In this document: positions 1 to 64,000 of the stretch, piece after piece
Position numbering within the stretch: position 1 is the first letter of the stretch
Layout of the letters: every line of letters begins with the position of its first letter
NCBI GenBank assembly: GCA_035299425.1
Contig: DATGWP010000080.1
Location: 95 to 64,094, forward strand
DNA length: 64,000 nucleotides
From: Chitinophagales bacterium
GTDB taxonomy: Bacteria; Bacteroidota; Bacteroidia; Chitinophagales; LD1
Direction: 5' to 3'
The notes under the pieces: generated by a model
What the model was told of the DNA's origin: nothing
Database searches by the model: none
The model's input: the letters and a program-made list of their open reading frames with translations, nothing else
Program-made: the position numbers and the translations under genes

Positions 1-1572
1 AGCAGCAAACAATGCAAGTGCAGTAAGTGCGGCAGATGCAATAGCAAAGCCTTTACCTACAGCTGCAGTAGTGTTACCTACTGAGTCAAGCACGTCTGTC
101 TTTTCACGAACTTCTTTAGGCAATTCGCTCATCTCGGCAATACCACCTGCGTTATCGGCAATAGGGCCAAAGGCGTCAACTGCTAATTGCATAGCGGTAG
201 TAGCCATCATAGCCGAAGCGGCAATACCTACACCGTAGAAACCAGCCAGAGCGTAAGCGCCCCAGATAGCTGCTGCGAAAATGATAACCGGGAACGCTGT
301 AGAAAGCATACCTGTACCTAAACCGGCGATGATGTTGGTAGCTGCACCGGTAGCCGATTTCTGAACGATATCGCGAACCGGTTTGCCACCTAAGCCAGTG
401 TAGTACTCAGTAATGTAAGAGATAAGGTAACCTACTACCATACCAATACATACTGCAAAGAAAACGTTTAATGATGATGTGGTAAGCACGCTGAACTCGC
501 CTGCGTTGAATGCGCTCATCTTGATAGTATCAGGCAACATCAGTTTAATTAAACCGAAAGAAGCTGCCAGGGCTAGTAACATAGATAAGTTGTTGCCTCT
601 GTTCAATGCGCCTTGTACTGTGTCAACATCATTTTTAGCAGTTTCAGATATTTTTACAAACCAGCTGCCTATAATAGAGCAAATGATACCTACACCAGCA
701 ATGGTGATAGGTAAAAGGATTGGGCCAATGCCGCCAAAGTTATCGGCTATGCTGCCACCGTTATCGCGGATGATGTAGTTGCCCAAAACCATAGAAGCCA
801 ATACAGTTGCTACATAAGAACCGAACAAATCGGCGCCCATACCTGCAACATCACCCACGTTATCGCCTACGTTATCGGCAATGGTAGCAGGGTTACGCGG
901 ATCATCTTCAGGTATACCCGCTTCTACTTTACCTACAAGGTCAGCGCCTACGTCAGCCGCTTTGGTATAGATACCACCACCTACGCGGGCAAAAAGTGCG
1001 ATAGATTCAGCACCTAATGAGAAACCAGCCAATACTTCCAATACCTTTGTCATGCCATCGTAGCCACCACCGGTAGCAAAGTTGCCACCCATAAACTGGA
1101 AGAAGAAGAAGATAAACAAGGTGCTAAGACCAAGCACCGCCAAACCGGCAACACCCAGGCCCATTACCGTACCACCGCCAAAAGACACCTTAAGTGCTTT
1201 GGCCAATGATGTTTTAGCAGCCTGCGTAGTGCGCACGTTAGCCTTGGTAGCTATGCGCATACCTAAGAAACCTGCCAGCGCCGAGAAGAAGCAACCTATG
1301 ATAAAGGCCACTACAATCAATATGCTTGAGTGTACGGCTACCTTAGGCACCTGCGAAAGGATACCAAGGGCAGTACCTGCCAATACAACATATATAGCCA
1401 GAATGCGGTATTCTGCCTTTAAGAAAGCCATAGCACCATCTGCAATATTTTTTGCAATGCCGCTCATCTTAGCATCGCCTGCATCCTGCTTGGTTACCCA
1501 GCTTGAAAGTATGGCCATGTAGACCAATGCGATAACCCCGAACAAGGGTAAAATGTAAATCAGGTTTTCCAT
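1..1572 (-). CDS. hppA: Membrane H+/Na+-translocating pyrophosphatase; C-terminus lies beyond the window start
   Basis: Absent from the ORF track because it runs off the edge. My minus-strand translation from ATG 1572 reads [18 protein letters not shown]... It contains [20 protein letters not shown] and [21 protein letters not shown], which are canonical M-PPase motifs. The plus-strand ORFs 479..778 and 1082..1522 are antisense artefacts. Confidence 0.92.
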
Positions 1573-1718
1573 CGAATTTGTTTAATTATTTGTTGTTAAA
1601 CGGGTTTAAAAAGGTCGGCAAATATAGAAATACAGGCGAATTATGGAAGTATTAGCGGCTTTTCATTCGTCCACCCCCTCTTATTAAGGGTGTATAGGCC
1701 AAAAGGCAGGGTAAATGC

Positions 1719-1726
1719 TATTTTTG
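1719..1726 (+). promoter_or_regulatory. Candidate -7 promoter box for the DUF502 gene
   Basis: TATTTTTG fits TAnnTTTG and lies 17 nt before ATG 1744. Confidence 0.3.
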
Positions 1727-1743
1727 CGGCGCAAAACAATTGT

Positions 1744-2376
1744 ATGGGCAAAACACGCACCTGGTTTAAATCGGGTTTTGGTAAAATAGTATCGTACTTC
1801 TTACAGGGGTTGCTGCTTATTGCCCCTATGTTTCTAACCATTTACGCGGTATTCTATATTTTCAACCTGCTGGATACCAGTATAGAGAGAGTGTTCCGCT
1901 TTATCTTCCATTTCTACTTTCCGGGTATAGGCATTATAGCCATGTTCTTTATTATAGCCTTTATCGGGTTTATAGGCTCGCTGGTGTTTTTCCAACCCAT
2001 GCTGCATGTGTTTGATGCGCTGATAGAGCGGGTGCCGGTTATAAAAGACATCTATTCTTCGGTTAAAGACTTTTTTGGCGCTTTTATCAGCAAAAAAAAG
2101 AAGTTTGATAAGCCCGTAATGTTCGAAATTGGCAAAAACTCGGGTGTATACCGCATAGGCTTTATTACCCAAAACGACCTTACGGAGTTAAATATATTAG
2201 ATAAGGTGGCCGTGTATGCCCCCTGGAGTTATAACCTGTCGGGCACCTTGTTTATAGTAAACCGCGACCAGGTGCAGCCACTAAACGATGTAGGCTCGGG
2301 CGATGTAATGAAGTTTGTGATGAGCGGCGGGGTTACCGAAATTGAGGAAGACGACCATCACCCCACCAAGCCATAG
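1744..2376 (+). CDS. DUF502-family membrane protein
   Basis: ORF 1690..2376, with the start moved to ATG 1744 (MGKTRTWFKSGFGKIVSYFLQGLLLIAPMFLTIYAVFYIF). Two N-terminal TM helices precede a soluble domain, as in DUF502. A TATTTTTG box lies 17 nt upstream. Confidence 0.7.
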   Translation: MGKTRTWFKSGFGKIVSYFLQGLLLIAPMFLTIYAVFYIFNLLDTSIERVFRFIFHFYFPGIGIIAMFFIIAFIGFIGSLVFFQPMLHVFDALIERVPVIKDIYSSVKDFFGAFISKKKKFDKPVMFEIGKNSGVYRIGFITQNDLTELNILDKVAVYAPWSYNLSGTLFIVNRDQVQPLNDVGSGDVMKFVMSGGVTEIEEDDHHPTKP

Positions 2377-2389
2377 TTATTTTACTTTA

Positions 2390-3784
2390 TCATTTAGCCT
2401 GGCGCTGCCACCTGGCAAGTATCGCATACTTAGAATCGATAGCCGGTGAATCGAGTTCGCCCCAAAGTTTATCGGCCTCTGCACTTTTGCCTTCTGCCTT
2501 GGCTATAGCGGCTGTGAAATATTTAGCCACCTCGCTGGTTACATTGTTGGTAGACTGTAGTAACGGCTTAAAGTAATCGGCCGCTTTAGGTTTATCGCCA
2601 AACATGTACAGTGCGTAGGCATAGTGCATCATCCAATATTCTAACTGGGGGCCTTCCATGCGGCAGTGCTCTACTTCTTCTAAATACTGAACAGCCGATG
2701 AGAAGTTTTTAATAGATGATTGCTGGATACCAAACAGCAGATAAGGTTCGCAGCTATTCTCTATATGCTGGCGCAGGGCGCGCAGGTGTATCAGTGGTTT
2801 GTAATAGTCGGGTATGGTTTTATCGTCTATCAATGCCTTGTAGCTTTTTACCGTAAAGGAATCACCAACGGCTAATACCCTTTGCGCGGTGTAATACTCG
2901 GCGTAATAAGCGTTGCTATCTACAGCATTACAAAAGTTACGCAGGGTCTCCTTGTATTTAGCAGTTGTGTCGGCAAACTGGCGAAGGCCAAAGTAGAAGC
3001 CATCCATCTTGCGCTTATAGATGTTGGAGTAGGTGTTCAGCACGTTCTGTGCATCGTCGGAATAGCCAAGCAGGCTATATAAAAACGCACCATTAAGAAA
3101 GGAGGTTTCGTCTACGGTTTTAAAATTGTACGTAGAATCGAGCCAAGCCAGCGACTCGTTCATTTTGCCGGCATAGAAATACTCGGAGGCTATGTCGCAA
3201 CGTACACCGGCCAAGGCGGGGTATTGTTTGGCAATAAATTGGTATACCTGCATGGCTTCATCAAACCGGTTGCGCTCTTTAAACTTGCGGGCATACTCGC
3301 ACATACGGAAGGCCTGTTCGCCATCGTCTTTCTCTATCTTCATCAGGCGCGGTATCTCTTTCTGCAACGAATCACGCATTAGGGCCATGGCGTATATGGA
3401 GCAAAGCCCCTTGCTTATATCGGCGCGGGTAGAATCGAGCAACAGGCATTTTTTCCAGATACGCTCAACGGAATACACTGTTTTGGTGGCCAGTAGCCTT
3501 GGCCTCTCTCCCACACTACCGGTAAAAATGGTGGCATCATCTTCGGTAACAAACTGCATGGGCGGGGTGGTATCCAGGGCGCAGTTCAATATCACATTAC
3601 CCTTCATCATCAGTGCGTCTACATCTTTAGGGTTCTTGCGTATAATGGAATCGATATAATGGCTGGCCTGCTGCCATTTGCGCTGGGCTATGAGGTTGGT
3701 AGTAACTTCTATGGCTTGTTTTTGAGCAAACAGCGAATTGCAATTTGTTAGTAACAGGGCAATACAAAAAAGCAGTTGTTTCAT
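2390..3784 (-). CDS. Secreted TPR-like helical-repeat protein (hypothetical)
   Basis: ORF 2390..3829, with the start moved to ATG 3784 so that the protein begins with the signal peptide MKQLLFCIALLLTNCNSLFAQ. The rest is helical-repeat-like. No enzymatic motif was recognised. Confidence 0.6.
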   Translation of the reverse strand: MKQLLFCIALLLTNCNSLFAQKQAIEVTTNLIAQRKWQQASHYIDSIIRKNPKDVDALMMKGNVILNCALDTTPPMQFVTEDDATIFTGSVGERPRLLATKTVYSVERIWKKCLLLDSTRADISKGLCSIYAMALMRDSLQKEIPRLMKIEKDDGEQAFRMCEYARKFKERNRFDEAMQVYQFIAKQYPALAGVRCDIASEYFYAGKMNESLAWLDSTYNFKTVDETSFLNGAFLYSLLGYSDDAQNVLNTYSNIYKRKMDGFYFGLRQFADTTAKYKETLRNFCNAVDSNAYYAEYYTAQRVLAVGDSFTVKSYKALIDDKTIPDYYKPLIHLRALRQHIENSCEPYLLFGIQQSSIKNFSSAVQYLEEVEHCRMEGPQLEYWMMHYAYALYMFGDKPKAADYFKPLLQSTNNVTSEVAKYFTAAIAKAEGKSAEADKLWGELDSPAIDSKYAILARWQRQAK

Positions 3785-3993
3785 AGGTGCAAAATAATAA
3801 AATACAGCCCTTTGAAAATTATGGCCCAAATAGGTGCTTTTTTAAAAAGTGTCCACCCCCTTCCTTTATAATAAATTCATAATAAGCAAGTTATGTCGCA
3901 TAGGTGTCCACCCCATTATTGAATGCCTCCATTAAAATTTTACCTGATTTAGGTAATTTTTAGAAAGCCAACGAACACCATGGCAGGATTTAA

Positions 3994-4052
3994 ACAGCCA
4001 CACACCCCGCCCGGTGCAGAGCCACCGGTCGCCCCTCTCAAGAGGGGATAAT
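3994..4052. repeat. REP-like intergenic element, copy 1
   Basis: The sequence is ACAGCCACACACCCCGCCCGGTGCAGAGCCACCGGTCGCCCCTCTCAAGAGGGGATAAT. It contains the hairpins CCGGTG/CACCGG and CCCCTCT/AGAGGGG and is followed at once by a terminator palindrome. Confidence 0.75.
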
Positions 4053-4094
4053 ACAAGAACAGCCCCGATAAATTTATCGAGGCTGTTCTTGTAT
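4051..4094 (-). terminator. dnaN terminator hairpin
   Basis: ATACAAGAACAGCC and GGCTGTTCTTGTAT form a 14-bp perfect stem. An inner CGATAAA/TTTATCG stem lies between them. Confidence 0.7.
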
Positions 4095-4158
4095 TGGCTA
4101 TTAAGTCCCCTTTTGTTTCATCCCGAGCTTGCCTCGGGAAGGGGATTTAGGGGCTGTA

Positions 4159-5277
4159 TTAGCTATTGATCATTACCGGCATAACCAGCATTAGCAGGTC
4201 TTCGTTATCATTTTTCTCGGTAGGGCGAAGTACACCTGCGCGGGTTGGGGTAGAAAGTTCGATTTCTATTTCGCCGCTATCCAGCACACCCAGCATTTCG
4301 ATTAAGAAACGGGCATTGAAACCGATTTCGATATCGGTGCCTTCGTAGTTACAAGTAAGGCGCTCGGTAGCTTCATTGCTGAAATCCAAATCCTGAGCAG
4401 ATATTTTCAGTTCGCTGCCTGCTATAGTTAACACAACCTGGTAAGTGGTTTTGTTAGAGTAAATAGAGATACGGCGCATAGCGTTCTGCAACTCAAGACG
4501 GTTGATAGCTAAAGTGTTCGGATTGTTTTGAGGTATTACCGCGTTGTAGTCAGGGTAGTTGGCATCTATCAAACGGCAGATAAGCTTTGTGTTTTCGAAG
4601 GTGAAGAACGCGTTAGACTTATTGTAAGATACGTTTACACCAGAATCGCTAACCGGCAGGGCGGCCTTTAGCAGGCCCAAGGCCTTTTTAGGTACAATAA
4701 ACTGTGCCGCTTTGCTGGCTTTTACATCGGTGCGGGCCAGCTTAACCAGCTTATGCGCATCGGTGGCAACAAAGGTCATACCGTCTGGCGATACCTGGAA
4801 CAATACACCTGTCATAGCCGGGCGAAGGTCATCGCTGCTAACGGCAAACAGTGTTTTAGCAATGGCATTGCTAAGGGCAGATGCCGGTATGTTTATTTCG
4901 GTTACGGCCTCTGGCTGCGGTATTTTTGGAAAATCATCGGCGTTCTCTCCGCTTAGTTTGTAGCGGCCGGTTTCGCTGGTAATTTCTACACCAAAGGTTT
5001 TTTCATCTACTTTAAAAGTTAGTGGCTGCTCGGGCAGTGTCTTTAGTGTATCTAACAATATACGCGCTGGTATGGCTATGCGTCCGCTGTCCTTGGCTTC
5101 TACCTTTAACTCGGTGCTCATAGAAGTTTCAAGGTCGGTGGCAAAAACTGTCATTTTGCCGGCTTTTATCTCGAATAAAAAATCTTCCAGTATGGGCAAT
5201 ACCGAGCTGGTATTAATAACACCGCTAATCGTTTGCAGGCTCTTCAACAGGGTGGTGGTAGAAACTATGAATTTCAT
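4159..5277 (-). CDS. dnaN: DNA polymerase III beta sliding clamp
   Basis: ORF 4159..5304, with the start moved to ATG 5277 (MKFIVSTTTLLKSLQTISGVI...). It is 372 aa, with typical clamp length and N-terminal and C-terminal sequence (...LLMLVMPVMI). Confidence 0.93.
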   Translation of the reverse strand: MKFIVSTTTLLKSLQTISGVINTSSVLPILEDFLFEIKAGKMTVFATDLETSMSTELKVEAKDSGRIAIPARILLDTLKTLPEQPLTFKVDEKTFGVEITSETGRYKLSGENADDFPKIPQPEAVTEINIPASALSNAIAKTLFAVSSDDLRPAMTGVLFQVSPDGMTFVATDAHKLVKLARTDVKASKAAQFIVPKKALGLLKAALPVSDSGVNVSYNKSNAFFTFENTKLICRLIDANYPDYNAVIPQNNPNTLAINRLELQNAMRRISIYSNKTTYQVVLTIAGSELKISAQDLDFSNEATERLTCNYEGTDIEIGFNARFLIEMLGVLDSGEIEIELSTPTRAGVLRPTEKNDNEDLLMLVMPVMINS

Positions 5278-5357
5278 CGTCTGGGATTTAGTTAGTTCGG
5301 GCAAATATAATTATCGGTAGCAAATGGTAAAGTGCCAAATGCTAACAGAAAAATGCC

Positions 5358-7790
5358 CTACATCAACCCCTCTTTCTTCAACCTGTTCTTAGCCCCAGCA
5401 TCTAACCCTATTTTTATTTTTTCTTTTCCGCCGCCCTGCACACGCAAAAACAAGCTGGCCCCGGTTTTGGCGGTAATGCCTATGTTTTCGGGGGTGTAGT
5501 TTACATCCTGCTTTTTAAAGTTATTCCACGGTACTTGTATAGTAAGGTCGGCTTTGCCGTTTACTTTGTAGGTGCCCTGTATAAACATGCGCAGCACATT
5601 GCTGGCAATCTCCATACGGCGTATAGTAAGCAGTGTGCCTACCAGGGTAACGGTGTCTTTAATTTCATCGAAGGTTACATTATTAAAATCGCGGTTTTTG
5701 AAAATGTACTTGCCCACGTTGGCCAGCGGCTCGAAATTGGTGATACGGCCACCTTTAAGCGAGAAATAAATATCGCCCTGCATACTATCTGTTCTGGGTG
5801 TGTAGGCGGTATCGAGCGGTGCCGAAAAATTTACATAGGCACTCAGGTTGCCATTCAGGTTATCGGCGGTAATAGCGGTTTGGTCAAAGTTATCGGCGCT
5901 TAGCAGAAACTCTTTCATGTTGACATGCTTAATCTGCACATTGCCTGAAATTTTATCGGTGGTTCTGCCGGTTTGTAGGCCGCCATTTACCGTTACGGTG
6001 CCTTTGCAGGTATTCAGGTTAAAGTTTTTCAGCTCCATGCCCTGCGTAGATATGGTGGCTTCTCCCCTTACCTTTTGCGCTACAAACTTGCGGAAGGTAA
6101 ACAGGTTGCTGGTAAAATTTAACCGCAGGGTTACATCGTCTATCAGCTGGTCGATAGCATCCGATGCTGCCTTGCTGCCGGCACCGGTAGTATCTTTAGG
6201 TGCGGCGGATATTTGCGAAAGGCTTTTTTCGGTAAGTACGCTCGACAAATTAAACTTAGGGGCATCGAGGGTAAGGTTGCCCACCATCTTCTGGTTACGG
6301 TTAGATATCAGGCGTGTAACACCATCGAGGTAACCTTTAACCGAAACCTGGTTACCATTGAGTGATGCGCTTAAATCTTTAATATCCATTTTGAGCTGAT
6401 CGAAGTCGATATCGGTATTGATATTTTTGAGTTGTATACCCCGCACATTGTAAGCAAAGCCGCCATCTTTTATTTTAAGGTAGCCATCTAAAGTATCTTC
6501 TCCTCTTCTTTGGGTGGCAGGTATATAGGCACTTAACACGCCGTTATAACTTAAGGACAAATCGAGATCTCCGCCGGTAAACTTGTAGCCGCCGGGTGGT
6601 AATACCCGGTTAAGTGCCATAAGCGGGGTTTGGGAAGCCGCGGTTAGGGCAATACGCAAAGCCAGCAAATCAGTGATAGTAACATTGGCAGACACCGGCA
6701 CTCCCTCTACTTTTACCGAAGGAACATTAAACATAAGCGCCGAATTGGCGTCATCATTTTTGCGGCTGGTATCTACGTGGTTAGTAAACTGGCCCGTTAA
6801 ATTAAACCCGGTAAAATTGATGCCGCTGAATTTCATGCGGGCGTTATTCAGGTTAAAATAAGCATCTACCTGTGGAGGGAAATCGGGAATAACCGGCCCG
6901 TAAACCACTACCCTTACGTCTACCGAATCGTTGAGCTCTATATCTTTAATATATCCCTGTATTAAATCGGAAAGTATGCCGCGTGCGGCCTTAAAGTCGG
7001 TTTTGGGGTTACTGAACTCCAGACTTAATATACCCGGAGGTGCGCCAAAATCAAAGAAGCCTTTGCCATCGTAAAACTGCCCATCCATTTCAAATTTAGA
7101 GGGGTGAATTATCAGGCGCTTTTTATCATTATCAATACTCATGTTGACCTCAAGGCCCGCCGTTTTATTTTTGAAGAAGGCACCCTTATCGGCTTTAAAC
7201 ACCATGCTGTCAATATGCATCTCTCCGGTAAGGTGCATAATGGGGGCAAGGTCGCCACCCGGTACTTTACCGGCCAGCTTAACCACTGTAAACGACATGT
7301 GCTGCCCGCGGATATCATCGTGCTGAATAAACTGCAGGTTACGCACGTCTATTTCTTTTACATCGAAGCCAACATTGGCCCCCCCTTCCGACTTATAGCG
7401 CAGTATATCGCTGTTTAAATAGCCGTTGGTATCGCGCACCAGGAAGAAACGTCCGCCATCGAGCGATACTTTACTAAAATCGAGCTGTTTGCGGAAAAGC
7501 TGCAGCAGGCTCATGCGCAGATAAATTTTATCGGCCTGAAAAATCTCTTTTTTATACACCGAATCTTTAACCGATAGGCCCTTGATGGTAAGAGCCAGGC
7601 GGGGGAAATCATTTAAAATACTGAGCTGAATTTTGCCAATGTTAAGTTCGCCTTTAATGTTTTTATCCAGTTTAGATTTCAACTGTTTTATAAGGGCCTG
7701 CTGGTTAGCTTCTACATAAATAAGAAGGCCGGCCACAAAAAGAACGCTGAGCAATACAAGCGCACCAAGAACTTTTAAAAATTTACTCAT
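5358..7790 (-). CDS. AsmA-family outer-membrane biogenesis protein
   Basis: 810 aa with an N-terminal TM anchor (MSKFLKVLGALVLLSVLFVAGLLIY). The AsmA-like N-terminal region is followed by a long beta-rich body. Confidence 0.75.
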   Translation of the reverse strand: MSKFLKVLGALVLLSVLFVAGLLIYVEANQQALIKQLKSKLDKNIKGELNIGKIQLSILNDFPRLALTIKGLSVKDSVYKKEIFQADKIYLRMSLLQLFRKQLDFSKVSLDGGRFFLVRDTNGYLNSDILRYKSEGGANVGFDVKEIDVRNLQFIQHDDIRGQHMSFTVVKLAGKVPGGDLAPIMHLTGEMHIDSMVFKADKGAFFKNKTAGLEVNMSIDNDKKRLIIHPSKFEMDGQFYDGKGFFDFGAPPGILSLEFSNPKTDFKAARGILSDLIQGYIKDIELNDSVDVRVVVYGPVIPDFPPQVDAYFNLNNARMKFSGINFTGFNLTGQFTNHVDTSRKNDDANSALMFNVPSVKVEGVPVSANVTITDLLALRIALTAASQTPLMALNRVLPPGGYKFTGGDLDLSLSYNGVLSAYIPATQRRGEDTLDGYLKIKDGGFAYNVRGIQLKNINTDIDFDQLKMDIKDLSASLNGNQVSVKGYLDGVTRLISNRNQKMVGNLTLDAPKFNLSSVLTEKSLSQISAAPKDTTGAGSKAASDAIDQLIDDVTLRLNFTSNLFTFRKFVAQKVRGEATISTQGMELKNFNLNTCKGTVTVNGGLQTGRTTDKISGNVQIKHVNMKEFLLSADNFDQTAITADNLNGNLSAYVNFSAPLDTAYTPRTDSMQGDIYFSLKGGRITNFEPLANVGKYIFKNRDFNNVTFDEIKDTVTLVGTLLTIRRMEIASNVLRMFIQGTYKVNGKADLTIQVPWNNFKKQDVNYTPENIGITAKTGASLFLRVQGGGKEKIKIGLDAGAKNRLKKEGLM

Positions 7791-8080
7791 TACGTAAAGG
7801 GGTTTACGCTTCTATGCAAAGATACTACCAAGTATTATCAAAGCTATTAAACCCGGTTACTAAGGCCTGGTGGGGAAAAATGGGGAGAGAAACCCCAACC
7901 CCAGCGGCTCTCCATTATTTGTGGAAATTGTGTGCTCTCTACATCTGTTATTAAAACAGCATACAGAAACATATAGCAAACCCCGCCAGCCTATTTGTAA
8001 ATACTTAACACCGGGCTTGTAGGTTCCGTTTAGGGTATATAGGGGGCTTTTCTACCTTTACACCTTCAAAAAAAATAATA

Positions 8081-10687
8081 ATGTTTTATCGCTTTCTAAT
8101 TGTGGCAGTTGTGTTAAGTGTGGTAGGTTCATGCTCTACTTCGAAAAACGGGCGTAAAGGTAAAAACGCCATGACTATAGATATGGATACGGTAGAGGTG
8201 ATAGCCTCGCGCGAAAACCCTTACCGGGCATCGGCTACCAAAGATTTTGACCTGGTACATACCAAACTTGAGGTGGGCTTTAATTACCAGCTGCAACAAC
8301 TAAATGGCAAGGCAACTATTACGCTTAAGCCTCATTTTTATCCACAATACACGCTTACGCTGGATGCCAAGCAATTTGACATAAAGCAGGTGAGCCTGGT
8401 AACAGGCCCCGATTCGCGCGAAGGGCTCCAATACACCTACGATTCGCTGGAATTGAAAATACAGTTAGACAAAAAATATGAGGCGGGGCAGCAGTTCAAG
8501 ATTTACATAGAATACACTGCCAAACCCGAAGAGCTTAAAAAGGGCGGCAGCGCGGCTATTACTGATGATAAGGGGCTTTATTTTATTAACCCGCTGGGCA
8601 AAGACACCAGCAAGCCCATACAGATATGGACACAGGGCGAAACTGAATCGAACTCTTGCTGGTTCCCTACTATTGACAAGCCTAACCAGAAATTTACCGA
8701 TGAGATTTACATAACACACCTGAAAAAGTATTCATCGCTGAGCAACGGTGTGCTGGTATCGTCTACCCCGGTAAACGACAGTATGGTAACCGACTACTGG
8801 AAAATGGACCTGCCCCATGCTCCCTATCTGGTAATGATGGCCGTGGGCGATTTTGCCATAGTGCGCGATATGTGGCGTGATGTGCCGGTGAACTACTACG
8901 TAGAAAAAGCTTATGAGCCTTACGCTAAAAAAATATTTGGTAACACACCCGAGATGATGGAGTTCTTCTCGCAAAAGCTTGGTTTTGATTACCCATGGCC
9001 AAAATACTCGCAGGTGGTAGTGCGCGACTATGTGAGCGGAGCTATGGAAAACACATCGGCTACCTTGCATGGTGAGTTTATACAGCGCGATTCGCGCGAG
9101 TTGCTGGATGAAACCTACGAGGATGTTATTTCGCACGAGTTGTTTCACCAGTGGTTTGGCGATTTGGTTACATCTGAAAGCTGGAGCAACCTGCCGCTGA
9201 ATGAGTCGTTTGCTACCTACGGCGAATACCTGTGGAACGAATACAAGTACGGGCGCGAGTATGCCGACTATAAGTTGCAAATGAACTTTGATAAGTATAT
9301 GGTTGAGGCCAATGAGAAAAACGTAGACCTGGCCCGCTTTTACTACGAAGACAAGGAAGATATGTTTGATGCGCACAGCTACGAAAAAGGCGGGCTGCTT
9401 TTACATTACCTGCGCAAAACGGTTGGTGATGAAGCCTTTTTTAAATCGGTGGAGCTGTATTTGAAGACGAACCAGTTTAAGCCGGTAGAGATACACCAGC
9501 TGCGCATGGCCTTTGAAGAAGTGACTGGTAAGGATATGAACTGGTTTTTTAACCAGTGGTTTTATAATTCGGGCCACCCTATGCTGAACGTGAGCTATAG
9601 CTACGATGCTGATAGCATATATGTAACCGTAGAGCAAAAACACAACATAGAGAAACCGCTTACGTACCAGCTGCCATTTAGAATTGATGTATGGTATGGC
9701 AAGGTGATAAGCAGCTACAACGTAGTGCTGAAAAAGAAAAGCCAGGTGTTTGCCTTCCAGGCATATGGCAAACCCGATTTGATTGATTTTGATGCGGAGC
9801 GCGTGGTATTGGCCGGTAAAAAAGAAAACAAGACGATAGAGAATTATGTATTTCAATACCATAATGCACCGCTATTTGCACAGCGGTACGATGCGCTGAA
9901 AGCGTTGACAGAAAAACAAAAAGAGAGCGCCGCAGCAAGGCAAACATTTGTAGATGCGATGCACGACCCGGCCTATTTCCTTCGCCAGTTTGCTATAGAT
10001 GAACTGGAGATACCGAAGGATAACAAGGATAGTATACTCGCCACCATGGCAGAACTGATCAAGAGCGATAAGGTATCTACCGTGCGCCGGTCGGCTATTT
10101 TAAAATTAAGTAAGCAGCCAACTGCCCTTGATTACAAAACGTATTACGAAACGGCTATAGGAGATAGCTCGTACGAAGTTGCGGCCTCGGCGCTTAAAGC
10201 CATAAACGAGGTAGACACCAAGAAGGCACTGGAGATTGCAAAACAGTTTGAGAAATCTGACAATCATGATATGGCAGGCAGTGTGGCCGATGTGTATGCC
10301 AAAAAAGGGGACGAGAGCTACCAGGGCTTTTTTGAAACCAAACTGCGCAACATTACAGGCATAAACAAGTATTCATTGCTTTACTACTATGCTAACTTTT
10401 TGACCCGCATGGATAAAGCCGTGGTGCTAAAAGGAATACAAACCTTAGAAGAACAGGCTATGGCTACGGACAACCACTTTTTGATTAGTGGTGTTAAAGG
10501 CTCGCTTAAGCGCATTGTAAAATCATTTGATGATAAGAAGAAACGCGCGCAGAGCCAAATGGCAAGCGAACAAAGCACGAGTGCCAAGATGGAACTGGCA
10601 GAGAAAGTAAGTGACTACGATTTGATAATAAGCAACGCCAATGATGCTGTGCTGCGTGTGACTAAGAAGAATGAGTTGAAGAAGTAA
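8081..10687 (+). CDS. M1-family zinc aminopeptidase (aminopeptidase N-like), lipoprotein
   Basis: Contains GAMEN (SGAMENTS) and HEXXH-18-E (VISHELFHQWFGD...WSNLPLNESFA). The lipobox-type signal is MFYRFLIVAVVLSVVGSC. Confidence 0.9.
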   Translation: MFYRFLIVAVVLSVVGSCSTSKNGRKGKNAMTIDMDTVEVIASRENPYRASATKDFDLVHTKLEVGFNYQLQQLNGKATITLKPHFYPQYTLTLDAKQFDIKQVSLVTGPDSREGLQYTYDSLELKIQLDKKYEAGQQFKIYIEYTAKPEELKKGGSAAITDDKGLYFINPLGKDTSKPIQIWTQGETESNSCWFPTIDKPNQKFTDEIYITHLKKYSSLSNGVLVSSTPVNDSMVTDYWKMDLPHAPYLVMMAVGDFAIVRDMWRDVPVNYYVEKAYEPYAKKIFGNTPEMMEFFSQKLGFDYPWPKYSQVVVRDYVSGAMENTSATLHGEFIQRDSRELLDETYEDVISHELFHQWFGDLVTSESWSNLPLNESFATYGEYLWNEYKYGREYADYKLQMNFDKYMVEANEKNVDLARFYYEDKEDMFDAHSYEKGGLLLHYLRKTVGDEAFFKSVELYLKTNQFKPVEIHQLRMAFEEVTGKDMNWFFNQWFYNSGHPMLNVSYSYDADSIYVTVEQKHNIEKPLTYQLPFRIDVWYGKVISSYNVVLKKKSQVFAFQAYGKPDLIDFDAERVVLAGKKENKTIENYVFQYHNAPLFAQRYDALKALTEKQKESAAARQTFVDAMHDPAYFLRQFAIDELEIPKDNKDSILATMAELIKSDKVSTVRRSAILKLSKQPTALDYKTYYETAIGDSSYEVAASALKAINEVDTKKALEIAKQFEKSDNHDMAGSVADVYAKKGDESYQGFFETKLRNITGINKYSLLYYYANFLTRMDKAVVLKGIQTLEEQAMATDNHFLISGVKGSLKRIVKSFDDKKKRAQSQMASEQSTSAKMELAEKVSDYDLIISNANDAVLRVTKKNELKK

Positions 10688-10696
10688 TAAGGACCA

Positions 10697-10755
10697 ACAG
10701 CCACATACCCCGTCCGGTGCAGAGCCACCGTCCACCCCTCTCAAGAGGGGACAAT
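10697..10755. repeat. REP-like intergenic element, copy 2
   Basis: The sequence is ACAGCCACATACCCCGTCCGGTGCAGAGCCACCGTCCACCCCTCTCAAGAGGGGACAAT. It differs from copy 1 at about 6 positions by my alignment and is also followed by a terminator palindrome. Confidence 0.75.
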
Positions 10756-10766
10756 CCATACCCAAA

Positions 10767-10804
10767 CAGAAAGGGCTAAACAATTGTTTAGCCCTTTCTG
10801 TTTT
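10767..10804. terminator. Bidirectional terminator between the M1 peptidase gene and purH
   Basis: A perfect 34-nt palindrome, CAGAAAGGGCTAAACAA/TTGTTTAGCCCTTTCTG, is flanked by AAA on one side and TTTT on the other. Confidence 0.85.
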
Positions 10805-10818
10805 ATAATGTTTTGATT

Positions 10819-12345
10819 CTAGTGTTTAAAGTGCCTTACACCGGTAGTAACCATGGCCTGGTTGTTTTTGTTAGCGGCATCTATCGAGTCCTGGTCTTTG
10901 ATGCTGCCGCCCGGTTGAGAGATGGCAGTGATGCCGGCCTCGTGCGCTATCTGCACACAATCGGGGAAGGGGAAGAAGGCGTCGCTGGCCATTACAGAGC
11001 CTTGTAAATCGAAACCAAATTCTTTGGCTTTACGAATAGCATTTTGCAAGGCATCTACGCGTGATGTTTGCCCGCAGTTGCTGCCAATCAATTGCTTGTT
11101 TTTTACTAAGGCAATACCGTTGCTTTTTAAGTGTTTAACAGCAATTACTGCAAAAGCTAAATCGTCAATTTCCTTATCGGTAGGGGCTTTGGTAGTAACC
11201 AGTTTAAACTCGTTTTTGCCTTCGGCTTTATTGTCTACATCCTGTGCTAATACACCATTTAACAGGCTCTTGTACTGTATTGGTTGTGGTTTGTAGTCAG
11301 TGGTTTTTTGTTTAATCAATATGCGGTTCTTCTTCGATTTTAATACGGCTAAGGCATCCTCATCGTAGCCGGGTGCAGTAAGTACTTCGAAGAATAGAGA
11401 GTTTAGCTCATTGGCAGTAGCTAAATCAATAGTGCGGTTGGCGGCAATAACACCCCCAAAGGCTGAGGTAGTATCGCAGGCAAAGGCTGCCTTGTAAGCT
11501 TCGCTGATGGTAGGACGCGATGCAAGGCCACAGCTGTTGGTGTGCTTAATAATGGCAACCGTAGGCTCGCTGAATTCCGCTACCAGGTTAACCGAAGCTT
11601 CTACGTCTACCAGGTTGTTATACGATAATTCTTTACCGTTTAGTATTTCAAAAATCTCATCAAGGTTGCCGTAGAATACGCCGCGCTGGTGGGGGTTTTC
11701 GCCATAACGAAGCACCTTGGCGTTCAGTTCGCTCTTCTTAAATACTTCGAAGTTAAACTCGTTGTTGAAGTAATTAAAGATAAGCGTGTCGTAATGCGAA
11801 GAGGTCATAAATGCTTTAGCGGCAAACTCCTTACGGTCCTGCAAATCGCTTTCGCCGTTCTTCTCTTGCAATAACTGCAACAATTGGCCGTAATCGTTAC
11901 GGGTAGAAACGATAATGGTATCGTTAAAGTTTTTGGCCGCTGCCCGGATAAGCGAAATACCGCCGATGTCTATTTTCTCTATGATATCTTCTTCCCCTTT
12001 GCCTGCCTTTACGGTTTCTTCAAAAGGATATAAGTCAACTATTACTAGGTCAATCTCCGGTATTTCGTATTGCGCCATTTCCTTCTGATCGCTTTCGTTA
12101 TCGCGGCGGCCAAGAATACCACCGAATACCTTAGGGTGCAGGGTTTTAACACGTCCGCCAAGGATAGAAGGGTAAGAAGTAAGGTCTTCTACGGCCGTTA
12201 CTTTAACACCCAGGCCCTCTACAAAACTCTGGGTTCCGCCGGTGCTGTAAATTTTTACACCCAGCTTGTCCAGCTCTTTTACTATCAGGTCGAGCTTATC
12301 TTTATAGAATACAGAAATGAGGGCGGATTTTATCTTTTTGCGCAT
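10819..12345 (-). CDS. purH: Bifunctional AICAR formyltransferase / IMP cyclohydrolase
   Basis: 508 aa. It starts MRKKIKSALISVFYKDKL...STGGT and ends ...AMVTTGVRHFKH, the canonical PurH termini. Confidence 0.95.
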   Translation of the reverse strand: MRKKIKSALISVFYKDKLDLIVKELDKLGVKIYSTGGTQSFVEGLGVKVTAVEDLTSYPSILGGRVKTLHPKVFGGILGRRDNESDQKEMAQYEIPEIDLVIVDLYPFEETVKAGKGEEDIIEKIDIGGISLIRAAAKNFNDTIIVSTRNDYGQLLQLLQEKNGESDLQDRKEFAAKAFMTSSHYDTLIFNYFNNEFNFEVFKKSELNAKVLRYGENPHQRGVFYGNLDEIFEILNGKELSYNNLVDVEASVNLVAEFSEPTVAIIKHTNSCGLASRPTISEAYKAAFACDTTSAFGGVIAANRTIDLATANELNSLFFEVLTAPGYDEDALAVLKSKKNRILIKQKTTDYKPQPIQYKSLLNGVLAQDVDNKAEGKNEFKLVTTKAPTDKEIDDLAFAVIAVKHLKSNGIALVKNKQLIGSNCGQTSRVDALQNAIRKAKEFGFDLQGSVMASDAFFPFPDCVQIAHEAGITAISQPGGSIKDQDSIDAANKNNQAMVTTGVRHFKH

Positions 12346-12444
12346 GGTAGAGAGGTTTTTATTAATGCGCGCGAATGTATCGCCAATTTTCGATTTTGAA
12401 TTGCCTGCTTTGGTTTTTTAGTAACAGGTTTTCCACCTAGAGCC

Positions 12445-13380
12445 TTACAGGTTTTTCAGTTTTTCCCACAAATCTGGCAGCTTTTTAATGATAGCTACCT
12501 GCCTGGCAAATGTGCGCGCCTCTACAGCGGGGTAGCCTATGTAGGTTTTGCCGCCCTCCAGGTTATTGGGTACAGCGCTGGTAGCCATTACAATAGCATC
12601 GTCGCCAATGGTTATGTTTTTGTTTACCGCTACCTTTCCATACAGGGTAACACGGTTGCCGATTTTAGTGTTACCTGCAATACCTACCTGTGCAGCTATA
12701 ATACAATGCTCGCCAATTTTTACATCGTGGCCTATGTGTACCTGGTCATCTAGCTTGGTGCCTTTGCCTATTACCGTGTCGCTGCTTACACCGGCATCTA
12801 TAGTGGTGCCGGCGCCTATTTCTACATCGTTTTCGATTACTACCCGGCCGGCACTGTGCATTTTGTCGTAGTTAGGCTTCTGGCGTTTGTAATAAAACGC
12901 ATCGCCGCCAATAGTGGTGTTGGCGTGTATTATTACGTTATCGCCTATTTGCGTGTAGGCATAAATGGTAGCGTTGGGGTGTATTACACAGTTTTTGCCT
13001 ATAGTTACCTGCTCGCCCACAAAGGCATTGGGGTAAATGTATGTTCCTGCGCCAATTATAGCGGTTGTACCTGTGTTTTTATCTGTGCGCAGCTCTGGTT
13101 TAAAGCGATGGGCCAGGGCATTGTACGCCTCGAAAGGATTAGCGGTATATAACAGAACTTTACCCGCCGGCGCCTCTACCTTTTTATTAATCAGTATAAT
13201 GGTTGCCTTTGAGCGCAGGGTGAAATCGTAATACTTTTCGTGGTCAACAAAGGTTACGTCGCCTTCTTCTACGTTGTGTATCTCGTTAAGCCCGTGCACT
13301 AAAATGCTGCCATCGCCAATAATTTCGGCATTGGCCCATTGAGCAACCTGGCTGGCGGGTATGGGTTCTTTTAATTTCAT
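12445..13380 (-). CDS. lpxD: UDP-3-O-acylglucosamine N-acyltransferase
   Basis: 311 aa. An LpxD-type N-terminal domain is followed by a long run of hexapeptide (left-handed beta-helix) repeats. Confidence 0.82.
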   Translation of the reverse strand: MKLKEPIPASQVAQWANAEIIGDGSILVHGLNEIHNVEEGDVTFVDHEKYYDFTLRSKATIILINKKVEAPAGKVLLYTANPFEAYNALAHRFKPELRTDKNTGTTAIIGAGTYIYPNAFVGEQVTIGKNCVIHPNATIYAYTQIGDNVIIHANTTIGGDAFYYKRQKPNYDKMHSAGRVVIENDVEIGAGTTIDAGVSSDTVIGKGTKLDDQVHIGHDVKIGEHCIIAAQVGIAGNTKIGNRVTLYGKVAVNKNITIGDDAIVMATSAVPNNLEGGKTYIGYPAVEARTFARQVAIIKKLPDLWEKLKNL

Positions 13381-13445
13381 TTTATCAATAATAGAGATAT
13401 GTTCTGGAAAAATGTTTCATTTGGAAATAAACATAATTATTAAGT

Positions 13446-15365
13446 ATGAAAAAAGCACTGTTGGCAGTGCTCCTATGCAACTTCATCCACGAAGTATTTA
13501 GCCAAAATAGCTGGGGGAAAGCGGACATAAAGCAGTTTACAAACCAATATTGCCCATTTGACAGTAGTGCTAATGCAATGGTGTTATTTGACCATTGCGA
13601 TATAAGCTTTGATAGAGGAAATAACTATGCAGTTATCTACCGCCAGCATAAGCGCATTCAAATATTAAATAAAGAAGGCTACAGCAACGCCACTGTAAGC
13701 ATACCTTTTTACATGGAAGAAAACACCGTTGGAATAGAAATAAGAGCCCAAACACTTAATGCCGGAAAAAATGGAGAGCTGTTAGTAACAAAAATTGATA
13801 AGAAGGCAATATTTGAAGAGCATGTGGGAGGCAATCACTACAAGAAAAAATTCTCTTTTCCGGATGTAAGGGAAGGAAGTATATTGGAATACGAATTTAC
13901 CAGCCAATATCGAGCGGCAGGCCGGTCATTACGCGACTGGTATTTTCAAACAGATATACCCACACTTGAGAGTTCAGTGAGCCTGAATACCCCTATGTTT
14001 TTGCACTATACAGCTGTGTTACAAAGCCCTATTGCCCTAAGCACAAGCTCTGACGAAAATAATAGTGACAATACCTTTTCTTTTTATGCCATGAAAAATA
14101 TTCCCGCCATAAAATCAGAAAAATACGTTACCACCCTTAAAGACTATACAGCGCAGATACACTTTATTTTGAACAGCGCTAACATACCCGGACAGCCGCT
14201 GGTAAAGTTTCATGAAAGCTGGAGCGAGGTATCGCAAGAACTTTTAACAAGCAGCGCATTTGGATTTGTTTTGGATGGCACGGGAGAGCACCGGCGTATG
14301 GCTAAGGAATTGACCAAAGGAGTCAACAATTCGCTGGAAAAAACAAAAATCATCTACAAGCATATTACAGAAAAAATGAAATGGAATGGTGTTACCGATT
14401 TTATACCTGATAACCGGCTGGCCAAAAAATATAACGAAGGCCTTGGCAGTTCGGCTGACATTAATATGATGCTTATAGATATGCTACGCGCTGCAAATGT
14501 AACTGCAGACCCTGTAGCTATAAGCACCCGAACCAATGGCAAAGTAGATAGGGTGGTACCTGACATGGGCCAGTTTAACCATGTAATTGCCCTGGCCGAA
14601 ACCGATAGCGGGAGTTTGCTATTAGACGCAACAAGCGACTTCAGGCCCTATAATTTACTGGCCCTTGAAGACTTAAATAATGGAGGCCTGAGAATGGGTT
14701 CGCCCTATGCCAGTTGGGTAGATATAAAACCAGTTAAAAGCTCCGCCTCTACTATAGCCATAAGTATGCGGTTAGATTCTACAGGCAAAATATATGCTAA
14801 AGGCAACTTAACAACAAGCGATTATGAGTCGCTACCATATCGTTCTGCATTGCAGAGCACCGCACCGGATGAATGCCTTAGGCAAAACCTGGTATTGGCG
14901 CAGGAAACAGAAATAAGTAACGTAGCTGTTACAAATCAACTGGATAATAGTCAACGACTGAAAATTTCTTTTGATTTGCAGAGCACCAACGATGCACCGG
15001 AGGCTTCACATATTTATCTCAATCCTTTTGCCCTTAAATTCAGAGATGATAACCCTTTTAAACTCAGCAGCCGCACTTACCCTGTAAACTTTGGATATCC
15101 ATTTGAGGAGAACATAAAAATATCGCTTGCCATACCAGACAACTATACAGTGGCTGAGTTGCCTAAATCTTTAAACGCGAAACTTGAGGACGAATCGGCC
15201 AGTTTTACACTGCTGATTGCCAAGGCAGAGAGAAACATTCAAATAAATACTTCCTTAAAAATTAAAAAAACCGAGTACGCTACTGATATGTATGAAAACC
15301 TTAAATCTCTTTTTTCTCATTTAATAGAAGCCTACAGTTCTGTTATAGTGCTTGAAAAAAAATAA
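13446..15365 (+). CDS. DUF3857/transglutaminase-like protein; catalytic Cys apparently lost
   Basis: 639 aa with a signal peptide. It is a paralog of the next gene. At the position of the transglutaminase-core GDCK it has GSSADIN, while FNHVIAL is retained. Confidence 0.65.
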   Translation: MKKALLAVLLCNFIHEVFSQNSWGKADIKQFTNQYCPFDSSANAMVLFDHCDISFDRGNNYAVIYRQHKRIQILNKEGYSNATVSIPFYMEENTVGIEIRAQTLNAGKNGELLVTKIDKKAIFEEHVGGNHYKKKFSFPDVREGSILEYEFTSQYRAAGRSLRDWYFQTDIPTLESSVSLNTPMFLHYTAVLQSPIALSTSSDENNSDNTFSFYAMKNIPAIKSEKYVTTLKDYTAQIHFILNSANIPGQPLVKFHESWSEVSQELLTSSAFGFVLDGTGEHRRMAKELTKGVNNSLEKTKIIYKHITEKMKWNGVTDFIPDNRLAKKYNEGLGSSADINMMLIDMLRAANVTADPVAISTRTNGKVDRVVPDMGQFNHVIALAETDSGSLLLDATSDFRPYNLLALEDLNNGGLRMGSPYASWVDIKPVKSSASTIAISMRLDSTGKIYAKGNLTTSDYESLPYRSALQSTAPDECLRQNLVLAQETEISNVAVTNQLDNSQRLKISFDLQSTNDAPEASHIYLNPFALKFRDDNPFKLSSRTYPVNFGYPFEENIKISLAIPDNYTVAELPKSLNAKLEDESASFTLLIAKAERNIQINTSLKIKKTEYATDMYENLKSLFSHLIEAYSSVIVLEKK

Positions 15366-15366
15366 A

Positions 15367-17271
15367 ATGATGTTGCAACTAATCAGCAGGTTATTAATTA
15401 TTGTGTGCGCGCTGGCAATTTACCCGGCTTATGGAAACAATTATAGCATTAGCAACATTGCCGACTCTCTTAAAAAAAATGCCAATGCTGTTGTGCGAAT
15501 GAACGTGGCAGTATTGCGTTTAAAGGACACGCACTATGCCACCTACACCGAAGATAAGGTAATATCCATACTAAACCCCGCAGCCGAAAGTGAAGCAACC
15601 ATTACTATTTATTATGATGAAGACGAAAGGCTGGTTTCTTTTAAAGCCTGGGTGTTGGACGCCGATGGCAATGTAATTAAACAGGTAAGCAAGCAGGATG
15701 GAATAGATGTTTCGGCCTGTGACGATGAAGAGATAACCAAAACAAGGGTAAAGTATTGGAACCTTAACCAGCTAAATACCCCTTATACCATCCACTATAC
15801 TTACCAAAAAGAGTTCTCCAGCACTTGTTTTCTTCCTAAATGGCAACCGGCCCGCACAGAAAAGGTGGCTATTGAATCGGCCAGGTTTTCACTAATTACA
15901 GAAAAAGCAACAGCTAATTACACTTCAGCCAATGTGGTACAAACGTCTAACCTAAGCGGCTCCTATAACTGGGAGGTAAATAATTTTCCGGCTCTTAAGG
16001 AAACAGATTATTCCACCAATGTATTTCAAAAATTGCCGTGGGTAGCGGTGATGGCGCACAACTTTACTTTATATAATGTTAGCGGCTCTTCTTCTACCAA
16101 AGAGGCGCTGGGGAAATTTGTGCAGCAGTTAATAGCCGGCAGCAATGAGTTGGAAGGACTGAACGAACCCGAGCTCGAAAAAATTGTTGCTTCAGGCGCT
16201 GATAAAAAAAGTATGGTTAGTCAGCTGTACAAGTATGTGCAGCGCAACTATAGGTACATGAGCATACAATTAGGCATAGGTGGCTGGCAACCACAAAAGG
16301 CCAGCGTAACTATGAAAAAAAAATATGGTGATTGTAAAGCACTTGTAGTGCTGATGCAGGCATTGCTGAAAAAAGTAAATATTGATTCATATTATACTTT
16401 GATAAATACGAACGACAATAGAATAGAACTAAAAGAGAACTTTCTGCATACCTTCTTTAATCATGTAATTTTGTGTGTGCCTATAGGTAATGACACCATA
16501 TGGCTGGAATGTACCAGTCCTAATGCGCCGCCTGGCTACCTGGGTAGCTTTACAGAAAACCGTAACGGCTTATTAATTTCCGAAACCGGTGCTCAAATTG
16601 TAAAGACTCCAGCTTACACCGAAACCTTTAATACTAACCGGGCTGCCAGTGAAATAAAAACCGGCGATGACAATACCCACTCTATTACTTCCCGCTGTAC
16701 TGTAACAGGCGAATTGCAGGAAAGGCTGCGCTATGCCCTGGCCTCTAAAGATGAAAAGCGGATTGAGCCATCTATTTTCAATATCATCCACTCGGCAAAT
16801 ACTAAAATCAGTTCGTACAAAATCGTAGAAATAAGGGGAGACATTCCGTCGATTACAATCGATTTACAGTTAAGCAATCAGGGTGTGGTAAGAAAAACAG
16901 CCTCGCGTCTTTTTATCCGAACTGACATGTTTAAACCGATTAACTCTTTGACGATGGACGGCGGCCAGGCATATACAGATGTGCAAATACAAACCGGATT
17001 AACACAATCGGACACCTTGATTTACGCTATATCAGCAGGCTATGTGCCCGAAAATTTTACCTCTGGCGAAAAACGCGATATATCATCCCCGTTTGGATAT
17101 GCCAGCATTGAATTGGCGTATAATGCCGGGAATGGGTCTATGAAAATTGTGAGAACTTTTTGCTTAAAGGAAGGCGTTTACCCCGCATTACAATTTAAGC
17201 AGTTCAGCGATTTTACAATAAAGGCTATAAAGCTCTATTGCCCGGAGCTGGTGTTAAAGAAACCGGAATAA
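15367..17271 (+). CDS. DUF3857/transglutaminase-like cysteine protease-fold protein (core intact)
   Basis: The ORF track starts at TTG 15352; ATG 15367 (MMLQLISRLLIIVCALAIYPAYG) is more likely. It has the transglutaminase-core motifs YGDCKALVVLMQALL and FFNHVILCV. Confidence 0.7.
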   Translation: MMLQLISRLLIIVCALAIYPAYGNNYSISNIADSLKKNANAVVRMNVAVLRLKDTHYATYTEDKVISILNPAAESEATITIYYDEDERLVSFKAWVLDADGNVIKQVSKQDGIDVSACDDEEITKTRVKYWNLNQLNTPYTIHYTYQKEFSSTCFLPKWQPARTEKVAIESARFSLITEKATANYTSANVVQTSNLSGSYNWEVNNFPALKETDYSTNVFQKLPWVAVMAHNFTLYNVSGSSSTKEALGKFVQQLIAGSNELEGLNEPELEKIVASGADKKSMVSQLYKYVQRNYRYMSIQLGIGGWQPQKASVTMKKKYGDCKALVVLMQALLKKVNIDSYYTLINTNDNRIELKENFLHTFFNHVILCVPIGNDTIWLECTSPNAPPGYLGSFTENRNGLLISETGAQIVKTPAYTETFNTNRAASEIKTGDDNTHSITSRCTVTGELQERLRYALASKDEKRIEPSIFNIIHSANTKISSYKIVEIRGDIPSITIDLQLSNQGVVRKTASRLFIRTDMFKPINSLTMDGGQAYTDVQIQTGLTQSDTLIYAISAGYVPENFTSGEKRDISSPFGYASIELAYNAGNGSMKIVRTFCLKEGVYPALQFKQFSDFTIKAIKLYCPELVLKKPE

Positions 17272-17327
17272 ATACGCCCTTTACTATTCGCTTTTCTCCA
17301 TTACATTCGCCTCTCAAAATATAACGA

Positions 17328-18428
17328 ATGTCAAACAGCTCAACCTCAGTTAAAGAAACCGCATTAACTCCTTTACATATTCAGCTTGGCGCCAAGATGG
17401 CCGAGTTTGCAGGCTACAATATGCCTATAGTTTACAGCAGCATTACCGCCGAACACAATGCCATACGCAACAGTGTAGGGGTGTTTGATGTAAGCCACAT
17501 GGGAGAGTTCAGGCTAAAAGGCCCTAAGGCGCTTGACCTGATACAAATGGTGACGACTAACGATGCCAGCAAATTAACGGATGGCAAAATCCAATACTCA
17601 TGCCTGCCTAACGATAAGGGCGGGATAGTAGATGACCTGTTGGTGTACCGCTGGAAAGAAGACGAATATTACCTGGTGGTGAACGCCAGTAACATTGAAA
17701 AAGACTGGAACTGGATAAGCAAGTACAACAACTTTGGTGTAGAGATGCTAAATATGAGCGATGACCTTAGCCTGCTTGCGGTGCAGGGGCCCAACGCCAC
17801 CAAAACATTGCAAAAATTGACAGAAGTTGATTTGGCCGCTATCCCTTACTATGCATTTGCTATAGGCACTATGGCCGGTATTGGTGAGGTAATAATATCG
17901 AACACCGGTTACACCGGTGCCGGTGGTTTTGAGATTTATGTAGGCAATAAAGATGCCCGCAAGATGTGGGATGCCATTTTTGAAGCAGGCGCAGAGTTTG
18001 GAATTGTGCCTTGCGGTCTAGGGGCGCGCGATACCCTGCGTTTGGAGAAAGCTTTCTGCCTGTATGGACATGATATAGATGACACTACTTCTCCAATAGA
18101 AGCGGGTCTGGGCTGGATAACCAAGTTTACCAAGAGCTTTGTAAACTCCGATTATCACCGTGCGATTAAAGAGAACGGGCCTAAGAAGAAACTGGTAGGT
18201 TTTGAGATACCTGAAAAAGGAAAGATACCACGCCAGCATTTTAAAGTAAAAGATGCTGCCGGTAACGAGATAGGTGAAGTAACCAGCGGCACACAATCGC
18301 CAACGCTGGGCAAGGCCATTGGCATGGCTTATGTAACCACTGAGCACAGTGCTGTAGGCGCTGAGATTTTTGTGGAGATACGCAACCAGGCAGTGAAAGC
18401 TACCGTAGTGAAGACACCGTTTTTGTAA
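17328..18428 (+). CDS. gcvT: Glycine cleavage system aminomethyltransferase T
   Basis: 366 aa. The motifs (TPLH...[28 protein letters not shown]) match GcvT. Confidence 0.94.
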
Positions 18429-18479
18429 ACCCCAATTGCAACTTTTGTTCAATTGTAATAGTTAAGCTATCTTTAAGGC

Positions 18480-18701
18480 ATGAACTACCAGCAAATAATA
18501 ACAATAGAGCCAGGTAAACGTGGCGGTAAACCATGCATCCGCGGAATGCGGATAACCGTGGGAGATGTATTGGGCTGGTTAGCTTCGGGAATGAGCCATG
18601 AAGAAATTTTAGGTGATTTTCCGGAATTAACAAACGACGATATTCTTGCCTGCCTTGATTACGCAGCCCACAAAGAGCAAAACGTGAAAGTGCTTTTATG
18701 A
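18480..18701 (+). CDS. DUF433-family antitoxin-like protein
   Basis: 73 aa. The motif GKRGGKPCIRGMRITVGDVL...ILGDFPELTNDDILACLDYA is the DUF433 signature. The gene overlaps the next one by ATGA. Confidence 0.8.
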   Translation: MNYQQIITIEPGKRGGKPCIRGMRITVGDVLGWLASGMSHEEILGDFPELTNDDILACLDYAAHKEQNVKVLL

Positions 18702-19057
18702 ATTTATTGTTAGACCAGAATATTTCTCATAGGGTTGTACAACTAATACAAAATCATTTTCCGGAAGCTTCCAGTATAAAGCACCAAGGACTTACAAATG
18801 CCGATGATTTGAGTGTATGGAAATTTGCAAAAGAAAATGATTTCTGCGTTGTAACCTTTGATGAGGACTTTTATAATATTCAGCTTATTAAAGGATTCCC
18901 TCCAAAAATAGTCTGGTTTAAAACCGGCAATCTATCCAACCAAAAAGTAGCAGATTTTTTAATTGCACATAAAGAAATGATTAATGCTTTTCTTACAGAT
19001 GCAGCATATAAAGATGAAGGCTGCATGGAATTGTTTCTATTAAATACAACCGACTAA
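18698..19057 (+). CDS. DUF5615 (PIN-like) toxin-like protein
   Basis: 119 aa starting MNLLLDQNIS... The family-typical ...DDLSVWKFAKENDFCVVTFDEDF is present. There is a 4-nt overlap with the DUF433 gene. Confidence 0.72.
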   Translation: MNLLLDQNISHRVVQLIQNHFPEASSIKHQGLTNADDLSVWKFAKENDFCVVTFDEDFYNIQLIKGFPPKIVWFKTGNLSNQKVADFLIAHKEMINAFLTDAAYKDEGCMELFLLNTTD

Positions 19058-19058
19058 C

Positions 19059-20303
19059 ATGGCTATAATAAAACCATTTGAAGCTGTTCGCCCCCAACCA
19101 GAACTGGCTATTGAAGTATCGTCGTTACCATACGATGTGATGAACACTGCCGAGGCACGTAAAATGGCCGAGGGTAACCCGAAGTCTTTTTTACATGTAA
19201 GCCGCGCGGAAATTGATTTTCCGGAAGGGATAGATGAGCATACGCAAGAGGTGTATGATAAAGCCCGCGATAATTTTTATGGTATGCTGGAGAGCGGGGT
19301 GCTGTTTCAGGATGCTTACCCGTTCTTTTACATCTACTCGCAGGTGATGGAAGGCCGGCGCCAAACCGGTTTGGTGGCCTGCAGCAGCATTGAGGATTAC
19401 TTTAACAATGTAATTAAGAAACACGAATTAACGCGTCCAGAGAAAGAGGAAGACCGCATACGCCACATGGAAACACTGCAGGCGCATGTGGGGCCTATCT
19501 TTCTTACCTATCCGCAGAATAATACGGTGGATGAGATTGTAGATACTATAATGAAGACCGAGGAACCGGTGTATGATATACTGGCAAGCGATGGCATAAA
19601 GCATACTGCCTGGTTGGTAAAGGATAACGAGAAGATAGCGAAGCTGGTTTCCGTTTTTGAAAAGGATATACCGTTTACATACATAGCCGACGGCCACCAC
19701 CGCACAGCATCTGCCGCCAAGGTGGGCGCTAAGATGCGCGCGCAGAACCCGGACCATAACGGCACTGAGGATTATAATTTCTTTCTGTCGGTGTTGTTTC
19801 CCGATAATCAATTAGCGATAATGGATTACAACCGGGTGATAAAGGATTTGAATGGATTGAGCGAAGAAGAGTTTTTAGAGAAGCTAAAAACTGCCTTTAT
19901 AGTATCGGCGCCACATGCAGGCATACAGGCACCTAAGCAGATACATGATTTTGAAATGTACCTGGGTGGTAACTGGTATTCGCTTACTGCTAAAGCAGAA
20001 GTAGTAAAAGAAGACCCTATAGGCATATTGGATGTAACTATACTGGATGAAAATGTATTGAGCCCGTTGCTGGGTATTAAAGATGTGCGCACCGATAAGC
20101 GCATTGATTTTGTAGGCGGCATCCGCGGGCTGAAGGAACTGGAGCGCCGTGTAGATAGTGGGGAGATGAAAGTGGCCTTTGCGCTTTACCCGGTATCGCT
20201 TAAGCAGCTGATGGACATAGCCGATAGCGGGCAGATAATGCCTCCTAAGAGCACCTGGTTTGAGCCTAAGCTACGAGATGGCTTGTTTAGCCATTTGTTT
20301 TAA
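19059..20303 (+). CDS. DUF1015-family protein
   Basis: 414 aa. The N-terminus MAIIKPFEAVRPQPELAIEVSSLPYDVMNTAEAR and the internal YIADGHHR are typical of DUF1015. Confidence 0.75.
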   Translation: MAIIKPFEAVRPQPELAIEVSSLPYDVMNTAEARKMAEGNPKSFLHVSRAEIDFPEGIDEHTQEVYDKARDNFYGMLESGVLFQDAYPFFYIYSQVMEGRRQTGLVACSSIEDYFNNVIKKHELTRPEKEEDRIRHMETLQAHVGPIFLTYPQNNTVDEIVDTIMKTEEPVYDILASDGIKHTAWLVKDNEKIAKLVSVFEKDIPFTYIADGHHRTASAAKVGAKMRAQNPDHNGTEDYNFFLSVLFPDNQLAIMDYNRVIKDLNGLSEEEFLEKLKTAFIVSAPHAGIQAPKQIHDFEMYLGGNWYSLTAKAEVVKEDPIGILDVTILDENVLSPLLGIKDVRTDKRIDFVGGIRGLKELERRVDSGEMKVAFALYPVSLKQLMDIADSGQIMPPKSTWFEPKLRDGLFSHLF

Positions 20304-20339
20304 GGCCTACGAGGTTTACATAGTAAATTACCAATCTGT

Positions 20340-21431
20340 ATGTTTTCATTTTTTAAAAAGAAAGAGCCTGCATTGCCTTTTAAGCAAAGGGTTACCTTAT
20401 TTTGGCAATTGTTTACCGCACAGGAAAAAGAATTACGGGACAGTATATCAGCCGGTAATACAGAAAAAATAATTGACCTCATTAATTCGTTTTTTAAGAG
20501 AAGTAATATTGAGATTGCTTTTCAAACAGGTTTTAATGGCGATAAGTATGAATTCTTTTTTTCGCCGGAGGGAAATAGAAATGTGCAGTTTTTAACACGC
20601 TGTATTATAGACATGAGCCCTCATTTACAGCACTGGTTATTTTATCCAAGTAAGCCAGGTGTTAGTGAGAGCAGGCTTTCAGAAATCAGCATAAAGCTTT
20701 CGGATGATACAGGCATTACGCCCGGTGAATTGTTTATTACTCCCGTGCTTGATGAAGAGCGCAATCGTTTTGATATAAAGGTTTATCATCGGGCTTTAAC
20801 AAATCTGCCTGAGAACGATAGGTTTATGATTACGTTTCTTTTGCTTGATGAAGCATTAGGAGAGTATGGCACAGAGATGTTTATTGGTAAAATAGAACAC
20901 AGTGGTACCCGGTCAGATGGCGATATTGATCTAATCACATTTCGCAAACGGGTAGATGGATATAAAGCCGAGATTGGATTTGACGAAGACACTACACCAG
21001 ATCAATTACGCTCCTTATATACCATTAAACCCCAGGATAAAAGCAGCTACAGCCTAAGGGAAGATGTATATGTGATAAACACAACCAACATTCAACTTTT
21101 TGAAAATTACGGCAAAAGTAATTTGCTTGAAAAATTTGGAGCCAGTTACATTTTTGCTGCTATTGACATGGCTCTTTTTGACATGGAAAATTTTCTTAAC
21201 CAGCGCGATGAGATTTCGGATAACATTGATCTTGAAATGCAGAATGCTAATGATGGCTTTGTTGTTGGTTTTGCCACCGGCAAACAGAAGTGCTACATAG
21301 ACCTCATAATTTTTGATGCAGACAATTCTATTTCCAGATTAAAGGCTGTATTACAAGCAAAGTATCCTGACCTGCATGGTGAAATCTATTACGTTGAAAA
21401 AGAAAAGAAGAATTTAAGCTATAGCTTTTAG
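20340..21431 (+). CDS. Hypothetical protein (no family recognised)
   Basis: 363-aa ORF with no signal peptide, TM helix or motif that I recognise. It is visibly more AT-rich than its neighbours. Confidence 0.5.
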   Translation: MFSFFKKKEPALPFKQRVTLFWQLFTAQEKELRDSISAGNTEKIIDLINSFFKRSNIEIAFQTGFNGDKYEFFFSPEGNRNVQFLTRCIIDMSPHLQHWLFYPSKPGVSESRLSEISIKLSDDTGITPGELFITPVLDEERNRFDIKVYHRALTNLPENDRFMITFLLLDEALGEYGTEMFIGKIEHSGTRSDGDIDLITFRKRVDGYKAEIGFDEDTTPDQLRSLYTIKPQDKSSYSLREDVYVINTTNIQLFENYGKSNLLEKFGASYIFAAIDMALFDMENFLNQRDEISDNIDLEMQNANDGFVVGFATGKQKCYIDLIIFDADNSISRLKAVLQAKYPDLHGEIYYVEKEKKNLSYSF

Positions 21432-21432
21432 C

Positions 21433-22455
21433 CTACAGCAGAATATTATTCTCTGGCTTTAATGGCGCTGGTACATCGGGTTGATTGAACATTTCTTTCA
21501 AGTCAATTTCAATCGTTCTGCTGATAGCAGTAATAGGTACATCGTTGGCGCTGCCTTCAAAGGGGCTTTCGGTGCTTTCGCCTATCTTTTCCATAGTGGT
21601 GAATATCCAGGTAGAGAGCGCGCTGAACGGAACGGACAACCATATCATGTGCTCCCCCATTTTGTTGAACTCCTGCAACATACCCAGCGGCACCAGAAAC
21701 ACAAATATTTTAATGAAGTAGAGATTGAGTGTGGCATACTGCCGCGGGTAAGGAAAGTTTTTGATGCGCTCGGATACGCCTTGCTGGTTGTAAAATTCCA
21801 CAAGTAGCTTTTGCAGCTCCATGTGGCGAAAATCTTCTATCAGGCCTTTCTCTAGCAGCCCACGCAGGTAGTCGGATTGCATGGTGATAATCTGCGCTGC
21901 CTTGTTTGATTTTTTGAAAAGTGCATCTACTTCTTCAGCAGTGAGATATTTTAATAGTTGCTCTTTTAAATCGCCTTTGTGTTCGCTTACACGGAACCAT
22001 TTGTTTTGATACTCCTGGTTGTGGGGTTGGTAAATTGCTTCCCACACACGGGCTTCGCGCAGCTGATACCTTAATGCCGTAAGCCATGCAAAGTGACGGT
22101 TAATCAATTTCAATTTCACCTCCTCCAATTCGGTATCGGATAGTTTAGTAACGGCATGTTTGTTAGTTATAAAATCTTTAACCAGTATGCCCCAGCTGCG
22201 GCTGGCGTTTAATATGGCGCCCCAGGCCTTGCGCGCCTCCCACATACGGTCGTAGCTGGCGTTATTTTTAAAGCTGACTACAAAAGCTACAGCCGTGCCC
22301 AATAGTGCAATAGGCAACCAGGGGATGGAGAGCCATGTCCAACCCAGCACCGCATAACAGAACGTAGGAATAAATGAGATGACAAGTAATATGTAAATGT
22401 CTTTACGAGTCCAGGTTATTACTTCTATAAAAGAAAAATGTTTGCCGCTATGCAT
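21433..22455 (-). CDS. Bestrophin/UPF0187 (YneE-like) family channel protein
   Basis: ORF 21433..22503, with the start moved to ATG 22455 (MHSGKHF...). The TM pair and FKNNASYDRMWEARKAWGAILNASRSW match the family signature. Confidence 0.78.
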   Translation of the reverse strand: MHSGKHFSFIEVITWTRKDIYILLVISFIPTFCYAVLGWTWLSIPWLPIALLGTAVAFVVSFKNNASYDRMWEARKAWGAILNASRSWGILVKDFITNKHAVTKLSDTELEEVKLKLINRHFAWLTALRYQLREARVWEAIYQPHNQEYQNKWFRVSEHKGDLKEQLLKYLTAEEVDALFKKSNKAAQIITMQSDYLRGLLEKGLIEDFRHMELQKLLVEFYNQQGVSERIKNFPYPRQYATLNLYFIKIFVFLVPLGMLQEFNKMGEHMIWLSVPFSALSTWIFTTMEKIGESTESPFEGSANDVPITAISRTIEIDLKEMFNQPDVPAPLKPENNILL

Positions 22456-22518
22456 GGGTTGGTTTTGGTAACAAGTATAAGCAAAGTGGAGAAAATGGAG
22501 CAAGACCTACTCAAATAC

Positions 22519-22555
22519 AAGATCTTTCACTTCGCAAAGCCTCGTTCAGGACGAC
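22519..22555. repeat. REP-like element in the convergent gap between the bestrophin-like and GH31 genes
   Basis: The minus strand reads GTCGTCCTGAACGAGGCTTTGCGAAGTGAAAGATCTT. This resembles the GTCATCCTGAGCGAAGCGAAGGATCT-type repeat that I recall from Bacteroidota intergenic regions. That is from memory and was not searched. Confidence 0.4.
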
Positions 22556-22562
22556 AAAAAAA

Positions 22563-24194
22563 CTAACGCTGAACGGTAAGGTTACCGGTTATAGTTTCGG
22601 CAGAAGAGTTGGTGGTTGATTTTATGCTGTAATAGTAAACACCATTATCTACCGATTGAACCGAAACGCTTGTAACTGCACCATTAAGCTTTGCGCTTAG
22701 CAGGTTGCGGCCGAGGGCATCGAACAGGCGGAACTCGTATTGCTCTGTAGCGTTAAACTCCAGGCCACCGATGTGTATCTCTTTGCTGGCTGGGTTAGGG
22801 TAGATGAGTACTTTAGGGGTATTGTGTGCTACTTCGCTTACACCAGTAAAGGTGGCAACTACACTATCTAGCACTTGTAACATGCGCGAATTAGATTTTA
22901 CAAACACGGGGTACTCATTCAAAGGTACATCTATAATATTGCTGGTACCGCTTGCAAAGGTTTTGCTATTATCAAACAAATAGACCCAGGTATCATTGGT
23001 GCCGGGGAAACTGTTTACCAATACCGTAGGCGAATTGCTGGTGATAGGTGCTACAAAGATATCGCTGCCAAGTGTGTACTGGTAGTCGGTGCTGTTGAGA
23101 AACTGCATAATAGACTGTGTGGCATTAAACAGCGAATCGCCCTGGTGCATCAGGTACGGAATCATGGCGTGGTGCAGGCGGGTAAATTTATTGTAGATAG
23201 CATCTGTCTCGGCATCCCACATCCATGGGCGGTGCTCGCCGCCGCCACCGTTTTCCATTAACGGGCTAAAAGCCCCCAACTGCGCCCAACGTAGGAACAG
23301 ATCTTTTGTGCGGCCATTGGGAATGCCTGACTCATCCCGGTAGCCGCCAATATCTGACCCCACTACCAGGTAGTTGTTTACATCGCTTTGGTACATATTA
23401 TTAAGTGCCGCAATCATGCCATCGTAGGTAGCATCCTGATCGCCCACCCAGCAGGCAAAACCAATATCGCGTGGGGTGAATGATACCAGGTTAGGGTCGG
23501 TAATAAATGTGTAACCGTAATTATCTACCGGGCGGCTCATGTTAGCACGGTCGTTGCCCAATTGTTGACGGGTATAATCGTGAAAAAAGCGATAGTAAGC
23601 GTGCGAATACTGCAGGCGGGTTACATTGGCCCCCATGCCCGGTGAATAGGTGGCACCGGCCAGAAAGATGGAGTAGTCGGTACCATCGCATTTCCATCCA
23701 TCTATGCCCATGCTAAGTGTTTTGTCAACCAGCGATTTCCACCAGGCTACTGCATCGGGATTGAAGAAATCTATCATACTGCCGTCGCCCTTCCACCAGG
23801 GAATAACAGCGGAGCCTCCACCGGCGCTTTGTTTCATGAAGTAACCCAGCGAATCGCCATAGTGCCACAGCTCTGTCATATCGGTATTAATAGCCGTGGT
23901 AACCCATACTATAACTTTCACATCGCGGGAGTGAAAAGAATCAATCATAGCCTGTGCATTGGGAAACAGAGTGGTATCCCAATCAAAGGTATTGTAACCG
24001 GTCTCCCATGGGCTATCTATAATAATAGCGCCTACCGGTATGTTGTGCGCTTTGTAATCGTCTATCAGTTGCAGGGCGCTGTGCTGGGTGCTTTCGTCTT
24101 CCCATACCCAATGGTGGTATACAAATTCTGGGGCAACCTGTGCGCTTAAGTTGGTTATAGCAAGAACCAGGAACAGGAGGAAAATTCGGGCCAT
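22563..24194 (-). CDS. Glycoside hydrolase family 31-like enzyme with T9SS C-terminal sorting domain
   Basis: Start moved to ATG 24194 (MARIFLLFLVLAITNLSAQ signal peptide). GIDGWKCDGTD resembles the YicI nucleophile motif GFKTDFGE, and WVGDQ resembles the acid/base region. The tail is LIYPNPASKEIHIGG.... Confidence 0.72.
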   Translation of the reverse strand: MARIFLLFLVLAITNLSAQVAPEFVYHHWVWEDESTQHSALQLIDDYKAHNIPVGAIIIDSPWETGYNTFDWDTTLFPNAQAMIDSFHSRDVKVIVWVTTAINTDMTELWHYGDSLGYFMKQSAGGGSAVIPWWKGDGSMIDFFNPDAVAWWKSLVDKTLSMGIDGWKCDGTDYSIFLAGATYSPGMGANVTRLQYSHAYYRFFHDYTRQQLGNDRANMSRPVDNYGYTFITDPNLVSFTPRDIGFACWVGDQDATYDGMIAALNNMYQSDVNNYLVVGSDIGGYRDESGIPNGRTKDLFLRWAQLGAFSPLMENGGGGEHRPWMWDAETDAIYNKFTRLHHAMIPYLMHQGDSLFNATQSIMQFLNSTDYQYTLGSDIFVAPITSNSPTVLVNSFPGTNDTWVYLFDNSKTFASGTSNIIDVPLNEYPVFVKSNSRMLQVLDSVVATFTGVSEVAHNTPKVLIYPNPASKEIHIGGLEFNATEQYEFRLFDALGRNLLSAKLNGAVTSVSVQSVDNGVYYYSIKSTTNSSAETITGNLTVQR

Positions 24195-24233
24195 AGTGTG
24201 TTTGTTTTGTATGCCTAAACTAATGAAATAAAT

Positions 24234-24256
24234 AGTATTGAGTATTGAGTATTGAG
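24234..24256. repeat. Three tandem copies of the heptamer AGTATTG upstream of the GH31 gene
   Basis: AGTATTGAGTATTGAGTATTGAG was read directly. An inverted partial copy, TATTCAATAC, lies at 24281..24290. Confidence 0.8.
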
Positions 24257-24339
24257 AAATTAAAAACCATAACCGCTGACTATTCAATACTTTCTAATTT
24301 TTACTTTTTTGGCTTAACCCAAAAAAGTAACAAAAAAGG

Positions 24340-24512
24340 TCAAGGCTGTGTGACTTTCGGCTAAAAATCACTCCGTAAACCTAAACTGCGTGAACTTGTG
24401 GCGCGAAATAAATTTGTGCAAATATTAAGTTTAGCGCCGCGCCACTTCGAATAGCACGCAGTTCTTAACGGTTTACTGCATGATTTTTTTAACGCCGAAA
24501 TTCACAAGGCCT
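24340..24512. repeat. Long imperfect palindrome (about 170 nt) between the phoD-like and GH31 genes
   Basis: The left arm is CAAGGCTGTGTGACTTTCGGCTAAAAATCACTCCGTAAACCTAAACTGCGTGAACTTGTGGCGCG. It matches the reverse complement of the right arm in the blocks AAGGC, TGTGA, TTTCGGC, AAAAATCA, GTAAACC, ACTGCGTG and GTGGCGCG. The central loop of about 30 nt contains TAAATTTG. Confidence 0.7.
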
Positions 24513-24547
24513 TGCAGTACTCGTCACGAAAAGAGGTTCAAAAAGCT

Positions 24548-26434
24548 TTAGTTGATTTTAATCACGCGTTCGCTTTTGGTGTTCTTTTTGCCTGAAAGGC
24601 GAATGGTGTAGAAGCCTGATGCAAAGTTGCTGCCGTTGAAGGTGGCGTGGTTAAGGCCTACATCGGCTTTGCCTAAGTTGCTCTTAAGCACTACCTGCCC
24701 GTTGGCGTTTAATACCTCCAGCGTAATGTCTTCGGCTTTGGCGGCATTAAACTGCACTATTACCTGATCGTAGAATGGATTCGGGTGAATCATGATAGTT
24801 GTAATGCTACCGGTCAGGTTATTTATAGATGTGCTAAAGGAATTGTTAGGTGCCAATGGCGGATAAGTGTTGGCCGGAGCAGACGCAGTAGCGGCTGTGC
24901 GCAAAAACTTTTCGCCATCGTTTACATACCACGATGGGCCGGGCACCGTAGAATAAACCTGTGTTTTTACATCGGTAAAGAAAACAAAATCGCTTTGCAC
25001 CCGGCTGGCATTTACATCCAGTATATAATAGCCGTGCTCGGTAAGGTCTACAAACCTTACGTGTGGCGCCAGGCCATAGATAGTAATAGGAGTAACCAGT
25101 TGCGGCAACTCATTACCCGATGATATACTTGGCGTTACAAACTCCACGCCTATCGAATTCTGGCGGGTAGTGTCGGAGTAACCCTGCAGGGGCAAATCGT
25201 TGGCCCAGGCGGTGTGTATATCGCCCGTGAGCACTACAATATTATCTATATTATTATCTAATATGTGCTTGTATAGTTTTTCGCGCTCGTAGGGGTAGCC
25301 GTCCCACTGGTCGGAGTTTATCATAACCGGTGTAGGACCTGCAAAACCCGGTGGTATAATAAGAGGTGTCATTATTACCTGCTGGCCAATAATCTGCCAG
25401 CGGGCGTTAGATGTATCGAGGTTGTTATTTAACCAATCGAACTGTACCGGCCCCACCATTGTGCGGGTTGAATCTGTAACTACCGAATCGGTAACCGGTA
25501 TAAACTGACCACCAGTAGCCTGCTTAGAGCGGTCATATAAGCGCGTATCAATCATATTAAGACTGATAAGGTTGCCAAAATTAAACTGGCGGAAAATGCG
25601 GAAGGTATCGGCCTCATCGGGAAAACGCACCGGCAGCCATTCGTGATAAGCTTTCACTGCATTTGTTTTGCGGGTGTACCAATCGCCATCGTTTACGCCG
25701 TGGTTTTTGGCCCCATCGGTGTACGAGTTGTTAGTTGTTTCGTGGTCGTCCCAAATGCATATCCAGGGATATTGCTGGTGGGCGGCCTGCAAATCGGGGT
25801 CGAGGTGATATTGCGATTGACGTATACGGTAATCTACCAGCTCAATTGTTTTTTTAGCCGGTTCATGTATTCTATCTGCCAAAGCTACCTGCAGCGGCCC
25901 ACCCTCGTAGGTATAGTCGCCCAGAAACAACACAGCATCTACATCGTTGCGCTGGCTAAGGTGGCGGTGAGCGTTGTAAAAGCCATCCTGGTAATCCTGG
26001 CAACTGGCCACCGCAAAGCGCAGGTTATTTACCATGCCTACCGGTAAAGTTTTGGTGCGGCCAATAATTGACTTAAGCGTATCGTAGGTAAAACGGTAGT
26101 AATACCATGTGTTAGGTTGCAGACCGGTAGCATCTACTTTTATAGTGTAATCAACGGTGCTGTCGGTAGCAGCCACGCCACTGTTTACCACACTATTAAA
26201 ATTTGTATCGAGGGCTATTTGCCAGTTTACGTTAACCGGGTCAACAGTAGGGTCGAGCGTGATGCGGGTCCAGAGAATTACTCTATCGGCCAGTGGGTCG
26301 CCAGAGGCAACACCGTGGTAGAAGGGATAAAGTTCAGGGTTAAGCTGCGAACGGCTGGGGTCGTTGGGGCCACCGGCCTGCGCTGATAGATTGGCAAAGA
26401 AAAATACGAGTAACAGGGGGAAGAGGTGTTTCAT
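24548..26434 (-). CDS. PhoD-family alkaline phosphatase/phosphodiesterase with T9SS C-terminal sorting domain
   Basis: 628 aa with a signal peptide. The metallophosphatase motifs FLGDYTYE, IWDDHETTNN and VLTGDIHTAWAN are present. The tail is MIHPNPFYDQVIVQF.... Confidence 0.85.
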   Translation of the reverse strand: MKHLFPLLLVFFFANLSAQAGGPNDPSRSQLNPELYPFYHGVASGDPLADRVILWTRITLDPTVDPVNVNWQIALDTNFNSVVNSGVAATDSTVDYTIKVDATGLQPNTWYYYRFTYDTLKSIIGRTKTLPVGMVNNLRFAVASCQDYQDGFYNAHRHLSQRNDVDAVLFLGDYTYEGGPLQVALADRIHEPAKKTIELVDYRIRQSQYHLDPDLQAAHQQYPWICIWDDHETTNNSYTDGAKNHGVNDGDWYTRKTNAVKAYHEWLPVRFPDEADTFRIFRQFNFGNLISLNMIDTRLYDRSKQATGGQFIPVTDSVVTDSTRTMVGPVQFDWLNNNLDTSNARWQIIGQQVIMTPLIIPPGFAGPTPVMINSDQWDGYPYEREKLYKHILDNNIDNIVVLTGDIHTAWANDLPLQGYSDTTRQNSIGVEFVTPSISSGNELPQLVTPITIYGLAPHVRFVDLTEHGYYILDVNASRVQSDFVFFTDVKTQVYSTVPGPSWYVNDGEKFLRTAATASAPANTYPPLAPNNSFSTSINNLTGSITTIMIHPNPFYDQVIVQFNAAKAEDITLEVLNANGQVVLKSNLGKADVGLNHATFNGSNFASGFYTIRLSGKKNTKSERVIKIN

Positions 26435-26564
26435 AATGGCGATTATTGAGGCTGTAAAGTAGAAATATTTTTCTATAGATAAAGGCAGGATTGGAGATGC
26501 ATGATTACGCAGATTAAAGCCAAGCGCTAAATTAACAGTTGCCGTTGCCGCGAGAACTTGATTT

Positions 26565-26775
26565 TAACCGTTGGTTAAAACCAACGGCAATTTGATAAGC
26601 GGAATTCTTATCTGGTAAATGCGGACTAAAGTACGTGAATACAAATTGTAGCCACGAATGCACGAATAGAAAAGTTGATATGCGGGCTTTGGGACTTTAA
26701 TACCGTTGACTGAAGTCAACGGCACTTTTTGATAAGCGAAATTCTGCTCTATTTTATTGCGGACTGAAGTGCGCC
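26565..26775. repeat. Two direct copies (about 133 bp apart) of a ~72-nt composite hairpin unit
   Basis: Unit A is AACCGTTGGTTAAAACCAACGGCAATTTGATAAGCGGAATTCTTATCTGGTAAATGCGGACTAAAGTACG. Unit B is TACCGTTGACTGAAGTCAACGGCACTTTTTGATAAGCGAAATTCTGCTCTATTTTATTGCGGACTGAAGTGCG. Confidence 0.7.
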
Positions 26776-26815
26776 CCAATAAAAAAGCCGACAGCCGGCT
26801 TGTTGATGACAATTA

Positions 26816-26823
26816 TATCTTTG
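26816..26823 (+). promoter_or_regulatory. Candidate Bacteroidota -7 promoter box for the PLP enzyme gene
   Basis: TATCTTTG fits TAnnTTTG and lies 22 nt before ATG 26845. TTG motifs occur about 20-25 nt upstream. Confidence 0.35.
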
Positions 26824-26844
26824 CGGCTCTTAAAACTATTGAAC

Positions 26845-27984
26845 ATGAAATTTGGAACGAAGGCAATTCATGCCGGTTTAGAACCAGACCCATCTACCGG
26901 TGCCATTATGACCCCTATTTTTCAAACATCTACGTATGTGCAGGAGTCGCCGGGCAAGAATAAAGGATATGGTTATGCGCGTGGTAAAAACCCAACGCGT
27001 GTAGCGCTGGAAAAAAATATTGCAGCGCTGGAAGATGGTAAGCACTGTGTGTGTTTTAGCAGCGGCATGGGCGCTACCGATGCGGTAATAAAATTACTTA
27101 GCCCCGGCGATGAGGTAATAACCGGTGATGATTTGTATGGGGGCAGCTACCGCATGTTTACCAAAATATATGAGCCTTTTGGTATTAAGTTTCATTTTAT
27201 AGACATGACGGATGTAAACAACATCAGCAAGTATGTAAATGAAAAAACAAAGCTGATATGGGTAGAAACCCCTACCAACCCAACTATGCAGATAGTAGAC
27301 ATAGTGGCCTGCGCGAAAATTGCAAAGGCAAATAATATACTACTGGCGGTTGACAATACGTTTGCTTCGCCGTACCTGCAAAACCCGCTGCTGTTAGGTG
27401 CCGATATTGTAATGCACAGTGTAACGAAATACCTGGGCGGGCACAGCGATGTAGTAATGGGTGCACTGATTGTAAATGACGATAAGCTGCACGAGCGCTT
27501 ATATTTTATACTAAACAGCTGCGGGGCTAACCCGGGGCCGATGGATTCGTTCCTGGTGCTTCGTGGTATTAAGACCCTGCACCTGCGCATGGAGCGACAC
27601 TGCTTCAATGGCCGGAAGATTGCAGAGTATTTGAAGACACACCCGCGGATAGAAAAAATTTACTGGCCGGGTTTTGAAGACCACCCTAACCATGCTATTG
27701 CCAAAAAGCAAATGAAGGATTTTGGGGGTATGATATCGATAGTATTAAAAGGTGCCTCGCTGGATGATACTTTTAAGTTTGCCTCTTCATTCAATGTATT
27801 CTCATTAGCAGAATCGCTGGGTGGTGTAGAGTCGCTGATTAACCACCCGGCAACTATGACCCATGCATCGGTGCCTAAAGCCGAGCGCGAAAAAGTAGGC
27901 GTAGTTGACAACCTGCTGCGCTTAAGTGTGGGAGTAGAAGATGTGGAGGACCTGCTAGAAGATTTGAAACAGGCGTTGGGTTAA
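26845..27984 (+). CDS. Cys/Met-metabolism PLP-dependent enzyme (cystathionine gamma-synthase/beta-lyase family)
   Basis: ORF 26800..27984, with the start moved to ATG 26845 (MKFGTKAIHAG...). The PLP-lysine motif is SVTKYLGGHSDV. A TATCTTTG promoter box lies at 26816..26823. Confidence 0.88.
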   Translation: MKFGTKAIHAGLEPDPSTGAIMTPIFQTSTYVQESPGKNKGYGYARGKNPTRVALEKNIAALEDGKHCVCFSSGMGATDAVIKLLSPGDEVITGDDLYGGSYRMFTKIYEPFGIKFHFIDMTDVNNISKYVNEKTKLIWVETPTNPTMQIVDIVACAKIAKANNILLAVDNTFASPYLQNPLLLGADIVMHSVTKYLGGHSDVVMGALIVNDDKLHERLYFILNSCGANPGPMDSFLVLRGIKTLHLRMERHCFNGRKIAEYLKTHPRIEKIYWPGFEDHPNHAIAKKQMKDFGGMISIVLKGASLDDTFKFASSFNVFSLAESLGGVESLINHPATMTHASVPKAEREKVGVVDNLLRLSVGVEDVEDLLEDLKQALG

Positions 27985-28027
27985 ATACAATTGCCACGAA
28001 GGTCGCGAATAATACATTACATAATAC

Positions 28028-28058
28028 AAACGCCCGGGCTATGATGTACCGGGCGTTT
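28028..28058. terminator. Bidirectional terminator between the PLP enzyme and S9 peptidase genes
   Basis: AAACGCCCGG and CCGGGCGTTT form a 10-bp stem with an 11-nt loop, sitting between convergent genes. Confidence 0.8.
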
Positions 28059-28071
28059 ATGCTTGTTGACT

Positions 28072-30198
28072 TCAATAAAATTTCATACCCAGCATTTGCA
28101 TTATAAAGGTGTACTTTAAAGATATCTGCTGAAAGCCTTCCATGGCATTTGAAACGTTATGCCCGGCGTTTTCCTCGCTATATAGTAAATACGGAACAGG
28201 GCCATTTCTATCTTTTTGCAGCGCCGCCAACAACTTATATGAGTGAAAAGGAACTACGCGATCATCATTAACACCACTGAACAACATACAAGCGGGATAT
28301 CGAACCCCACTTTTGATATGATGGTAAGGTGAAATTTTAGCGAGGTATTGAAATTCGGTTGAGTCTTCGGGATTTCCAAATTCATCATAACCAATTGCAC
28401 CGGTAATAGAATATTTATGAAACCTAAGCAGATCGTAAACGCCAGCTACAGGAACTACCACTTTAAACAATTCGGGCTTTTGTGTCATTGTTTCAGCCAT
28501 TAGCCAGCCGCCCTGAGAACCTCCTGTTAAAGCTATTCTTTGCGGATTGGTATATCTATTCTCAATCAGCCATTTGGTAGCAGCAATAACATCATCTACC
28601 GATTTTTGTTTGTTCTTTTTACGCCCTGCATTATGCCAGTCGGCCCCAAATTCGCCACCGCCACGTATAAGTGGTATGGCTATAACGGCCCCTTTTTCAA
28701 GCAACATATTGTATGTAAAGTCGAAATGCGGCCGTTGGGCTACACCAAACCCACCATAGGCATACAAAAGCACCGGATTATTACCATTTGGTTTTACTTT
28801 TTCATTGTGAATAAGATACATGTAAATTTCTGTACTGTCGGCAGAGCGGAAACTTACAACCTCTGTAGTGTTTACCGACCCTATTGACAGTTCTGCGTCC
28901 TCTTCGGGCAAAGAGCTTTTAAACGTATTAAGATTAAATTTTAATGTGATTCGCGGGCTGGTAAAAGTACTTACATAATAATAGGTAATACTGTCCTTAT
29001 ATACTTTATTAAACCCTTCGATGGAAGCTGCCGGTGGTACATCAATACGTTTGATAAGACCGCCAACACTATCGAACACCAGGCAGATGTTATTCCCCTT
29101 CTCCATATAGATACATATAACCTTACTATTTAAAGAATGAACACTTAGCAGGTTTTGATTAAACATCTCTATCAGCTGCTTACCCTGATTGACTTTTGTA
29201 TAATCATATAGCATTACTTTGCCTTTGGGTGCTTTATGGTTAGACTTTGCCAAAAACATACCGTTATGCTCATCTACAATACTTATAGTCCTATCCGTAA
29301 TGCCCGGCAGCATTAAAAAGCACCGCAAACTATCACGTCCCAGTTCTTCTGATTTAATGTACGAAAAAGTGCCTGCGCTTTTGCCACTAATTTCTTTCTG
29401 CTCGTAAATGACAACATACTTCCCTTTAGCAATAACTGAATACCTTTTATCGTTCTCATTGGAAACACTAAGAGCAATATCTGATTTGAAATCGGTGCCG
29501 ATGACATGGTAATAAATAGCAGAGTTTTTAATAAACGAGGAAATATGATTATCGCCGTCCGGCTTATCGTATTGCTGATAAACAAATCCATCTTTGCACC
29601 AGTCTACATCACCTTTAACCCATTGCAACTTATCGGCCAATACTTTTTTACCTGCCACCTGAACAATTATAACCTCCTGCCAATCGCTACCGCCATGCGA
29701 AATTGATACAACAACCAGCGAATCGTTATCGGACACAGTGATGTTGTTAATATTAATCACATCCGTCTTACTTTTCAGGAACTGGCCTGTAATAAGAAAG
29801 TCATCCCATCCATTAGAGCGTTTTGTTTTAAACTGAATAGTGGGAGCATTATCAAAAGAAACACTTTGCTTTACAGTAAAATAAAAAGCGCCTATTTTTT
29901 GACTTGTATATGTTTTGGACCTGCTGCCCATATATGACAATGCCAATTCCCTTTCGGTAATTGTATACTCAGAAAAAACACTATTCCGGTATTTACGCAC
30001 CATTTCTTCCTGCTGCGCCAGCCAGTCTTTAGTTTGTTTTGAATCTAACTCTTCGAGCGACCGAAAAGGGTCGGGGATGGAGTACCCGAACTGGTTAATG
30101 GTATCGGCACCGGTTGGCAACACCGGGTAAGTATATTGCTGCGCTGCTGAAAAAAAGGCAGCGCATACGAAAGCTGCTGCCAAAAATAAGTGCCTCAT
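28072..30198 (-). CDS. S9-family prolyl oligopeptidase-like serine peptidase
   Basis: 708 aa with a signal peptide and a beta-propeller-like N-terminal half. The nucleophile motif is LTGGSQGGWL, and the C-terminus carries ...ENAGHNV (His). Confidence 0.82.
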   Translation of the reverse strand: MRHLFLAAAFVCAAFFSAAQQYTYPVLPTGADTINQFGYSIPDPFRSLEELDSKQTKDWLAQQEEMVRKYRNSVFSEYTITERELALSYMGSRSKTYTSQKIGAFYFTVKQSVSFDNAPTIQFKTKRSNGWDDFLITGQFLKSKTDVININNITVSDNDSLVVVSISHGGSDWQEVIIVQVAGKKVLADKLQWVKGDVDWCKDGFVYQQYDKPDGDNHISSFIKNSAIYYHVIGTDFKSDIALSVSNENDKRYSVIAKGKYVVIYEQKEISGKSAGTFSYIKSEELGRDSLRCFLMLPGITDRTISIVDEHNGMFLAKSNHKAPKGKVMLYDYTKVNQGKQLIEMFNQNLLSVHSLNSKVICIYMEKGNNICLVFDSVGGLIKRIDVPPAASIEGFNKVYKDSITYYYVSTFTSPRITLKFNLNTFKSSLPEEDAELSIGSVNTTEVVSFRSADSTEIYMYLIHNEKVKPNGNNPVLLYAYGGFGVAQRPHFDFTYNMLLEKGAVIAIPLIRGGGEFGADWHNAGRKKNKQKSVDDVIAATKWLIENRYTNPQRIALTGGSQGGWLMAETMTQKPELFKVVVPVAGVYDLLRFHKYSITGAIGYDEFGNPEDSTEFQYLAKISPYHHIKSGVRYPACMLFSGVNDDRVVPFHSYKLLAALQKDRNGPVPYLLYSEENAGHNVSNAMEGFQQISLKYTFIMQMLGMKFY

Positions 30199-30309
30199 TG
30201 TGGATGATGAGTTTAATTAAAGTATGCGCAATTATAACCAGAAGTAATTATTTAAATACTATTTATATTCTATATTATTACTCACCCTTTTGTTTTACAG
30301 GGTTGCCGT

Positions 30310-30347
30310 AAAACAAAAGCGCCCCGGTACCGGGGCGCTTTTGTTTT
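30310..30347 (-). terminator. Terminator after the 30365..31708 gene
   Basis: A perfect 38-nt palindrome, AAAACAAAAGCGCCCCGGT/ACCGGGGCGCTTTTGTTTT, with U-rich arms. Confidence 0.8.
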
Positions 30348-30364
30348 GAAAAACATCTATACTA

Positions 30365-31708
30365 TTAAAGAATAACGTCTCTAACCTTTATGTCTTGCTT
30401 TTGCTTTTTGATAGTAAAGGTTTCTTTATCAAGGATGTTGCGCACTGCACCATATCTTAAGAAACGCTGGCGCACATATTTTTTTAGTGTTGGGTCGGTT
30501 AGCTTGGCGTAGTTAACCGAAAGAGAGTTAACATTGGTAATAACCTGGTCGCGGATAGATTTGTAGTAGTCTTCCTGTGTTTTCTGGTCGGCAGAAGATG
30601 GTGTGCTTTTGCCGGTTAAGCTGTCTACAATCATACTTACGTTAGGTGCGTTCTTCATCAGGGCCTCTAAAGTTTCGGCAAGGTCCTGAAGCGGCGTAAG
30701 CACTTTCTGGTTATCGGTAATCAGCTTTACAGTAGCAGCATCGTTAATCTGGTTGAACAGGCCTTTGGCTTCTTCCAGGCGGAAGTTGGTAAGCGCATCG
30801 TAAGCGCGGGCTTTATCGCCCATAGAAACGTTGCCGGCCTTATCATACAGCTTTGAAGCCAAAACGTAGCTGCCTTTATTCATTACAGAGGCTGCTAGTT
30901 TTTCGGTAGCATCTTCGTTTTTCTTTTCGGTGTATACATCGCCCAAACGCATCAGCAGGTTATCGGCATCTTCGCTGCGGTTTTCGCTATACAGGTAATC
31001 GGCATATTTGGTGATACCTTCTTCAACCCCACCGCTCAGGTAAGCATCAATAGCTTTCTGGTATTCGTTGCGGCGGTAGTAAATATCACCGGCCTTTTTT
31101 GCACCTTCGGTAGTTTTTAACTTCAGGTAAGTTTCAGCCGCTTTTACTTCTTCATCTCCACCTTTGCCTTCGTACTCTTTGGCTATTTGCTCCACCTTCA
31201 CTTCGGCACCGCCTATTATATAATACTCCAGGGCTTTGTTGTAAGCCGCAGGCCCTCTTTCATAATAGCGGTCGCCAATTACACGGGCCCCTTCTTTAGC
31301 TGCCTCTGCCTTGGTGTAAAAATCCATAGCCTTGCGCAGGTGCTTAGGCTCGTTCTTTTCTTCACCGCTAAATGCTTCTTCTACATAAGCCTCGGCCAGT
31401 TTTTTCATGCCTTCTTTTTTCTCGGGCTTATCGCAGCGGCTGTAGTTACTTTGTGCGTTGGTGTAATCTTTTTTCTCTAAAAATGCATCGCCTATCAGGG
31501 CATACATTTCTCGTTTCATACCGCCTTTCTGAAACGATTCGGTAGCTTTTTGCACCATCTCGTTACGCTTGGCGGCATCCTTTTGCTCCATGGCTTTGGT
31601 GAGCGTTTCTTTGCCTTTATCAATATCTTTATTCTGTGCATTTAGCTGCACGCTACAGCCCAGCATCAGACCTACGCCCAGGGCAACGCTTAACAATTTC
31701 TTACTCAT
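30365..31708 (-). CDS. Secreted or lipoprotein TPR-like repeat protein (hypothetical)
   Basis: 447 aa with the signal MSKKLLSVALGVGLMLGCSVQLNAQ. Helical units of the form ...Y..A..Y/..G..Y recur, and the sequence is rich in K, E and A. Confidence 0.55.
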   Translation of the reverse strand: MSKKLLSVALGVGLMLGCSVQLNAQNKDIDKGKETLTKAMEQKDAAKRNEMVQKATESFQKGGMKREMYALIGDAFLEKKDYTNAQSNYSRCDKPEKKEGMKKLAEAYVEEAFSGEEKNEPKHLRKAMDFYTKAEAAKEGARVIGDRYYERGPAAYNKALEYYIIGGAEVKVEQIAKEYEGKGGDEEVKAAETYLKLKTTEGAKKAGDIYYRRNEYQKAIDAYLSGGVEEGITKYADYLYSENRSEDADNLLMRLGDVYTEKKNEDATEKLAASVMNKGSYVLASKLYDKAGNVSMGDKARAYDALTNFRLEEAKGLFNQINDAATVKLITDNQKVLTPLQDLAETLEALMKNAPNVSMIVDSLTGKSTPSSADQKTQEDYYKSIRDQVITNVNSLSVNYAKLTDPTLKKYVRQRFLRYGAVRNILDKETFTIKKQKQDIKVRDVIL

Positions 31709-31807
31709 ATCTTTTGATTTAGTGTGTGTTTACGGTTTAAATATAAAACAACTTCGGTACTGCCAAATTTTATTTTTGGTTAATAATATGGCAATAAATG
31801 CTAAAAC

Positions 31808-32581
31808 TCAACCCATTAGCTTAGGCCGGATAGCTTCAGGCTGTTTTTCAGCCAGTAAATGCCAGTAGCGTTTAGGCACATGCTGCATGTGCAGTTTCAT
31901 GTTTTTGCGGCTGGCAATATTTACACTTTTAAAATACTGCTGCCACAGGGTTTGATAAAGATCTTCCTTCTCGTCCATACACAAGGCGGTGCCAGTCGTC
32001 TCAAAATTTAGCGTAACAGTATCTACCCTGTGTAAATCGTAGTATAGACCATAGTTGCGCCGATGGTCGTAAATAAGCCAGCGCTGGTCGGCGTAGCGGT
32101 TTTCGAAATGTGTTTTGATAAGCGGCAGCACATTAAAATCGGGCTCGATGTGCGCATAAAAAATATTGTCTTTGGTGAGCTTGAACCTTATAAAGGCTTT
32201 CATTCGGTGGCGCTCGCGGCTTACCATCCGCTCTACCCTTTGCGCACGCAGCACAGCAAAATTGGAGTAATCGGTTTCTATATTTTTAGCAGATGCAAAG
32301 GCATATTGAATATAGGCCAGCATATTATCCTCCTCCTGTAAGGTATCGGCCAGGTAACTGCTATAAATAGCGTGCAGCCCGGCAGCGCTTAACTTTTTAG
32401 ATAAGCCGGTCCAGATGCGGCGGGCTTTTGCTTCATCGGTATATATATTTATTACCTCGCCAAACAGTACCGGCGGGCCGTGTTCGCGATATATTTTTGC
32501 CGTGCCTAATTTGTATTCGTACACATAAAAAACAGCCGAAAGAAAACCCTGAAAAGAGCCATCGTATATAAGTGTATGCAT
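31808..32581 (-). CDS. DUF4130 / TIGR03915-type putative DNA-metabolism protein (partner of the radical SAM gene)
   Basis: 257 aa starting MHTLIYDGSFQGFLSAVFYVYEY, which is typical of the family. Its ATG shares one base with the upstream stop codon (TAATG). Confidence 0.75.
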   Translation of the reverse strand: MHTLIYDGSFQGFLSAVFYVYEYKLGTAKIYREHGPPVLFGEVINIYTDEAKARRIWTGLSKKLSAAGLHAIYSSYLADTLQEEDNMLAYIQYAFASAKNIETDYSNFAVLRAQRVERMVSRERHRMKAFIRFKLTKDNIFYAHIEPDFNVLPLIKTHFENRYADQRWLIYDHRRNYGLYYDLHRVDTVTLNFETTGTALCMDEKEDLYQTLWQQYFKSVNIASRKNMKLHMQHVPKRYWHLLAEKQPEAIRPKLMG

Positions 32582-33831
32582 TAGAACATGCTAATTTGCT
32601 GTGGGGCGGTTTTTAAATATTTGCTGTGGCTTCCGGCCAGTATCATTTGTTTCAATTTCAGTTCGGTAAAATCTTTAACGGTATCGGCCACGCCGCTACA
32701 GGTTATAAAATACTTAGCGCGGTTAACAGCCACACCCATTTTTTTGAGGTGCTCCCAGGTTAGTTTGGCAAACTTTCGCCCGGCTAAAATTTTATGAACT
32801 GAAGTAACACCTACACCCGGTATGCGCAGCAGCAAAAGTTTATCTGCCTTATTAATATCGATAGGAAAAAAGTGCATGTTGCGCAGGGCCCATGCCAGTT
32901 TGGGGTCAACCTCAGTATCGAAAAACGGCATGTGCTCGGGCAGGAGTTCATCGGTAGTAAAACCATAAAAGCGCATCAGCCAATCACTTTGGTATAAGCG
33001 GTTTTCGCGCAGCAGCGGCACCTGTGTGCCTATAGCTGGCAAACGGCTATCGGTGCTTATGGGCACATAACCCGAATAGTAAACGCGCTTTAAACTAAAC
33101 TTGCGATACAAGGCTGTAGCAGTGCGCATAATATCGCGGTCGCTTTCGCCGGTGGCGCCTACTATCATTTGTGTGCTTTGCCCGGCTGGGGTAAATTTTG
33201 GCACCTTTTTAAAAACCTTTCGCTCTTCTTTATACTGCACAATTTCGGTGCTTATCTGTCGCATGGGGGTTATCATATCCTCGCGCTTTTTATCGGGTGC
33301 CATTAGCTTAAGGCCGGCATCAGTAGGCATCTCTATATTAATACTTAACCGGTCGGCATACAGACCGGCTTCATGCATCAACTCCGGGCTGGCACCCGGT
33401 ATAGATTTAAGATGGATATAGCCGTTGAAGTTTTTTTCGGTGCGCAGTTTTTTTGCCACCAGTACCAGTTTCTCCATACTGTAGTCGGCATTTTTTGCAA
33501 TGCCCGAACTAAGGAATAAGCCCTCGATATAGTTGCGGCGATAAAAATTGATGGTAAGGTCTACTACTTCATCTACACTAAAGCTGGTGCGGCGTATGTC
33601 GTTGCTTTTGCGGGTTACGCAATAGGCGCAATCGTAAATGCAGTGGTTAGTCATTAATATCTTTAGCAGCGATACACAGCGCCCGTCTTCGGTATAGCTA
33701 TGGCAAATACCCGAACCGGTATCGCCTAATCCTTTGTCTTTATTTTTGCGGTTGCTGCCGCTGCTGGAGCATGATACATCGTATTTGGCAGCATCGGCCA
33801 GTATAGCCAGTTTGGCCTGAATTTTATCCAT
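32581..33831 (-). CDS. Putative DNA modification/repair radical SAM protein (TIGR03916-type) with C-terminal HhH
   Basis: The ORF track starts at TTG 33945. I prefer the ATG near 33831 (MDKIQAKLAILADAAKYDVSC...), because 33892..33925 is the terminator of the upstream gene. The Fe-S motif is CIYDCAYC. The helix-hairpin-helix is LLLRIPGVGVTSVHKIL. Confidence 0.82.
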   Translation of the reverse strand: MDKIQAKLAILADAAKYDVSCSSSGSNRKNKDKGLGDTGSGICHSYTEDGRCVSLLKILMTNHCIYDCAYCVTRKSNDIRRTSFSVDEVVDLTINFYRRNYIEGLFLSSGIAKNADYSMEKLVLVAKKLRTEKNFNGYIHLKSIPGASPELMHEAGLYADRLSINIEMPTDAGLKLMAPDKKREDMITPMRQISTEIVQYKEERKVFKKVPKFTPAGQSTQMIVGATGESDRDIMRTATALYRKFSLKRVYYSGYVPISTDSRLPAIGTQVPLLRENRLYQSDWLMRFYGFTTDELLPEHMPFFDTEVDPKLAWALRNMHFFPIDINKADKLLLLRIPGVGVTSVHKILAGRKFAKLTWEHLKKMGVAVNRAKYFITCSGVADTVKDFTELKLKQMILAGSHSKYLKTAPQQISMF

Positions 33832-33891
33832 AATGCCAAAATTATTAGTATTTACTAAAATTATTGGCATTTGATTGTTAATTAACCAAAC

Positions 33892-33925
33892 AAAAAAATC
33901 CCCCTCTGCCATAGCAAAGGGGGAT
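33892..33925 (-). terminator. Rho-independent terminator of the 2164-aa gene
   Basis: The stem is ATCCCCCT/AGGGGGAT. On the minus strand it is followed by a T7 run (plus-strand A-run 33892..33898). Confidence 0.75.
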
Positions 33926-33972
33926 AAACAAAACAGAATGACCAACGACAGCCTGCCTTTGGCCGCTCATTC

Positions 33973-36900
33973 TTACTCTTTAATAAACGATTTTTTTACA
34001 ACTCCGTTTGCAGTGTGCAGGCTTATAACATAGCTGCCCTGGGCCAGCATGTTAACATCCAGGCGGGCCAGGTTGCCGGTTTCGGCCAGCACTTTAGCGC
34101 CCAGTACATTATGAACCTCTACAGCCTGCAACGTCACATCGCTCTTTATTATAAGCAGGTGTGTAGCCGGGTTAGGATACACTGCAATAGACGCTGAGGC
34201 CACATTGGCAATGCCCGAGATAATTACATTAACCTCTGCTGAAGTACCGGTGCAGCCATCGGCGCTGGTTACATCCACCTTGTAATCGCCCGTTTGCGTT
34301 GCCGTGTAAGTTTGTGCTGTAGCCAAAGAGATAGGGCCACCATCTAAATACCACTGGTAGCTGCTGCCGGTTACGCTGCTGGTAAGCACGGCATTGTTTT
34401 GCTGCACTACCGGTGCCGGTGTGGCATTTACAACCACCACAGCTGCATCCGAAGTATCGGTGCCGCAGGTACCGGTTACTTCTACTTTGTAGGTGCCGGC
34501 ATCGCTCACATTAGAAGAAGCAATGTTGAAGGATGCTGCTTCCGCACCGCTTACAAGCGTATCGTTCTTCCACCACTGGTAGTTCAGGCTGCCACCGGCA
34601 GCTGCTACATTAAGGTCAATTGCTTCGCCCGAGCAAACGGTCAGAGTGCTTGCCGGCTGGGTAGTAATGGCAGTAGCATCGACTATAGTAAGTGTTAGTG
34701 TAACTATGCTATCGCAGCTTTGGGCCGATGCAAGTGTATCGGCATAAACACCGGCTATGGTTAAAACATCGCCGTTGAAATCGTAGCTGCCACCCTGGCA
34801 AATGCTTTCGGCAAGTGTAGTGGTTATAGGCGCCAGCACCGTTAAGTGCAGGGTGATAATACTATCGCATCCATCTTGTGTTTGCACTGTTTCGGTATAG
34901 TTACCGCTTTGGGTAAGTGTTTGTGCAAAGAAGGTATAAGAACTGCCGTTGCAAATGGTTTCAGAAAAATCTCCTGTAAGCGCAGGGCTTACTGTAAGAT
35001 TAAGCGTGATAACGGAATCGCAGCCAACAGCGTTTACAAGCGTATCGTTATAAGCACCGCTTTGGGTAAGACTTTCGCCATTGAAGCTGTATGAATTGCC
35101 GGCGCATATTGTTTGACTAAACGCGCTGGCTGATGGTTGCAATATAGCTATAGTATGCGTGGCACTGGCCGAGCAGTTAGCACCTAATGATGCAGTAACT
35201 GTGTAAGTGGTAGTAGTGGCCGGCGATACAGTAATGGTTGAGTTGGTGCCTAAACCATTGCCCCAGGTGTAGGTGTTGCCACCGTTGGCAGTAAGCGATA
35301 CGCTGCCACCCGCACACACCGAGGTTGAACCGGTGATACTGGCAGTAGGTGTATTTTGCACACTTACTGTTTGCGATGCAGTAGCGGTACAGTTGTTAGC
35401 TGTAACGGTTACTGTGTATGTGGTTGCGCTAACCGGTGTTACCGTTATTGCAGCTGTAGTTTCGCTGTTGCTCCAGCTATAGGTACCGCCGCCACTGGCG
35501 GTAAGGGTAGCCGATAAGCCTGAACAAATGTTGGAAGGGCCATTGATAGCTGCCGTAGTAGAGTTAACCGTAATTGTAGCGCTGGCTGTAGCGCTACAGT
35601 TGTTAGCATCGGTTACGGTAGTAGTGTATGTAGTAGTAGTGGTGGGCGAAAGGTTCTGTATAGCATTGGCTGTTAAGCTACCGCTCCATACATAGCTGGC
35701 ACCGCCCGATGCAGTAAGCGTTTGCGAACCGCCCAGACAAATAGCTACCGACGAAGGCGAGATAGCCGCTACCGGTAAAGGATTAACTGTAATGGTACGT
35801 TGTGCTGTTGCACTACAGTTGTTGGCATCGGTTACAGTTACTGCATAAGCATTGGTAGTGCCCGGCGATACGGTAATAGCGGCTGTGGTGTTATTGGTGT
35901 TCCACAAGTAGCTGGTGCCGCCCGATGCAGTAAGTGTTGCGCTAGCACCGGCACAAAGCGTTACACTAGCCGGAGAAATAGCCGCCACCGGTAACTGGTT
36001 AACGGTAACAAGTTGCGAGGCTGTAGCCGAGCAGTTGTTTTGTGTAACGGTTACAGTATAGGTAGTAGCTGTAGCAGGCGATACTGTAACGGCTGCATTG
36101 CTACCTAACGAGTTGCTCCATGCGTATGAAGAGCCGCCAGTGGCAGTTAAGGTAGTAGAAGCCCCGGTGCAGATTGTTGCGTTACCTGATATTGCTGCTA
36201 CAGGATTGTTGTTTACTGTTACCAATACAGTATCGGATGTAACCGTGCCACAACTGCCACTAATTACCACACTGTAAGGCCCTGCATCGTTAGCCGTAGC
36301 CGATGCAATATTAAGCGTGGCAGTTTGGCTACCCAACACAGTTGAACCCCTACGCCATACGTAAGTAGTGTTGTTGCCACCGCTGCCCACTACCGATAAG
36401 GTAAGTGGTGCACCCACACACACAGCCTGCGCCAATGGCTGCTGCGATATGCTGGCAGATGTTACTACCGATAATACAGCAAGGGTAGAAGTATCGGCGC
36501 CACAGGTACCGGTAACTACTACCGAGTAGTCGTCGGCATCGTTAATAGTAAGCGATGGAATATTATATGTAGAGGCCGTAGCAAGGTTAATGTCACTTCC
36601 ATCTTTCTTCCATTGGTAAGTAAGACCAACACCCGCGGCCGCTACGTTAAACGTAACTGCTGAACCGGTGCAGGCAGTTTGCGATACCGGCTCGGTGGTA
36701 ATGTTGGTTATAGGGTTTACAGTAACTACTGATGATGCCGTTGCAGAGCAACTGTTAGCATCAGTTACGGTTACTGTGTAAGTGGTAGTAGCTACAGGCA
36801 ACACTAATTTGTTTGACCCTGTTCCTAACTGGTTGCTCCAGTTATAAGATGCACCACCGCTGGCGATTAAATTCTGCGATGCACCGCTGCAAATGGTAAC

Positions 36901-39900
36901 AGACGATGGGTTGATACCGGCAACCGGCAATTGGTTTACAGTAACCTGACGGGTAGCCGTTGTAGAGCAGTTGTTGCCATCGGTAACAGTTACAGTATAA
37001 GTGGTGGTGGTTGCAGGCGAAAAAGTGGCCGCTGCATTGCTGCCGCCGCTATTGCTCCAGGCATATGTAGTGCCACCGCTGGCGGTAAGTGTAGCCGATG
37101 AACCTAAACACACCGCTACAGATGCAGGTGCTATAGCAGCTGGTGGTAGGGCGTTTACAGTTACTACCCGGGTAGCCGTTGCGCTACATGTTCCGTTAGA
37201 TACAGTTACCGTGTAAGTAGTAGTACTAGTTGGGGAGAAAGTAGCTGCTGCATTGCTGCCGCCGCTGTTGCTCCAGGCGTAGTTAATACCTCCACTGGCG
37301 GTTAAAGTAGCCGATGCGCCGTTGCATATAGTAGCAGTTACAGGGCTGATAGATGCCGATGGTATAGAGTTAACAGTTACCAGGCGGCTGGCTGTAGCGC
37401 TGCAGCTGTTGCCATCGGTAACGGTAACTGTATAGGTAGTATTGGTAGTTGGCGAAAAAGTAGCCGCTGCATTGCTACCGCCGCTGTTGCTCCAGCTATA
37501 TGCTGTGCCGCCGCTGGCGGTGAGGGTAGCCGCATCGCCTGCGCATATAGTAACAGTGGCCGGGGCTATAGCAGCGGTTGGTAACTGGTTAACAGTTACA
37601 GTAGCTGTGGCTGTAGCCGAACAAGTGTTAGCACCGGTAACCGTAACCGTGTATGTAGTAGTTGTATTTGGAGAGAAAGTAGCCGCCGCATTGCTGCCGC
37701 CGCTATTGCTCCAGGCATAGGTGCCACCACCGCTGGCGGTGAGGGTAGCGCTTTGCCCTGTGCAAATAGCCACTGAAGCCGGTTGAATATTTGCCGATGG
37801 CAGTGCATTTACGTTTACCAATCGCGATGCCGTAGCCGAACAGTTATTGGCATTGGTAACAGTTACAGTATAAGTAGTAGCCGAGTTTGGCGAAAAAACT
37901 GCCTGTGCACTATTGCCACCCCCATTGCTCCATGCATAGGTGCCGCCACCGGTAGCTGTAAGTGTAGCCGTGCCACCTGCGCAGATAGTAACCGAAGCCG
38001 GTGTAATACCTGCTGTTGGGTTGCTGTTTACAGTAACCAGTCGCGATGCTGTGGCCGAACAGGTACCATCGCTTACGGTTACTGTGTAGGTGGTATTAGT
38101 GGTTGGCGAGAAGGTAGCCGTTGCATTGCTGCCACCGCTGTTGCTCCAGGCATAAGTTGTTCCACCACTGGCAGTAAGGGTAGCACTTTGGCCGTTGCAT
38201 ATTGTAACAGTAGCCGGAGAAATAGCTGCTGTAACAGCAGGCACTACTGTAACCGTTACGGTGTCTACATCAGCACATTGGCCGCTGTTGGTATTCATGG
38301 TTACCGTGTAGGTGGTAGTGCTGGCGGGCGATACGGTTTTTGTTGCGCCCAGGCCCAGGCCGTTGCTCCAGCTATAACTGGTAGGTGAAAACACACTGGC
38401 CGTAAGTGTTACCGAACTGCCCGCACAAATAGTGGGTGATGCAGGTGATACAGAACCATCGGCAAAACCGGTGATAGTAAGCGGGCGGGTTGCAAAATTA
38501 GAAGTGTCGCAAATATTGGCACGTGCTACACTAATACTGGTAGCACCTGTAGTGTATGGCATTTGAATTGTAATGATTATGCTGTCGGCGCCGCTAAGTA
38601 TAGTTGCACCGGCAGGTACATTCCATACATAGTAATTGCCGCCGCTGCCTCCACTGGCGCTAAACGAATAAATACCGCCCACACAAGGGGTGGAAATTCC
38701 ACCAAGAATGGATGTAGGTGCAGATGGGCCGGGGGTTAAGGTAACCAGTTTGGTAGCTGCTGTAGATATACCGCAAGGGGTATTAGCCCTTACGGAAATG
38801 GTTCCTGATGTAGTATTGGAAGTAACGGCTATAGTGTTGGTGGTAGAGGAGCCTGTCCAGCCCGATGGCAATGTCCAGGTGTAAGAGGTAGCGCCTGCTA
38901 CCGGTGCAGCAGTATACACAGCACCTGATAGAGAAAGGCAAGCTGTATCTAAACCGGTGATAGATGCCGGTGCCACCAAATTACAAGGCGAATGACGGGC
39001 AATATAAGCATCGTAGAGCGATGAAGAAGTAAGGGTTTGCACACCAGCCACCGAAGGGTCGAAATCGGCAGTGCCGGTAAAATAGCCACCGGTATATACA
39101 TTGGCGCTATCATCTAAGTCTATTACAAAAGCTTCATCGGTGGTAGAGCTGCCCATGGAGGTAACCCAGGTAAAGTTTCCTACTGAATCATATTTAGCAA
39201 TAAAAATATCGTTGGCGGTACTTGGCGAAGCGCCAATGTTAAAGAGAGCCGGAGAACCATCAAAGTCAACTGCAGCACCGGTAAAGCGGCCGGTTACATA
39301 TACATTGCTCGCATCATCGTGCGTTATTTGATATACCTGGGCCTGGTTGCTGGTGCCGGCGCCACTTATTCCCCTTGCCCAGGAACAAGTCCCGGCGGGG
39401 GTCCAGCTGCAAAAAAAGCCGGCAAGTGTACTTCCCTGAGCAGTGATCTGTATGCCACCAAAAACACCTACCCCCCAGTAAGCTCCACCCACAATAATAT
39501 TGCCCGATGGGGTTATATCTAAAGTAAAGCCATTATCATACTGGTTAGGTGTGGTAGTAGTGCCGCCCATAGCGCGCACCCATACATAATCTCCCGCATT
39601 GGTGTATTTAGCTAAAAATACATCTGTATTTACGCTCGAAGAAAGGTTAGCCGTACCTGCGCCGGCATTAAAATCGCAGGTGCCTAAAAACTGACCGGTG
39701 ATATATACATCATTGTTTGCATCTACTGCTATATCGCGGGCAACTACATCGGCCGTAGCACCACCCTGAAAAGCACGGGCATATAAGCACTTGCCGGCAT
39801 AGTCATATTTGGCAAAATACATATCGGCAGGTGCCGGAAAATTTACCTGCACAGCGGGTGAAAACGGATGTTCGAAGGTAATATTGGTGCTGCCAATAGT

Positions 39901-40467
39901 GCCGCATACAAAAATATTATCGGATGAATCGAGCGCCACACCATAAGCGTAATCGGACAAAGTACCGGTAATGCGCCGCGCCCACTGGTAATTGCCGGCT
40001 GAGTCATATTTAGCCACAAAGCCCTCTGGCCCGCCGCCCGATGTAAGGGTATTGGTGTTAGCCCCGGGGTCGAAATCTATAGCGCCACCGGCACTGAAAT
40101 AGCCAACAATTATTATCGAATCATTATTGCCCAAAGCCAGCGACATACCATAGTCATCGCCGGTTCCACCAATGCGCTTGGCCCACACATACTGGCCGGC
40201 GGTGGTGTACTTGGCAAAATAAATATCGTTGTTACCCGCCGATACAAGATTGGCAGTAGCTGTATCAGGGTTAAAATCTACAGTAGACTGGAAGCCCCCG
40301 ATTATATATACATAGCCGTTAGATACTACTAACCTGCGTACGTTATCGTTGCCGGTTCCGCTAGACTGGCCAATTTTTTTTGCCCAGTCGTATGATAACC
40401 CCCCTTGCTGTGCATAAAGAAGGACTGCGCACAGCGCCAAAATTGTGGTAGTAAAAATCCGCTTCAT
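33973..40467 (-). CDS. Giant T9SS-tailed surface protein: SBBP-like beta-propeller repeats, 13 tandem Ig-like Cys repeats, I-set-like Ig domains and a T9SS C-terminal domain
   Basis: ORF 33973..40503, with the start moved to ATG 40467 (MKRIFTTTILALCAVLLYAQ). The N-terminal third has repeated ...GxxYVTG...DFxP...DxFxAKYxxxGxxxW units. YQWKKDG-type Ig domains are present. The C-terminal tail is VYPNPATHLLIIKS.... Confidence 0.85.
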   Translation of the reverse strand: MKRIFTTTILALCAVLLYAQQGGLSYDWAKKIGQSSGTGNDNVRRLVVSNGYVYIIGGFQSTVDFNPDTATANLVSAGNNDIYFAKYTTAGQYVWAKRIGGTGDDYGMSLALGNNDSIIIVGYFSAGGAIDFDPGANTNTLTSGGGPEGFVAKYDSAGNYQWARRITGTLSDYAYGVALDSSDNIFVCGTIGSTNITFEHPFSPAVQVNFPAPADMYFAKYDYAGKCLYARAFQGGATADVVARDIAVDANNDVYITGQFLGTCDFNAGAGTANLSSSVNTDVFLAKYTNAGDYVWVRAMGGTTTTPNQYDNGFTLDITPSGNIIVGGAYWGVGVFGGIQITAQGSTLAGFFCSWTPAGTCSWARGISGAGTSNQAQVYQITHDDASNVYVTGRFTGAAVDFDGSPALFNIGASPSTANDIFIAKYDSVGNFTWVTSMGSSTTDEAFVIDLDDSANVYTGGYFTGTADFDPSVAGVQTLTSSSLYDAYIARHSPCNLVAPASITGLDTACLSLSGAVYTAAPVAGATSYTWTLPSGWTGSSTTNTIAVTSNTTSGTISVRANTPCGISTAATKLVTLTPGPSAPTSILGGISTPCVGGIYSFSASGGSGGNYYVWNVPAGATILSGADSIIITIQMPYTTGATSISVARANICDTSNFATRPLTITGFADGSVSPASPTICAGSSVTLTASVFSPTSYSWSNGLGLGATKTVSPASTTTYTVTMNTNSGQCADVDTVTVTVVPAVTAAISPATVTICNGQSATLTASGGTTYAWSNSGGSNATATFSPTTNTTYTVTVSDGTCSATASRLVTVNSNPTAGITPASVTICAGGTATLTATGGGTYAWSNGGGNSAQAVFSPNSATTYTVTVTNANNCSATASRLVNVNALPSANIQPASVAICTGQSATLTASGGGTYAWSNSGGSNAAATFSPNTTTTYTVTVTGANTCSATATATVTVNQLPTAAIAPATVTICAGDAATLTASGGTAYSWSNSGGSNAAATFSPTTNTTYTVTVTDGNSCSATASRLVTVNSIPSASISPVTATICNGASATLTASGGINYAWSNSGGSNAAATFSPTSTTTYTVTVSNGTCSATATRVVTVNALPPAAIAPASVAVCLGSSATLTASGGTTYAWSNSGGSNAAATFSPATTTTYTVTVTDGNNCSTTATRQVTVNQLPVAGINPSSVTICSGASQNLIASGGASYNWSNQLGTGSNKLVLPVATTTYTVTVTDANSCSATASSVVTVNPITNITTEPVSQTACTGSAVTFNVAAAGVGLTYQWKKDGSDINLATASTYNIPSLTINDADDYSVVVTGTCGADTSTLAVLSVVTSASISQQPLAQAVCVGAPLTLSVVGSGGNNTTYVWRRGSTVLGSQTATLNIASATANDAGPYSVVISGSCGTVTSDTVLVTVNNNPVAAISGNATICTGASTTLTATGGSSYAWSNSLGSNAAVTVSPATATTYTVTVTQNNCSATASQLVTVNQLPVAAISPASVTLCAGASATLTASGGTSYLWNTNNTTAAITVSPGTTNAYAVTVTDANNCSATAQRTITVNPLPVAAISPSSVAICLGGSQTLTASGGASYVWSGSLTANAIQNLSPTTTTTYTTTVTDANNCSATASATITVNSTTAAINGPSNICSGLSATLTASGGGTYSWSNSETTAAITVTPVSATTYTVTVTANNCTATASQTVSVQNTPTASITGSTSVCAGGSVSLTANGGNTYTWGNGLGTNSTITVSPATTTTYTVTASLGANCSASATHTIAILQPSASAFSQTICAGNSYSFNGESLTQSGAYNDTLVNAVGCDSVITLNLTVSPALTGDFSETICNGSSYTFFAQTLTQSGNYTETVQTQDGCDSIITLHLTVLAPITTTLAESICQGGSYDFNGDVLTIAGVYADTLASAQSCDSIVTLTLTIVDATAITTQPASTLTVCSGEAIDLNVAAAGGSLNYQWWKNDTLVSGAEAASFNIASSNVSDAGTYKVEVTGTCGTDTSDAAVVVVNATPAPVVQQNNAVLTSSVTGSSYQWYLDGGPISLATAQTYTATQTGDYKVDVTSADGCTGTSAEVNVIISGIANVASASIAVYPNPATHLLIIKSDVTLQAVEVHNVLGAKVLAETGNLARLDVNMLAQGSYVISLHTANGVVKKSFIKE
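35140..36220 (-). repeat. Five more tandem copies of the same repeat family (second block)
   Basis: Protein repeats begin NNNPVAAISGNATICTG... and end ...LGANCSASATHTIAI. Boundaries are approximate. Confidence 0.8.
36715..38465 (-). repeat. Eight in-frame tandem coding repeats of about 216-222 bp (72-74 aa Ig-like Cys units)
   Basis: The unit is ..P.A.I.PA.VTIC.G.SATLTASGG.TYAWSNSGGSNAAATFSP...TTYTVTVTD.N.CSATA.R.VTVN. The TTGCTCCA(G/T)GC (WSN) signature recurs near 36833, 37053, 37270, 37489, 37707, 37925, 38143 and 38363. Boundaries are approximate. Confidence 0.85.
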
Positions 40468-40529
40468 AAAATCCGAGTTTTGTTTGGCAACAATATTCGG
40501 CATGAAGCAGGCCCGAGGGCGACCTACAA

Positions 40530-40559
40530 TTCATGAACCCCCTGTTTTGGGTTCACGAA
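40530..40559 (-). promoter_or_regulatory. Inverted repeat between the RR1 stop and the start of the 2164-aa gene (terminator or operator)
   Basis: TTCATGAACCC and GGGTTCACGAA are separated by 8 nt and are complementary at 10 of 11 positions. No T-run follows on the minus strand. Confidence 0.35.
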
Positions 40560-40590
40560 ACGGCGGAACGTATAAAATGCGGGCTGATAA

Positions 40591-41346
40591 TCAATGTCGC
40601 CCAATCCTTATTTCGCGGAAAGAATCTTCAAACTCCTTCTTCCTTTCTTTTGAAACAGGCATGGCAATGCCGTTATCCATTTCTATAAAGCTTTCGAGGC
40701 GGCTATACTTTTTTACAAAATTGAGATTGATGAGATGCGACCGGTGAATCCGGAAAAAATTCTTTCGGCGCATTAAAAGGTCTTCAAAAAATTTGAGCTT
40801 TTTACTCACCAGCAGTTTAGAGCCATCGGCCAAAAACACATGTGTGTAAGCGCCTTCGGCCTGCAACTGGGTAATGTTGCCCACTTCGACAAACAACAAG
40901 CCATCGCTTACAGGCACCGCTATTTTGCTAAACTCATCCCCCTGAAAATTTTGCTGCAGCACTTCAAGCCTTTGTTTCATGTTGTGGCTGGTGCGCCGTG
41001 CCTTTACTTTTTCTACAGCGGCTTTTAGTTTATCTACCTGCACCGGTTTAAGCACATAGTCTACTGCCGAGTATTCGAATGCCTGCACCGCATACTCACT
41101 GTAAGCGGTTACAAATACAATTTCGAAATCTACCGTATCGAAAAAGTTCATCAATTCAAAACCACTAAACTCAGGCATTTCAATATCCAGAAAAACCACA
41201 TCGGGCTGGTGCTGTTTTATGGCCAGCACCGCTTTGGGCACATTGGCGCATTGCTCCTGTATTTTTACTTCCGGGCAGTGAGTAGTCAGCAAGGTTTCAA
41301 GCCCGCGGCGGGCTCTTTCTTCATCATCTACAAGTATTGCTTTCAT
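40591..41346 (-). CDS. Response regulator, REC + LytTR DNA-binding domain (RR1)
   Basis: 251 aa. REC motifs are MKAILVDDE and FLDIEMP. The C-terminal LytTR-like region reads ...FFRIHRSHLINLNFV.... It overlaps HK1 by 4 nt. Confidence 0.9.
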   Translation of the reverse strand: MKAILVDDEERARRGLETLLTTHCPEVKIQEQCANVPKAVLAIKQHQPDVVFLDIEMPEFSGFELMNFFDTVDFEIVFVTAYSEYAVQAFEYSAVDYVLKPVQVDKLKAAVEKVKARRTSHNMKQRLEVLQQNFQGDEFSKIAVPVSDGLLFVEVGNITQLQAEGAYTHVFLADGSKLLVSKKLKFFEDLLMRRKNFFRIHRSHLINLNFVKKYSRLESFIEMDNGIAMPVSKERKKEFEDSFREIRIGRH

Positions 41347-44228
41347 AGTGGTATAGTTAGCATAACCCTGGTGCCCTGCGGCAAATCAATTATCTGCAAA
41401 TCTATTTTCAAATTATAATAATCGCGTAATAAACGTAAACGTTCGGTGGTAGCATCTGTTGCAAAACTCTTGTGTTTTTTCTTTCGCGCATTAATTTCTG
41501 CCGATGCTTTGCGGCCTATGCCATTGTCTTCTATAATACAAACAAGCTGTTGCGCACGCTGTTCAAACAGTACGTTTAACTGTTTGCTGCCCTGCTTATG
41601 CAGCAGCCCATGCTTTAAGGCATTCTCTACAAAAGGCTGCACTATCATAGATGGTAGCCTGACTTCGTCTTTATCTATGCCTCCGCTCACTTCGATCTTA
41701 TAATGCAGCTCATCGCCAAAACGAAGTTTTTCAAGATCGAGATAAAGTGCCAACATCTCCTCCTCTTTATGCAGGGTTATAAACTCGGCACCTGATGCAT
41801 CTAACACCACCCGCGTAAGCTCACTGAACTTGCCCAGGTATAATTGTGCATTAGCAGTATCCTGTTGCAACACTAAATCCTGTATGCTGTTAAGCGCATT
41901 GAACATGAAATGGGGATTCATTTGCGCCTTTAGCGTAGATAGCTGCGAGGCAATCATCCTTTTCTCTAATTCGTTTTTGCGCCGTAGCGAGCGAATGCGC
42001 CAGGCAAAAAATGCAGATACTAAACCGGCAATGGCTATAACACACAACATAAAAAACCACCAGCGCTGCCAGAATGGTGCACGTATAATAATATTGAGGT
42101 GCGCTGCTTCTGTACTTTCTACACCATCTTCGTTTAGTGCTTTTACTTCAAACACATAACTACCTGCGGGCAATGATGGATACCGCGCAAAATTACTCTT
42201 GCTATTGGTAATTATCCACCCGGTATCCAGCCCCAACATGCGGTACTTATAGGTAAACTCGCCATGGCTGCGAAAAGCAATACCCTTAAATGATATGCGG
42301 ATGTTATTGTTGTAGTAAGGCAGGTTATAGGCAGCCACAAGCGCAGTATCGCGCTCGTGCACCGCAAAGGCCGAAATAAAAATAGAGGGTGGCACCAGGT
42401 TTACAGAGTTGAAATTTTCGGGAATTTCTACTATTCCTTTTGGCGTAGCTAATAGTATTTTACCGTTCAAAAATTCTATATCCGTAATTTCGTTAGATGG
42501 CAAGCCATCGAACCTGTTGTAGCGTTTTATGGCTTTGGTAACCACATTGTAGCCTACCAGATTGTCTTCCGTTACCATCCATAAAGTGTTGCCAACCACT
42601 CCCATTTTTCTAACAAACCCATTGCTTATTCCTATTTCTTTATTCAATTGTGTAGCAAACACACCCTTATTAAAACCCAACACACCATCGGTAAGTGTGC
42701 TTACCCACACTATTCCATTTGCTGTTTGGGCTATATCGGTGGCTGAAACGGTATGTCCATTAAAGGTTTTTTCCTCAAGCGTACCATTTGTGCTAAGCCA
42801 TAGCCCATCGGTATGGCCCATCCATAATTCGTCATGCTGTTTATTTGCAAAAACAACCCTTGTTCGCTTACTGCGAAAAGTGTTTAGTGTATCTACACGG
42901 GGCTTTATACTTACAATAGCTGCATTAATTACCGAACCGATTAAATAGCTATCGCCACTTAACCAAGCCAGCGATTTTACATTGCTTATGCCCTGTGCGT
43001 GCGTAGCCTGCATAGATCCGCCGGTTTCGATAATCCAGGTTTTGTTTTGCCCTACAATAAGCTGTTGCTTTGCAGGGTTATACTCCATAGCCTGAATTTC
43101 GGTAGGGGTATTTTGCAGTGTAAGCGTAGCCATTTGCTTTGTTTGAAAACTGTAGCGCGATACCTTCCCGGTTTGATAGCCTATATACAAATTGTCTTTT
43201 TCATCTTTAGCCAATTGCTTTATGCGTGTATCGGCCAGTGGGCTATTGGCGGCGGTGTAAATCCACACATCAGTAGATGGAACTACAAAAATGCCATCCT
43301 GCAACGTACTGAACCAGTAATTGCCCTCTTTATCTAAAACTATATCGCTTACACTTTTGCCCGGGAAAAAAAGTTGGCCACCAAAGAGAGCGTGCAAATT
43401 GTAATCGAGGCAAAGTGCGCCGTTGCTGCTTCCAATCCACAATTTGCCTTTGTTGTCGTTGCGCAAGGCAAAAACACGTCCCAATGATGAGGGCAAGTCT
43501 ATTAACCACAGCAGCGAATCATTCTTCACCTCCCACAATGAGTTTTGCTTTTCGGTGCGGGAAAGAAGCAACAACCGCTGGTCTACCATATGGAAAGAGG
43601 ACATGAGCAGGGCATCGGCAAACCGGTCGGGCCGATTGGTGTTAGTGAAGAATTTTATACCCTGCTGGTCAACTACACCCAAAGCCTTTTTTTCAGAAAA
43701 ATAAAGACGGCCATTAAAGCAGTGAATGTCGGCAAAAACAGAGCTGCCCGGTATGCTTAGTATACTGGCAGAATTAACCGATTGCAAAACCTTTCCGTTC
43801 TTCACTTTGCATAAGCCGCTATCGGCTGTAAGCCAGGTGCACGCACTGTCATCAAAGCAGAAGAAGGGATAGTTTTTTATACGCTTGCTCCAGTCGTATT
43901 CCAGTTTGAGTGTATCGGTATTTACCGAAAAAATCTGGCTGGTAAAGTTCTGGCACCACAGACGGCCCTTGTTATCAAAAGTGATATGCGAGATAGCCTT
44001 GCCACTATGCTGTGCGTTTTTAAAGGATATAAAATCAGTGCCATCGTATCTGTATAACCCTGCATTGCAGCCTATCCACATAAAACCATCTTTATCCTGC
44101 GCAAGGTCATAAACCTCGTTAGATGGCAATCCATTATCATCAGTTATAGTATAAAAATACGGGTGCTGCGCAGCGCAGAAGGCTACCATAAAAAACAAAA
44201 AGAAAACGAGTGTGAATGGGCGTAACAC
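41343..44228 (-). CDS. Sensor histidine kinase: periplasmic two-component-regulator beta-propeller/Y_Y_Y domain plus LytS/YehU-type His_kinase and ATPase (HK1)
   Basis: 961 aa with a GTG start and a signal/TM segment. The propeller repeats are ...GLPSNEVYDL.QD..G.MWIG. The TM helix is WWFFMLCVIAIAGLVSAFFAW. The H-box region is KAQMNPHFMFNALNSIQ. Confidence 0.88.
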   Translation of the reverse strand: MLRPFTLVFFLFFMVAFCAAQHPYFYTITDDNGLPSNEVYDLAQDKDGFMWIGCNAGLYRYDGTDFISFKNAQHSGKAISHITFDNKGRLWCQNFTSQIFSVNTDTLKLEYDWSKRIKNYPFFCFDDSACTWLTADSGLCKVKNGKVLQSVNSASILSIPGSSVFADIHCFNGRLYFSEKKALGVVDQQGIKFFTNTNRPDRFADALLMSSFHMVDQRLLLLSRTEKQNSLWEVKNDSLLWLIDLPSSLGRVFALRNDNKGKLWIGSSNGALCLDYNLHALFGGQLFFPGKSVSDIVLDKEGNYWFSTLQDGIFVVPSTDVWIYTAANSPLADTRIKQLAKDEKDNLYIGYQTGKVSRYSFQTKQMATLTLQNTPTEIQAMEYNPAKQQLIVGQNKTWIIETGGSMQATHAQGISNVKSLAWLSGDSYLIGSVINAAIVSIKPRVDTLNTFRSKRTRVVFANKQHDELWMGHTDGLWLSTNGTLEEKTFNGHTVSATDIAQTANGIVWVSTLTDGVLGFNKGVFATQLNKEIGISNGFVRKMGVVGNTLWMVTEDNLVGYNVVTKAIKRYNRFDGLPSNEITDIEFLNGKILLATPKGIVEIPENFNSVNLVPPSIFISAFAVHERDTALVAAYNLPYYNNNIRISFKGIAFRSHGEFTYKYRMLGLDTGWIITNSKSNFARYPSLPAGSYVFEVKALNEDGVESTEAAHLNIIIRAPFWQRWWFFMLCVIAIAGLVSAFFAWRIRSLRRKNELEKRMIASQLSTLKAQMNPHFMFNALNSIQDLVLQQDTANAQLYLGKFSELTRVVLDASGAEFITLHKEEEMLALYLDLEKLRFGDELHYKIEVSGGIDKDEVRLPSMIVQPFVENALKHGLLHKQGSKQLNVLFEQRAQQLVCIIEDNGIGRKASAEINARKKKHKSFATDATTERLRLLRDYYNLKIDLQIIDLPQGTRVMLTIPL

Positions 44229-44271
44229 TAAGTGAAGGAAAGCAAAAAGTCTTGTTATTTGTGTAACCCAT

Positions 44272-44303
44272 AAAAAAACCCGCCTTCATTTCTGATGGCG
44301 GGC
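44272..44303 (-). terminator. Rho-independent terminator of the 1009-aa gene
   Basis: The minus strand reads GGCCCGCCATCAGAAATGAAGGCGGGTTTTTTTA. Confidence 0.75.
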
Positions 44304-44347
44304 CGCTCAAAACCTAACACTAAAAACAGAGACAGCTGAGTATATAC

Positions 44348-47300
44348 CTATTGTTTTATAAACCTTTTCGCGGCGCTTTTACCCTGGGTGGTTTTTACCT
44401 TCACGGTATAAGATCCCTGCGCCAAAGCGGCAATATTCAGTTTTGTGATCTGGCCTTTTATAAAAATTACCTGCTCACCAATTGCCGAGTAAACTTCCAG
44501 CGCTTCTATCTGCTCATCGCATACAAGCATCAGATAATCGGTAGCGGGGTTAGGGTATATCTGCATGCTGAAATCATCTGTGGCTATATCATTTATGCCA
44601 TTACATATTTCTACCACTACAGCCACGCTATCGGTAGCCACGCAACCTAAAGCGTTGGTAGCGGTAACCGAATAAGTAGTAGATACAGCTGGTGTTACCG
44701 TTTGCGAAGCAGTGGTTACACTATTGCTCCACACGTAACTTACATTGCCTGCAGCGGTAACTACAGTACCCTGGCCGGCACAGATAGTATCATCGGCAGC
44801 GGTAACTACAAGGGATACCAACGGATTAGGTACATTAATAGTATCTGCCACCGAGCAGCCGTAAGCTGATAAAGTTACGGGATATACGCCCCCTGCGCTA
44901 ATTGCGTACAATGCAGTGTCAGTGCTATAACGCACCAGGCCTACGGCATCATATTCTACCCAATCGTTGGCTATATCAGTAGCAATAGCCCAGCGCACGG
45001 CGTCTATATTCATTGCCGATGGCAACTGCACTTTAAATATAGTGGCTACCTCGGGCCCTGCCACTGCGGTAGCTGTATATACTACCGACCAGTTGGCGGT
45101 GGTTGCATCACGTACATATACAGTATCTATATGGCCCGGTGCACTGGTTTCATATATCAGCACCTCTGATGCCAATACCGGGGTGGTATATCCTACTACT
45201 AGAAAATCGCGGTCGTCGCCATAATCATCGGCAGTCCATGCGGTATTTATATCGCCATAATCGGGATAGGTGTTGGGCTCGCCAAGTAGTTGCTGAGCCG
45301 ACCAGCTGGTAGGGCTGTACTGTGTGCTAAAATCAATTACCAAATCTGCCCAGGTAGTATCGGGGCCGAAGGTGAACGTGGTATCGGCAATAGTTATATC
45401 AAGGGAAGTTGGGCTACTCAGTTTCACAATGCCTGCATCGTTTTGGCACAGAATGCCATCGAAAGATAGATCAGGAAGGGTTAACTGGGGCAATACAGTC
45501 AGGTTGGTAATTACTACACTATCGCAGGCAAAAAAGTCGTGATACCTGCCGCTGGTAGTATAAGTGTGTGCACCTACGGTAATACTTTCTCCGTAGCAAA
45601 GTGTCGGGAAATATTCCATTACATCTTCACTGCCATAATCAATATATACCTCTACGGTGCTATCGCAGCCATAATACTGGTAATAGTATCCTGCCAGGTA
45701 ATAGGTTGTACCGTTTAGGGTTACGCTGTCGCCACCGCAAATGCTGAATTCGTAGTTATGATAATCCGGCTCAAGTTCATGGAAGTAAACTTCCACTATA
45801 CTATCGCAACCAAAGTATTGGTAGTATGTACCGTACGAGGTGTAAGTCCTTCCGTTAATGGTAACACTATCCCCCGCACATTTTTGTACGTCGTGATATA
45901 CATACGGCGGTTCAATTTCAGTTACCGTTATAATTACTACGCTATCGCAGTCGTAAGTTATTGGGTAGGTGCCCTCTTCGGAATATACATTGCCCCGAAA
46001 AGTTACACTATCACCTGTACAAAAACTAAGGTTGTAATTTATTGCAGGGGGTGCGTCATTTATAACTATTGTATCTTTTGCCACGCAGTGTGCCGCATCG
46101 AACACGGTAGCTATGAATGTACCGCTACCGGTATGTATTATGCTATCGGCACATAGCCAGGTTACATCATTATCGTAAATATTGGAGGTGTATGGACCAG
46201 TGCCACCGGTAATGGTAAGACCCAACTCGTGCAGCACAGGTGCACAGGCAGGCACTACATTATCTATAGCTACTGAAAAGCCTATGCAGGTATTAGTACC
46301 ATTGTACTCAAATGCTCCCATATCAGGTGTGCCGTTGCGCAGGTATTCGCGCTGATCGAACAAGCCCGCTACGTTTGCTTCGGCTGCATCTATAGCCGGG
46401 CTGCCGGTTATAAGTGCATGTGTAAGCATGTAGTGACCGTTATCTCGCAAGGTAGTATCCAGCACATTTAAAGCGCTGGCACCGTAAACATTACCAGCCA
46501 CTACACCACCAATTACTGCACCGGCAGTATCACCAAATAAATTATGGCCATCGAGCGATTGGAAATCACCCCACAAGTCCTGACCCGCACCGGCAGCTGT
46601 ATTGCCTACAAAAATACAATTGCTGATACGGCAGGTAGAGTTTGGTGCGTTTTGCAAGGCACCGCCCCTTGATTGAGCATGGTTATTATAAAAGGTACAG
46701 TTAATCACATCCATTTGGCCACCGGCATGGTTCTTTACCGCACCACCAGCACCGGTAGCGGAGGTTGAGGCGCTGGTGTTGTTGCTAAACGTACTGTTGG
46801 TTATACGCATGTATCCACCGTTGTTGAATACTGCACCACCACCCTCGCCGCCTGCATCGGTAGTGTAGTTGTTTTTAAACGAGCAACCATTAATTATAAC
46901 CGTATCGCCGTTGGCAAATACACCACCGGCCTGGTATTGCGCGTTGTTATTAATGAATACACAGTTATTTAAAGTGCTATGTGCGCCGCAACTACTCATA
47001 AACGAAGAACCAAAGGCACTGTTGCCGTTATTTGAAAAAAGAAGATTATTAAAGCTTACGCGTATGCCACTAAGATTAACGCCTATATTGTAATAAATGC
47101 CGCTTATGCGCAGGCTCATATCTTTTGGGCCGTTGATAATACAAAATGTTTGAGGTAGCGGCCATAAATACGCATCGCCACCTACACATATATCTACTAC
47201 ATGCGGGTTGGCCATAGTGGCACTGTTATCGGCATTAGCGCTTGTCATGGCCCAGGTAAGTGAACCGGGATCGCTACCCGATAAGGTGCTTACATAAAAA

Positions 47301-47377
47301 TGAGTGGCATTGGCGGCCTGCCATGAAAAAAGCAGGCTGCATAAAACTGCGAGATGAAGGGTAAATTGTTTTCTCAT
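44348..47377 (-). CDS. T9SS-tailed surface protein: right-handed beta-helix (PMP / choice-of-anchor-Q-like), four two-Cys CDS modules, an unassigned beta-sandwich-like module, one Ig-like repeat and a T9SS C-terminal domain
   Basis: 1009 aa with a signal peptide. The beta-helix repeats include GGGAVFNNGG..., GAGGAVKNHAG..., RGGALQN... and DMGAFEY. It has four ...C.GDS.T..G.tY...G.Y....GCDS.V... modules. The tail is IYPNPATDYLMLVC.... Confidence 0.8.
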   Translation of the reverse strand: MRKQFTLHLAVLCSLLFSWQAANATHFYVSTLSGSDPGSLTWAMTSANADNSATMANPHVVDICVGGDAYLWPLPQTFCIINGPKDMSLRISGIYYNIGVNLSGIRVSFNNLLFSNNGNSAFGSSFMSSCGAHSTLNNCVFINNNAQYQAGGVFANGDTVIINGCSFKNNYTTDAGGEGGGAVFNNGGYMRITNSTFSNNTSASTSATGAGGAVKNHAGGQMDVINCTFYNNHAQSRGGALQNAPNSTCRISNCIFVGNTAAGAGQDLWGDFQSLDGHNLFGDTAGAVIGGVVAGNVYGASALNVLDTTLRDNGHYMLTHALITGSPAIDAAEANVAGLFDQREYLRNGTPDMGAFEYNGTNTCIGFSVAIDNVVPACAPVLHELGLTITGGTGPYTSNIYDNDVTWLCADSIIHTGSGTFIATVFDAAHCVAKDTIVINDAPPAINYNLSFCTGDSVTFRGNVYSEEGTYPITYDCDSVVIITVTEIEPPYVYHDVQKCAGDSVTINGRTYTSYGTYYQYFGCDSIVEVYFHELEPDYHNYEFSICGGDSVTLNGTTYYLAGYYYQYYGCDSTVEVYIDYGSEDVMEYFPTLCYGESITVGAHTYTTSGRYHDFFACDSVVITNLTVLPQLTLPDLSFDGILCQNDAGIVKLSSPTSLDITIADTTFTFGPDTTWADLVIDFSTQYSPTSWSAQQLLGEPNTYPDYGDINTAWTADDYGDDRDFLVVGYTTPVLASEVLIYETSAPGHIDTVYVRDATTANWSVVYTATAVAGPEVATIFKVQLPSAMNIDAVRWAIATDIANDWVEYDAVGLVRYSTDTALYAISAGGVYPVTLSAYGCSVADTINVPNPLVSLVVTAADDTICAGQGTVVTAAGNVSYVWSNSVTTASQTVTPAVSTTYSVTATNALGCVATDSVAVVVEICNGINDIATDDFSMQIYPNPATDYLMLVCDEQIEALEVYSAIGEQVIFIKGQITKLNIAALAQGSYTVKVKTTQGKSAAKRFIKQ

Positions 47378-47429
47378 ACATGTTGGTTTTAGTTGAAAGG
47401 TGAACCAAAGATGATTCTACCACCGGCCC

Positions 47430-47477
47430 GCAGCAACTAAATGGTACAAGATGCAACCTAAAGGGTATGAAAAGCAG
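47430..47477 (-). promoter_or_regulatory. Conserved two-box motif, copy 1, upstream of the 1009-aa gene
   Basis: On the plus strand, GCAGCAACT (47430..47438) is followed after 25 nt by GGTATGAAAAGCAG (47464..47477). Internal half-sites are CAACTAAA and CAACCTAAA. Confidence 0.5.
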
Positions 47478-47490
47478 AATAAGGAGTAAC

Positions 47491-49443
47491 CTACTGCTTA
47501 ACCGGAAAAGCGATTGTAAATTCGGGTTCAGGTATTTTGGCATAAACCATAGCCCCCCTTAGCTGGCGGGTAAGCTCGTACACCATGCGCAAGCCCAGGG
47601 TAGGAGATTTTTTTACATCGAAACCTTCGGGCATGCCGATACCATTATCGGCGTAATGCAGGGTACACAGACCGGTATTATCGCTGCTGATTTGTATTTT
47701 TATAAGGCCGCCTGCATGATTTATTTGGGCATACTTAATTGAGTTGGTAACCAACTCGTTTATAATAACCCCCAATGGGATAGATGTTTCAATATCTAAT
47801 GTAAGCTGAGGTGGCCTTATGCTACATTGTATTTGCACGGCAGAAGCGTTGAGGGCGCTTTTGAGATGCTGGCAAAGCTGCTGTATGTAATCCTGCAAAA
47901 GGATGGCTGTAAACTCCTGCTGCATGTATAATTTTTGGTGGATAAGGGCAATGCTTTTTATACGGTTGTGGCTATCGCGCAAGGCCTCCTTAGCAGCCGC
48001 ATCGGTTACCGTGTTGGCCTGCAGGTTAAGCAGGCTGCTTACAATTTGAAGGTTATTTTTTACCCGATGGTGAATTTCGCGCATCAGCATATCCTTGTCT
48101 TTGGACTGCTGCTCTATTAGGGCATTTTTTTCTGCCAGTTGCCGGTTGGTTTTATCCTTCTCTTTACCGGTTCGGAAAATGAGAAACACCACAACAGCAA
48201 ATAATAACGCCAGTAACGCAGCCAATAAAACACCTACGCGCAAATACCGGTTGTTCAGTTTAAGTATCTGAAGTTCCTGCGTTTTTTGCGTTGTTTGGTA
48301 TTGTACTTCCAGTTCGCGTTGTAACAGCTCGGCACGGGCCTGCACATTCGCTATACTTTTTTGCTGGTCATCATTAAATACCGAATCATTCCAGGCGCTG
48401 TACTGCGTAAAATATTCAAGCGACTGTTCATACTTCTTTTTCTTACGGGCAACCTCGCTAAGTATTTTGTATCCCTCGCGTATAAAAACACGGGCATTGT
48501 AAAACTGTGCATCGTGTAGCAGGCGCTTGCCCAGCACTTCGGCTTCGGCAGTTTTATTTTGTTTTAAGTAAAGGTTGCATAATGCCATTATAGGGTTAAG
48601 CACGTTAATGGGCCGTTTCAGACTATCGAACAAAGCTATTGCCTGCAATAACATTTGTTGTGCTTCTGCCGGCTTATCCATCTGCGCATATAATTCTCCC
48701 ACACCGGTTAGTGTCACTGCATATTCGTAGGCCCTTGTGCCGCTGCGGTTAGCAAAGTCAAGGGCTGCACTCATCATCACTTCAGCCGAATCTTTCCTGG
48801 CTGCCCGCATATATTCGCCGGCCATGTTGGTAGCTATCAGCCCGGCAAAAGCCAGATTATTGATAGCAGTAGCCTGCTGCATGGCTTGTGCATAATACTT
48901 TAAACAAAGCTGAGGCTCGCGCCCGGCAGCGCCATACACGGTGGCAATGTTATTGCAGCATGCGCCGATAGTGCGCTTATCGCCCGATTGTTCGGCAGCC
49001 TTTAATCCATCTAAATAATATTTAAGCGCGTTTTCGTAATCGGCATTGTCCTGGTACATTCCCGCTATCAGGCTTTTGCAGGCAGCTTCGTAGTACTTAT
49101 TGTTGGCGCGCTTTGCATAATCCAGACTACGGCTATACTGGTCCATTGCTTCGGGCAGGCGGTTTTGTATGGCCCGTATAAGTCCGCGTGTGCGGTACGC
49201 CTCTGCCAATAATACAAGCGAATCGCCCGCAGGGGCCAATCTTATCTCCTCACCCGTTAAGCGTAGCGCCTCTGCGGTATCTGTAAAAGCAAGTTTATAG
49301 GCTAATACACCACTGAGCCTTGCCTTTGCACTATCACTTTTTACGCTGATAAGTTGCCCGCGCAACTCTTCTACGGTTTGCGCATGTGCAGACACAATAG
49401 CAAACATAAGTAAGAGCCATGTATATATTTTAGGCAAGGTCAT
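47491..49443 (-). CDS. Sensor histidine kinase: extracytoplasmic TPR domain, one TM helix, HisKA_2-type kinase (HK2)
   Basis: 650 aa with the signal MTLPKIYTWLLLMFAIVSAHAQ. TPR-like repeats are followed by the TM helix LRVGVLLAALLALLFAVVVFLIF. The H-box is IHHRVKNNLQIVSSLLNLQ, followed by an ATPase domain. Confidence 0.85.
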   Translation of the reverse strand: MTLPKIYTWLLLMFAIVSAHAQTVEELRGQLISVKSDSAKARLSGVLAYKLAFTDTAEALRLTGEEIRLAPAGDSLVLLAEAYRTRGLIRAIQNRLPEAMDQYSRSLDYAKRANNKYYEAACKSLIAGMYQDNADYENALKYYLDGLKAAEQSGDKRTIGACCNNIATVYGAAGREPQLCLKYYAQAMQQATAINNLAFAGLIATNMAGEYMRAARKDSAEVMMSAALDFANRSGTRAYEYAVTLTGVGELYAQMDKPAEAQQMLLQAIALFDSLKRPINVLNPIMALCNLYLKQNKTAEAEVLGKRLLHDAQFYNARVFIREGYKILSEVARKKKKYEQSLEYFTQYSAWNDSVFNDDQQKSIANVQARAELLQRELEVQYQTTQKTQELQILKLNNRYLRVGVLLAALLALLFAVVVFLIFRTGKEKDKTNRQLAEKNALIEQQSKDKDMLMREIHHRVKNNLQIVSSLLNLQANTVTDAAAKEALRDSHNRIKSIALIHQKLYMQQEFTAILLQDYIQQLCQHLKSALNASAVQIQCSIRPPQLTLDIETSIPLGVIINELVTNSIKYAQINHAGGLIKIQISSDNTGLCTLHYADNGIGMPEGFDVKKSPTLGLRMVYELTRQLRGAMVYAKIPEPEFTIAFPVKQ

Positions 49444-49463
49444 AGTTATTCAATATGCAACAT

Positions 49464-49507
49464 GCAGCAACTTTAGCTATGGTTCAACTTTATGGTATGA
49501 AAAGCAG
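49464..49507 (-). promoter_or_regulatory. Conserved two-box motif, copy 2, between RR2 and HK2
   Basis: On the plus strand, GCAGCAACT (49464..49472) is followed after 21 nt by GGTATGAAAAGCAG (49494..49507). The exact 8-mer CAACTTTA occurs twice, 17 nt apart (49468 and 49485). Confidence 0.5.
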
Positions 49508-49536
49508 TATAGGTGGTACAAAATACATTGCGGGCA

Positions 49537-50262
49537 TTATTGCACACGTTTTAACCGTTCGAAAAGCTCATCTTTAAAATTGCGGCTAAGCGGAATAGAG
49601 GCTTTGTTCATCACTACTTCGGTATGCGAAAAGGACTCTATTTTTTTAAGGTTAACGATATAGCTTTTGTGCACCTGCATAAAATCGTTTACAGGCAGGT
49701 TGGCCATAAAATCGCGAAAGCTGGAACGCACAATGTGTTTTGCCTTTTCTGTAACCAGGTACAAATAGTTGTGATCGCTCTCCAGCCAGAGTATATCGGC
49801 TACGTTTACTTTTACAAAATGCGTATCGGTTTTTACAAACAGGCTATCGTTTACTATGCCCACCGGGCCGGTTTGCTCTACCTTGCTGCCGGTAAATGAT
49901 GCAAGGGCCACTTCTATACTTGCAAACAGGTCTTGCTGCGAAAAGGGTTTAATTAAATACCCATTGGGCAATGTTGCCGCTGCTTTGGTCACCGTATCCT
50001 TATCGCTATAGGAAGTAATAAAAATAAGAGGCAACTTATACTTGCTGCGAATCAGTTGCGCAAAATCAATTCCCGATTTACCGCTGCCTAAATTTATATC
50101 GGATAAAACAATATCGGGCTTTTCTGCTTCCATGCGGCTTACCGCCTCTTCATAACTATAGGCCGGGTCCAGCACTTCGTAGCCAATCTGGGTTAGCATA
50201 GCCGCCATATCCATAGCTACCAGCGCTTCATCTTCTACAATCAATATTCTCACTTCGCTCAT
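49537..50262 (-). CDS. Response regulator, REC + LytTR DNA-binding domain (RR2)
   Basis: ORF 49537..50337, with the start moved to ATG 50262 (MSEVRILIVEDE...). The discarded N-terminal extension covers the terminator of the upstream giant gene. The LytTR-like C-terminus reads ...FMQVHKSYIVNLKKI.... Confidence 0.88.
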   Translation of the reverse strand: MSEVRILIVEDEALVAMDMAAMLTQIGYEVLDPAYSYEEAVSRMEAEKPDIVLSDINLGSGKSGIDFAQLIRSKYKLPLIFITSYSDKDTVTKAAATLPNGYLIKPFSQQDLFASIEVALASFTGSKVEQTGPVGIVNDSLFVKTDTHFVKVNVADILWLESDHNYLYLVTEKAKHIVRSSFRDFMANLPVNDFMQVHKSYIVNLKKIESFSHTEVVMNKASIPLSRNFKDELFERLKRVQ

Positions 50263-50296
50263 GTAGAAGTCAATATAGAAAAATACCGGCATTACA

Positions 50297-50370
50297 TAAA
50301 AAATCCCCCTCTGCTTTGCGCAAAGGGGGACAAACAAAACTCAATCACCCCTGCCAGGCAGAGGTGATTG
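50297..50370 (-). terminator. Tandem terminator hairpins of the 1930-aa gene
   Basis: One hairpin is AATCACCCCTGCC/GGCAGAGGTGATT, at about 50344..50370. The other is TCCCCCT/AGGGGGA (50304..50330) followed by a T-run on the minus strand. The second is homologous to the terminator at 33892..33925. Confidence 0.75.
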
Positions 50371-50378
50371 TTCTTCTC

Positions 50379-53300
50379 TTAGTCTTTTACAAAAGATGTC
50401 CTGACAACACCGTTTGCAGTTTGAATGCTTAGCATATAGGTGCCCTGCGCCAGGGTGCTTACCTGCAGGCGGTTAACAGGTCCGTGTTCAATCAGCACCT
50501 TTTCACCCAATACATTGTAAACATCCACCCCCTGTATCATAACATCGCTGCTTATAAACAATACATCGGCAGCAGGGTTAGGATAAACCTTAACGGATGT
50601 ACCTGCCAGGTTTTCGATACCTGATATAATAACGTTTACCTCTGCAGAAGTTCCGGTGCATCCATCGGCATTTGTAACCTCTACTTTGTAATTGCCGGTT
50701 TGTGTAGCGGTATATGATTGCTGCGTAGCTGTGTTTATTATACTGTTATTAAAATACCATTGATAAACTGAGCTGGTAACACTACTGGTAAGCACCGCGC
50801 CGTTTTGCTGAATAACAGGTTCCGGTGTGGCGTTTATCACCACTACAGCTTCGGCAGATGTATCCGCCCCGCAGGTACCTGTTACAGCTACCTTGTAAGT
50901 GCCGGCATCGGCAAGTACAGTGTTGCCTACGGCATAAGCACTTACTGCTGAGCTGACAATGACCGCGTTATCTTTAATCCACTCGTAAACCAGGTTGCTG
51001 CCATCGGCGGTAACATCCAGGCTAAAGCCTAAGCCCGAGCAAACGGTAGTTGAAGCAACCGGCTGAGTAGTGATAGAAGTTGCCTGCCCCAAAGCAAGTT
51101 CCAGTGTAACTACGCTATCGCAGCTTTGTACCGAAGTAAGCGTATCATAATAAGTGCCTGCCTGTGTAAGTATGTCGCCGTTAAAATCGTAGCTATCGCC
51201 TGCGCAAATAGTCTGGCTAATGGTAGTAGCCACAGGTGCAAGCACCGTAAGGTTTAGTGTAATTACGCTATCGCAACCTACAGCGTTGGCAATAGTACGT
51301 GTGTAAACACCTGATGCAGTTATACTGTTGCCATCAAAAGTAAATGACTCGCCATTGCAGATAGTCTGGCTGAATGTGCTGGCCGATGGCTGTAATACTT
51401 CTACAGTATGCGATGCACTTGCCGAGCAGTTAGCGCCCAGCGATGCAGTTACCGTATAAGTACTGGTAGCCGATGGCGAAACAGTAACTGCGGCATTAGT
51501 ACCCAGGTTATTGCTCCAGCTATAGGTATTGCCCCCATTGGCAGTAAGCGTTACGCTTTCTCCCGCGCATACAGTTGTTGAACCGGTAATACTTGCCGTA
51601 GGACCACTCTGCACACTAATAGTCTGGCTGGCGGTGGCGGTGCATCCGCTCAAGGTAGCCGTTACCGTGTAAGTAGTAGCTGCCGATGGCGTAACAGTGA
51701 TGGCCGCAGTAGTTTCGTTGTTGCTCCAGTTATAGGTAGTGCCACCGGTTGCCGTTAAGGTAGCTGATAGGCCCGCACAAATGGCCGTTGGTCCGTTAAT
51801 AGATGCATTTACAGCTATTACACTAACCGCTTGCGAGGCAGTAGCCGAGCAGTTACCCGCACCGGTTACAGTTACAGTATAAGTAGTAGTGGCCGATGGG
51901 GTGAAAGTGGCGGCTGCATTGTTGCCACCGCTATTGCTCCAGGCGTAAATGCCGTTACCCGTTGCAGTAAGTGTTACTGGCTGACCGGCGCACACAGATG
52001 AAGCACCACTAATGGAAGCAATTGGCAGAGGATTAACCGTGATAGTAGCAGATGCAGTGGCTGAACAGTTATTAGCGTTAGAAACAGTAACCGTGTAGGT
52101 AGTAGTAGTGGCTGGTGCAACTGCCTGGCTGGATGCAGTGCCCAGGTTATTGCTCCACGCATAGGTGCTTCCGCCACTGGCATTAAGCGTTGTAGATACC
52201 CCCGCACATACCGTAGCCGAAGCCGGGCTAACTGCTGCGGTAGGATTGCTGTAAGCACTCACTAATTGCGAAGCAGTGGCGGAGCAAGTACCGTTTGTAA
52301 CGGTTACGCTATAGGTAGTGTTGGCTGATGGCGAAACAGTAACTGCGGCATTGTTGCCCAAGCCATTGCTCCACGTATACGTGCTGCCACCGGTTGCTGT
52401 AAGCGTTGTAGAGCCGCCAGGGCACACACCAAAGGCACCCGTAATACCTGCTGTAATTCCGTTGCTTACTGTAACTGCTACCGTATTGGATGTAACCGTG
52501 CCGCAACTGCCTGTAATTACTACGTGGTAGTTGCCCGCATTGGCAGCAGTAGCATTAGCTACACTGTAAGTAGCCGATGTAGCTCCATTAATATTCTGGC
52601 CGCCTTTGCGCCATTGGTAGGTGGTGTTATTACCTGCACTACCGGTTACTGATAAGCTAAACGGACCATTTACGCATACAGTTTGTGCAACGGGCTGTTG
52701 CGTTATAGCCGCTGATGAAATTACTGTAACAGTTGCCGCTGGCGAAGTAATGCTACCGCACGTGCCGGTTGCTGTAACTGTATAACTGCCGCTATCGCTT
52801 AAGGCAGCCGCAGGTATAGTGAAAGTGCTGTTGGTTGCATTTGCTATAACCACGTTGTTCTTCTTCCATACATAAGTGATAGTGCCTGCACCCGATGGAA
52901 CGCAGACTAATTCTATCTGTGTACCGGAGCACACTGTTTGCGATGCCGGGGTTTGGACAAAACTTGTGCTACCCAATACCGAAAGGCTGGCAGCATTAGA
53001 TGTGGTGCTACCACATGTACCAGTAACCGAAACAGAGTAATTGCCTATATCGCCTGCGGCTGTATTTAAAATAGTTAATGTGCTGGTAGTGGTGCCGGCA
53101 TAGTGGCCGTTATCGTTTATAGCCGTATTGCCCTTGCGCCATTGGTAAGTAAGCAGACCGGTACCGGTGGCAGTTACCGCAAATGTAGTGGTTGAATCCT
53201 GGCAGGTAGATGTGGCCTGTGGCTGCACCATAATGGCAGTAACAGGATTGACAGTAAGCAGGGCTGCGTTGGATGTTTGCGGCCCGCAGGTAGAGGTCAT

Positions 53301-56171
53301 TACGCAGGTATAACTACCGCTATCGGCTGCTGTAACCGAAGCAATATTATAAGAAGCGCCGGTGGCGTCGCTGATGTTTACGCCGTTTTTCTTCCACTGG
53401 TAAGTACCGCTGCCACCTGTAATAGCAATTGAGAAGCCAGCCGGCTGTCCGGGACACACCGTTACATTTTGCGGGTGCGATGATATAGTAGCGCCGGCAG
53501 CAATACCCAAAGTTGCGCTATAAGTTTCGCTGTTGTAGCAGGCATTGCTGATAACACAGGTATAAGTACCGGTATCGGTAGAGGCTACAGTGTTTATAGT
53601 ATAAGTTGCGTTGGTAGCACCGTTAATTAATGCGCCATTCTTTTTCCATTGGTAAGTAAGCCCGCTTTCATAACCGGCAGCTGTAAAGCTGGCCGTAGCG
53701 CCTATACACGCAGTAGTGTTAACCGGATTGCGGGTAATAGAAGGTAATTGGGCTACTAATCCGATTTCGGATTCGGTTAATGCGCGGTTGTAAATGCGTA
53801 TTTCATCCATAAAACCGTTCAGGGTATTAGCGCCACTTTGGTCAGCACCAAAACGTAATGGCGCCGTGTTGTTTGCAATGTTACCGGTAGCGGCAGTGCT
53901 TAACACCAAAGCGCCATTGATATATATTTTAACGGTAGCGCCATCGTACGTGCAAACTGCGTGGTACCAAGTGCTGCTGTTTAGCACTGGAGTAGTATGG
54001 TACGCATTACCCAGTATAATTACACGCAGGCGCGATTGATACAAATCCATTAAAAAGTTATTCGAACTGTTTTTATCTATCAACCGCTGGCTGCCGGCAA
54101 TCACATTTGATTTAAACCAGCAGGCTATGGTAATTTGATTGGTAAAGGAAGCAATAGCAGGATTGGAACCTATAGTAAGATAACTGCCGCCGCCTGGAAA
54201 ACTAAAGGCATCGAAACCATTGCCGTTACGGTCTGGCCCAGAGGTCATACCACCGGTTATACCGGGGTTGCCCATATTACTGGCGCTGAAATCTTTATAA
54301 AATTCGCCATTGATATTTACGGCGGGGTAATAAGCTACCAACCCGGTGCTGCTTACAGGTGCTGCCGGCATGCGGGTAAGTAATGCAGGATTTGAAGTAA
54401 CAGTACCGCAGGTATTTGTTGCAATTAATGTATACGCACCGGTATCGGCTAATGTGGCGTTATTAATTGTGAGTGTGGTTGTAGTAGCGCCATTTACATC
54501 AACACCGTTTTTCTGCCATTGGTAAGTATTATTGCTACCGTTTACAGCAGCTGTAAAGGTTATGTTTTGTGTGCCACAAATAGTAGCGCTTACAGGTTGT
54601 ACGCTAAAACCCGGCTCGCAACCCAGCTTAATTAAAAAGCCATTGTTGTTTACTGTGCTTATAGGCGATAGGGTGCCGGCTGTAAGATTATTGGCGTGGG
54701 TACCGGCCAGATAAACAACATTGCCCGAAATAGCAATACCTCCCGTTGTGGTATTATTGCCCTGGCTGTTAGTATTGTTTGCCCCCTCGCGGATGTAATA
54801 ATTATTGGCCCACACTGCAGAGGTGCCAGAGGCATAAGTCAGTTTATATACTAATATACCCGGGTAAGCATCAAGATTGCCTAAACTACCGCCAGGATAT
54901 GAAGGATTATAACTCCATGGAAAGCCACCTGCAGTTGCATGTCCGCCAACAGCTGCCCATATATTGCCATCTGTATCAAACCCTATGCCCTTGCCCGATA
55001 ATACACGGCCGGCACCCGAAGTAGTTGATACGGTATTTTGCCATGGACTGGCGAAGGATGCATTAAACCCACCAAACTGTATATAGGAAGCATTGCCGCC
55101 GTAACCAACCTCAAGCATATACGCCAGTTGTCCGTTTGGTTTTACAGCCAGGCCTTTAAACCGGTTAGTTACACCGGTGTTGCCAACCGATTGCGTACCC
55201 TGGTATACAAGGCTCGCGTTCAGTTTAATAATAATACCATAGCCATATATAGTACTGTTAATTTGCTGCCCGCCACCATTGTATTGCAGCGTTGTATATG
55301 AGCCCGATACGCTGGTTGCCATAAAAACATTTCCGTTTGCATCGGTACGTATTTCATCTATAAACTCCTGCCCAAAGCCGGCCTCGGCACCGTAGCGATA
55401 AAAATCTACCATGGCACCATTGGTATTGGTTATACGGCCATACCAGGTTTCGTAAAAATTAGTATTGTTTGCCGAGCCCATATTTACATTGGTGCCCGAC
55501 CCCGGATTGCGGTAATTAAAGTTTTGTGTAGAGGCGCTGGCCAGGTTATTGGTATTTACACTTGCACCAAAGTATACATAGCCCGTAAAGGCATCGTGGC
55601 ATATAACCATATTGGCTACATCGCCGGCACCTGAATATCCCATGCTATGTGTAAACTGGGCTACACCACCGCTGTTTAGTTTTACAATAAAGCCGTTAAT
55701 GCTACCTATATTGCTGATGGCAGTATTTGTATTACCAATATCAAAGGTTGTAGTAACACCATTGCCTGATGCATCGGTACCGGCGTAATAAACATTGCCG
55801 CTGGCATCTACAGCAATTGCAGTAGGCGTTAAGTAGGCAAAGCTGCCGTAAGTGGGGGTATGCACCCACTGCGGCACACCGGCCGGGTTGAACTTAGCCA
55901 CAAAGCAGCCCCGCATATTGGTATTGCCCATGGCTGGCAGCACCGTGCTGCCAATGGTTAACGTAGAGTTGTAATGCCCGCATACGTAAGTGTTGCCCGC
56001 CGCATCAGCTACTACATCGGTAAAATTTTCGAGCGAGCCGCCGCTGATGGTATTAGCCCACGTAAAACTTTGCGCGTAGCCGGAATTAAAAGCAAACAGC
56101 GCCAGGCAGAAAAGCAATACGAGGGGCATTGTTGTTTTTCGCCTTGTTTGCTTAAAGAATAAATTTTTCAT
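50379..56171 (-). CDS. Giant T9SS-tailed surface protein: beta-propeller-like repeats, LamG/ConA-like lectin domain, about 7 I-set-like Ig domains, 5 tandem Ig-like Cys repeats, 2 CDS modules and a T9SS C-terminal domain
   Basis: ORF 50379..56201, with the start moved to ATG 56171 (MKNLFFKQTRRKTTMPLVLLFCLALFAFNSGYAQ). The LamG-like stretch is ...ITIACWFKS...WYHAVCTYDG..VKIYINGAL...LRFG...FNGFMDEIRIYNRAL. The tail is VYPNPAADVLFISS.... The C-terminal ~800 aa is collinear with that of the 33973..40467 gene. Confidence 0.85.
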   Translation of the reverse strand: MKNLFFKQTRRKTTMPLVLLFCLALFAFNSGYAQSFTWANTISGGSLENFTDVVADAAGNTYVCGHYNSTLTIGSTVLPAMGNTNMRGCFVAKFNPAGVPQWVHTPTYGSFAYLTPTAIAVDASGNVYYAGTDASGNGVTTTFDIGNTNTAISNIGSINGFIVKLNSGGVAQFTHSMGYSGAGDVANMVICHDAFTGYVYFGASVNTNNLASASTQNFNYRNPGSGTNVNMGSANNTNFYETWYGRITNTNGAMVDFYRYGAEAGFGQEFIDEIRTDANGNVFMATSVSGSYTTLQYNGGGQQINSTIYGYGIIIKLNASLVYQGTQSVGNTGVTNRFKGLAVKPNGQLAYMLEVGYGGNASYIQFGGFNASFASPWQNTVSTTSGAGRVLSGKGIGFDTDGNIWAAVGGHATAGGFPWSYNPSYPGGSLGNLDAYPGILVYKLTYASGTSAVWANNYYIREGANNTNSQGNNTTTGGIAISGNVVYLAGTHANNLTAGTLSPISTVNNNGFLIKLGCEPGFSVQPVSATICGTQNITFTAAVNGSNNTYQWQKNGVDVNGATTTTLTINNATLADTGAYTLIATNTCGTVTSNPALLTRMPAAPVSSTGLVAYYPAVNINGEFYKDFSASNMGNPGITGGMTSGPDRNGNGFDAFSFPGGGSYLTIGSNPAIASFTNQITIACWFKSNVIAGSQRLIDKNSSNNFLMDLYQSRLRVIILGNAYHTTPVLNSSTWYHAVCTYDGATVKIYINGALVLSTAATGNIANNTAPLRFGADQSGANTLNGFMDEIRIYNRALTESEIGLVAQLPSITRNPVNTTACIGATASFTAAGYESGLTYQWKKNGALINGATNATYTINTVASTDTGTYTCVISNACYNSETYSATLGIAAGATISSHPQNVTVCPGQPAGFSIAITGGSGTYQWKKNGVNISDATGASYNIASVTAADSGSYTCVMTSTCGPQTSNAALLTVNPVTAIMVQPQATSTCQDSTTTFAVTATGTGLLTYQWRKGNTAINDNGHYAGTTTSTLTILNTAAGDIGNYSVSVTGTCGSTTSNAASLSVLGSTSFVQTPASQTVCSGTQIELVCVPSGAGTITYVWKKNNVVIANATNSTFTIPAAALSDSGSYTVTATGTCGSITSPAATVTVISSAAITQQPVAQTVCVNGPFSLSVTGSAGNNTTYQWRKGGQNINGATSATYSVANATAANAGNYHVVITGSCGTVTSNTVAVTVSNGITAGITGAFGVCPGGSTTLTATGGSTYTWSNGLGNNAAVTVSPSANTTYSVTVTNGTCSATASQLVSAYSNPTAAVSPASATVCAGVSTTLNASGGSTYAWSNNLGTASSQAVAPATTTTYTVTVSNANNCSATASATITVNPLPIASISGASSVCAGQPVTLTATGNGIYAWSNSGGNNAAATFTPSATTTYTVTVTGAGNCSATASQAVSVIAVNASINGPTAICAGLSATLTATGGTTYNWSNNETTAAITVTPSAATTYTVTATLSGCTATASQTISVQSGPTASITGSTTVCAGESVTLTANGGNTYSWSNNLGTNAAVTVSPSATSTYTVTASLGANCSASASHTVEVLQPSASTFSQTICNGESFTFDGNSITASGVYTRTIANAVGCDSVITLNLTVLAPVATTISQTICAGDSYDFNGDILTQAGTYYDTLTSVQSCDSVVTLELALGQATSITTQPVASTTVCSGLGFSLDVTADGSNLVYEWIKDNAVIVSSAVSAYAVGNTVLADAGTYKVAVTGTCGADTSAEAVVVINATPEPVIQQNGAVLTSSVTSSVYQWYFNNSIINTATQQSYTATQTGNYKVEVTNADGCTGTSAEVNVIISGIENLAGTSVKVYPNPAADVLFISSDVMIQGVDVYNVLGEKVLIEHGPVNRLQVSTLAQGTYMLSIQTANGVVRTSFVKD
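51400..52475 (-). repeat. Five tandem copies of the same ~215-bp repeat family in the second giant gene
   Basis: Protein repeats begin GITAGITGAFGVCPGGSTTLTATGGSTYTWSNGLGNNAAVTVSP... and end ...LGANCSASASHTVEV. The WSN signature recurs near 51510, 51722, 51935, 52150 and 52368. Confidence 0.8.
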
Positions 56172-56298
56172 AACGATTGAATTTTGTTTGAGCGCAAACA
56201 TCCTTCAAGCACGCCCTGTATTCCAGGCAACTTCATAAACGGTAGGTTTGAGTATATGAATGGTAAATAGCTATGTAGTCATATGCTATATTTGCCGC

Positions 56299-58170
56299 AT
56301 GAGCTTCTACGGCACCTCTATACCCGATTTATTAAAACGCCTTGAAACTGAAACTGGAGCGGCCAAGGCTAATACCTATTTATACCTGGCTGTAGAGCAT
56401 AAAGCAAGCGACCCGGTCACAGCTTTAAGCTATGCCAACCTTGCCTTAGAAATCTGTAGCGCAGAAAATTTAAAGGAAACCGAAATAGACTACTGGACAG
56501 TGCGCGCTATTTTAGAAGAAGGCGTTTCGGCATCAGAAAAAGCTATTGAGCATTTAGAAAAGGCGGTGGCCATAGCTGCCGAAATAAAAGATGAACAAGG
56601 TCGGCTTACAGCCCTGCAAAAAATAGGGCTGCACAAAATGCGGCAACATAAAACTGATGAAGCCGGTGAGATTTTAATGCGCTGTGTAGAAGACTACAAA
56701 CTGCTGCCCGACACCCTAATGAAAGCGGAATGCTATCACCAAACGGCACAGTATTTAATGAATGTTGATTTGAAGCAAGCTGTTGAAATAGCTTTGAGCG
56801 GATTGGCAATAGCCAAAAACATTGGCCGCCCGCTGGACCAGGTACACCACCTGAAAACGTTGTTGAATATAGCCGCTAAAAGCGGTGATGACGACAAGGC
56901 TATTGAATATGGGTTAGAAGCATTGCGGATTAAAGAGGAGAACAATGACCAGACTGCATTGCTGGGTACAGCACGGCGAATAGCACACCTTTATTTGAAA
57001 CGTAACGAGCAAGTGCTGGCGCAAAAATATTTTGAACGCGAAGTGCAATTACATGCAGCACCCGTAAATATACACCGCACCGCACAACTACAGTTGGAAG
57101 ATGCTGAAAGCTATTTTTACAGCGGGCGTGTAGCAGAGGCGCTGACTTTTGCAAAGCAAGCTATAAACATTGCCACTGCAGAAAACAACCTGCGTAAACT
57201 CGGCAATGCCGAGTTTCAGATGGGCAATCTTCTTTTTTTGAATAAAGAATTTAATGCGGCCATCCCATATCTGGAGAAGTCCATCCTGACAAAAGGTGAT
57301 GCGATTGCTGCTAACGACCATATTGCCACGCTTGATTTACTGCACCAATGCTATGAGCAGGCTGAGCAATACATGGAGGCTTATACTACGCTGAGAAAAA
57401 AATCGGCGCTGGAGGCAGAACTGATAAACAGCGAGCGTATAAAAGAAGTAACCCAACTTAACAAGCGCTACGAAACGGAAAAGCGGGAAGCCGAATTGCG
57501 CGACTTAAAAATAAAGCAACAGCAAACAGAGCTTGAGCGCAGCGAAAGCGAATTGAAAGCCATTAAGGCACAAATGAACCCGCACTTCATATTTAATGCG
57601 CTGAACAGTATACAGGAGATGTTTTTTATAGGCGATAAACGATTGGCCAACGAGCACCTGGGCAAATTCAGTCAGTTAACGCGCGAGATCCTAAAAGCCA
57701 GCGGCAAACAATACATTACGTTATCTGAGGAAATAGAAATGCTGAAAAAGTATCTGGACCTTGAAGGCCTGCGCTTTGAAAAGGACTTTTCATTTTCCGT
57801 AACAATGAATAATGAAGATGCCGCTGACGATATTTTACTACCGCCCATGCTGATACAGCCATATGTGGAGAACAGTATTCGCCACGGCTTATTACATAAG
57901 CAAGGCGGAAAAAGCATTTCGATAGATTTTGTTTTTGATGAACCTGCCAGGCAATTGCGCTGCACGGTGAGCGATAATGGAGTAGGGCGCAAAGCATCAT
58001 CTGAAATAAACAAAGGGCGCAAACAATTGCATGAGTCGTTTTCTACCTCTGCCAACGCTAAGCGCTTAGAACTACTTAACCAAAACCGCGACGAAAAAAT
58101 AGGAGTAGAATATGAAGATTTGGAGAACGGAACTAAAGTAGTGATATTGATACCCGTAAGCTATGATTAA
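56299..58170 (+). CDS. TPR-domain LytS/YehU-type histidine kinase with no evident TM segment (HK3)
   Basis: ORF 56260..58170. The start is either ATG 56299 (MSFYGTS...) or ATG 56260. TPR-like repeats and a coiled coil precede KAQMNPHFIFNALNSIQ and an ATPase domain. I found no hydrophobic helix. Confidence 0.82.
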   Translation: MSFYGTSIPDLLKRLETETGAAKANTYLYLAVEHKASDPVTALSYANLALEICSAENLKETEIDYWTVRAILEEGVSASEKAIEHLEKAVAIAAEIKDEQGRLTALQKIGLHKMRQHKTDEAGEILMRCVEDYKLLPDTLMKAECYHQTAQYLMNVDLKQAVEIALSGLAIAKNIGRPLDQVHHLKTLLNIAAKSGDDDKAIEYGLEALRIKEENNDQTALLGTARRIAHLYLKRNEQVLAQKYFEREVQLHAAPVNIHRTAQLQLEDAESYFYSGRVAEALTFAKQAINIATAENNLRKLGNAEFQMGNLLFLNKEFNAAIPYLEKSILTKGDAIAANDHIATLDLLHQCYEQAEQYMEAYTTLRKKSALEAELINSERIKEVTQLNKRYETEKREAELRDLKIKQQQTELERSESELKAIKAQMNPHFIFNALNSIQEMFFIGDKRLANEHLGKFSQLTREILKASGKQYITLSEEIEMLKKYLDLEGLRFEKDFSFSVTMNNEDAADDILLPPMLIQPYVENSIRHGLLHKQGGKSISIDFVFDEPARQLRCTVSDNGVGRKASSEINKGRKQLHESFSTSANAKRLELLNQNRDEKIGVEYEDLENGTKVVILIPVSYD

Positions 58171-58909
58171 GGCTATAATAATAGATGATGAAGCAAAAGC
58201 GCGGCGCATAATAGAGGCGCTGCTGAAAGAGTATTGCCCCGATGTAGAGGTTGTAGCCATAGCCGAAGATGTGCCATCAGGCGTTATTGCTATTAACCAG
58301 CACAAACCCGATGTATTGTTTTTAGATGTAGAGATGCCCGGCTATACCGGTTTTCAGTTGCTAGATTTTTTTCGCGATATAGATTTTGAAATTGTGTTTA
58401 CCACTGCCCACAGCGATTATGCCGTGCAGGCTTTTCGTGTAAGTGCGATTGATTTTTTATTGAAGCCTATACAGATATCAGAATTAATAGCCGCAGTAGA
58501 AAAAGTAAAGCTAAAGCAGGGGCAGAATAAAGAGCGCATTTCTATATTGAAAGAAAACTTTAAAGATAATTCGATAAAAAAACTGGCGCTACCGGTTGCC
58601 GAAGGTTTAACCTTTGTAGACACTGATACGCTTACACATTTAGAAGCGGACGGAGCCTATACGCATTTTCATTTTGCCGAAGGCCGCAAAATTATTGTAA
58701 GCAAAAAGATAAAGGAGTTTGAAGAAGCATTGACGCAGCAGAACAATTTCTTCAGAACGCACCGGTCATTTATAGTAAACCTGAAGAAGATAAAACAATA
58801 CGTAAAACAGGAAGGCGGCTATGTGTTGCTGGATAACGAAATTCAAATACCATTGGCGCGCGAACGGAAGGATGAGTTTATGCAGGTAATAGAAAGGATG
58901 AGTTTATGA
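58163..58909 (+). CDS. Response regulator, REC + LytTR DNA-binding domain (RR3; paralog of RR1)
   Basis: 248 aa. It aligns with RR1 along its full length: IIDDEAKARR vs LVDDEERARR, FLDVEMP, and FFRTHRSFIVNLKKI vs FFRIHRSHLINLNFV. It overlaps HK3 by 8 nt. Confidence 0.9.
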   Translation: MIKAIIIDDEAKARRIIEALLKEYCPDVEVVAIAEDVPSGVIAINQHKPDVLFLDVEMPGYTGFQLLDFFRDIDFEIVFTTAHSDYAVQAFRVSAIDFLLKPIQISELIAAVEKVKLKQGQNKERISILKENFKDNSIKKLALPVAEGLTFVDTDTLTHLEADGAYTHFHFAEGRKIIVSKKIKEFEEALTQQNNFFRTHRSFIVNLKKIKQYVKQEGGYVLLDNEIQIPLARERKDEFMQVIERMSL

Positions 58910-59688
58910 AACGCGAGCAGGTTTACGAGCTATTAGAACGCAAACACAAAGAATACAACTCGGCAAACTTTATAGCAAATGACCCCATCAGTGTTCCGCA
59001 CCGGTTTACTAAGTTGCAGGATATTGAAATCATTGGTTTCTGGGTTGCCATGCTGGCATGGGGCAACCGCAAGGGTATTATTAACTCAGGCAATAAACTG
59101 GTGGAGCTGATGGAAGGCGCGCCACACGATTTTGTAATGAATCATAAGGAAACAGACCTTAAACGGTTTCTCGATTTTAAGCACCGGACTTTTAATGCTA
59201 CCGATGCCCTATACTTTATAGAATTTTTTAAGCAACATTACAGCAAACACAATTCGCTGGAAGAAGCTTTTGTAACTCGGTTGAGCAGGAAACCGGGTAA
59301 TCAGGCAAAGCGGTTAGAGGCATTCCACGATTACTTTTTTTCTTTTGATGACGCACCGCACCGAACGCGTAAACATATTGCCACACCCTTGCGCGGCAGC
59401 ACCTGCAAACGCATGAATATGTTTCTGCGCTGGATGGTGCGCAAAGACAAACACGGAGTAGATTTTGGTTTGTGGAAGAAGATAAAGCCTTCGCAATTGT
59501 ATATACCATTGGATGTACACGTCGACAGAACAGCGCGCAAGCTGGGCCTTATCCGCCGCAAGCAAACCGATTGGGAAACAGTGGTAGAGTTAACCGAAAA
59601 CCTGAAACAGTTTGACCCGAAAGACCCGGTTAAATATGACTTCTCTTTGTTTGGTATAAGTGTGTTAGATAAAATGGAGATACATTAG
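58906..59688 (+). CDS. TIGR02757/DUF2400-family protein, HhH-GPD (endonuclease III)-like
   Basis: 260 aa. IPLDVHVDRTARKLGLI resembles the EndoIII/HhH-GPD motif (V)DTHV.RV..RLGL. The gene overlaps RR3 by ATGA. Confidence 0.7.
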   Translation: MKREQVYELLERKHKEYNSANFIANDPISVPHRFTKLQDIEIIGFWVAMLAWGNRKGIINSGNKLVELMEGAPHDFVMNHKETDLKRFLDFKHRTFNATDALYFIEFFKQHYSKHNSLEEAFVTRLSRKPGNQAKRLEAFHDYFFSFDDAPHRTRKHIATPLRGSTCKRMNMFLRWMVRKDKHGVDFGLWKKIKPSQLYIPLDVHVDRTARKLGLIRRKQTDWETVVELTENLKQFDPKDPVKYDFSLFGISVLDKMEIH

Positions 59689-59693
59689 CCGCC

Positions 59694-60023
59694 ATGGATA
59701 TTCAAAAGCAACTTTTCGATTCGTTTGAAATTGATGAACAATTTCTGCCGGCTAAAACTAATGATGAAGAGAAGTTCCGCGCCATCCGGCAATTGCTTAT
59801 CCATCGTATTGATGAACTTATCCGCACCGATTTTGATAAACTGAAATGGATACTTTACCGCATTGATATAAGCGAGAAAAAGCTGGCCGAAACGCTGAAG
59901 ACAAGTGAGCAGGATGCATCCTCTATAATAGCCGATATGATAATAACGCGCCAGCTTGAGAAAGCGGAGAGCAGGAAGAAATTTAGCGAAGGTGAGACCG
60001 CTGATTGGTCTTTTGACCTGTAG
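59694..60023 (+). CDS. Hypothetical protein
   Basis: 109-aa ORF lying 5 nt after the previous stop codon. It is acidic and helical. No family was recognised. Confidence 0.5.
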   Translation: MDIQKQLFDSFEIDEQFLPAKTNDEEKFRAIRQLLIHRIDELIRTDFDKLKWILYRIDISEKKLAETLKTSEQDASSIIADMIITRQLEKAESRKKFSEGETADWSFDL

Positions 60024-60153
60024 GTTCGATTACAGATAAGTACAATTGATTACTCTGATAACGATGTAAATTCAACCGATGTGTTTTTTATTATTCTTGC
60101 ATTTGTATTTATCTGAGTAATCTTTTTTAAAATCTGTGTAATCGACATATAAT

Positions 60154-61425
60154 ATGAGCAACGCTAACAATCCTAACCTGAAATCGTGGGTAGAAGTAAA
60201 GCCAGGCAGCGATTTTCCTATACAAAATTTGCCCTTTGGTATTTTTAAGACAGCCGGTACGCATGCCCGCGCGGGGGTTGCCATAGGCGAATATATACTG
60301 GACCTTTCGGTAATAGCCCATGCGGGTTTACTTGATTCTATCACGTTTGACAAAGAGGTATTGTCGCACCCTGTATTGAATGATTTTATTGCGCAGGGCA
60401 AGGCAGTTACTAATGCAGTACGCGAAAGGGTATCGCATTTGCTGAATGCCGACAACCCACAACTGCGTGATAACAAAGTGATGCGCGATAACTGCCTGAT
60501 AAAGCAGAGTGATGCGCAAATGCAGCTACCGGTGCACGTGCCTAACTATACCGATTTTTACTCGAGCATAGAGCATGCAACCAACGTAGGTACTATGTTC
60601 CGCGACCCAGCTAATGCACTGTTGCCAAACTGGAAACACCTACCGGTAGGTTACCACGGCCGTGCCTCATCTATTGTAGTTAGCGGCACGCCTATCCGCC
60701 GCCCTAAAGGACAGACCAAAGCGGATGATGCACCGGTGCCTTCTTTCGGCCCATGTAAGCTATTAGACTTTGAACTGGAGATGGCTTTTATAACCGGTAA
60801 GCCAACTAACCTGGGCGAGAGCATTACCACAGCCAATGCGGAAGAGCATATTTTTGGCATGGTGTTGTTTAACGACTGGAGCGCACGCGATATACAAAAG
60901 TGGGAGTATGTTCCGCTGGGGCCATTTTTGGCCAAAAACTTCGGCTCTACTATTTCACCATGGATAGTAACTCTTGAAGCGCTGGAGCCATTTAGAGTAG
61001 AAACCCCAAAACAAGAACCGGAGGTGTTGCCATACCTGAAATCGGAAGGCAAGCGCAACATAGATATTAAACTCGAGGTAGAAATTATACCCGAAGGTGG
61101 CCAGGGCAAAGTAGTGTCCAATAGCAACTTTAAATACATGTACTGGAATATGTCGCAGCAACTAGCGCACCATACCGTAAACGGCTGCAATATTATGGTG
61201 GGCGATATGTATGCCAGCGGCACAATCAGCGGCCCGACACCGGATAGCTACGGTTCGATGCTGGAAATTAGCTGGCAGGGTAAAAACCCGGTGAAAATGC
61301 CCGATGGTACCGAGCGCAGGTTTATTTTAGATAACGATACAGTAGTAATGCGCGGCCACTGCGAAAAAGATGGTGTGCGTGTTGGTTTTGGAGAATGCAG
61401 CGGCAAGATATTACCGGCTTTGTAA
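60154..61425 (+). CDS. fahA: Fumarylacetoacetase
   Basis: 423 aa. The sequence runs ...SWVEV...SDFPIQNLPFGIF..., ...YTDFYSS.EHATNVG.MFR and ...DFELEMA..., and it ends with an FAH-fold C-terminal domain. Confidence 0.9.
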   Translation: MSNANNPNLKSWVEVKPGSDFPIQNLPFGIFKTAGTHARAGVAIGEYILDLSVIAHAGLLDSITFDKEVLSHPVLNDFIAQGKAVTNAVRERVSHLLNADNPQLRDNKVMRDNCLIKQSDAQMQLPVHVPNYTDFYSSIEHATNVGTMFRDPANALLPNWKHLPVGYHGRASSIVVSGTPIRRPKGQTKADDAPVPSFGPCKLLDFELEMAFITGKPTNLGESITTANAEEHIFGMVLFNDWSARDIQKWEYVPLGPFLAKNFGSTISPWIVTLEALEPFRVETPKQEPEVLPYLKSEGKRNIDIKLEVEIIPEGGQGKVVSNSNFKYMYWNMSQQLAHHTVNGCNIMVGDMYASGTISGPTPDSYGSMLEISWQGKNPVKMPDGTERRFILDNDTVVMRGHCEKDGVRVGFGECSGKILPAL

Positions 61426-61428
61426 AAT

Positions 61429-61920
61429 ATGAAACAGTTTGTAATTGCAACTACAGAAGACACCTTGTTAGTCAGGCAAAGTATCCCATATAATATTTAC
61501 AATACAGTTAAGTGGGCTTTGCTGCTTAGTCTGCTTGCTTTACCAGTATACTCATATTTTGCAAGTGTCATCGTTATACTTGTAAGTATTATTGTTTTTG
61601 TATTACTTGTTTTTCCTAATACATATATCTCACAACCCTTCTTGAATATTAACTCGACAACAGGAAAAATAAGCTACTACCACTCTAAAGATATATTAGA
61701 CGTAAACCTTTTTGGCAAAGTGGAATTGGTTGTAAATGAAGACCATGACGATTTATTTAGTATTGGATTGCTTGCTCTTACGAACAAAAAAGAAGATAGC
61801 GTGAGGATTTTTGAATGTCAATTGGGCTACTTTTCTGATGATCAATCTGTAGAGATTGCCATTGCGATTGCAAAGTTTCTCCAATTCGAATTGATTACTA
61901 ATGTTACAGAAGAAGATTGA
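61429..61920 (+). CDS. Hypothetical membrane protein (AT-rich orphan)
   Basis: 163 aa with two adjacent TM helices (WALLLSLLALPVYSYF, VIVILVSIIVFVLLVF). Three 60-nt lines that I counted have 21, 22 and 16 G+C, clearly below the neighbouring genes. Confidence 0.5.
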   Translation: MKQFVIATTEDTLLVRQSIPYNIYNTVKWALLLSLLALPVYSYFASVIVILVSIIVFVLLVFPNTYISQPFLNINSTTGKISYYHSKDILDVNLFGKVELVVNEDHDDLFSIGLLALTNKKEDSVRIFECQLGYFSDDQSVEIAIAIAKFLQFELITNVTEED

Positions 61921-61926
61921 TACACT

Positions 61927-62205
61927 ATGACCTACTACCTTATAGCGATACTACTCATAATAATGGGTGCCGGTGCGCGCACTATGTTTGAGATTGCCCA
62001 CCATGCCCTCGGCCGCGAGCACGAGTCCTTTGGCCCTGCGGCAGATACTAACCGGCTGATTTTTTTAGCGCTGTGGTTTGTGCTGATGATGGTGGTGGAT
62101 GTGATACTATTGCGCAACAAAGACCTGAAAAACAGGAATATCTATATAGCCTTGCTTTCAGTTGGTGTATTAGCGCCAACCGCTTATATGTTTTTAACAC
62201 ACTAA
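61927..62205 (+). CDS. Small hypothetical membrane protein
   Basis: 92 aa with about three hydrophobic helices. No family was recognised. Confidence 0.4.
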   Translation: MTYYLIAILLIIMGAGARTMFEIAHHALGREHESFGPAADTNRLIFLALWFVLMMVVDVILLRNKDLKNRNIYIALLSVGVLAPTAYMFLTH

Positions 62206-62254
62206 TGTGATTTTACTCATACTTTAAGGTAGATGAGCTACATACATTTGTAGC

Positions 62255-62626
62255 ATGCGCAAAGTGGGTTTGATTTTTCTTACCACCGTTTTTTTAACGG
62301 GCAATACGCAGTTGGTTCAATTGCTAAAGATTCCCGCTTTGTTCTTCCATTTCTCCGAGCATGCTGCTAACAACAATGTTTCGTTCCTGGAGTACCTGCA
62401 CAATCATTACCTTCATGTGCACAAAGACAAAGATTATAGCCGCGACAAGCAGTTGCCATTTATGAATGCCGAAAACACGGTTAATAAGGAAGCAAACGCT
62501 ATCGCTCCGCTATCAATACAAAAGCAAGCCACTGAGCTGCCTCGTACCTGCCTTTATCTTGTTTACCGCCCCATCCATAATCTTACCGCTTTTCATACTT
62601 CTATCTGGCAACCACCGCGGGCCTGA
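62255..62626 (+). CDS. Hypothetical His-rich protein with N-terminal signal or anchor
   Basis: 123 aa starting MRKVGLIFLTTVFLTGNTQ. A His-rich stretch follows: FHFSEHAANNNVSFLEYLHNHYLHVHKDKDY. Confidence 0.45.
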   Translation: MRKVGLIFLTTVFLTGNTQLVQLLKIPALFFHFSEHAANNNVSFLEYLHNHYLHVHKDKDYSRDKQLPFMNAENTVNKEANAIAPLSIQKQATELPRTCLYLVYRPIHNLTAFHTSIWQPPRA

Positions 62627-62734
62627 GTTTACAACTGTTTTCGTGTAGTGTTTTTATGGCTGATCCATTTGTTATGCCAGTATAACTACATGTGCTTATA
62701 TGTCCTTTTTTGAACAAACTAAAAAATAGAAAAT

Positions 62735-63238
62735 ATGAATACTGCTCACTGGCATTTAATATTAAACCATGTACCTATATTGGGCACATTGGCTTGTATC
62801 ATAATTATTGCGTTTGGCTTGCTGCGCAAAAACCGCGACACCCAGTTACTGGGCTTGGCGGGTGTAGTTGTAATGGCGCTCATATCATTAATAGTAATGG
62901 AAACAGGTGAGGGTGCAGAAGAACTGGTAGAAAAGCTACCAGGAATAGCCGATGCTGCTATGGATGCGCACGAAGATGCAGCCAAAATTGCGAACATCAT
63001 TTTGATTGTTGCAGGTGTTTTTTCCGTAATAACACTGGCGCTTCACTTTTTTAAGCGCGGGTTGTATGTAGCTGCCGTGTGGCTTACACTCATTATATCG
63101 GCAGTGGCTTTTGGGTTTATGGGCTATACTGGTTATTTGGGAGGCAAAATACGCCATACAGAAACCAGTGCTGTTAATGCTGCAAACCCGCAACAAACAG
63201 GTGATGCGGCAGAGGCCGCCACAGAAGAAGAAGATTAA
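62735..63238 (+). CDS. Hypothetical integral membrane protein (about 4 TM helices)
   Basis: 167 aa starting MNTAHWHLILNHVPILGTLACIIIIAF.... The C-terminal tail is acidic. The family assignment is uncertain. Confidence 0.5.
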   Translation: MNTAHWHLILNHVPILGTLACIIIIAFGLLRKNRDTQLLGLAGVVVMALISLIVMETGEGAEELVEKLPGIADAAMDAHEDAAKIANIILIVAGVFSVITLALHFFKRGLYVAAVWLTLIISAVAFGFMGYTGYLGGKIRHTETSAVNAANPQQTGDAAEAATEEED

Positions 63239-63243
63239 CAAAG

Positions 63244-63271
63244 CAGGCCCCGCGAAAAAAACCGGGGCCTG
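63244..63271 (+). terminator. Terminator after the 62735..63238 gene
   Basis: CAGGCCCCG and CGGGGCCTG form a 9-bp stem, followed by TTAATTTTG. Confidence 0.65.
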
Positions 63272-63297
63272 TTAATTTTGATTCTCTAATATTGAGA

Positions 63298-64000
63298 ATG
63301 ATTTCTTTGCACACATCAGATTTACCAATACCCAAACTGCACGAACACCTGTTAGGTGCAGTGGCGCCACGGCCTATTGCTTTTGCTACTACTATAGATA
63401 AAGAAGGCAATGTGAACCTGGCGCCGTTTTCGTTCTTCAATTGTTTTGGTGCTAACCCGCCTACACTGATTTTTTCTCCGGCGCGTAGTGGCAAAACAGG
63501 CGCCACCAAAAACACACACGATAATGTGTTGGAAGTGCCCGAGTGCGTAATAAACATTGCTCCTTATAGCATACTGTATCAAATGAACCTGGCGGCGCAC
63601 ATGTATCCAAAAGGAACAGATGAGTTTGCTAAATCAGGCCTAACACCTATACCAAGTGTAACGGTTAAACCTCCGCGCGTGGCTGAATGCTATGTGCAGA
63701 TGGAATGTAAGGTAAAGCAGGTAATAGAAACCGGGCCCGGTGGTGGTGCGGGTAATCTTGTTATTTGCGAAGTGACAATGATACACATAGATGAAAAAGT
63801 GTTGGATGCTGAAGGCAGTATAGACCCGGCTAAGATGGATTACATAGCCCGCCTTGGCAAACAATACTGGTGCCGCATAGGTGCCGAAAGCATTATCACA
63901 ATCCCCGGTTTTAAGATGGCGAATGAACTGGGGCTTGGTTTCGATGGATTGCCAGAGGAGATTCGCCACTCGAAATACCTGACCGGTAACGAGATTGCAC
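63298..64000 (+). CDS. Flavin reductase-like (DIM6/NTAB) family protein; runs off the window end
   Basis: Absent from the ORF track because there is no stop codon in the window. My translation from ATG 63298 reads MISLHTSDLPIPKLHEHLLGAVAPRPIAFATTIDKEGNVNLAPFSFFNCFGANPPTLIFSPARSG..., the typical family N-terminus. Confidence 0.78.
   Translation, partial: MISLHTSDLPIPKLHEHLLGAVAPRPIAFATTIDKEGNVNLAPFSFFNCFGANPPTLIFSPARSGKTGATKNTHDNVLEVPECVINIAPYSILYQMNLAAHMYPKGTDEFAKSGLTPIPSVTVKPPRVAECYVQMECKVKQVIETGPGGGAGNLVICEVTMIHIDEKVLDAEGSIDPAKMDYIARLGKQYWCRIGAESIITIPGFKMANELGLGFDGLPEEIRHSKYLTGNEIA

Follow-up and report, generated by a model that had tools for sequence, protein, structure and literature searches.

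A radical-SAM/DUF4130 gene pair in a Chitinophagales bacterium is a typical Bacteroidota member of a widespread DNA-damage module and carries a predicted sliding-clamp docking tail

Results

The 64,000-nucleotide stretch of Chitinophagales DNA that we analyzed (the window) carries on its minus strand a gene for a 416-residue radical-SAM (rSAM) protein (33831..32581; ATG at 33831, stop at 32583-32581), followed by a stand-alone DUF4130 gene of 257 codons plus stop (32581..31808; ATG at 32581, stop at 31810-31808). A mechanical ORF call extends the rSAM frame upstream to a TTG at 33945; the ATG at 33831 is the probable start, since the N-termini of homologs align there and a full-length match to the family model results. 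The two genes share one nucleotide in a TAATG stop/start junction (32583-32579, minus strand), and both this overlap and the CIYDCAYC motif of the rSAM protein are present as the first-pass annotation had described them. Its assignment of the cassette to TIGR03916/TIGR03915 is borne out by NCBIfam profile searches that score far over the curated cut-offs. The rSAM protein reaches 661.1 bits against TIGR03916 (E=7e-199, cut-off 343.5), with residues 4-415 aligned to model positions 1-414 of 415, and its partner 267.1 bits against TIGR03915 (E=1.6e-79, cut-off 112.25), covering model positions 1-243 of 243. The proteins also score 41.3 bits against PF04055 (Radical_SAM; gathering cut-off 29.5) and 173.1 bits against PF13566 (gathering cut-off 27), respectively. 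Because the profile scores exceed curated cut-offs and gathering thresholds, neither ORF is a product of chance.

The genes stay together across genomes, as had been expected of such a cassette. They are adjacent in 80/80 Bacteroidota genome loci and in 69/75 metagenome loci, the other 6/75 having an rSAM gene with no adjoining DUF4130 gene, and the pair recurs in six plasmid or chromosome records (Paracoccus, Azospirillum, Caballeronia, Acinetobacter, Bacteroides and Subdoligranulum) that span five classes: Alpha-, Beta- and Gammaproteobacteria, Bacteroidia and Clostridia. Of the 80 genome loci, 12 show this 1-nt overlap and 76 have gaps of less than ~90 nt, and one natural fusion of 669 residues (P0227) joins TIGR03916 to TIGR03915 in a single protein. 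ORF clustering of 81 neighborhoods identified only the pair itself as conserved in all of them; lineage-specific neighbors include a lexA-like gene (30 loci) and DUF559 (24 Aquimarina loci), and no mutagenic polymerase gene is conserved beside the pair. The family comprises ~2,800 clusters at 50% identity from many phyla. In full-length profiles, gene order, tight coupling and conserved motifs the locus resembles the TIGR03916/TIGR03915 cassette at large (COG4277 with a partner labeled "COG1573"), from which it does not differ in substance, although its LexA-like boxes, described below, are degenerate with one mismatch each. It is typical of the Bacteroidota form of a two-gene DNA-damage module that is widespread in bacteria, and adds nothing unusual to it.

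The pair had been described as lying directly downstream of a giant gene. This is correct as to position, the giant gene ending at 33973, but not as to transcription: the giant gene is closed by an intrinsic-terminator-like element at 33925-33886 on the minus strand, a 12-bp G+C-rich hairpin with a T-run. Since this element lies between them and a promoter/operator-like region of its own precedes the pair, the two are separate units. We rejected a functional tie to the giant gene, which encodes a 2176-aa T9SS-secreted Ig/PKD-repeat protein, given its own terminator and a neighborship that is not conserved elsewhere. A phage origin was likewise rejected: the pair-bearing record "Acinetobacter phage MD-2021a" is a mislabeled bacterial chromosome contig with glyS and glyQ as neighbors, and PHROGs returned no match for the pair. 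The remaining "phage" matches are unannotated gut contigs.

The CX3CX2C motif of the rSAM protein (CIYDCAYC, residues 64-71; 33619-33642, minus strand) would bind the radical-SAM [4Fe-4S] cluster, and C64, C68 and C71 are invariant across phyla in our alignments. It is preceded by an N-terminal signature, AAKYDxSC...GICH...DGRC (33676..33792, minus strand), whose C21, C43, C52 and H44 are invariant in Bacteroidota, Alpha-, Beta- and Gammaproteobacteria and Bacillota. The signature pattern occurs in 75/78 metagenome rSAM homologs and is absent from a distant Gemmatirosa paralog. These three additional invariant cysteines and the histidine suggest a second metal site, a candidate auxiliary Fe-S or Zn center. 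Structure prediction for the rSAM protein was poor (pLDDT 62), from a shallow alignment of highly similar sequences, and because of this low confidence the position of the cysteine triad relative to the active site cannot be read from the model. The solved folds nearest to this low-confidence model in Foldseek are the generic rSAM enzymes MiaB, SuiB, LipA and BioB. The substrates of these enzymes are RNA, peptides or small molecules.

A putative DNA-binding helix-hairpin-helix (HhH) element occupies residues 324-353 of the rSAM protein (32773..32862, minus strand), with the hairpin PGVGV and the segment LLLRIPGVGVTSVHKIL beginning at residue 333. The C-terminal HhH proposed at first pass is probably real but weak at the family level: it scores 24.0 bits against Pfam HHH_3 (E=4.3e-5), below the gathering score of 27, and matches HhH domain II of RuvA (E=1.5e-4) and a ComEA-related protein (E=0.28) among PDB sequences. 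R336, P338, G339 and G341 (R-x-P-G-x-G) are invariant in the alignments. This element apart, the PDB sequence search found no homolog of the rSAM or the DUF4130 protein.

An AlphaFold2 model of the DUF4130 protein (pLDDT 85) resembles DHH/DHHA1 phosphoesterases (NrnA/PggH, PAP phosphatase, RecJ and Cdc45), a group that binds nucleotides and ssDNA, with low TM-scores of 0.35-0.42 that indicate likeness at the level of the fold only; the protein has no match to Pfam DHH/DHHA1 and no PDB sequence match. The catalytic DHH residues are not conserved in DUF4130 (bioRxiv 10.64898/2026.08.19.745780), and the protein is probably a binding module rather than a nuclease. One DUF4130 homolog (P0123, a single cluster) is fused to a 2H (LigT-like) RNA 2',3'-cyclic phosphodiesterase domain. 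We rejected LigT as a recurrent accessory, there being no LigT neighbor in ~170 loci.

The first-pass annotation had pointed out that the partner lacks a glycosylase-like extension here, which is accurate for this protein of 257 aa with DUF4130 alone and is also the rule throughout the sampled Bacteroidota. The 120 closest DUF4130 homologs are all 248-266 aa long with DUF4130 as their sole domain, and tblastn with a Paracoccus UdgX query found no UdgX domain in the window, in 80 genome loci or in 80 metagenome loci. By these comparisons the stand-alone DUF4130 protein is the norm in Bacteroidota and no peculiarity of the locus. It is also true, as stated in that annotation, that some genomes fuse the partner to a domain resembling family-4 uracil-DNA glycosylases. 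In Paracoccus, Azospirillum and Caballeronia, a single protein combines TIGR03915 with a C-terminal TIGR03914 UdgX domain bearing GEQPG and KRRLH motifs, which is found in none of the sampled Bacteroidota; these cassettes otherwise share the rSAM protein (47-51% identity, with cysteine triad, HhH and a QLxL[IF] tail) and a DUF4130 gene immediately downstream. The fused domain matches Mycobacterium smegmatis UdgX (PDB 6AJO, 6IO9 and others) at E=1e-41, and on this sequence evidence the extension of Alpha- and Betaproteobacteria is a UdgX-family domain.

The annotation's further statement that no chemistry has been demonstrated holds for the rSAM/DUF4130 core and fails for the UdgX module. In the searchable literature we found no substrate assigned to the core and no biochemical or genetic experiment on the family. 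M. smegmatis UdgX, in contrast, excises uracil and forms a covalent cross-link between a histidine and the AP site (PMC4787834, PMC10359453), with RecA-dependent processing downstream (PMC4787834). It is encoded by a stand-alone gene with neither rSAM nor DUF4130 within ±5 kb. We therefore rejected a link of the pair to the characterized UdgX, and because close relatives of the M. smegmatis protein do not adjoin the cassette, its chemistry is not simply transferable.

The rSAM protein ends in the pentapeptide QISMF (residues 412-416; 32584..32598, minus strand), a variant of QL[SD]LF that terminates a poorly conserved tail whose residues 403-416 are disordered in the model (pLDDT <50). QL[SD]LF is the consensus beta-clamp-binding motif as reportedly described by Dalrymple et al. 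in 2001; the hexapeptide form of the motif is QLxLxL. Q412 and F416 are invariant in a 38-sequence rSAM alignment, and a broad QLxLF-type pattern (Q-hydrophobic-x-hydrophobic, an optional residue, then F, L, I, W or M, ≤2 residues from the end) is present at the C-terminus of 114/120 rSAM homolog clusters. Among 1564 ORFs in 81 sequences, 78 match Q[LIM]x[LIM]F(0-2 aa)$, and 78/78 are the rSAM gene; with a relaxed pattern the counts are 78/79 rSAM ORFs against 11/1485 other ORFs, and 68/78 metagenome rSAM homologs. Tails in other phyla read SQLSLF, VQLSLI, EQLSLF and PQLSLGF. This near-universal tail, QLSLF in its usual form and QISMF here, suggests a predicted sliding-clamp docking motif, for which we found no report on the rSAM family in the searchable literature. 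The window also encodes DnaN (4159-5304, minus strand).

Upstream of the rSAM gene we found two LexA-box-like sites on the minus strand, each with one mismatch to CTAA-N5-TTAG: a distal site, CCAATAATTTTAG (33855..33867), starting 36 nt before the ATG, and a proximal site, CTAATAATTTTGG (33836..33848), starting 17 nt before it. The proximal box contains TAATTTTG (33837-33844, minus strand), which matches the -7 promoter element of Bacteroidota, TAnnTTTG, and both boxes lie within a 40-nt near-palindrome with 19-nt arms, 84% complementary, that abuts the ATG (33832..33871) and is a candidate operator. CTAA-N5-TTAG and GGA-N5-TCC are experimentally validated operators of the non-canonical LexA of Bacteroidetes, and substitutions in the dyad of the box abolished binding in vitro (PMC8565304). 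The window contains no exact CTAA-N5-TTAG anywhere, and its one-mismatch sites are fewer (25) than expected from shuffles (40), so that the case for regulation in this genome depends on where the boxes lie, on their pairing and on their orthology. At the distal site, perfect or near-perfect boxes stand at orthologous positions -37, -36 and -35 in loci L002, L003 and L001. At -17, an exact box is present in L002 and L004-L008, a one-mismatch box in L003, and the identical degenerate box in L001, the closest relative.

Across the loci, both motifs are strongly enriched in the 120 nt that precede the rSAM gene: the density of exact CTAA-N5-TTAG is 2.03/kb there and 0.018/kb elsewhere (~110-fold), and that of GGA-N5-TCC is 6.2/kb and 0.215/kb. 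Boxes lie directly upstream of the rSAM gene in 50/80 sequences (the window and 79 loci). In 30 loci a divergent HTH_3+Peptidase_S24 gene adjoins the pair, with boxes in the shared intergenic region; within the window we found no lexA, recA or other SOS gene. From these operator-like sites we infer that the pair is under SOS control in this genome.

Discussion

The cassette is already known as a predicted member of the SOS regulon, the COG1573-COG4277 operon being listed for both motifs in Bacteroidetes (PMC8565304), and as a DdaA-dependent pair in the DNA-damage response of Acinetobacter (PMC12392091), where the rSAM gene is also desiccation-induced (PMC13130816). Gene neighborhoods have linked it to ImuB-C and mutagenic polymerases (PMC3765255). 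Our analysis leads us to propose that the pair encodes a heterodimer, induced in the SOS response and recruited by the sliding clamp, whose radical chemistry acts on a DNA lesion that blocks replication, a proposal that we consider evenly poised between right and wrong.

We envision the following scenario. In undamaged cells, a non-canonical LexA (a phage-CI-like HTH with an S24 peptidase) would occupy the two CTAA-N5-TTAG-like boxes over the -7 element and, in this genome, would presumably leave the operator upon DNA damage; the TAATG overlap would then allow the two proteins to be produced in step. Near-universal adjacency, the natural fusion and a published high-confidence AlphaFold 3 complex (ipSAE 0.80; bioRxiv 10.64898/2026.08.19.745780) all point to a heterodimer. 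In that complex DUF4130 takes the substrate-recognition position and a narrow channel suits single-stranded nucleic acid (bioRxiv 10.64898/2026.08.19.745780). Judging from its sequence, the flexible QL[SD]LF-type tail could dock on the beta clamp at a stalled primer-template junction, as do Pol II, Pol IV/DinB and Pol V/UmuC. These proteins are likewise SOS-regulated and carry a QL[SD]LF-type end behind a flexible linker, but they are polymerases, whereas the rSAM protein is a radical enzyme whose clamp binding is predicted. The DNA held by the HhH and the catalytically dead DHH/RecJ-like DUF4130 would probably be a single-stranded stretch of the template or a nucleotide that has flipped out. 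Reductive cleavage of SAM by the CX3CX2C cluster would then yield a 5'-deoxyadenosyl radical that takes a hydrogen from the damaged base or sugar, so that the lesion is reversed or made amenable to bypass or excision; the three further cysteines and the histidine probably carry an additional metal center. The UdgX domain fused to the partner in Alpha- and Betaproteobacteria would add uracil excision and AP-site capture. Since that step is absent in Bacteroidota, the window included, the core function should be independent of UdgX. A more specific version, in which the heterodimer is the first clamp-tethered radical-SAM enzyme and reverses lesions with two metal centers in single-stranded template at stalled forks, is possible, and we offer it tentatively.

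Known rSAM enzymes provide partial parallels. MiaB/RimO, LipA and BioB are the top Foldseek matches for the low-confidence rSAM core; like the protein here, these two-cluster enzymes carry three additional cysteines on the N-terminal side of the rSAM motif, and their accessory nucleic-acid-recognition module corresponds to the position of DUF4130 in the published AlphaFold 3 model. They share no sequence family with the rSAM protein, however; their substrates are RNA, proteins or cofactors, and they are not regulated by damage. The best mechanistic analogy is spore photoproduct lyase (SPL; SplB, COG1533), also a radical-SAM enzyme, which reverses a DNA lesion directly and is SOS-regulated in several phyla. 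Unlike the pair, it is a single subunit that lacks the HhH, the cysteine triad, the clamp tail and a DUF4130 partner.

An alternative is a damage-induced mutagenesis module, in which an undamaged base such as thymine is modified and then either excised, by UdgX where present, or miscopied, so that the pair acts as a mutator feeding error-prone polymerases. A clamp-binding-type tail is typical of translesion polymerases and the UdgX fusions of Proteobacteria would fit, but a glycosylase domain is fused or nearby in 0/160 Bacteroidota loci, so that these loci do not themselves encode a pathway in which excision must follow modification. An enzymatic role for DUF4130 itself is unlikely, given that its similarity is at the level of the fold only and that the preprint reports no conserved DHH catalytic residues, and the 81 neighborhoods hold no conserved mutagenic polymerase gene; we judge this alternative unlikely. 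Modification of tRNA or rRNA by an enzyme of the MiaB/RlmN type, with DUF4130 as the RNA-recognition subunit, appears improbable. The presence of MiaB with RNA among the solved structures that most resemble the poor model of the rSAM protein, the preprint's location of DUF4130 at the position of the MiaB TRAM domain, with the type of nucleic acid left open, and the LigT-like fusion in P0123 are consistent with it. That fusion is confined to one cluster, however, with 0 LigT neighbors in ~170 loci, and DNA is favored by the LexA-type operators, the adjoining lexA-like gene and DdaA-dependent damage regulation, as well as by the clamp-type tail, the RuvA-like HhH and the UdgX fusions.

The description "SplB-like" in the literature raises the question of whether the rSAM protein, as a candidate radical-SAM DNA-repair enzyme, is an SplB ortholog that repairs 5-thyminyl-5,6-dihydrothymine, a lesion favored in dry DNA and thus compatible with desiccation induction in Acinetobacter. 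We consider this very improbable: no SPL model appears among the NCBIfam matches at E<=0.01 and no SPL chain among the top 50 Foldseek matches to the low-confidence rSAM model, SplB (COG1533) is listed separately from COG4277 in the Bacteroidetes SOS regulon (PMC8565304), and the cysteine triad, HhH, clamp tail and obligatory partner are not features of SPL. We give least credence to an anti-phage or DNA self-marking system, in which the modification would serve self/non-self discrimination. The word "modification" stands in the NCBI product name and Moraxellaceae DdaA co-regulates DNA-damage and defense genes (PMC12392091), but PADLOC assigns 0 families to the two proteins, PHROGs gives no match, neither the window nor the 81 neighborhoods have a defense-island context, and the pair-bearing "phage" record is a bacterial chromosome contig.

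Of the SOS-linked gene pairs that have no known reaction, TIGR03916/TIGR03915 is one of the most widespread, and regulators of three or more unrelated kinds place the family under damage control: canonical LexA, the CI-like LexA of Bacteroidetes, and DdaA. Comparative genomics of Bacteroidetes has labeled it a "uracil-DNA-glycosylase base-excision system", a label that misfits the Bacteroidota operon because its proteins lack a glycosylase domain; the UdgX-free form indicates that the two-protein core is sufficient. The clamp-type tail argues for DNA at the replication fork as the site of action, and the invariant cysteine triad predicts a second metal center. If clamp-tethered lesion reversal by the rSAM/DUF4130 heterodimer proves true, the pair would offer a way to tolerate damage that runs alongside translesion synthesis and, next to spore photoproduct lyase, a second case of DNA repair by radical chemistry.

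Results

A conserved rSAM/DUF4130 gene pair

On the minus strand of the window, a radical-SAM (rSAM) ORF of 416 aa (ATG 33831 to stop 32583-32581) is followed by a DUF4130 ORF of 257 aa (ATG 32581 to stop 31810-31808), the two sharing one base at the junction TAATG. The first-pass annotation had described both genes, their overlap and a radical-SAM motif, CIYDCAYC, all of which we recovered, the last at residues 64-71 of the rSAM protein. HMM searches confirmed its family assignment, with full-length matches well over the cut-offs for the rSAM protein (TIGR03916, 661 bits against 343.5) and the DUF4130 protein (TIGR03915, 267 bits against 112), and with Pfam matches to Radical_SAM and DUF4130, respectively. 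The C-terminal helix-hairpin-helix (HhH) that it had read in LLLRIPGVGVTSVHKIL, which starts at rSAM residue 333, is partly borne out: the element matches RuvA domain II in a PDB search (E=1.5e-4) and its R-x-P-G-x-G is invariant in homologues, but as an HHH_3 domain it scores 24 bits, under the gathering score of 27. The locus in the window is typical of its family, which has a name but no characterised biochemistry.

Scanning one genome per species yielded 80 Bacteroidota loci with rSAM genes 66-88% identical, and DUF4130 lies directly downstream on the same strand in every one (80/80), with a 1-nt overlap identical to that of the window in 12. When every ORF was clustered, the rSAM and DUF4130 genes were the sole ones common to all neighbourhoods. 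Metagenome contigs, scanned across phyla with a profile, added 80 loci (54-69% identity), and DUF4130 follows rSAM in 69 of the 75 that have room downstream; in the other six (L117, L137, L138, L149, L159 and L171) the rSAM gene has no adjacent DUF4130 and is followed by unrelated genes for lipoproteins or transporters. The pair is likewise retained in annotated records from Paracoccus, Azospirillum, Caballeronia, Acinetobacter, Bacteroides and Subdoligranulum, and its conservation as neighbours, on which the first-pass annotation had made its reading depend, is thereby established. At 50% identity the DUF4130 family falls into about 2,800 clusters.

Two records deserve separate mention. In L082 (CAKLQH020000003.1, "Acinetobacter phage MD-2021a"), a 240-kb record from a phage collection, the pair is surrounded by glyS, glyQ, aidB and a chromosome segregation gene, and the record looks like a bacterial chromosome contig wrongly labelled as phage. 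Plasmid 1 of Gemmatirosa kalamazoonensis (L086, 3150-4601) carries a distant rSAM paralogue of 34% identity with no DUF4130 neighbour; it is missing the N-terminal cysteine triad described below and retains the HhH element and SQLSLW in its C-terminal region. It may represent a clamp-binding rSAM family that is related to this one but differs in its need for a partner.

The gene upstream of the pair encodes a T9SS-secreted Ig/PKD-repeat protein of 2176 aa and ends in its own hairpin and T-run (33925-33886, minus strand); the pair is therefore a separate unit. Downstream, the DUF4130 stop is separated from the next gene, which encodes a TPR lipoprotein (31708-30365, minus strand), by a stretch (31709-31807) in which we found no intrinsic-terminator-like site on the minus strand; an A+T-rich inverted repeat and a pair of sigma-70-like hexamers are all that it holds, so that read-through into the TPR gene is possible.

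The wider region is rich in secreted cargo, as indicated by T9SS C-terminal sorting domains on five proteins: two giant gene products with Ig-like, PKD and CHU_C-associated repeats (33973-40503, minus strand, 2176 aa; 50379-56201, minus strand, 1940 aa) and three more (44348-47377, 24548-26434 and 22563-24287), comprising a PhoD phosphatase, a GH31 glycosidase and one unknown. Three histidine-kinase genes, each paired with a LytTR-type response regulator (40591-44228 and 47491-50337, minus strand; 56260-58909, plus strand), flank the giant cargo genes and may be their local regulators. Two further plus-strand genes are conserved and of unknown function, a DUF1015 gene (19059-20303) and a DUF2400 gene (58906-59688) whose start overlaps the stop of the LytTR regulator gene before it.

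Candidate LexA operators upstream of the pair

A 40-nt near-palindrome (33832-33871) lies directly upstream of the rSAM start. Alignment of the upstream regions of 80 loci brought out two recurrent palindromes, (A/G)CTAA-N5-TTAG(T/C) in Chitinophagales and Sphingobacteriia and a tandem TTGGAA-N3-TTCCAA in Flavobacteriaceae. These are exactly the two published operator motifs of the Bacteroidetes non-canonical, CI-like LexA, CTAA-N5-TTAG and GGA-N5-TCC, which Sánchez-Osuna et al. validated by EMSA in a study whose predicted regulon for both motifs includes a "COG1573-COG4277" operon (PMC8565304). Counting boxes in the window and 79 loci, 120 nt upstream of rSAM versus the rest of the loci, established their enrichment: exact CTAA-N5-TTAG occurs at 2.03/kb versus 0.018/kb and GGA-N5-TCC at 6.2/kb versus 0.215/kb, with boxes directly upstream of rSAM in 50 of the 80 sequences. 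A divergent HTH_3+Peptidase_S24 gene, encoding a LexA-like repressor, adjoins the pair in 30 loci.

In Aquimarina macrocephali (L018, 4685-8045) and 23 other Aquimarina loci, the pair sits in a three-gene operon that begins with a DUF559 gene (Vsr-like endonuclease fold); GGA-N5-TCC boxes lie in the intergenic region that this operon shares with a divergently transcribed HTH_3+Peptidase_S24 gene (non-canonical LexA). The nuclease-like accessory gene may point to strand incision in these Aquimarina.

In the window, a distal box, CCAATAATTTTAG, and a proximal box, CTAATAATTTTGG, begin 36 and 17 nt before the rSAM start codon, each with one mismatch. At -17, the degenerate box of the window recurs in the nearest relative, L001; perfect boxes occupy precisely this position in L002 and L004-L008, and the box of L003 there has one mismatch. 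The proximal box includes TAATTTTG, which lies 5 nt ahead of the ATG and matches the -7 promoter element of Bacteroidota. No exact box occurs anywhere in the window, one-mismatch sites are fewer than in shuffles, and neither lexA nor recA lies within the window to calibrate the organism's own motif. SOS control, well supported at the family level, is therefore predicted as only likely for this genome, where the pair is presumably repressed. The SOS linkage of the family is already published. Outside Bacteroidota, in Acinetobacter, both genes belong to the DdaA-dependent DNA-damage response (PMC12392091) and desiccation induces the rSAM gene (PMC13130816). The window copy is unusual solely in its slightly degenerate operator.

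A clamp-binding-type tail and an invariant cysteine triad

The window rSAM protein ends in QISMF, where the family consensus is QLSLF. QL[SD]LF was reportedly described by Dalrymple et al. in 2001 as the canonical beta-sliding-clamp-binding motif. A broad pattern of this type (Q-hydrophobic-x-hydrophobic, an optional residue, then F/L/I/W/M, at most two residues from the C-terminus) ends 114 of 120 homologue clusters. The stricter Q[LIM]x[LIM]F, followed by 0-2 aa, ends 78 of the 1564 ORFs in 81 sequences, and all 78 are the rSAM gene; a relaxed pattern that additionally admits the hexapeptide QLxLxF is found in 78/79 rSAM proteins versus 11/1485 other ORFs, and in 68/78 metagenome homologues. 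The motif is retained in Alpha-, Beta- and Gammaproteobacteria and in Clostridia, and it follows a poorly conserved linker, with pLDDT below 50. The tail is predicted to bind the beta sliding clamp. No link between clamp-binding motifs and radical SAM appears in the searchable literature, and a recent preprint on DUF4130 (bioRxiv 10.64898/2026.08.19.745780) is silent on the motif. A DnaN gene with all three DNA_pol3_beta domains lies in the window (4159-5304, minus strand), about 27 kb from the rSAM gene; the nearness is probably coincidental, and the gene gives the sequence of the cognate clamp, against which binding of the tail could be measured.

Beyond the CIYDCAYC motif, rSAM residues C21 (AAKYDxSC), C43-H44 (GICH) and C52 (DGRC) are invariant in every phylum sampled, and 75/78 metagenome homologues show the triad pattern. 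These residues may form an auxiliary site for an Fe-S cluster or Zn. The rSAM structure model is poor (pLDDT 62) and matches only generic rSAM enzymes (MiaB, SuiB, LipA, BioB and HydE), and no solved homologue of either protein was found in the PDB.

Domain architectures

The first-pass annotation had singled out the lack of a glycosylase-like extension in the window partner and had described fusions to a family-4 uracil-DNA-glycosylase-like domain in some other genomes, and both points proved correct. A partner of roughly 470 aa in Paracoccus, Azospirillum and Caballeronia combines TIGR03915 with TIGR03914, for which the current NCBI name is "UdgX family uracil-DNA binding protein"; in Paracoccus this domain retains the motifs GEQPG and KRRLH and can be aligned to structures of M. 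smegmatis UdgX at E=1e-41. DUF4130 is stand-alone in Bacteroidota, Acinetobacter and Subdoligranulum. Each of the 120 closest homologues measures 248-266 aa and has DUF4130 as its only domain, and searches of the window and of 160 related loci yielded no UdgX domain; the missing extension is therefore the Bacteroidota norm. The Bacteroidetes SOS study labels the partner COG1573 (PMC8565304), contrary to the Bacteroidota partners (L001-L080), which carry no UDG/UdgX domain; the label probably stems from the fused proteobacterial proteins, and calling the pair a "UDG base-excision system" is a misnomer for this phylum. Genes closely related to the characterised mycobacterial UdgX stand alone, with neither rSAM nor DUF4130 in their vicinity, showing that the modules are separable.

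A natural single-chain rSAM-HhH-DUF4130 fusion (P0227, 669 aa, from a representative search) supports a physical complex of the two proteins. Published AF3 modelling gives a high-confidence heterodimer in which DUF4130, with no conserved DHH catalytic residues, takes a substrate-recognition position next to a narrow channel (bioRxiv 10.64898/2026.08.19.745780). In our own model, DUF4130 is similar in fold to DHH/DHHA1 proteins such as RecJ. Another homologue, P0123 (438 aa), fuses DUF4130 to a LigT-like 2H phosphoesterase (RNA 2',3'-cyclic phosphodiesterase family); no LigT counterpart neighbours the pair in about 170 loci, and the fusion may be a rarity or may arise from faulty assembly or gene calling.

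Discussion

The best-supported reading of these data, which we hold at about even chances, is that the pair encodes an SOS-derepressed, clamp-recruited heterodimer performing radical chemistry on a replication-blocking lesion. SOS derepression would release expression; the co-translated proteins would form a heterodimer, which the clamp-binding tail would take to stalled primer-template junctions. There the HhH element and an inactive RecJ-like DUF4130 subunit would hold DNA, the presumptive substrate, and a 5'-deoxyadenosyl radical would reverse or convert the lesion, the putative type of reaction. Aravind's group has proposed instead that the pair deliberately modifies bases to mutagenic effect, a reading that we regard as doubtful, weakened as it is by the lack of an excision partner in Bacteroidota.

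An RNA-modifying role, which we consider very unlikely, is contradicted on four counts: by the regulation, by the clamp tail, by the HhH element and by the UdgX fusions. That the rSAM protein is a true SplB orthologue is more improbable still: there is no family or fold match, spore photoproduct lyase is absent among the matches of the low-confidence rSAM model, and SplB is a separate member of the regulon. A role in defence, with neither PADLOC nor PHROGs matching the pair's proteins, seems to us the least probable of all. The clamp-binding tail, the invariant cysteine triad and the UdgX-free core as the Bacteroidota standard are not in the searchable literature, and at the level of the family these three features lend the question of its function to specific experiments.

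Follow-up and report, generated by a model that had tools for sequence, protein, structure and literature searches.

LytTR two-component systems paired with T9SS surface-protein genes, and their candidate operators, in a Chitinophagales genome

Results

Gene content of the locus

The window analyzed here, a 64-kb stretch of a metagenome-assembled Chitinophagales genome, encompasses three large minus-strand genes, denoted Giant1 (33973..40467, 2164 aa), Mid (44348..47377, 1009 aa), and Giant3 (50379..56171, 1930 aa), each of which adjoins its own genes for a kinase and a REC+LytTR response regulator. RR1 (40591..41346) and HK1 (41343..44228) precede Giant1 on the minus strand, HK2 (47491..49443) and RR2 (49537..50262) precede Mid on the same strand, and HK3 (56299..58170) and RR3 (58163..58909) lie on the plus strand, divergent from Giant3. 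An earlier note on this DNA had listed the open reading frames of the island with the same positions and strands, which were confirmed by our check, and had described the same adjacency, which stands by position and by domain models. The longest open reading frames of Giant1 and Giant3 start further out, at 40503 and 56201, respectively, but the ATG codons at 40467 and 56171 are preferred because they align with the start codons of the orthologs. RR2 starts with the ATG at 50262, which gives 241 aa, and HK3 starts at 56299, with orthologs that are all about 623 aa long and coverage of 100%. The gaps between the genes of the island are at most 130 bp, which leaves no room for a further regulator and agrees with the observation in the same note that no other regulator type occurs in these 25 kb.

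According to domain models, all three large proteins are T9SS type-A cargo. Their sorting-domain matches, all at the extreme C-terminus, exceed the curated cut-offs of both PF18962 (Por_Secre_tail; 32.4, 36.1, and 35.9 bits for Giant1, Mid, and Giant3, respectively, against a cut-off of 27) and TIGR04183 (33.8, 31.6, and 35.6 bits against 23), so that the type-A tails proposed earlier are borne out. The proposed signal peptides were likewise found, as a hydrophobic N-terminal segment after a basic start in all three proteins, by sequence inspection and a hydropathy scan (no dedicated predictor). Giant1 consists of a signal peptide, an SBBP beta-propeller, PKD_6, about 14 Ig_7 repeats, Ig_3/I-set, and the C-terminal domain (CTD). 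Mid comprises an N-terminal beta-helix-like region, a choice-of-anchor Q domain, Cys-rich repeats, and the CTD, and Giant3 contains a Laminin_G_3 lectin-like domain (E = 1e-29), an Ig_3/I-set array, Ig_7 repeats, and the CTD. The SBBP and Laminin_G_3 domains had both been anticipated among the nine proteins. Over its C-terminal ~1150 aa, Giant3 shows 50% identity to Giant1. Searches of the PDB yielded only generic beta-propeller (CylK) and Ig matches for Giant1 and Giant3, and no match for Mid. Two more T9SS cargo genes are present in the window, GH31 (22563-24287) and PhoD (24548-26434), with no two-component system adjacent to either, and T9SS machinery genes were not found within the 64 kb.

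The regulators all combine PF00072 with PF04397 (LytTR E-values from 4e-15 to 4e-19), and the sorting-domain, LytTR, and kinase models all gave matches. HK1 contains Reg_prop (PF07494, 72.6 bits), Y_Y_Y (PF07495, 54 bits), and His_kinase (PF06580, 77 bits) domains, arranged as a signal or transmembrane (TM) segment (residues 1-25), a periplasmic double beta-propeller with Y_Y_Y (~26-721), a second TM segment (722-746), and a C-terminal kinase core; the periplasmic domain matches the solved HTCS sensor domains 3v9f, 4a2l, and 3ott (E = 2e-22 to 7e-13). HK2 is a periplasmic TPR sensor kinase in which the TPR region is combined with HisKA_2 (PF07568, 96 bits) and HATPase_c and a single internal TM segment lies at ~401-425. 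HK3, a TPR kinase of 623 aa with a PF06580 core (82 bits), has no hydrophobic segment and is therefore probably cytoplasmic. Orthologs of RR1 are 78-96% identical, and an exact-sequence look-up of RR1 gave no match. The arrangement had been described as a triplicated circuit, which holds for modules 1 and 3, paralogs with identities of 50% between the regulators, 48% between the kinase cores, and 50% between the C-terminal halves of the cargo. Module 2, in contrast, is a separate lineage, with its HisKA_2 kinase and with RR2 only 21-25% identical to the other regulators.

Terminators and the extent of the units

Although all 11 genes between 56171 and 28072 run in one direction, as noted previously, they do not form one unit. 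Two strong terminator hairpins with stems of 13 and 12 bp follow Giant3 (50303..50370, minus strand) and part it from RR2; a terminator-like hairpin with a T-run follows Mid (GGCCCGCC...GGCGGGTTTTTTT, 44272..44306, minus strand) and parts it from HK1; and a terminator hairpin follows Giant1 (TTTTGTTTATCCCCCTTTGC...GCAGAGGGGGATTTTTTT, 33890..33935, minus strand), insulating it from the downstream radical-SAM gene, the true start of which is probably 33831. Given these terminators after all three cargo genes and the fact that relatives shuffle or lack parts of the block, a single 11-gene operon was rejected. The radical-SAM pair was also discarded as a member of the system: its family models, TIGR03916/TIGR03915, are of the DNA-repair type, and it is not located beside the modules in the related loci L009 and L092.

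A mobile-element island was considered and rejected as well, because no tRNA genes, Rfam families, or integrases were found in the 64-kb window and the GC content rises only within the Thr/Ala/Gly-rich giant genes. Synteny points instead to a variable region, given that L092, a syntenic relative, lacks the 31.8-56.2 kb block.

Candidate operators upstream of the cargo genes

Just upstream of each cargo gene lies a conserved, module-specific pair of half-sites with a spacing of 21-22 bp. The published LytTR site consists of two repeats of 9-11 nt separated by a spacer of 11-13 nt (PMC4847170), and the period of the pairs fits this architecture, so that we consider them candidate, predicted operators.

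The candidate RR1 operator, TTCGTGAA-N14-TTCATGAA with a period of 22 bp (40530..40559, minus strand), is located 63 bp upstream of the Giant1 ATG and is the sole exact match in the window. Each orthologous module carries exactly one copy, in the corresponding position, whereas the other loci among the 176 have none, and the pattern correctly predicted the site in L093 and L175, loci that were fetched after it had been defined. In a relaxed form, the site was detected in six distant loci, always upstream of T9SS cargo, and systems with regulators 55-58% identical to RR1 retain TTCRTGAA half-sites, invariably before a CTD gene. The sequence of the candidate operator appears to track the identity of the regulator.

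Two double sites were identified in module 2. One, ATACC-N7-TTGCATCTTGTACC with a 21-bp period (47443..47477, minus strand), precedes Mid and is overlapped by the 14-mer CTGCTTTTCATACC (47464-47477); the other, GTACC-N7-CTGCTTTTCATACC (49494..49519, minus strand), lies between RR2 and HK2 and is a candidate RR2 operator for feedback on HK2. One stray match aside, the site is confined to module-2 loci. In module 3, the double site ACCATTCATATAC-N8-ACCGTTTATGAAGT (56230..56264, minus strand; 21-bp period), the candidate RR3 operator, lies within the 127-bp divergent gap between Giant3 and HK3 and is the sole match in the window even with 3 mismatches allowed (0.00 expected). It is found in all loci with divergent cargo and is absent at the HK3 orthologs that have none.

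The Bacteroidota -7 promoter consensus is TAnnTTTG, and boxes resembling it, to which we assign a -7 role by inference from this consensus, are present in the putative promoter-proximal regions of both giant genes. For Giant1 (40475..40495, minus strand), these are the -7-like box TATTGTTG (40488-40495) and a conserved 5'UTR box CAAACAAAACTC (40475-40486); for Giant3 (56179..56202, minus strand), the -7-like box GATGTTTG (56195-56202) and, again conserved, the 5'UTR box CAAACAAAATTC (56179-56190). A sigma-70 promoter scan returned fewer matches than shuffled sequences, the sigma-70 model not being applicable to Bacteroidota promoters.

Conservation of the pairing in relatives

Among orthologs gathered by protein searches and contig look-ups, LytTR systems and T9SS cargo remain paired in the way described in the earlier note. 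Module 1 is retained as HK1-RR1-cargo in 7 of the 8 orthologous contexts (the window, L001/L002, L003-5, L006/7, L009, L093, and L175), with kinase identities of 52-86% and cargo of 903-2176 aa, and with flanking genes that are unrelated between the contexts, L006, for example, carrying it amid housekeeping genes; one HK1 ortholog, in L008, is an orphan. For module 2, the cargo downstream of RR2-HK2 is retained in 3 of the 4 readable contexts, among them L009 (73%) and L010/11 (57%), and the Mid orthologs downstream of HK2 are 49-73% identical. In the fourth context, L176 (53%), an aconitase gene without the site is found downstream, and a divergent gene for a 1360-aa T9SS cargo bears the module-2 site oriented toward it. 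Module 3, with its divergent cargo, is retained in 4 of 6 contexts, the relatives being L003-5, L093, and L175, whereas the HK3-RR3 orthologs of L092 and L094 have no neighboring cargo. Because the order of the modules relative to each other is shuffled between genomes, they are independent units. The emphasis of the earlier note on giant proteins does not hold as a shared property: the partner proteins can be as short as 317 aa or as long as 2423 aa, and the constant feature is T9SS cargo.

Enrichment of T9SS cargo across Bacteroidota

Scans of genomes and metagenomes produced, among the matches listed, only distant relatives (25-50% identity), which were used as background samples. The survey covered 80 HK1-like loci (25-38% identity, among the matches listed), 59 of which had both a neighboring regulator and a complete gene after the system, as was required for scoring D1, the position immediately downstream of the kinase-regulator pair. 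Among the matches listed, a Pfam-confirmed T9SS CTD is encoded at D1 in 32 of these 59 HK1-like loci, compared with 3/57, 3/52, and 2/49 (8/158 altogether) at three upstream positions, that is, 54% vs ~5% (Fisher p = 5e-15), a strong enrichment directly downstream of the system. The partner cargo in this wider family varies greatly in both size and domain content. For a generic PF06580 kinase sample, again among the matches listed, the enrichment is weak (7/48 vs 5/95), indicating that the rule holds for particular subfamilies. These results suggest that such wiring of LytTR systems to T9SS cargo may be common across Bacteroidota.

Discussion

Judged by gene order and site conservation, the pairing of LytTR systems with T9SS cargo is not a chance one, and we consider it likely that the locus consists of three self-contained modules, with the adjacent surface-protein gene as the main, perhaps the only, output of each system. 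For DNA binding, activation, signal identity, and cargo function, we infer the following scheme. HK1 would read a periplasmic ligand, probably a glycan, through its double beta-propeller/Y_Y_Y domain, HK2 a periplasmic signal through its TPR domain, and HK3 a cytoplasmic signal, also through TPR. Each kinase would phosphorylate its own regulator, two molecules of which would occupy the half-sites 21-22 bp apart, some 30-35 bp upstream of a -7-like box in the cargo promoter, and turn on cargo transcription; RR2 bound at the site before HK2 would provide feedback. The cargo would be exported by Sec, pass through the T9SS by virtue of its type-A C-terminal domain, and, as a protein resembling an adhesin or lectin, be exposed at the cell surface.

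A different role for the cargo, unlikely in our estimate, is that of a co-sensor: in a closed loop for each cargo, the displayed protein, its cleaved CTD, or the unsecreted periplasmic precursor would be sensed by the cognate kinase, as in PorA-PorY, such that the module would report secretion status or surface contact. A T9SS CTD protein as the ligand of a two-component kinase has a precedent (PMC12152298, PMC7712824), the trio of kinase, regulator, and cargo is inherited together, and HK1 has a very large periplasmic part, the 700-aa beta-propeller domain, for which such sensing is most plausible. However, the sequences give no sign of contact between kinase and cargo, HK3 is paired in the same manner despite having no periplasmic part at all, and the diversity of the cargo in size and domains suits an output better than a conserved co-sensor.

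Very unlikely is a role of the conserved elements in RNA: a transcript reading through from HK1-RR1 into Giant1 would contain them, along with the UTR boxes, as a hairpin, attenuator, or processing site, the cargo would merely be co-transcribed, and the two-component system would control something else. Such a role was raised by the near-palindromic half-sites of module 1 and by the 11-bp hairpin into which the element folds in all five sequences, with only single-sided, wobble-compatible changes; furthermore, immediately ahead of the 3' terminators of the giant genes lies a box complementary in sequence to the 5'UTR box CAAACAAAAYTC. When tested, however, the hairpin found no support from covariation, as compensatory double changes were looked for in it and none were seen. 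It is not followed by a T-run, distant loci retain the half-sites but not the spacer or the GC stem extension, no such hairpin can form from the elements of modules 2 and 3, which are direct repeats, and each element is followed by a -7-like box.

Likewise very unlikely is chance neighborhood of the many LytTR systems and T9SS cargo genes of Chitinophagales in a region that L092 shows to be variable, with the regulators controlling other genes, a reading compatible with the GH31 and PhoD genes that have no two-component system and with HK3-RR3 lacking cargo in L092 and L094, but contradicted by the adjacency retained among orthologs of 52-86% identity in different neighborhoods, by the frequency of T9SS cargo at the output position compared with the control positions (54% vs ~5% among the matches listed), and by the module-specific conserved sites before the cargo genes.

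To our knowledge, the ways in which environmental Bacteroidota time the production of individual T9SS-exported surface proteins are almost wholly uncharted; the regulation that has been studied, PorXY-SigP, is that of the secretion machinery of a single oral pathogen. Wiring of one system per downstream T9SS cargo gene suggests a simple, widespread rule for HTCS-like beta-propeller kinases and LytTR regulators, and would add a further role to those on record for the LytTR family, namely quorum sensing, autolysis, pyruvate sensing, and the control of alginate or pili. Given that concrete candidate operators are now supplied and that cultivable species with the same arrangement exist, the question is directly testable. 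Should the closed loop prove true after all, adhesin expression would be tuned by surface contact or secretion status, a per-cargo version of PorA-PorY signaling that would be widespread in Bacteroidota.

Among known systems, the AgrA/ComE type differs in that its kinases are of the HPK10 type, whereas the sensors of those described here are beta-propellers or TPR domains; moreover, the gaps of at most 130 bp have no room for genes encoding a peptide pheromone precursor or its processing or export. Our literature search turned up no publication that connects LytTR systems with T9SS cargo, and a preprint on F. johnsoniae RgzAB deals with another kind of system.

FimS/FimR of Porphyromonas gingivalis and FimS(AlgZ)/AlgR of Pseudomonas aeruginosa likewise place an adhesive surface structure under two-component control, FimR being of the OmpR type and AlgR a LytTR regulator of type IV pilus genes, but they act on fimbrial or pilus operons rather than on T9SS cargo. 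In HK2, the TPR region (residues 58-276) is matched by the NCBIfam model of P. gingivalis FimS with 63 bits, far below the model's cut-off of 600.

The HTCS of Bacteroides (4a2l/4a2m, 3v9f, 3ott) share with HK1 the periplasmic Reg_prop beta-propellers and Y_Y_Y. HTCS are single proteins in which a kinase, a receiver, and an AraC DNA-binding domain are fused, and their targets are polysaccharide utilization loci, whereas HK1 ends after the PF06580 kinase core, its regulator is a separate LytTR protein, and its neighbor is T9SS cargo; SusC/SusD genes were not found near the modules.

PorY/PorX-SigP of P. gingivalis is a two-component system tied to the T9SS (PMC4800418, PMC12152298), and a CTD-bearing protein, PorA, takes part in its circuit, just as a CTD protein is involved in the modules described here. 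PorX, however, is a REC+PglZ protein without LytTR that acts on the T9SS machinery genes via an ECF sigma factor and PorL, in one global system rather than per cargo, and domain models detected neither PglZ nor sigma-factor domains in the nine proteins of the modules.

Also close in architecture are BtsS/BtsR (YehU/YehT) and YpdA/YpdB of Escherichia coli, which, like the HK1 and HK3 systems, combine a PF06580 kinase with a REC+LytTR regulator; HK2, with its HisKA_2 core, departs from these LytS-type kinases. BtsR is the best NCBIfam match of RR1 and RR3, but both fall below the cut-off of its model (NF008677; 144.5 and 121.9 bits against 246), so that neither is a BtsR ortholog, and the LytR model gives a similar picture (NF010684; 110.6 and 86.9 bits against 375). 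The sensor of LytS, BtsS, and YpdA is a 5TM membrane domain, whereas HK1 has a periplasmic beta-propeller/Y_Y_Y domain and HK3 a soluble TPR domain; no multi-pass 5TM sensor occurs among the three kinases, HK1 having two hydrophobic segments around its periplasmic domain, HK2 one TM segment, and HK3 none. The E. coli systems are dedicated, each with one direct target and a promoter carrying two repeats 11-13 nt apart (PMC4847170); the target is a transporter in BtsS/BtsR and YpdA/YpdB, and would be a T9SS surface protein here.

Three LytTR systems beside T9SS cargo genes

The window, which comes from a metagenome-assembled Chitinophagales genome, carries nine genes across 33973-58909 that, in the ORF map, are separated by gaps of at most 130 bp and comprise three modules, each with a histidine kinase (HK), a response regulator (RR) and a protein with a T9SS sorting tail (cargo). 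In minus-strand order, these are Giant3 (50379-56171; 1930 aa), RR2 (49537-50262), HK2 (47491-49443), Mid (44348-47377; 1009 aa), HK1 (41343-44228), RR1 (40591-41346) and Giant1 (33973-40467; 2164 aa), with HK3 (56299-58170, +) followed by RR3 (58163-58909, +) divergent from Giant3. For each of the three kinases the database has a 100%-identical entry, all on one contig. Domain search bore out the REC+LytTR architecture that the earlier note assigned to all three regulators (3/3), and the T9SS sorting tails it recognized on the three large proteins match both curated type-A models above the cut-offs (3/3); its shorter starts for Giant1, Giant3, HK3 and RR2 are correct.

The HK1 sensor, a periplasmic double beta-propeller/Y_Y_Y domain of 700 aa, matches solved sensor domains of Bacteroides HTCS, HK2 combines a periplasmic TPR domain with a HisKA_2 core, and HK3 is a TPR kinase that lacks a hydrophobic segment and is therefore probably cytoplasmic. 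RR1 and RR3 are 50% identical, as are Giant1 and Giant3 over their C-terminal ~1150 aa, and the kinase cores of HK1 and HK3 are 48% identical, so that modules 1 and 3 look like products of an old duplication that copied kinase, regulator and cargo together, after which the sensor changed. Judged by sequence, module 2 is a separate lineage, RR2 sharing only 21-25% identity with RR1 and RR3; the proposed triplication of the circuit thus holds for modules 1 and 3 but not for module 2. Nor is the co-directional island a single unit, given the strong terminator hairpins 3' of Giant3 (two), Mid and Giant1. The radical-SAM/DUF4130 pair downstream of Giant1 is the widespread TIGR03916/TIGR03915 pair of DNA-repair type. 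The listed radical-SAM ORF (32581-33945, -) has a TTG start overlapping the Giant1 terminator; translation probably begins instead with the ATG at 33831, because the protein matches TIGR03916 only from residue 42 onward.

Conservation of the pairing in orthologous loci

Orthology of the module genes in loci fetched from relatives' genomes (L001 and so on) was assigned by BLASTP. HK1 orthologues share 45-86% identity, with a clear gap down to paralogues at ≤37%. The order HK1, RR1, T9SS cargo recurs in seven independent contexts (the window, L001/L002, L003-5, L006/7, L009, L093 and L175), with cargo of 903-2176 aa, and in L006 the trio is surrounded by housekeeping genes; in L008, the HK1 orthologue is an orphan kinase. 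The claimed pairing of LytTR system and cargo is therefore kept in relatives for module 1. The module-2 order RR2-HK2-Mid recurs in L009 and L010/11; the gene downstream of HK2 in L176 encodes aconitase, and a T9SS cargo of 1360 aa is located upstream in divergent orientation. For module 3, the pairing stands in L003-5, L093 and L175, where HK3-RR3 faces a divergent T9SS cargo, but not in L092 or L094, where no T9SS cargo was found beside HK3-RR3. The relative arrangement of the three modules varies from genome to genome, each staying intact, as in the L009 order HK1-RR1-Giant1-betahelix-RR2-HK2-Mid-TPR447.

Two local variations were also observed. In L093 (7673-11391), two tandem TPR+PF06580 kinases, 45% and 70% identical to HK3, precede a single RR3 orthologue and adjoin the divergent cargo, and here two sensors may feed one regulator. 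In relatives, RR2 is preceded by a beta-helix gene of ~390 aa (L001 15797-16975, L009 7805-8965, L010 7942-9066) that shares 50% identity with Mid over Mid's N-terminal 311 aa; the window has no such gene, and RR2 there directly follows the Giant3 terminators.

T9SS cargo downstream of HK1-like systems across Bacteroidota

A genome scan of species representatives across Bacteroidota gave, among the matches listed, at least 80 HK1-like loci at 25-38% identity, with an adjacent LytTR regulator in 65 of the 77 loci that have a callable kinase ORF. Sorting domains (CTDs) were scored on called ORFs at fixed positions with an HMM for which the five Pfam-verified CTDs of the window served as seed. 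Among the matches listed, a CTD is present in 2/49, 3/52 and 3/57 of the third, second and first genes upstream of the two-component system, in 32/59 of the genes directly downstream (D1), and in 7/53 and 8/52 of the second and third downstream genes. The D1 count by Pfam is identical (32 with PF18962), and comparison of D1 with the pooled upstream positions yields an odds ratio of 22 (p = 5e-15), again among the matches listed. The neighbourhood survey for LytTR systems beside T9SS cargo thus reveals a strong excess at D1, and 29 of the 32 CTD-bearing D1 genes listed are co-directional with the system. Giant size is not a shared trait, since these genes span 317-2423 aa. Cultivable species with T9SS cargo behind an HK1-like system include Kordia algicida OT-1 (NZ_CP142125.1, about 1.307-1.316 Mb; L033, 1329-aa cargo), Aquimarina rubra KCTC 52274 (L025, 1304 aa), Psychroserpens sp. 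S379A (L029) and Flavobacterium profundi TP390 (L047). Among PF06580 kinases sampled generically from metagenomes, the excess is weak (7/48 vs 5/95, among the matches listed), which ties the rule to the HK1-like subfamily.

Candidate operators upstream of the cargo genes

Upstream of the cargo genes, we found pairs of conserved half-sites (double sites), candidate LytTR operators whose 21-22 bp period matches general LytTR site architecture (PMC4847170). The module-1 double site, TTCRTGAA-N14-TTYRTGAA, lies in the RR1-Giant1 spacer (40530-40559, -) and is the sole exact match within the window; each orthologous module has one copy, identically placed, and no other locus has any. L093 and L175, fetched after the pattern was fixed, have one match each, in the predicted spacer, and in L006 the 450-bp RR1-cargo spacer is unalignable apart from this site. 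Six distant loci, with RRs that share 55-58% identity with RR1 or RR3, have a relaxed (N13) version, which precedes a CTD-bearing gene in all six. The element could alternatively form a hairpin, for which no supporting covariation was found. A two-mismatch copy, TTCGTGAC-N14-TTGTGAA, between the PhoD and GH31 genes (24501-24530, -; ~215 bp upstream of the GH31 start) may be due to chance, as 0.3 are expected at ≤2 mismatches.

The module-2 site (RTAMC-N7-YTGCNNNTNRTAMC, 21-bp period) precedes both HK2 and Mid in three loci (the window, L009 and L010), and HK2 in L001 and L176. In L176 it is also oriented toward the divergent T9SS cargo; neither the aconitase gene of L176 nor the beta-helix gene has a copy in front of it. 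For module 3, a 35-bp double site, again with a 21-bp period, is found between HK3 and its divergent cargo (127 bp apart in the window) in the window, L003-5, L093 and L175; HK3 orthologues without cargo lack it. The half-sites of modules 1 and 3 are similar.

Each double site is followed by a conserved 5'UTR box and a -7-like box, an assignment that we presume from the Bacteroidota promoter consensus. The 5'UTR box CAAACAAAAYTC (40475-40486 and 56179-56190, -) is located 10-15 nt before the ATG of Giant1 and Giant3, and its reverse complement GAGTTTTGTTTG (50331-50342, +; 33919-33933, -) immediately precedes the conserved terminator at the 3' end of these genes, so that the giant mRNA ends are complementary over 12-16 nt. 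The window holds three exact copies of the box, vs 1.1 matches expected even at one mismatch; conservation extends to all orthologues for the 5' box, and to close relatives only for the 3' box.

A variable region

L092 (GCA_044225825.1), compared over window positions 22563-61425, is syntenic with the window flanks, in the same order (GH31, PhoD(T9SS), CysMet, TPR447, then HK3, RR3, DUF2400 and fumarylacetoacetase, FAH), and lacks the window's 31.8-56.2 kb block. A PrsW-protease gene there replaces the S9 peptidase, the radical-SAM pair, modules 1-2 and Giant3, and the same genome has module 2 beside M1 peptidase and dnaN (L010). With this synteny, and no tRNA gene, integrase or Rfam element found in the window, we rejected a mobile island and read the region as variable. 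Unrelated to the modules, two tandem paralogous 639-aa genes (DUF3857 + transglutaminase-core) occupy 13446-17271 (+).

Comparison with known systems

The literature searched yielded no account of a LytTR system devoted to T9SS cargo. Each LytTR system probably regulates the adjacent cargo, and the analysis supplies a general, testable rule and concrete candidate operators. T9SS regulation as known from PorXY-SigP is of a different kind and targets the secretion machinery. HK1 has the HTCS sensor architecture without the HTCS hybrid design. The modules resemble E. coli BtsS/BtsR and YpdA/YpdB; they fall outside these equivalogs, because their scores are far below the cut-offs and their sensors differ, but they share the plan of a LytTR system with one dedicated target and a double site, here a predicted one.

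Follow-up and report, generated by a model that had tools for sequence, protein, structure and literature searches.

Two intergenic gaps in the window (the whole 64-kb stretch of DNA that was analysed), one between the genes of the response regulator RR2 and the histidine kinase HK2 and the other between HK2 and the gene of a 1009-aa T9SS cargo protein, each carry a candidate operator that, judging from sequence comparison, probably serves the adjacent REC-LytTR regulator RR2 in activating HK2 and the cargo gene. RR2 is most likely the protein that binds these sites, an assignment made from co-occurrence only. On the minus (coding) strand, each gap contains two imperfect direct repeats with the consensus yTGCaTyTyrTACC (R1 distal, R2 proximal), each followed by an A/T-rich stretch, with a TACC-to-TACC distance of exactly 21 bp, or two helical turns, in both gaps (Table 1). 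What follows the repeats is also alike, as the end of the proximal repeat is succeeded in both gaps by 6 nt, a TTG (-33), 20 nt and a -7-like box, the distance from repeat end to box being 29 nt, and the predicted positions of the repeats are the same in the two gaps (~-76..-63 and ~-55..-42).

MAFFT alignments of the orthologous gaps show that the invariant columns coincide with R1, R2, the -33 TTG and the -7 box; elsewhere the gaps diverge. The invariant columns read TG..T..TA.C in R1 of the RR2-HK2 gap, TGC...T.ATACCA in its R2 (7 lineages) and TGCATCT..TA.CATTT in R2 of the HK2-cargo gap (7 lineages), and the core information amounts to ~15-21 bits per 21-nt unit. An 8-nt inverted repeat at 47388-47395 / 47434-47441 was dropped from consideration, since the orthologues do not have it.

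Table 1. Features of the RR2-HK2-cargo region, in window coordinates; bits are those of the leave-window-out matrix.
Feature	Position	Strand	Remarks
Terminator-like hairpin with T-run (GCCCGCC..GGCGGGTTTTTTT), 3' of cargo gene	44272..44303	-	Read from sequence; kept in L001; end of the RR2-HK2-cargo unit
1009-aa T9SS cargo protein, choice-of-anchor Q domain and C-terminal sorting domain	44348..47377	-	Likely output gene
Predicted -7 box CATCTTTG, cargo promoter	47406..47413	-	20 nt past TTG; predicted start near 47401
9-mer copy 1, holding the predicted cargo-promoter -33 TTG (47434-47436)	47430..47438	-	Orthologue alignment
HK2-cargo gap, proximal half-site R2 TTGCATCTTGTACC	47443..47456	-	~-55..-42 predicted; 19.8 bits
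HK2-cargo gap, distal half-site R1 CTGCTTTTCATACC (14-mer copy 1)	47464..47477	-	~-76..-63 predicted; 15.5 bits
HK2, TPR sensor histidine kinase, HisKA_2/PhyK-type core	47491..49443	-	Pfam, NCBIfam; downstream of the RR2-HK2 gap operator
Predicted -7 box CATGTTGC, HK2 promoter	49457..49464	-	20 nt past TTG; predicted start near 49452
9-mer copy 2 AGTTGCTGC	49464..49472	-	Promoter spacer, ~-20..-12; not conserved
Predicted -33 TTG, HK2 promoter	49485..49487	-	6 nt past R2; read from sequence
RR2-HK2 gap, proximal half-site R2 CTGCTTTTCATACC (14-mer copy 2)	49494..49507	-	~-55..-42 predicted; 16.2 bits
RR2-HK2 gap, distal half-site R1 ATGTATTTTGTACC	49515..49528	-	~-76..-63 predicted; exact 21-bp register with R2; 17.8 bits
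RR2, REC-LytTR response regulator, 241 aa	49537..50262	-	Proposed binding protein; domain and homology searches
Two intrinsic-terminator-like hairpins between the 1940-aa gene and RR2	50303..50370	-	Terminator scan

Orthologues of HK2 were found at 42-100% identity (the 100%-identical record, P0001, was retrieved by homology search, and an exact-protein lookup was without a match), and 12 lineages spanning this range keep both the RR-HK gene order and the 21-bp repeats, an RR2 orthologue (54-98% identity) lying immediately upstream of the kinase gene in all twelve. Sixteen sites from 10 lineages are in exact 21-bp register, and L115, at 42% HK identity, supplies two more. Orthologues of the 1009-aa cargo protein (41-96% identity) occur in six loci, with the operator before each.

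Within the DNA that was scanned, the motif is also restricted in its distribution. A matrix from which the window was left out scores the HK2-cargo gap at 35.3 bits and the RR2-HK2 gap at 34.0 bits, against 8.2 bits for the next-best unrelated site elsewhere in the window and a maximum of 15.4 bits in 30 shuffles, and in 1.06 Mb of other loci scores >20 bits occur at RR2/HK2 modules only; the register of this matrix was set by eye from orthologues that were later scored, and the window sites, L008(-) and L115 are the only ones independent of that choice. In L008, an untrained site of 35.3 bits stands before a divergent SprB-type T9SS cargo gene adjoining the RR gene. A scan of genome contigs with the HK2 alignment was dominated by the generic HisKA_2 peptide EIHHRVKN and returned matches of at most 49% identity and no orthologues, and its loci (~0.9 Mb) were used only as negative-control DNA. 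A dimer-pattern scan of metagenome contigs, which is uninformative on regulon size, listed mostly coding repeats and 7-bp tandem arrays (CCTTGTA repeated), the latter because any period dividing 21 fits the pattern, and L115 was the sole genuine module among the matches listed.

The genes themselves appear to form a single transcription unit, since there is no terminator in either the RR2-HK2 or the HK2-cargo gap. The hairpin that ends this unit was missed by the terminator scan because its loop measures 12 nt. The start of RR2 is at 50262 and not at the TTG at 50337; the protein has a full-length match to BtsR (E 4e-14) and a match to YpdB (E 2e-16), and there is no operator upstream of its gene.

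RR2 is one of three LytTR regulators (RR1, RR2 and RR3) encoded within 20 kb, and together with the assignment by co-occurrence this lends some weight to the view that the operator is real but belongs to RR1, RR3 or an unlinked transcription factor. This is nevertheless unlikely, as six orthologous loci (L002, L004, L006, L008, L090 and L091) combine the operator and RR2-HK2 with no further two-component system in the flanking DNA, and the gaps adjoining RR1 and HK3 hold different repeats: TTCRTGAAY with a 22-bp period next to RR1 at 40529-40561, and TACCrTTyATrwA with a 21-bp period next to HK3/RR3 at 56232-56265. A "weaker" third copy of the motif had been placed in the divergent region before HK3; that sequence is indeed present, at 56227-56263 and thus one base longer than described, but it does not match the motif matrix and is a different, 21-bp-phased repeat. 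Also against another regulator stand the half-sites of L092, in which TCAC replaces TACC in 4/4 cases, so that both operators change together within a genome. The RR2 orthologue of L092 has only A68G and V178I as unique substitutions, which is too weak to interpret as specificity residues.

The preferred assignment to RR2 is in line with what has been described for the LytTR family, the known sites of which consist of two imperfect direct (or inverted) repeats of ~9-11 nt with 11-13 nt between them and no family-wide consensus (PMC4847170). Two direct repeats per site are found here at 18 sites in 12 lineages, a 10-nt core with the exact 21-bp period leaves an 11-nt spacer at all sites, and RR2, with its REC and LytTR domains, is encoded beside the candidate operators. 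As in the operators of AgrA (P2/P3), ComE, PlnC/PlnD, VirR and FsrA, the repeats are paired, imperfect and direct and lie just upstream of the predicted target promoter, the REC-LytTR regulator is encoded beside its kinase, and the two-component system is proposed to feed back on itself. The differences are several: the host belongs to the Chitinophagales, with a -33/-7 rather than a -35/-10 promoter, the conserved half-site is longer (13-14 nt), and the order is RR - operator - HK - operator - target, so that the feedback would act on the kinase only, RR2 being without an upstream operator, unlike the regulators of classic autoinduced LytTR operons. The kinase core is of the HisKA_2/PhyK type instead of the LytS (PF06580) or AgrC type, and the likely output, a surface protein secreted by the T9SS, is not a peptide-signalling or toxin locus.

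The two gaps had originally attracted attention through a pair of exact boxes, and the description of these holds: on the plus strand, the 9-mer GCAGCAACT (47430-47438 and 49464-49472) and the 14-mer GGTATGAAAAGCAG (47464-47477 and 49494-49507) are found by sequence search in both gaps, with spacers of 25 nt in the HK2-cargo gap and 21 nt in the RR2-HK2 gap and oriented alike with respect to the minus-strand gene that follows. The same is true of the shorter repeats, CAACTTTA (TAAAGTTG on the minus strand) occurring twice in the RR2-HK2 gap, 17 nt apart, and TTTAGGTTGC and TTTAGTTGC being spaced by 20-21 nt in the HK2-cargo gap. The 14-mer pair is unremarkable by itself, the window containing 98 repeat pairs of at least 14 nt, and its exact identity is confined to the window and the L001 lineage; what goes beyond chance is that both copies fall within a single gene cluster, in two gaps of ~100 nt, that they point the same way, and that orthologous loci conserve them.

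The first-pass annotation had taken the 9-mer and 14-mer as one functional unit and compared their AGTT-core direct repeats to an AgrA-type operator. AgrA-type sites are 9-bp repeats with a GTT core and a 12-bp spacer, a consensus that AAAGTTGAA loosely fits, and TAAAGTTG and TTTAG(G)TTGC each occur twice, in the RR2-HK2 and the HK2-cargo gap, respectively. A two-box operator of this kind, bound alike in both gaps, is very unlikely all the same. The repeat period is 17 nt in one gap and 20-21 nt in the other, conserved GTT-core repeats in 21-bp phase are not found, and the distances of the two boxes from the conserved -7 box do not correspond between the gaps. The second copy in the RR2-HK2 gap and the 9-mer have been lost in L001 (94% HK identity), L002, L003, L006 and L008, the sequence at the 9-mer position before HK2 being AGTAGCTGC in L001, AGTATGTGC in L002 and unrelated in L006 and L008, and the HK2-cargo gap keeps only the TTG invariant, as expected for a -33 element. 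When the gaps are aligned to each other, the boxes fall at non-equivalent positions. The repeats likely to be functional are the TACC-ended 14-mers, namely the noted 14-mer and a partner 21 bp away. The exact 14-mer is one near-consensus half-site that happens to occupy the proximal position before HK2 and the distal one before the 1009-aa gene; the 9-mer, at ~-37..-29 in the HK2-cargo gap and ~-20..-12 in the RR2-HK2 gap, is the -33 region in the former and unconserved spacer in the latter; and the AGTTG elements can be accounted for by the predicted -33 TTG, which does not vary before the cargo gene, together with a copy specific to the lineage. The general idea of a LytTR-type direct-repeat operator plus a shared promoter that would put HK2 and the 1009-aa gene under RR control therefore survives, by virtue of the 21-bp-phased repeats in 12 lineages, always beside an RR2 orthologue, and of the untrained L008 site before a different T9SS cargo gene, whereas the AGTT repeats and the third site do not. 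It follows that a conspicuous exact repeat can mislead, as the functional register differs from that of the exact matches.

Next to the repeats, both gaps hold a predicted promoter resembling that of the Bacteroidota sigma-A, which consists of -33 TTTG and -7 TAnnTTTG elements (PMC2483708, PMC9723704), TTTG being the -33 consensus of B. fragilis (PMC2483708) and the -7 box lying at -12..-5 with an existing TAnnTTGY variant (PMC9723704). Given a -33 to -7 distance of ~19-21 nt, the predicted promoters read TTG-N20-CATCTTTG and TTG-N20-CATGTTGC, i.e. TTG, 20 nt and (C)AnnTTTG, and both -7 boxes match 5/6 defined consensus positions. They differ from the consensus in that they start with C, not T, and in that the HK2 box fits the TAnnTTGY variant and not the main form, deviations that are consistent with weak, activator-dependent promoters. 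Before the cargo gene, the -33 TTG is invariant in 7/7 lineages while the remaining 9-mer bases vary, and the A..TTG columns of the -7 box are invariant as well (at an unchanged offset, CATGTTTG is seen in orthologues and a perfect TAGTTTTG in L092). Before HK2, TTGCA in the -7 region is invariant in 7/7 lineages at a fixed distance from R2, and the -33 TTG is present in 5/10 aligned lineages, L004, L008 and L090 being among those without it. The predicted HK2 leader measures just ~9 nt. TAAAGTTG at 49468-49475 was rejected as a -7 box because it is unconserved while CATGTTGC is conserved, and a sigma-70 promoter scan was uninformative for Bacteroidota.

That the orientation and the distance to the start codon are the same in both gaps, and that the conserved -7 region CATGTTGC is not a canonical sigma-A box, could also point to a shared promoter element for an alternative (e.g. 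ECF) sigma factor, or to a constitutive UP-like element, with no RR involved. Such an arrangement has very little probability, as tandem 14-bp repeats 21 bp apart and reaching ~-76 are not sigma-factor architecture, no sigma or anti-sigma gene accompanies the module in orthologous loci, and TTG-N20-(c)AnnTTTG fits a housekeeping Bacteroidota promoter. Least credible is a remnant without function, left by local duplication or gene conversion between the two gaps, or an RNA-level element (leader structure, sRNA), for which the restriction of exact 14-mer identity to the window and L001 and the many 14-mer repeat pairs in the window might speak, but the repeats persist in lineages with as little as 42% HK identity, where the intergenic DNA around them has diverged, they lie upstream of the predicted transcription starts, and an RNA element was rejected on an Rfam search of the gaps that gave no match and on folding no better than that of shuffles (z = +0.72 and +1.17), the boxes, as had been noted, not pairing with each other.

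In the model favoured here, RR2 would be made from its own operator-less promoter behind the double terminator, and the RR2-HK2-cargo unit would contain two internal RR2-dependent promoters. Phosphorylated RR2 may occupy both half-sites head-to-tail along a single face of the helix and, once bound, would help RNA polymerase to use the weak sigma-A promoters. The promoter before HK2 would provide positive feedback on the kinase, and that before the cargo gene would yield the T9SS-secreted 1009-aa surface protein.

Bacteroidota encode LytTR response regulators in very large numbers. Full-text literature searches returned no described operator or regulon for the LytTR regulators of this phylum and no mechanistic link between such regulators and type IX secretion. 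The present analysis gives a precise candidate operator, defined by its consensus, its spacing and where it lies with respect to a -33/-7 promoter, and the predicted regulon is small, comprising the partner kinase and the adjacent T9SS-secreted surface protein. In biological terms, this would be a commonplace activator site belonging to a known class, in an understudied phylum. A broader and rather doubtful interpretation is that the island consists of three "sense-and-display" cassettes in tandem, insulated from one another, each of which would couple a LytTR two-component system to its own giant T9SS surface protein via a private direct-repeat operator, these operators being the separate repeats of RR2, the RR1-adjacent gap and the HK3/RR3-adjacent gap. 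If that were true, a HisKA_2/PhyK-type kinase and a PhyR-like receiver would, in the RR2 cassette, have been rewired in an unusual way to a LytTR output, and the half-site of this cassette, with GCATTTCAT..CC nearly that of E. coli YpdB, would speak for a LytTR specificity that is either deeply conserved or convergent between phyla.

The operator of YpdB (PyrR) at yhjX, as checked on the PyhjX sequence, reads GGCATTTCAT-N11-GGCATTTCAT and also has a 21-bp period, and its core GCATTTCAT..CC recurs in half-sites of L115 (TTGCATTTCATACC) and L092 (TTGCATTTCATCAC). It differs in having TT or TG where TACC has its invariant TA; furthermore, YpdB and RR2 are 22% identical, and YpdA is a LytS-type kinase, unlike HK2. 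The likeness is accordingly one of resemblance and not of membership, and may reflect either deep conservation or convergence. PyhjX is the top match of the matrix in 20 kb of E. coli DNA and in the right register, but its 11.8 bits lie below the 15.4 bits of the window-shuffle noise.

A homology search with HK2 returned its source record (P0001, a Chitinophagales MAG, 100% identity) together with a graded series of orthologues, and the loci compared carry kinases of 94, 86, 76, 73, 60, 57, 57, 56, 53 and 51% HK identity, with one further locus, of 42% HK identity, obtained by a DNA scan. The order RR, short gap, HK is kept in all compared loci, with an orthologue of the gene for the 1009-aa T9SS cargo directly 3′ of the HK in seven of them, and on the coding strand every RR–HK gap (gap A in the window) and every HK–cargo gap (gap B) holds two direct repeats, R1 (distal) and R2 (proximal), of consensus yTGCaTyTyrTACC, at a TACC-to-TACC distance of exactly 21 bp. 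In MAFFT alignments, the invariant columns fall in R1, R2, a TTG, a −7-like box and the start codon, and the other gap sequence diverges. Despite this divergence the RR–HK gap keeps a length of 92-95 nt in 9 of the 11 lineages, and R1 begins just 3-13 nt past the upstream stop codon in the RR–HK gaps of all loci; the layout of stop codon, operator, promoter and start codon is tightly packed and length-constrained. In L092, the locus with 51% HK identity, TCAC replaces TACC in all four half-sites (5884-5925 and 7895-7936), and the two operators therefore co-vary within one genome; the only differences unique to its RR, compared with the other RRs, are A68G and V178I.

Gene row and predicted operator half-sites around the two gaps
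Feature	Position	Strand	Sequence or remark
1940-aa T9SS cargo gene	50379-56201	-	start of row
Double terminator	between 1940-aa cargo gene and RR2	-	
RR2, REC-LytTR	49537-50262	-	real start = ATG at 50262
Gap A	between RR2 and HK2	-	
Gap A R1 (distal)	49515-49528	-	ATGTATTTTGTACC
Gap A R2 (proximal)	49494-49507	-	CTGCTTTTCATACC
HK2, TPR + HisKA_2	47491-49443	-	
Gap B	between HK2 and 1009-aa cargo gene	-	
Gap B R1 (distal)	47464-47477	-	CTGCTTTTCATACC
Gap B R2 (proximal)	47443-47456	-	TTGCATCTTGTACC
1009-aa T9SS cargo gene	44348-47377	-	
Terminator	after 1009-aa cargo gene	-	
HK1-RR1, then 2176-aa cargo gene	past that terminator	-	

In both gaps, R2 is followed by 6 nt, TTG, 20 nt and then an 8-mer, which reads CATCTTTG in gap B (CATGTTTG in orthologues, TAGTTTTG in L092) and CATGTTGC in gap A, with TTGCA invariant. 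Housekeeping promoters in Bacteroidota combine a TTTG element at −33 with TAnnTTTG at −7 (PMC2483708), with the −7 box spanning −12 to −5 and a TAnnTTGY variant known (PMC9723704). Applying this consensus and placement, the repeats are predicted to lie at about −76 to −63 and −55 to −42 and the TTG at −35 to −33, with predicted transcription starts near 47401 and 49452.

A position weight matrix was derived from the orthologous loci only, with the window left out; it has to be noted that the half-site register had first been recognised by visual inspection of orthologues that then also entered the scoring, and independent confirmation comes from the leave-window-out scores, a divergent site in the relative's locus L008, and the further locus L115. 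The dimer (R1 + R2) scores 35.3 bits at 47438-47479 and 34.0 bits at 49489-49530, with the best of the unrelated sites across the 64 kb at 8.2 bits and a maximum of 15.4 bits among 30 composition-preserving shuffles. Scores above 20 are confined to RR2/HK2 modules in the 1.06 Mb of fetched loci, on which the specificity rests, as a genome-collection scan and a metagenome pattern scan were both swamped. In L008, a 35.3-bit dimer site outside the training set (9015-9056, minus strand) sits upstream of a divergent 1360-aa SprB-type T9SS cargo gene adjoining the RR, and the gene after the HK is an aconitase without an operator site; judged from this locus, the predicted operator accompanies the adjacent T9SS cargo gene instead of keeping to one set place. 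A separate 36-bit dimer site, TAATGCTTTTTATACC-N7-ATGCATTTCATACC, was seen in loci L112 (minus strand, ~8000 in reversed coordinates) and L139 (93-126), where it precedes a 405-aa membrane protein by 80 nt; its contig has Shine-Dalgarno sequences and hence is not Bacteroidota-like, and the match may be fortuitous or may reflect a LytTR-type operator, from another phylum, with half-sites of this class.

The sites bound by known LytTR regulators consist of two 9-11 nt repeats with 11-13 nt between them (PMC4847170). RR2 is a REC-LytTR protein with full-length alignment to BtsR and YpdB. The predicted site has the architecture that defines LytTR operators, and its place among them is well supported: its repeats are direct and phased at 21 bp, a LytTR regulator is encoded beside it, and it lies upstream of a predicted promoter. 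This architecture, the domains of RR2 and the co-travelling of the operator with RR2-HK2 lead to the proposal of RR2 as activator, in which phosphorylated RR2 would bind both half-sites and activate both promoters (binding, activation and starts alike being putative), and feedback would be limited to the kinase and the output gene, since the window scan found no operator upstream of RR2 itself. The E. coli YpdB site in PyhjX, GGCATTTCAT-N11-GGCATTTCAT as checked on the E. coli sequence, has a 21-bp period, and a likeness to its half-site, GCATTTCAT..CC, is present in L115 and L092. With the RR2-site matrix, however, PyhjX reaches no more than 11.8 bits, RR2 is 22% identical to YpdB, and the likeness is best taken as resemblance, not membership. 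Full-text literature searches found no description of a LytTR operator in Bacteroidota and no paper tying LytTR regulators to T9SS cargo control.

That the operator belongs to a regulator other than RR2 is possible but disfavoured, as it co-occurs with RR2-HK2, including in loci without any other two-component system, and the repeats adjoining RR1 and HK3 differ. An alternative-sigma promoter element does not explain the tandem repeats, which extend to −76 and would be left unaccounted for, and a remnant of duplication and an RNA element are both at odds with the conservation of the repeats to 42% HK identity, with Rfam and with folding.

The first-pass annotation had described two boxes shared by gaps A and B and had suggested that they may be a LytTR (AgrA-like) operator of AGTT-core direct repeats or a shared promoter, a reading that is upheld in part. 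The observation itself is confirmed: the 9-mer GCAGCAACT has exact copies at 47430-47438 and 49464-49472 and the 14-mer GGTATGAAAAGCAG at 47464-47477 and 49494-49507, with the spacers of 25 and 21 nt that were given, both pairs falling in intergenic gaps of one minus-strand gene row and the internal repeats being present in the sequence. The window contains 98 repeat pairs of at least 14 nt, so an exact 14-mer pair alone is unremarkable, and the box pairs owe their significance to location, orientation and conservation, not to the exact match itself. The 14-mer matches the half-site consensus closely and stands as R2 in gap A and as R1 in gap B, while the 9-mer spans −37 to −29 in gap B, as the predicted −33 element, of which only TTG is invariant across orthologues, and −20 to −12 in gap A, where it is not conserved (the 94%-identical L001 reads AGTAGCTGC); the spacers differ because the 14-mer is shifted by 21 nt and the 9-mer by 17 nt between the gaps. 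The AGTT-core model fails, as spacing and conservation both contradict it, and an AgrA-type GTT-core identity of the site is rejected. A perfect inverted repeat of 8 nt, TTTAGTTG / CAACTAAA (47388-47395 / 47434-47441), connects the −33 region with the leader of the cargo gene; neither L001 nor a second relative's locus, L002, conserves it, and it is probably due to chance.

No terminator was found in gap A or gap B and strong ones flank RR2-HK2-cargo, which therefore probably forms one operon with two internal promoters, predicted to be RR2-dependent. The pairing of HK2 with RR2 is itself unusual: the HK2 core is of the HisKA_2/PhyK type and the receiver of RR2 most resembles PhyR- and PdtaR-type receivers, the output domain of RR2 nonetheless being LytTR, and HK1 and HK3 of the same island are usual LytS-type kinases (PF06580). 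Paralogous terminator hairpins, CCCCCTTTGC...GCAGAGGGGGATTTTTT with TTTTGTTT just before, at 33893-33925 and 50298-50331, occur after the genes for the 2176-aa and 1940-aa cargo proteins, and the same element trails a 2166-aa gene in the relative's locus L003; duplication of the giant cargo genes' 3′ ends seems to have included their terminators. An intergenic element of ~55 nt, ACAGCCACAyACCCCGyCCGGTGCAGAGCCACCG..CCCCTCTCAAGAGGGGA, occurs in two copies of ~90% identity (3996-4050 and 10696-10752), each followed by a separate terminator-like palindrome.

Elsewhere in the island, another conserved pair of repeats, GTTTCGTGAAC and GGTTCATGAAT, lies between RR1 and the gene for the 2176-aa cargo (40529-40561, minus strand); it differs from the RR2 repeats, its period is 22 bp and each half-site is nearly palindromic. 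The pair is near-identical in the window and L003 (about 1068-1105), the flanks diverge, and it may be a candidate RR1 operator. What had been taken for a weaker version of the boxes (56232-56265, minus strand) is a separate 21-bp-phased repeat, TACCATTCATATA / TACCGTTTATGAA, without a match to the RR2 matrix; a TTG comes after it, it is oriented towards the 1940-aa gene, and it may be a candidate RR3 operator. This repeat extends over the annotated start codon of HK3 (56260), and because the divergent gap is just 58 bp, the start codon of HK3 or of the 1940-aa gene may be mis-called.
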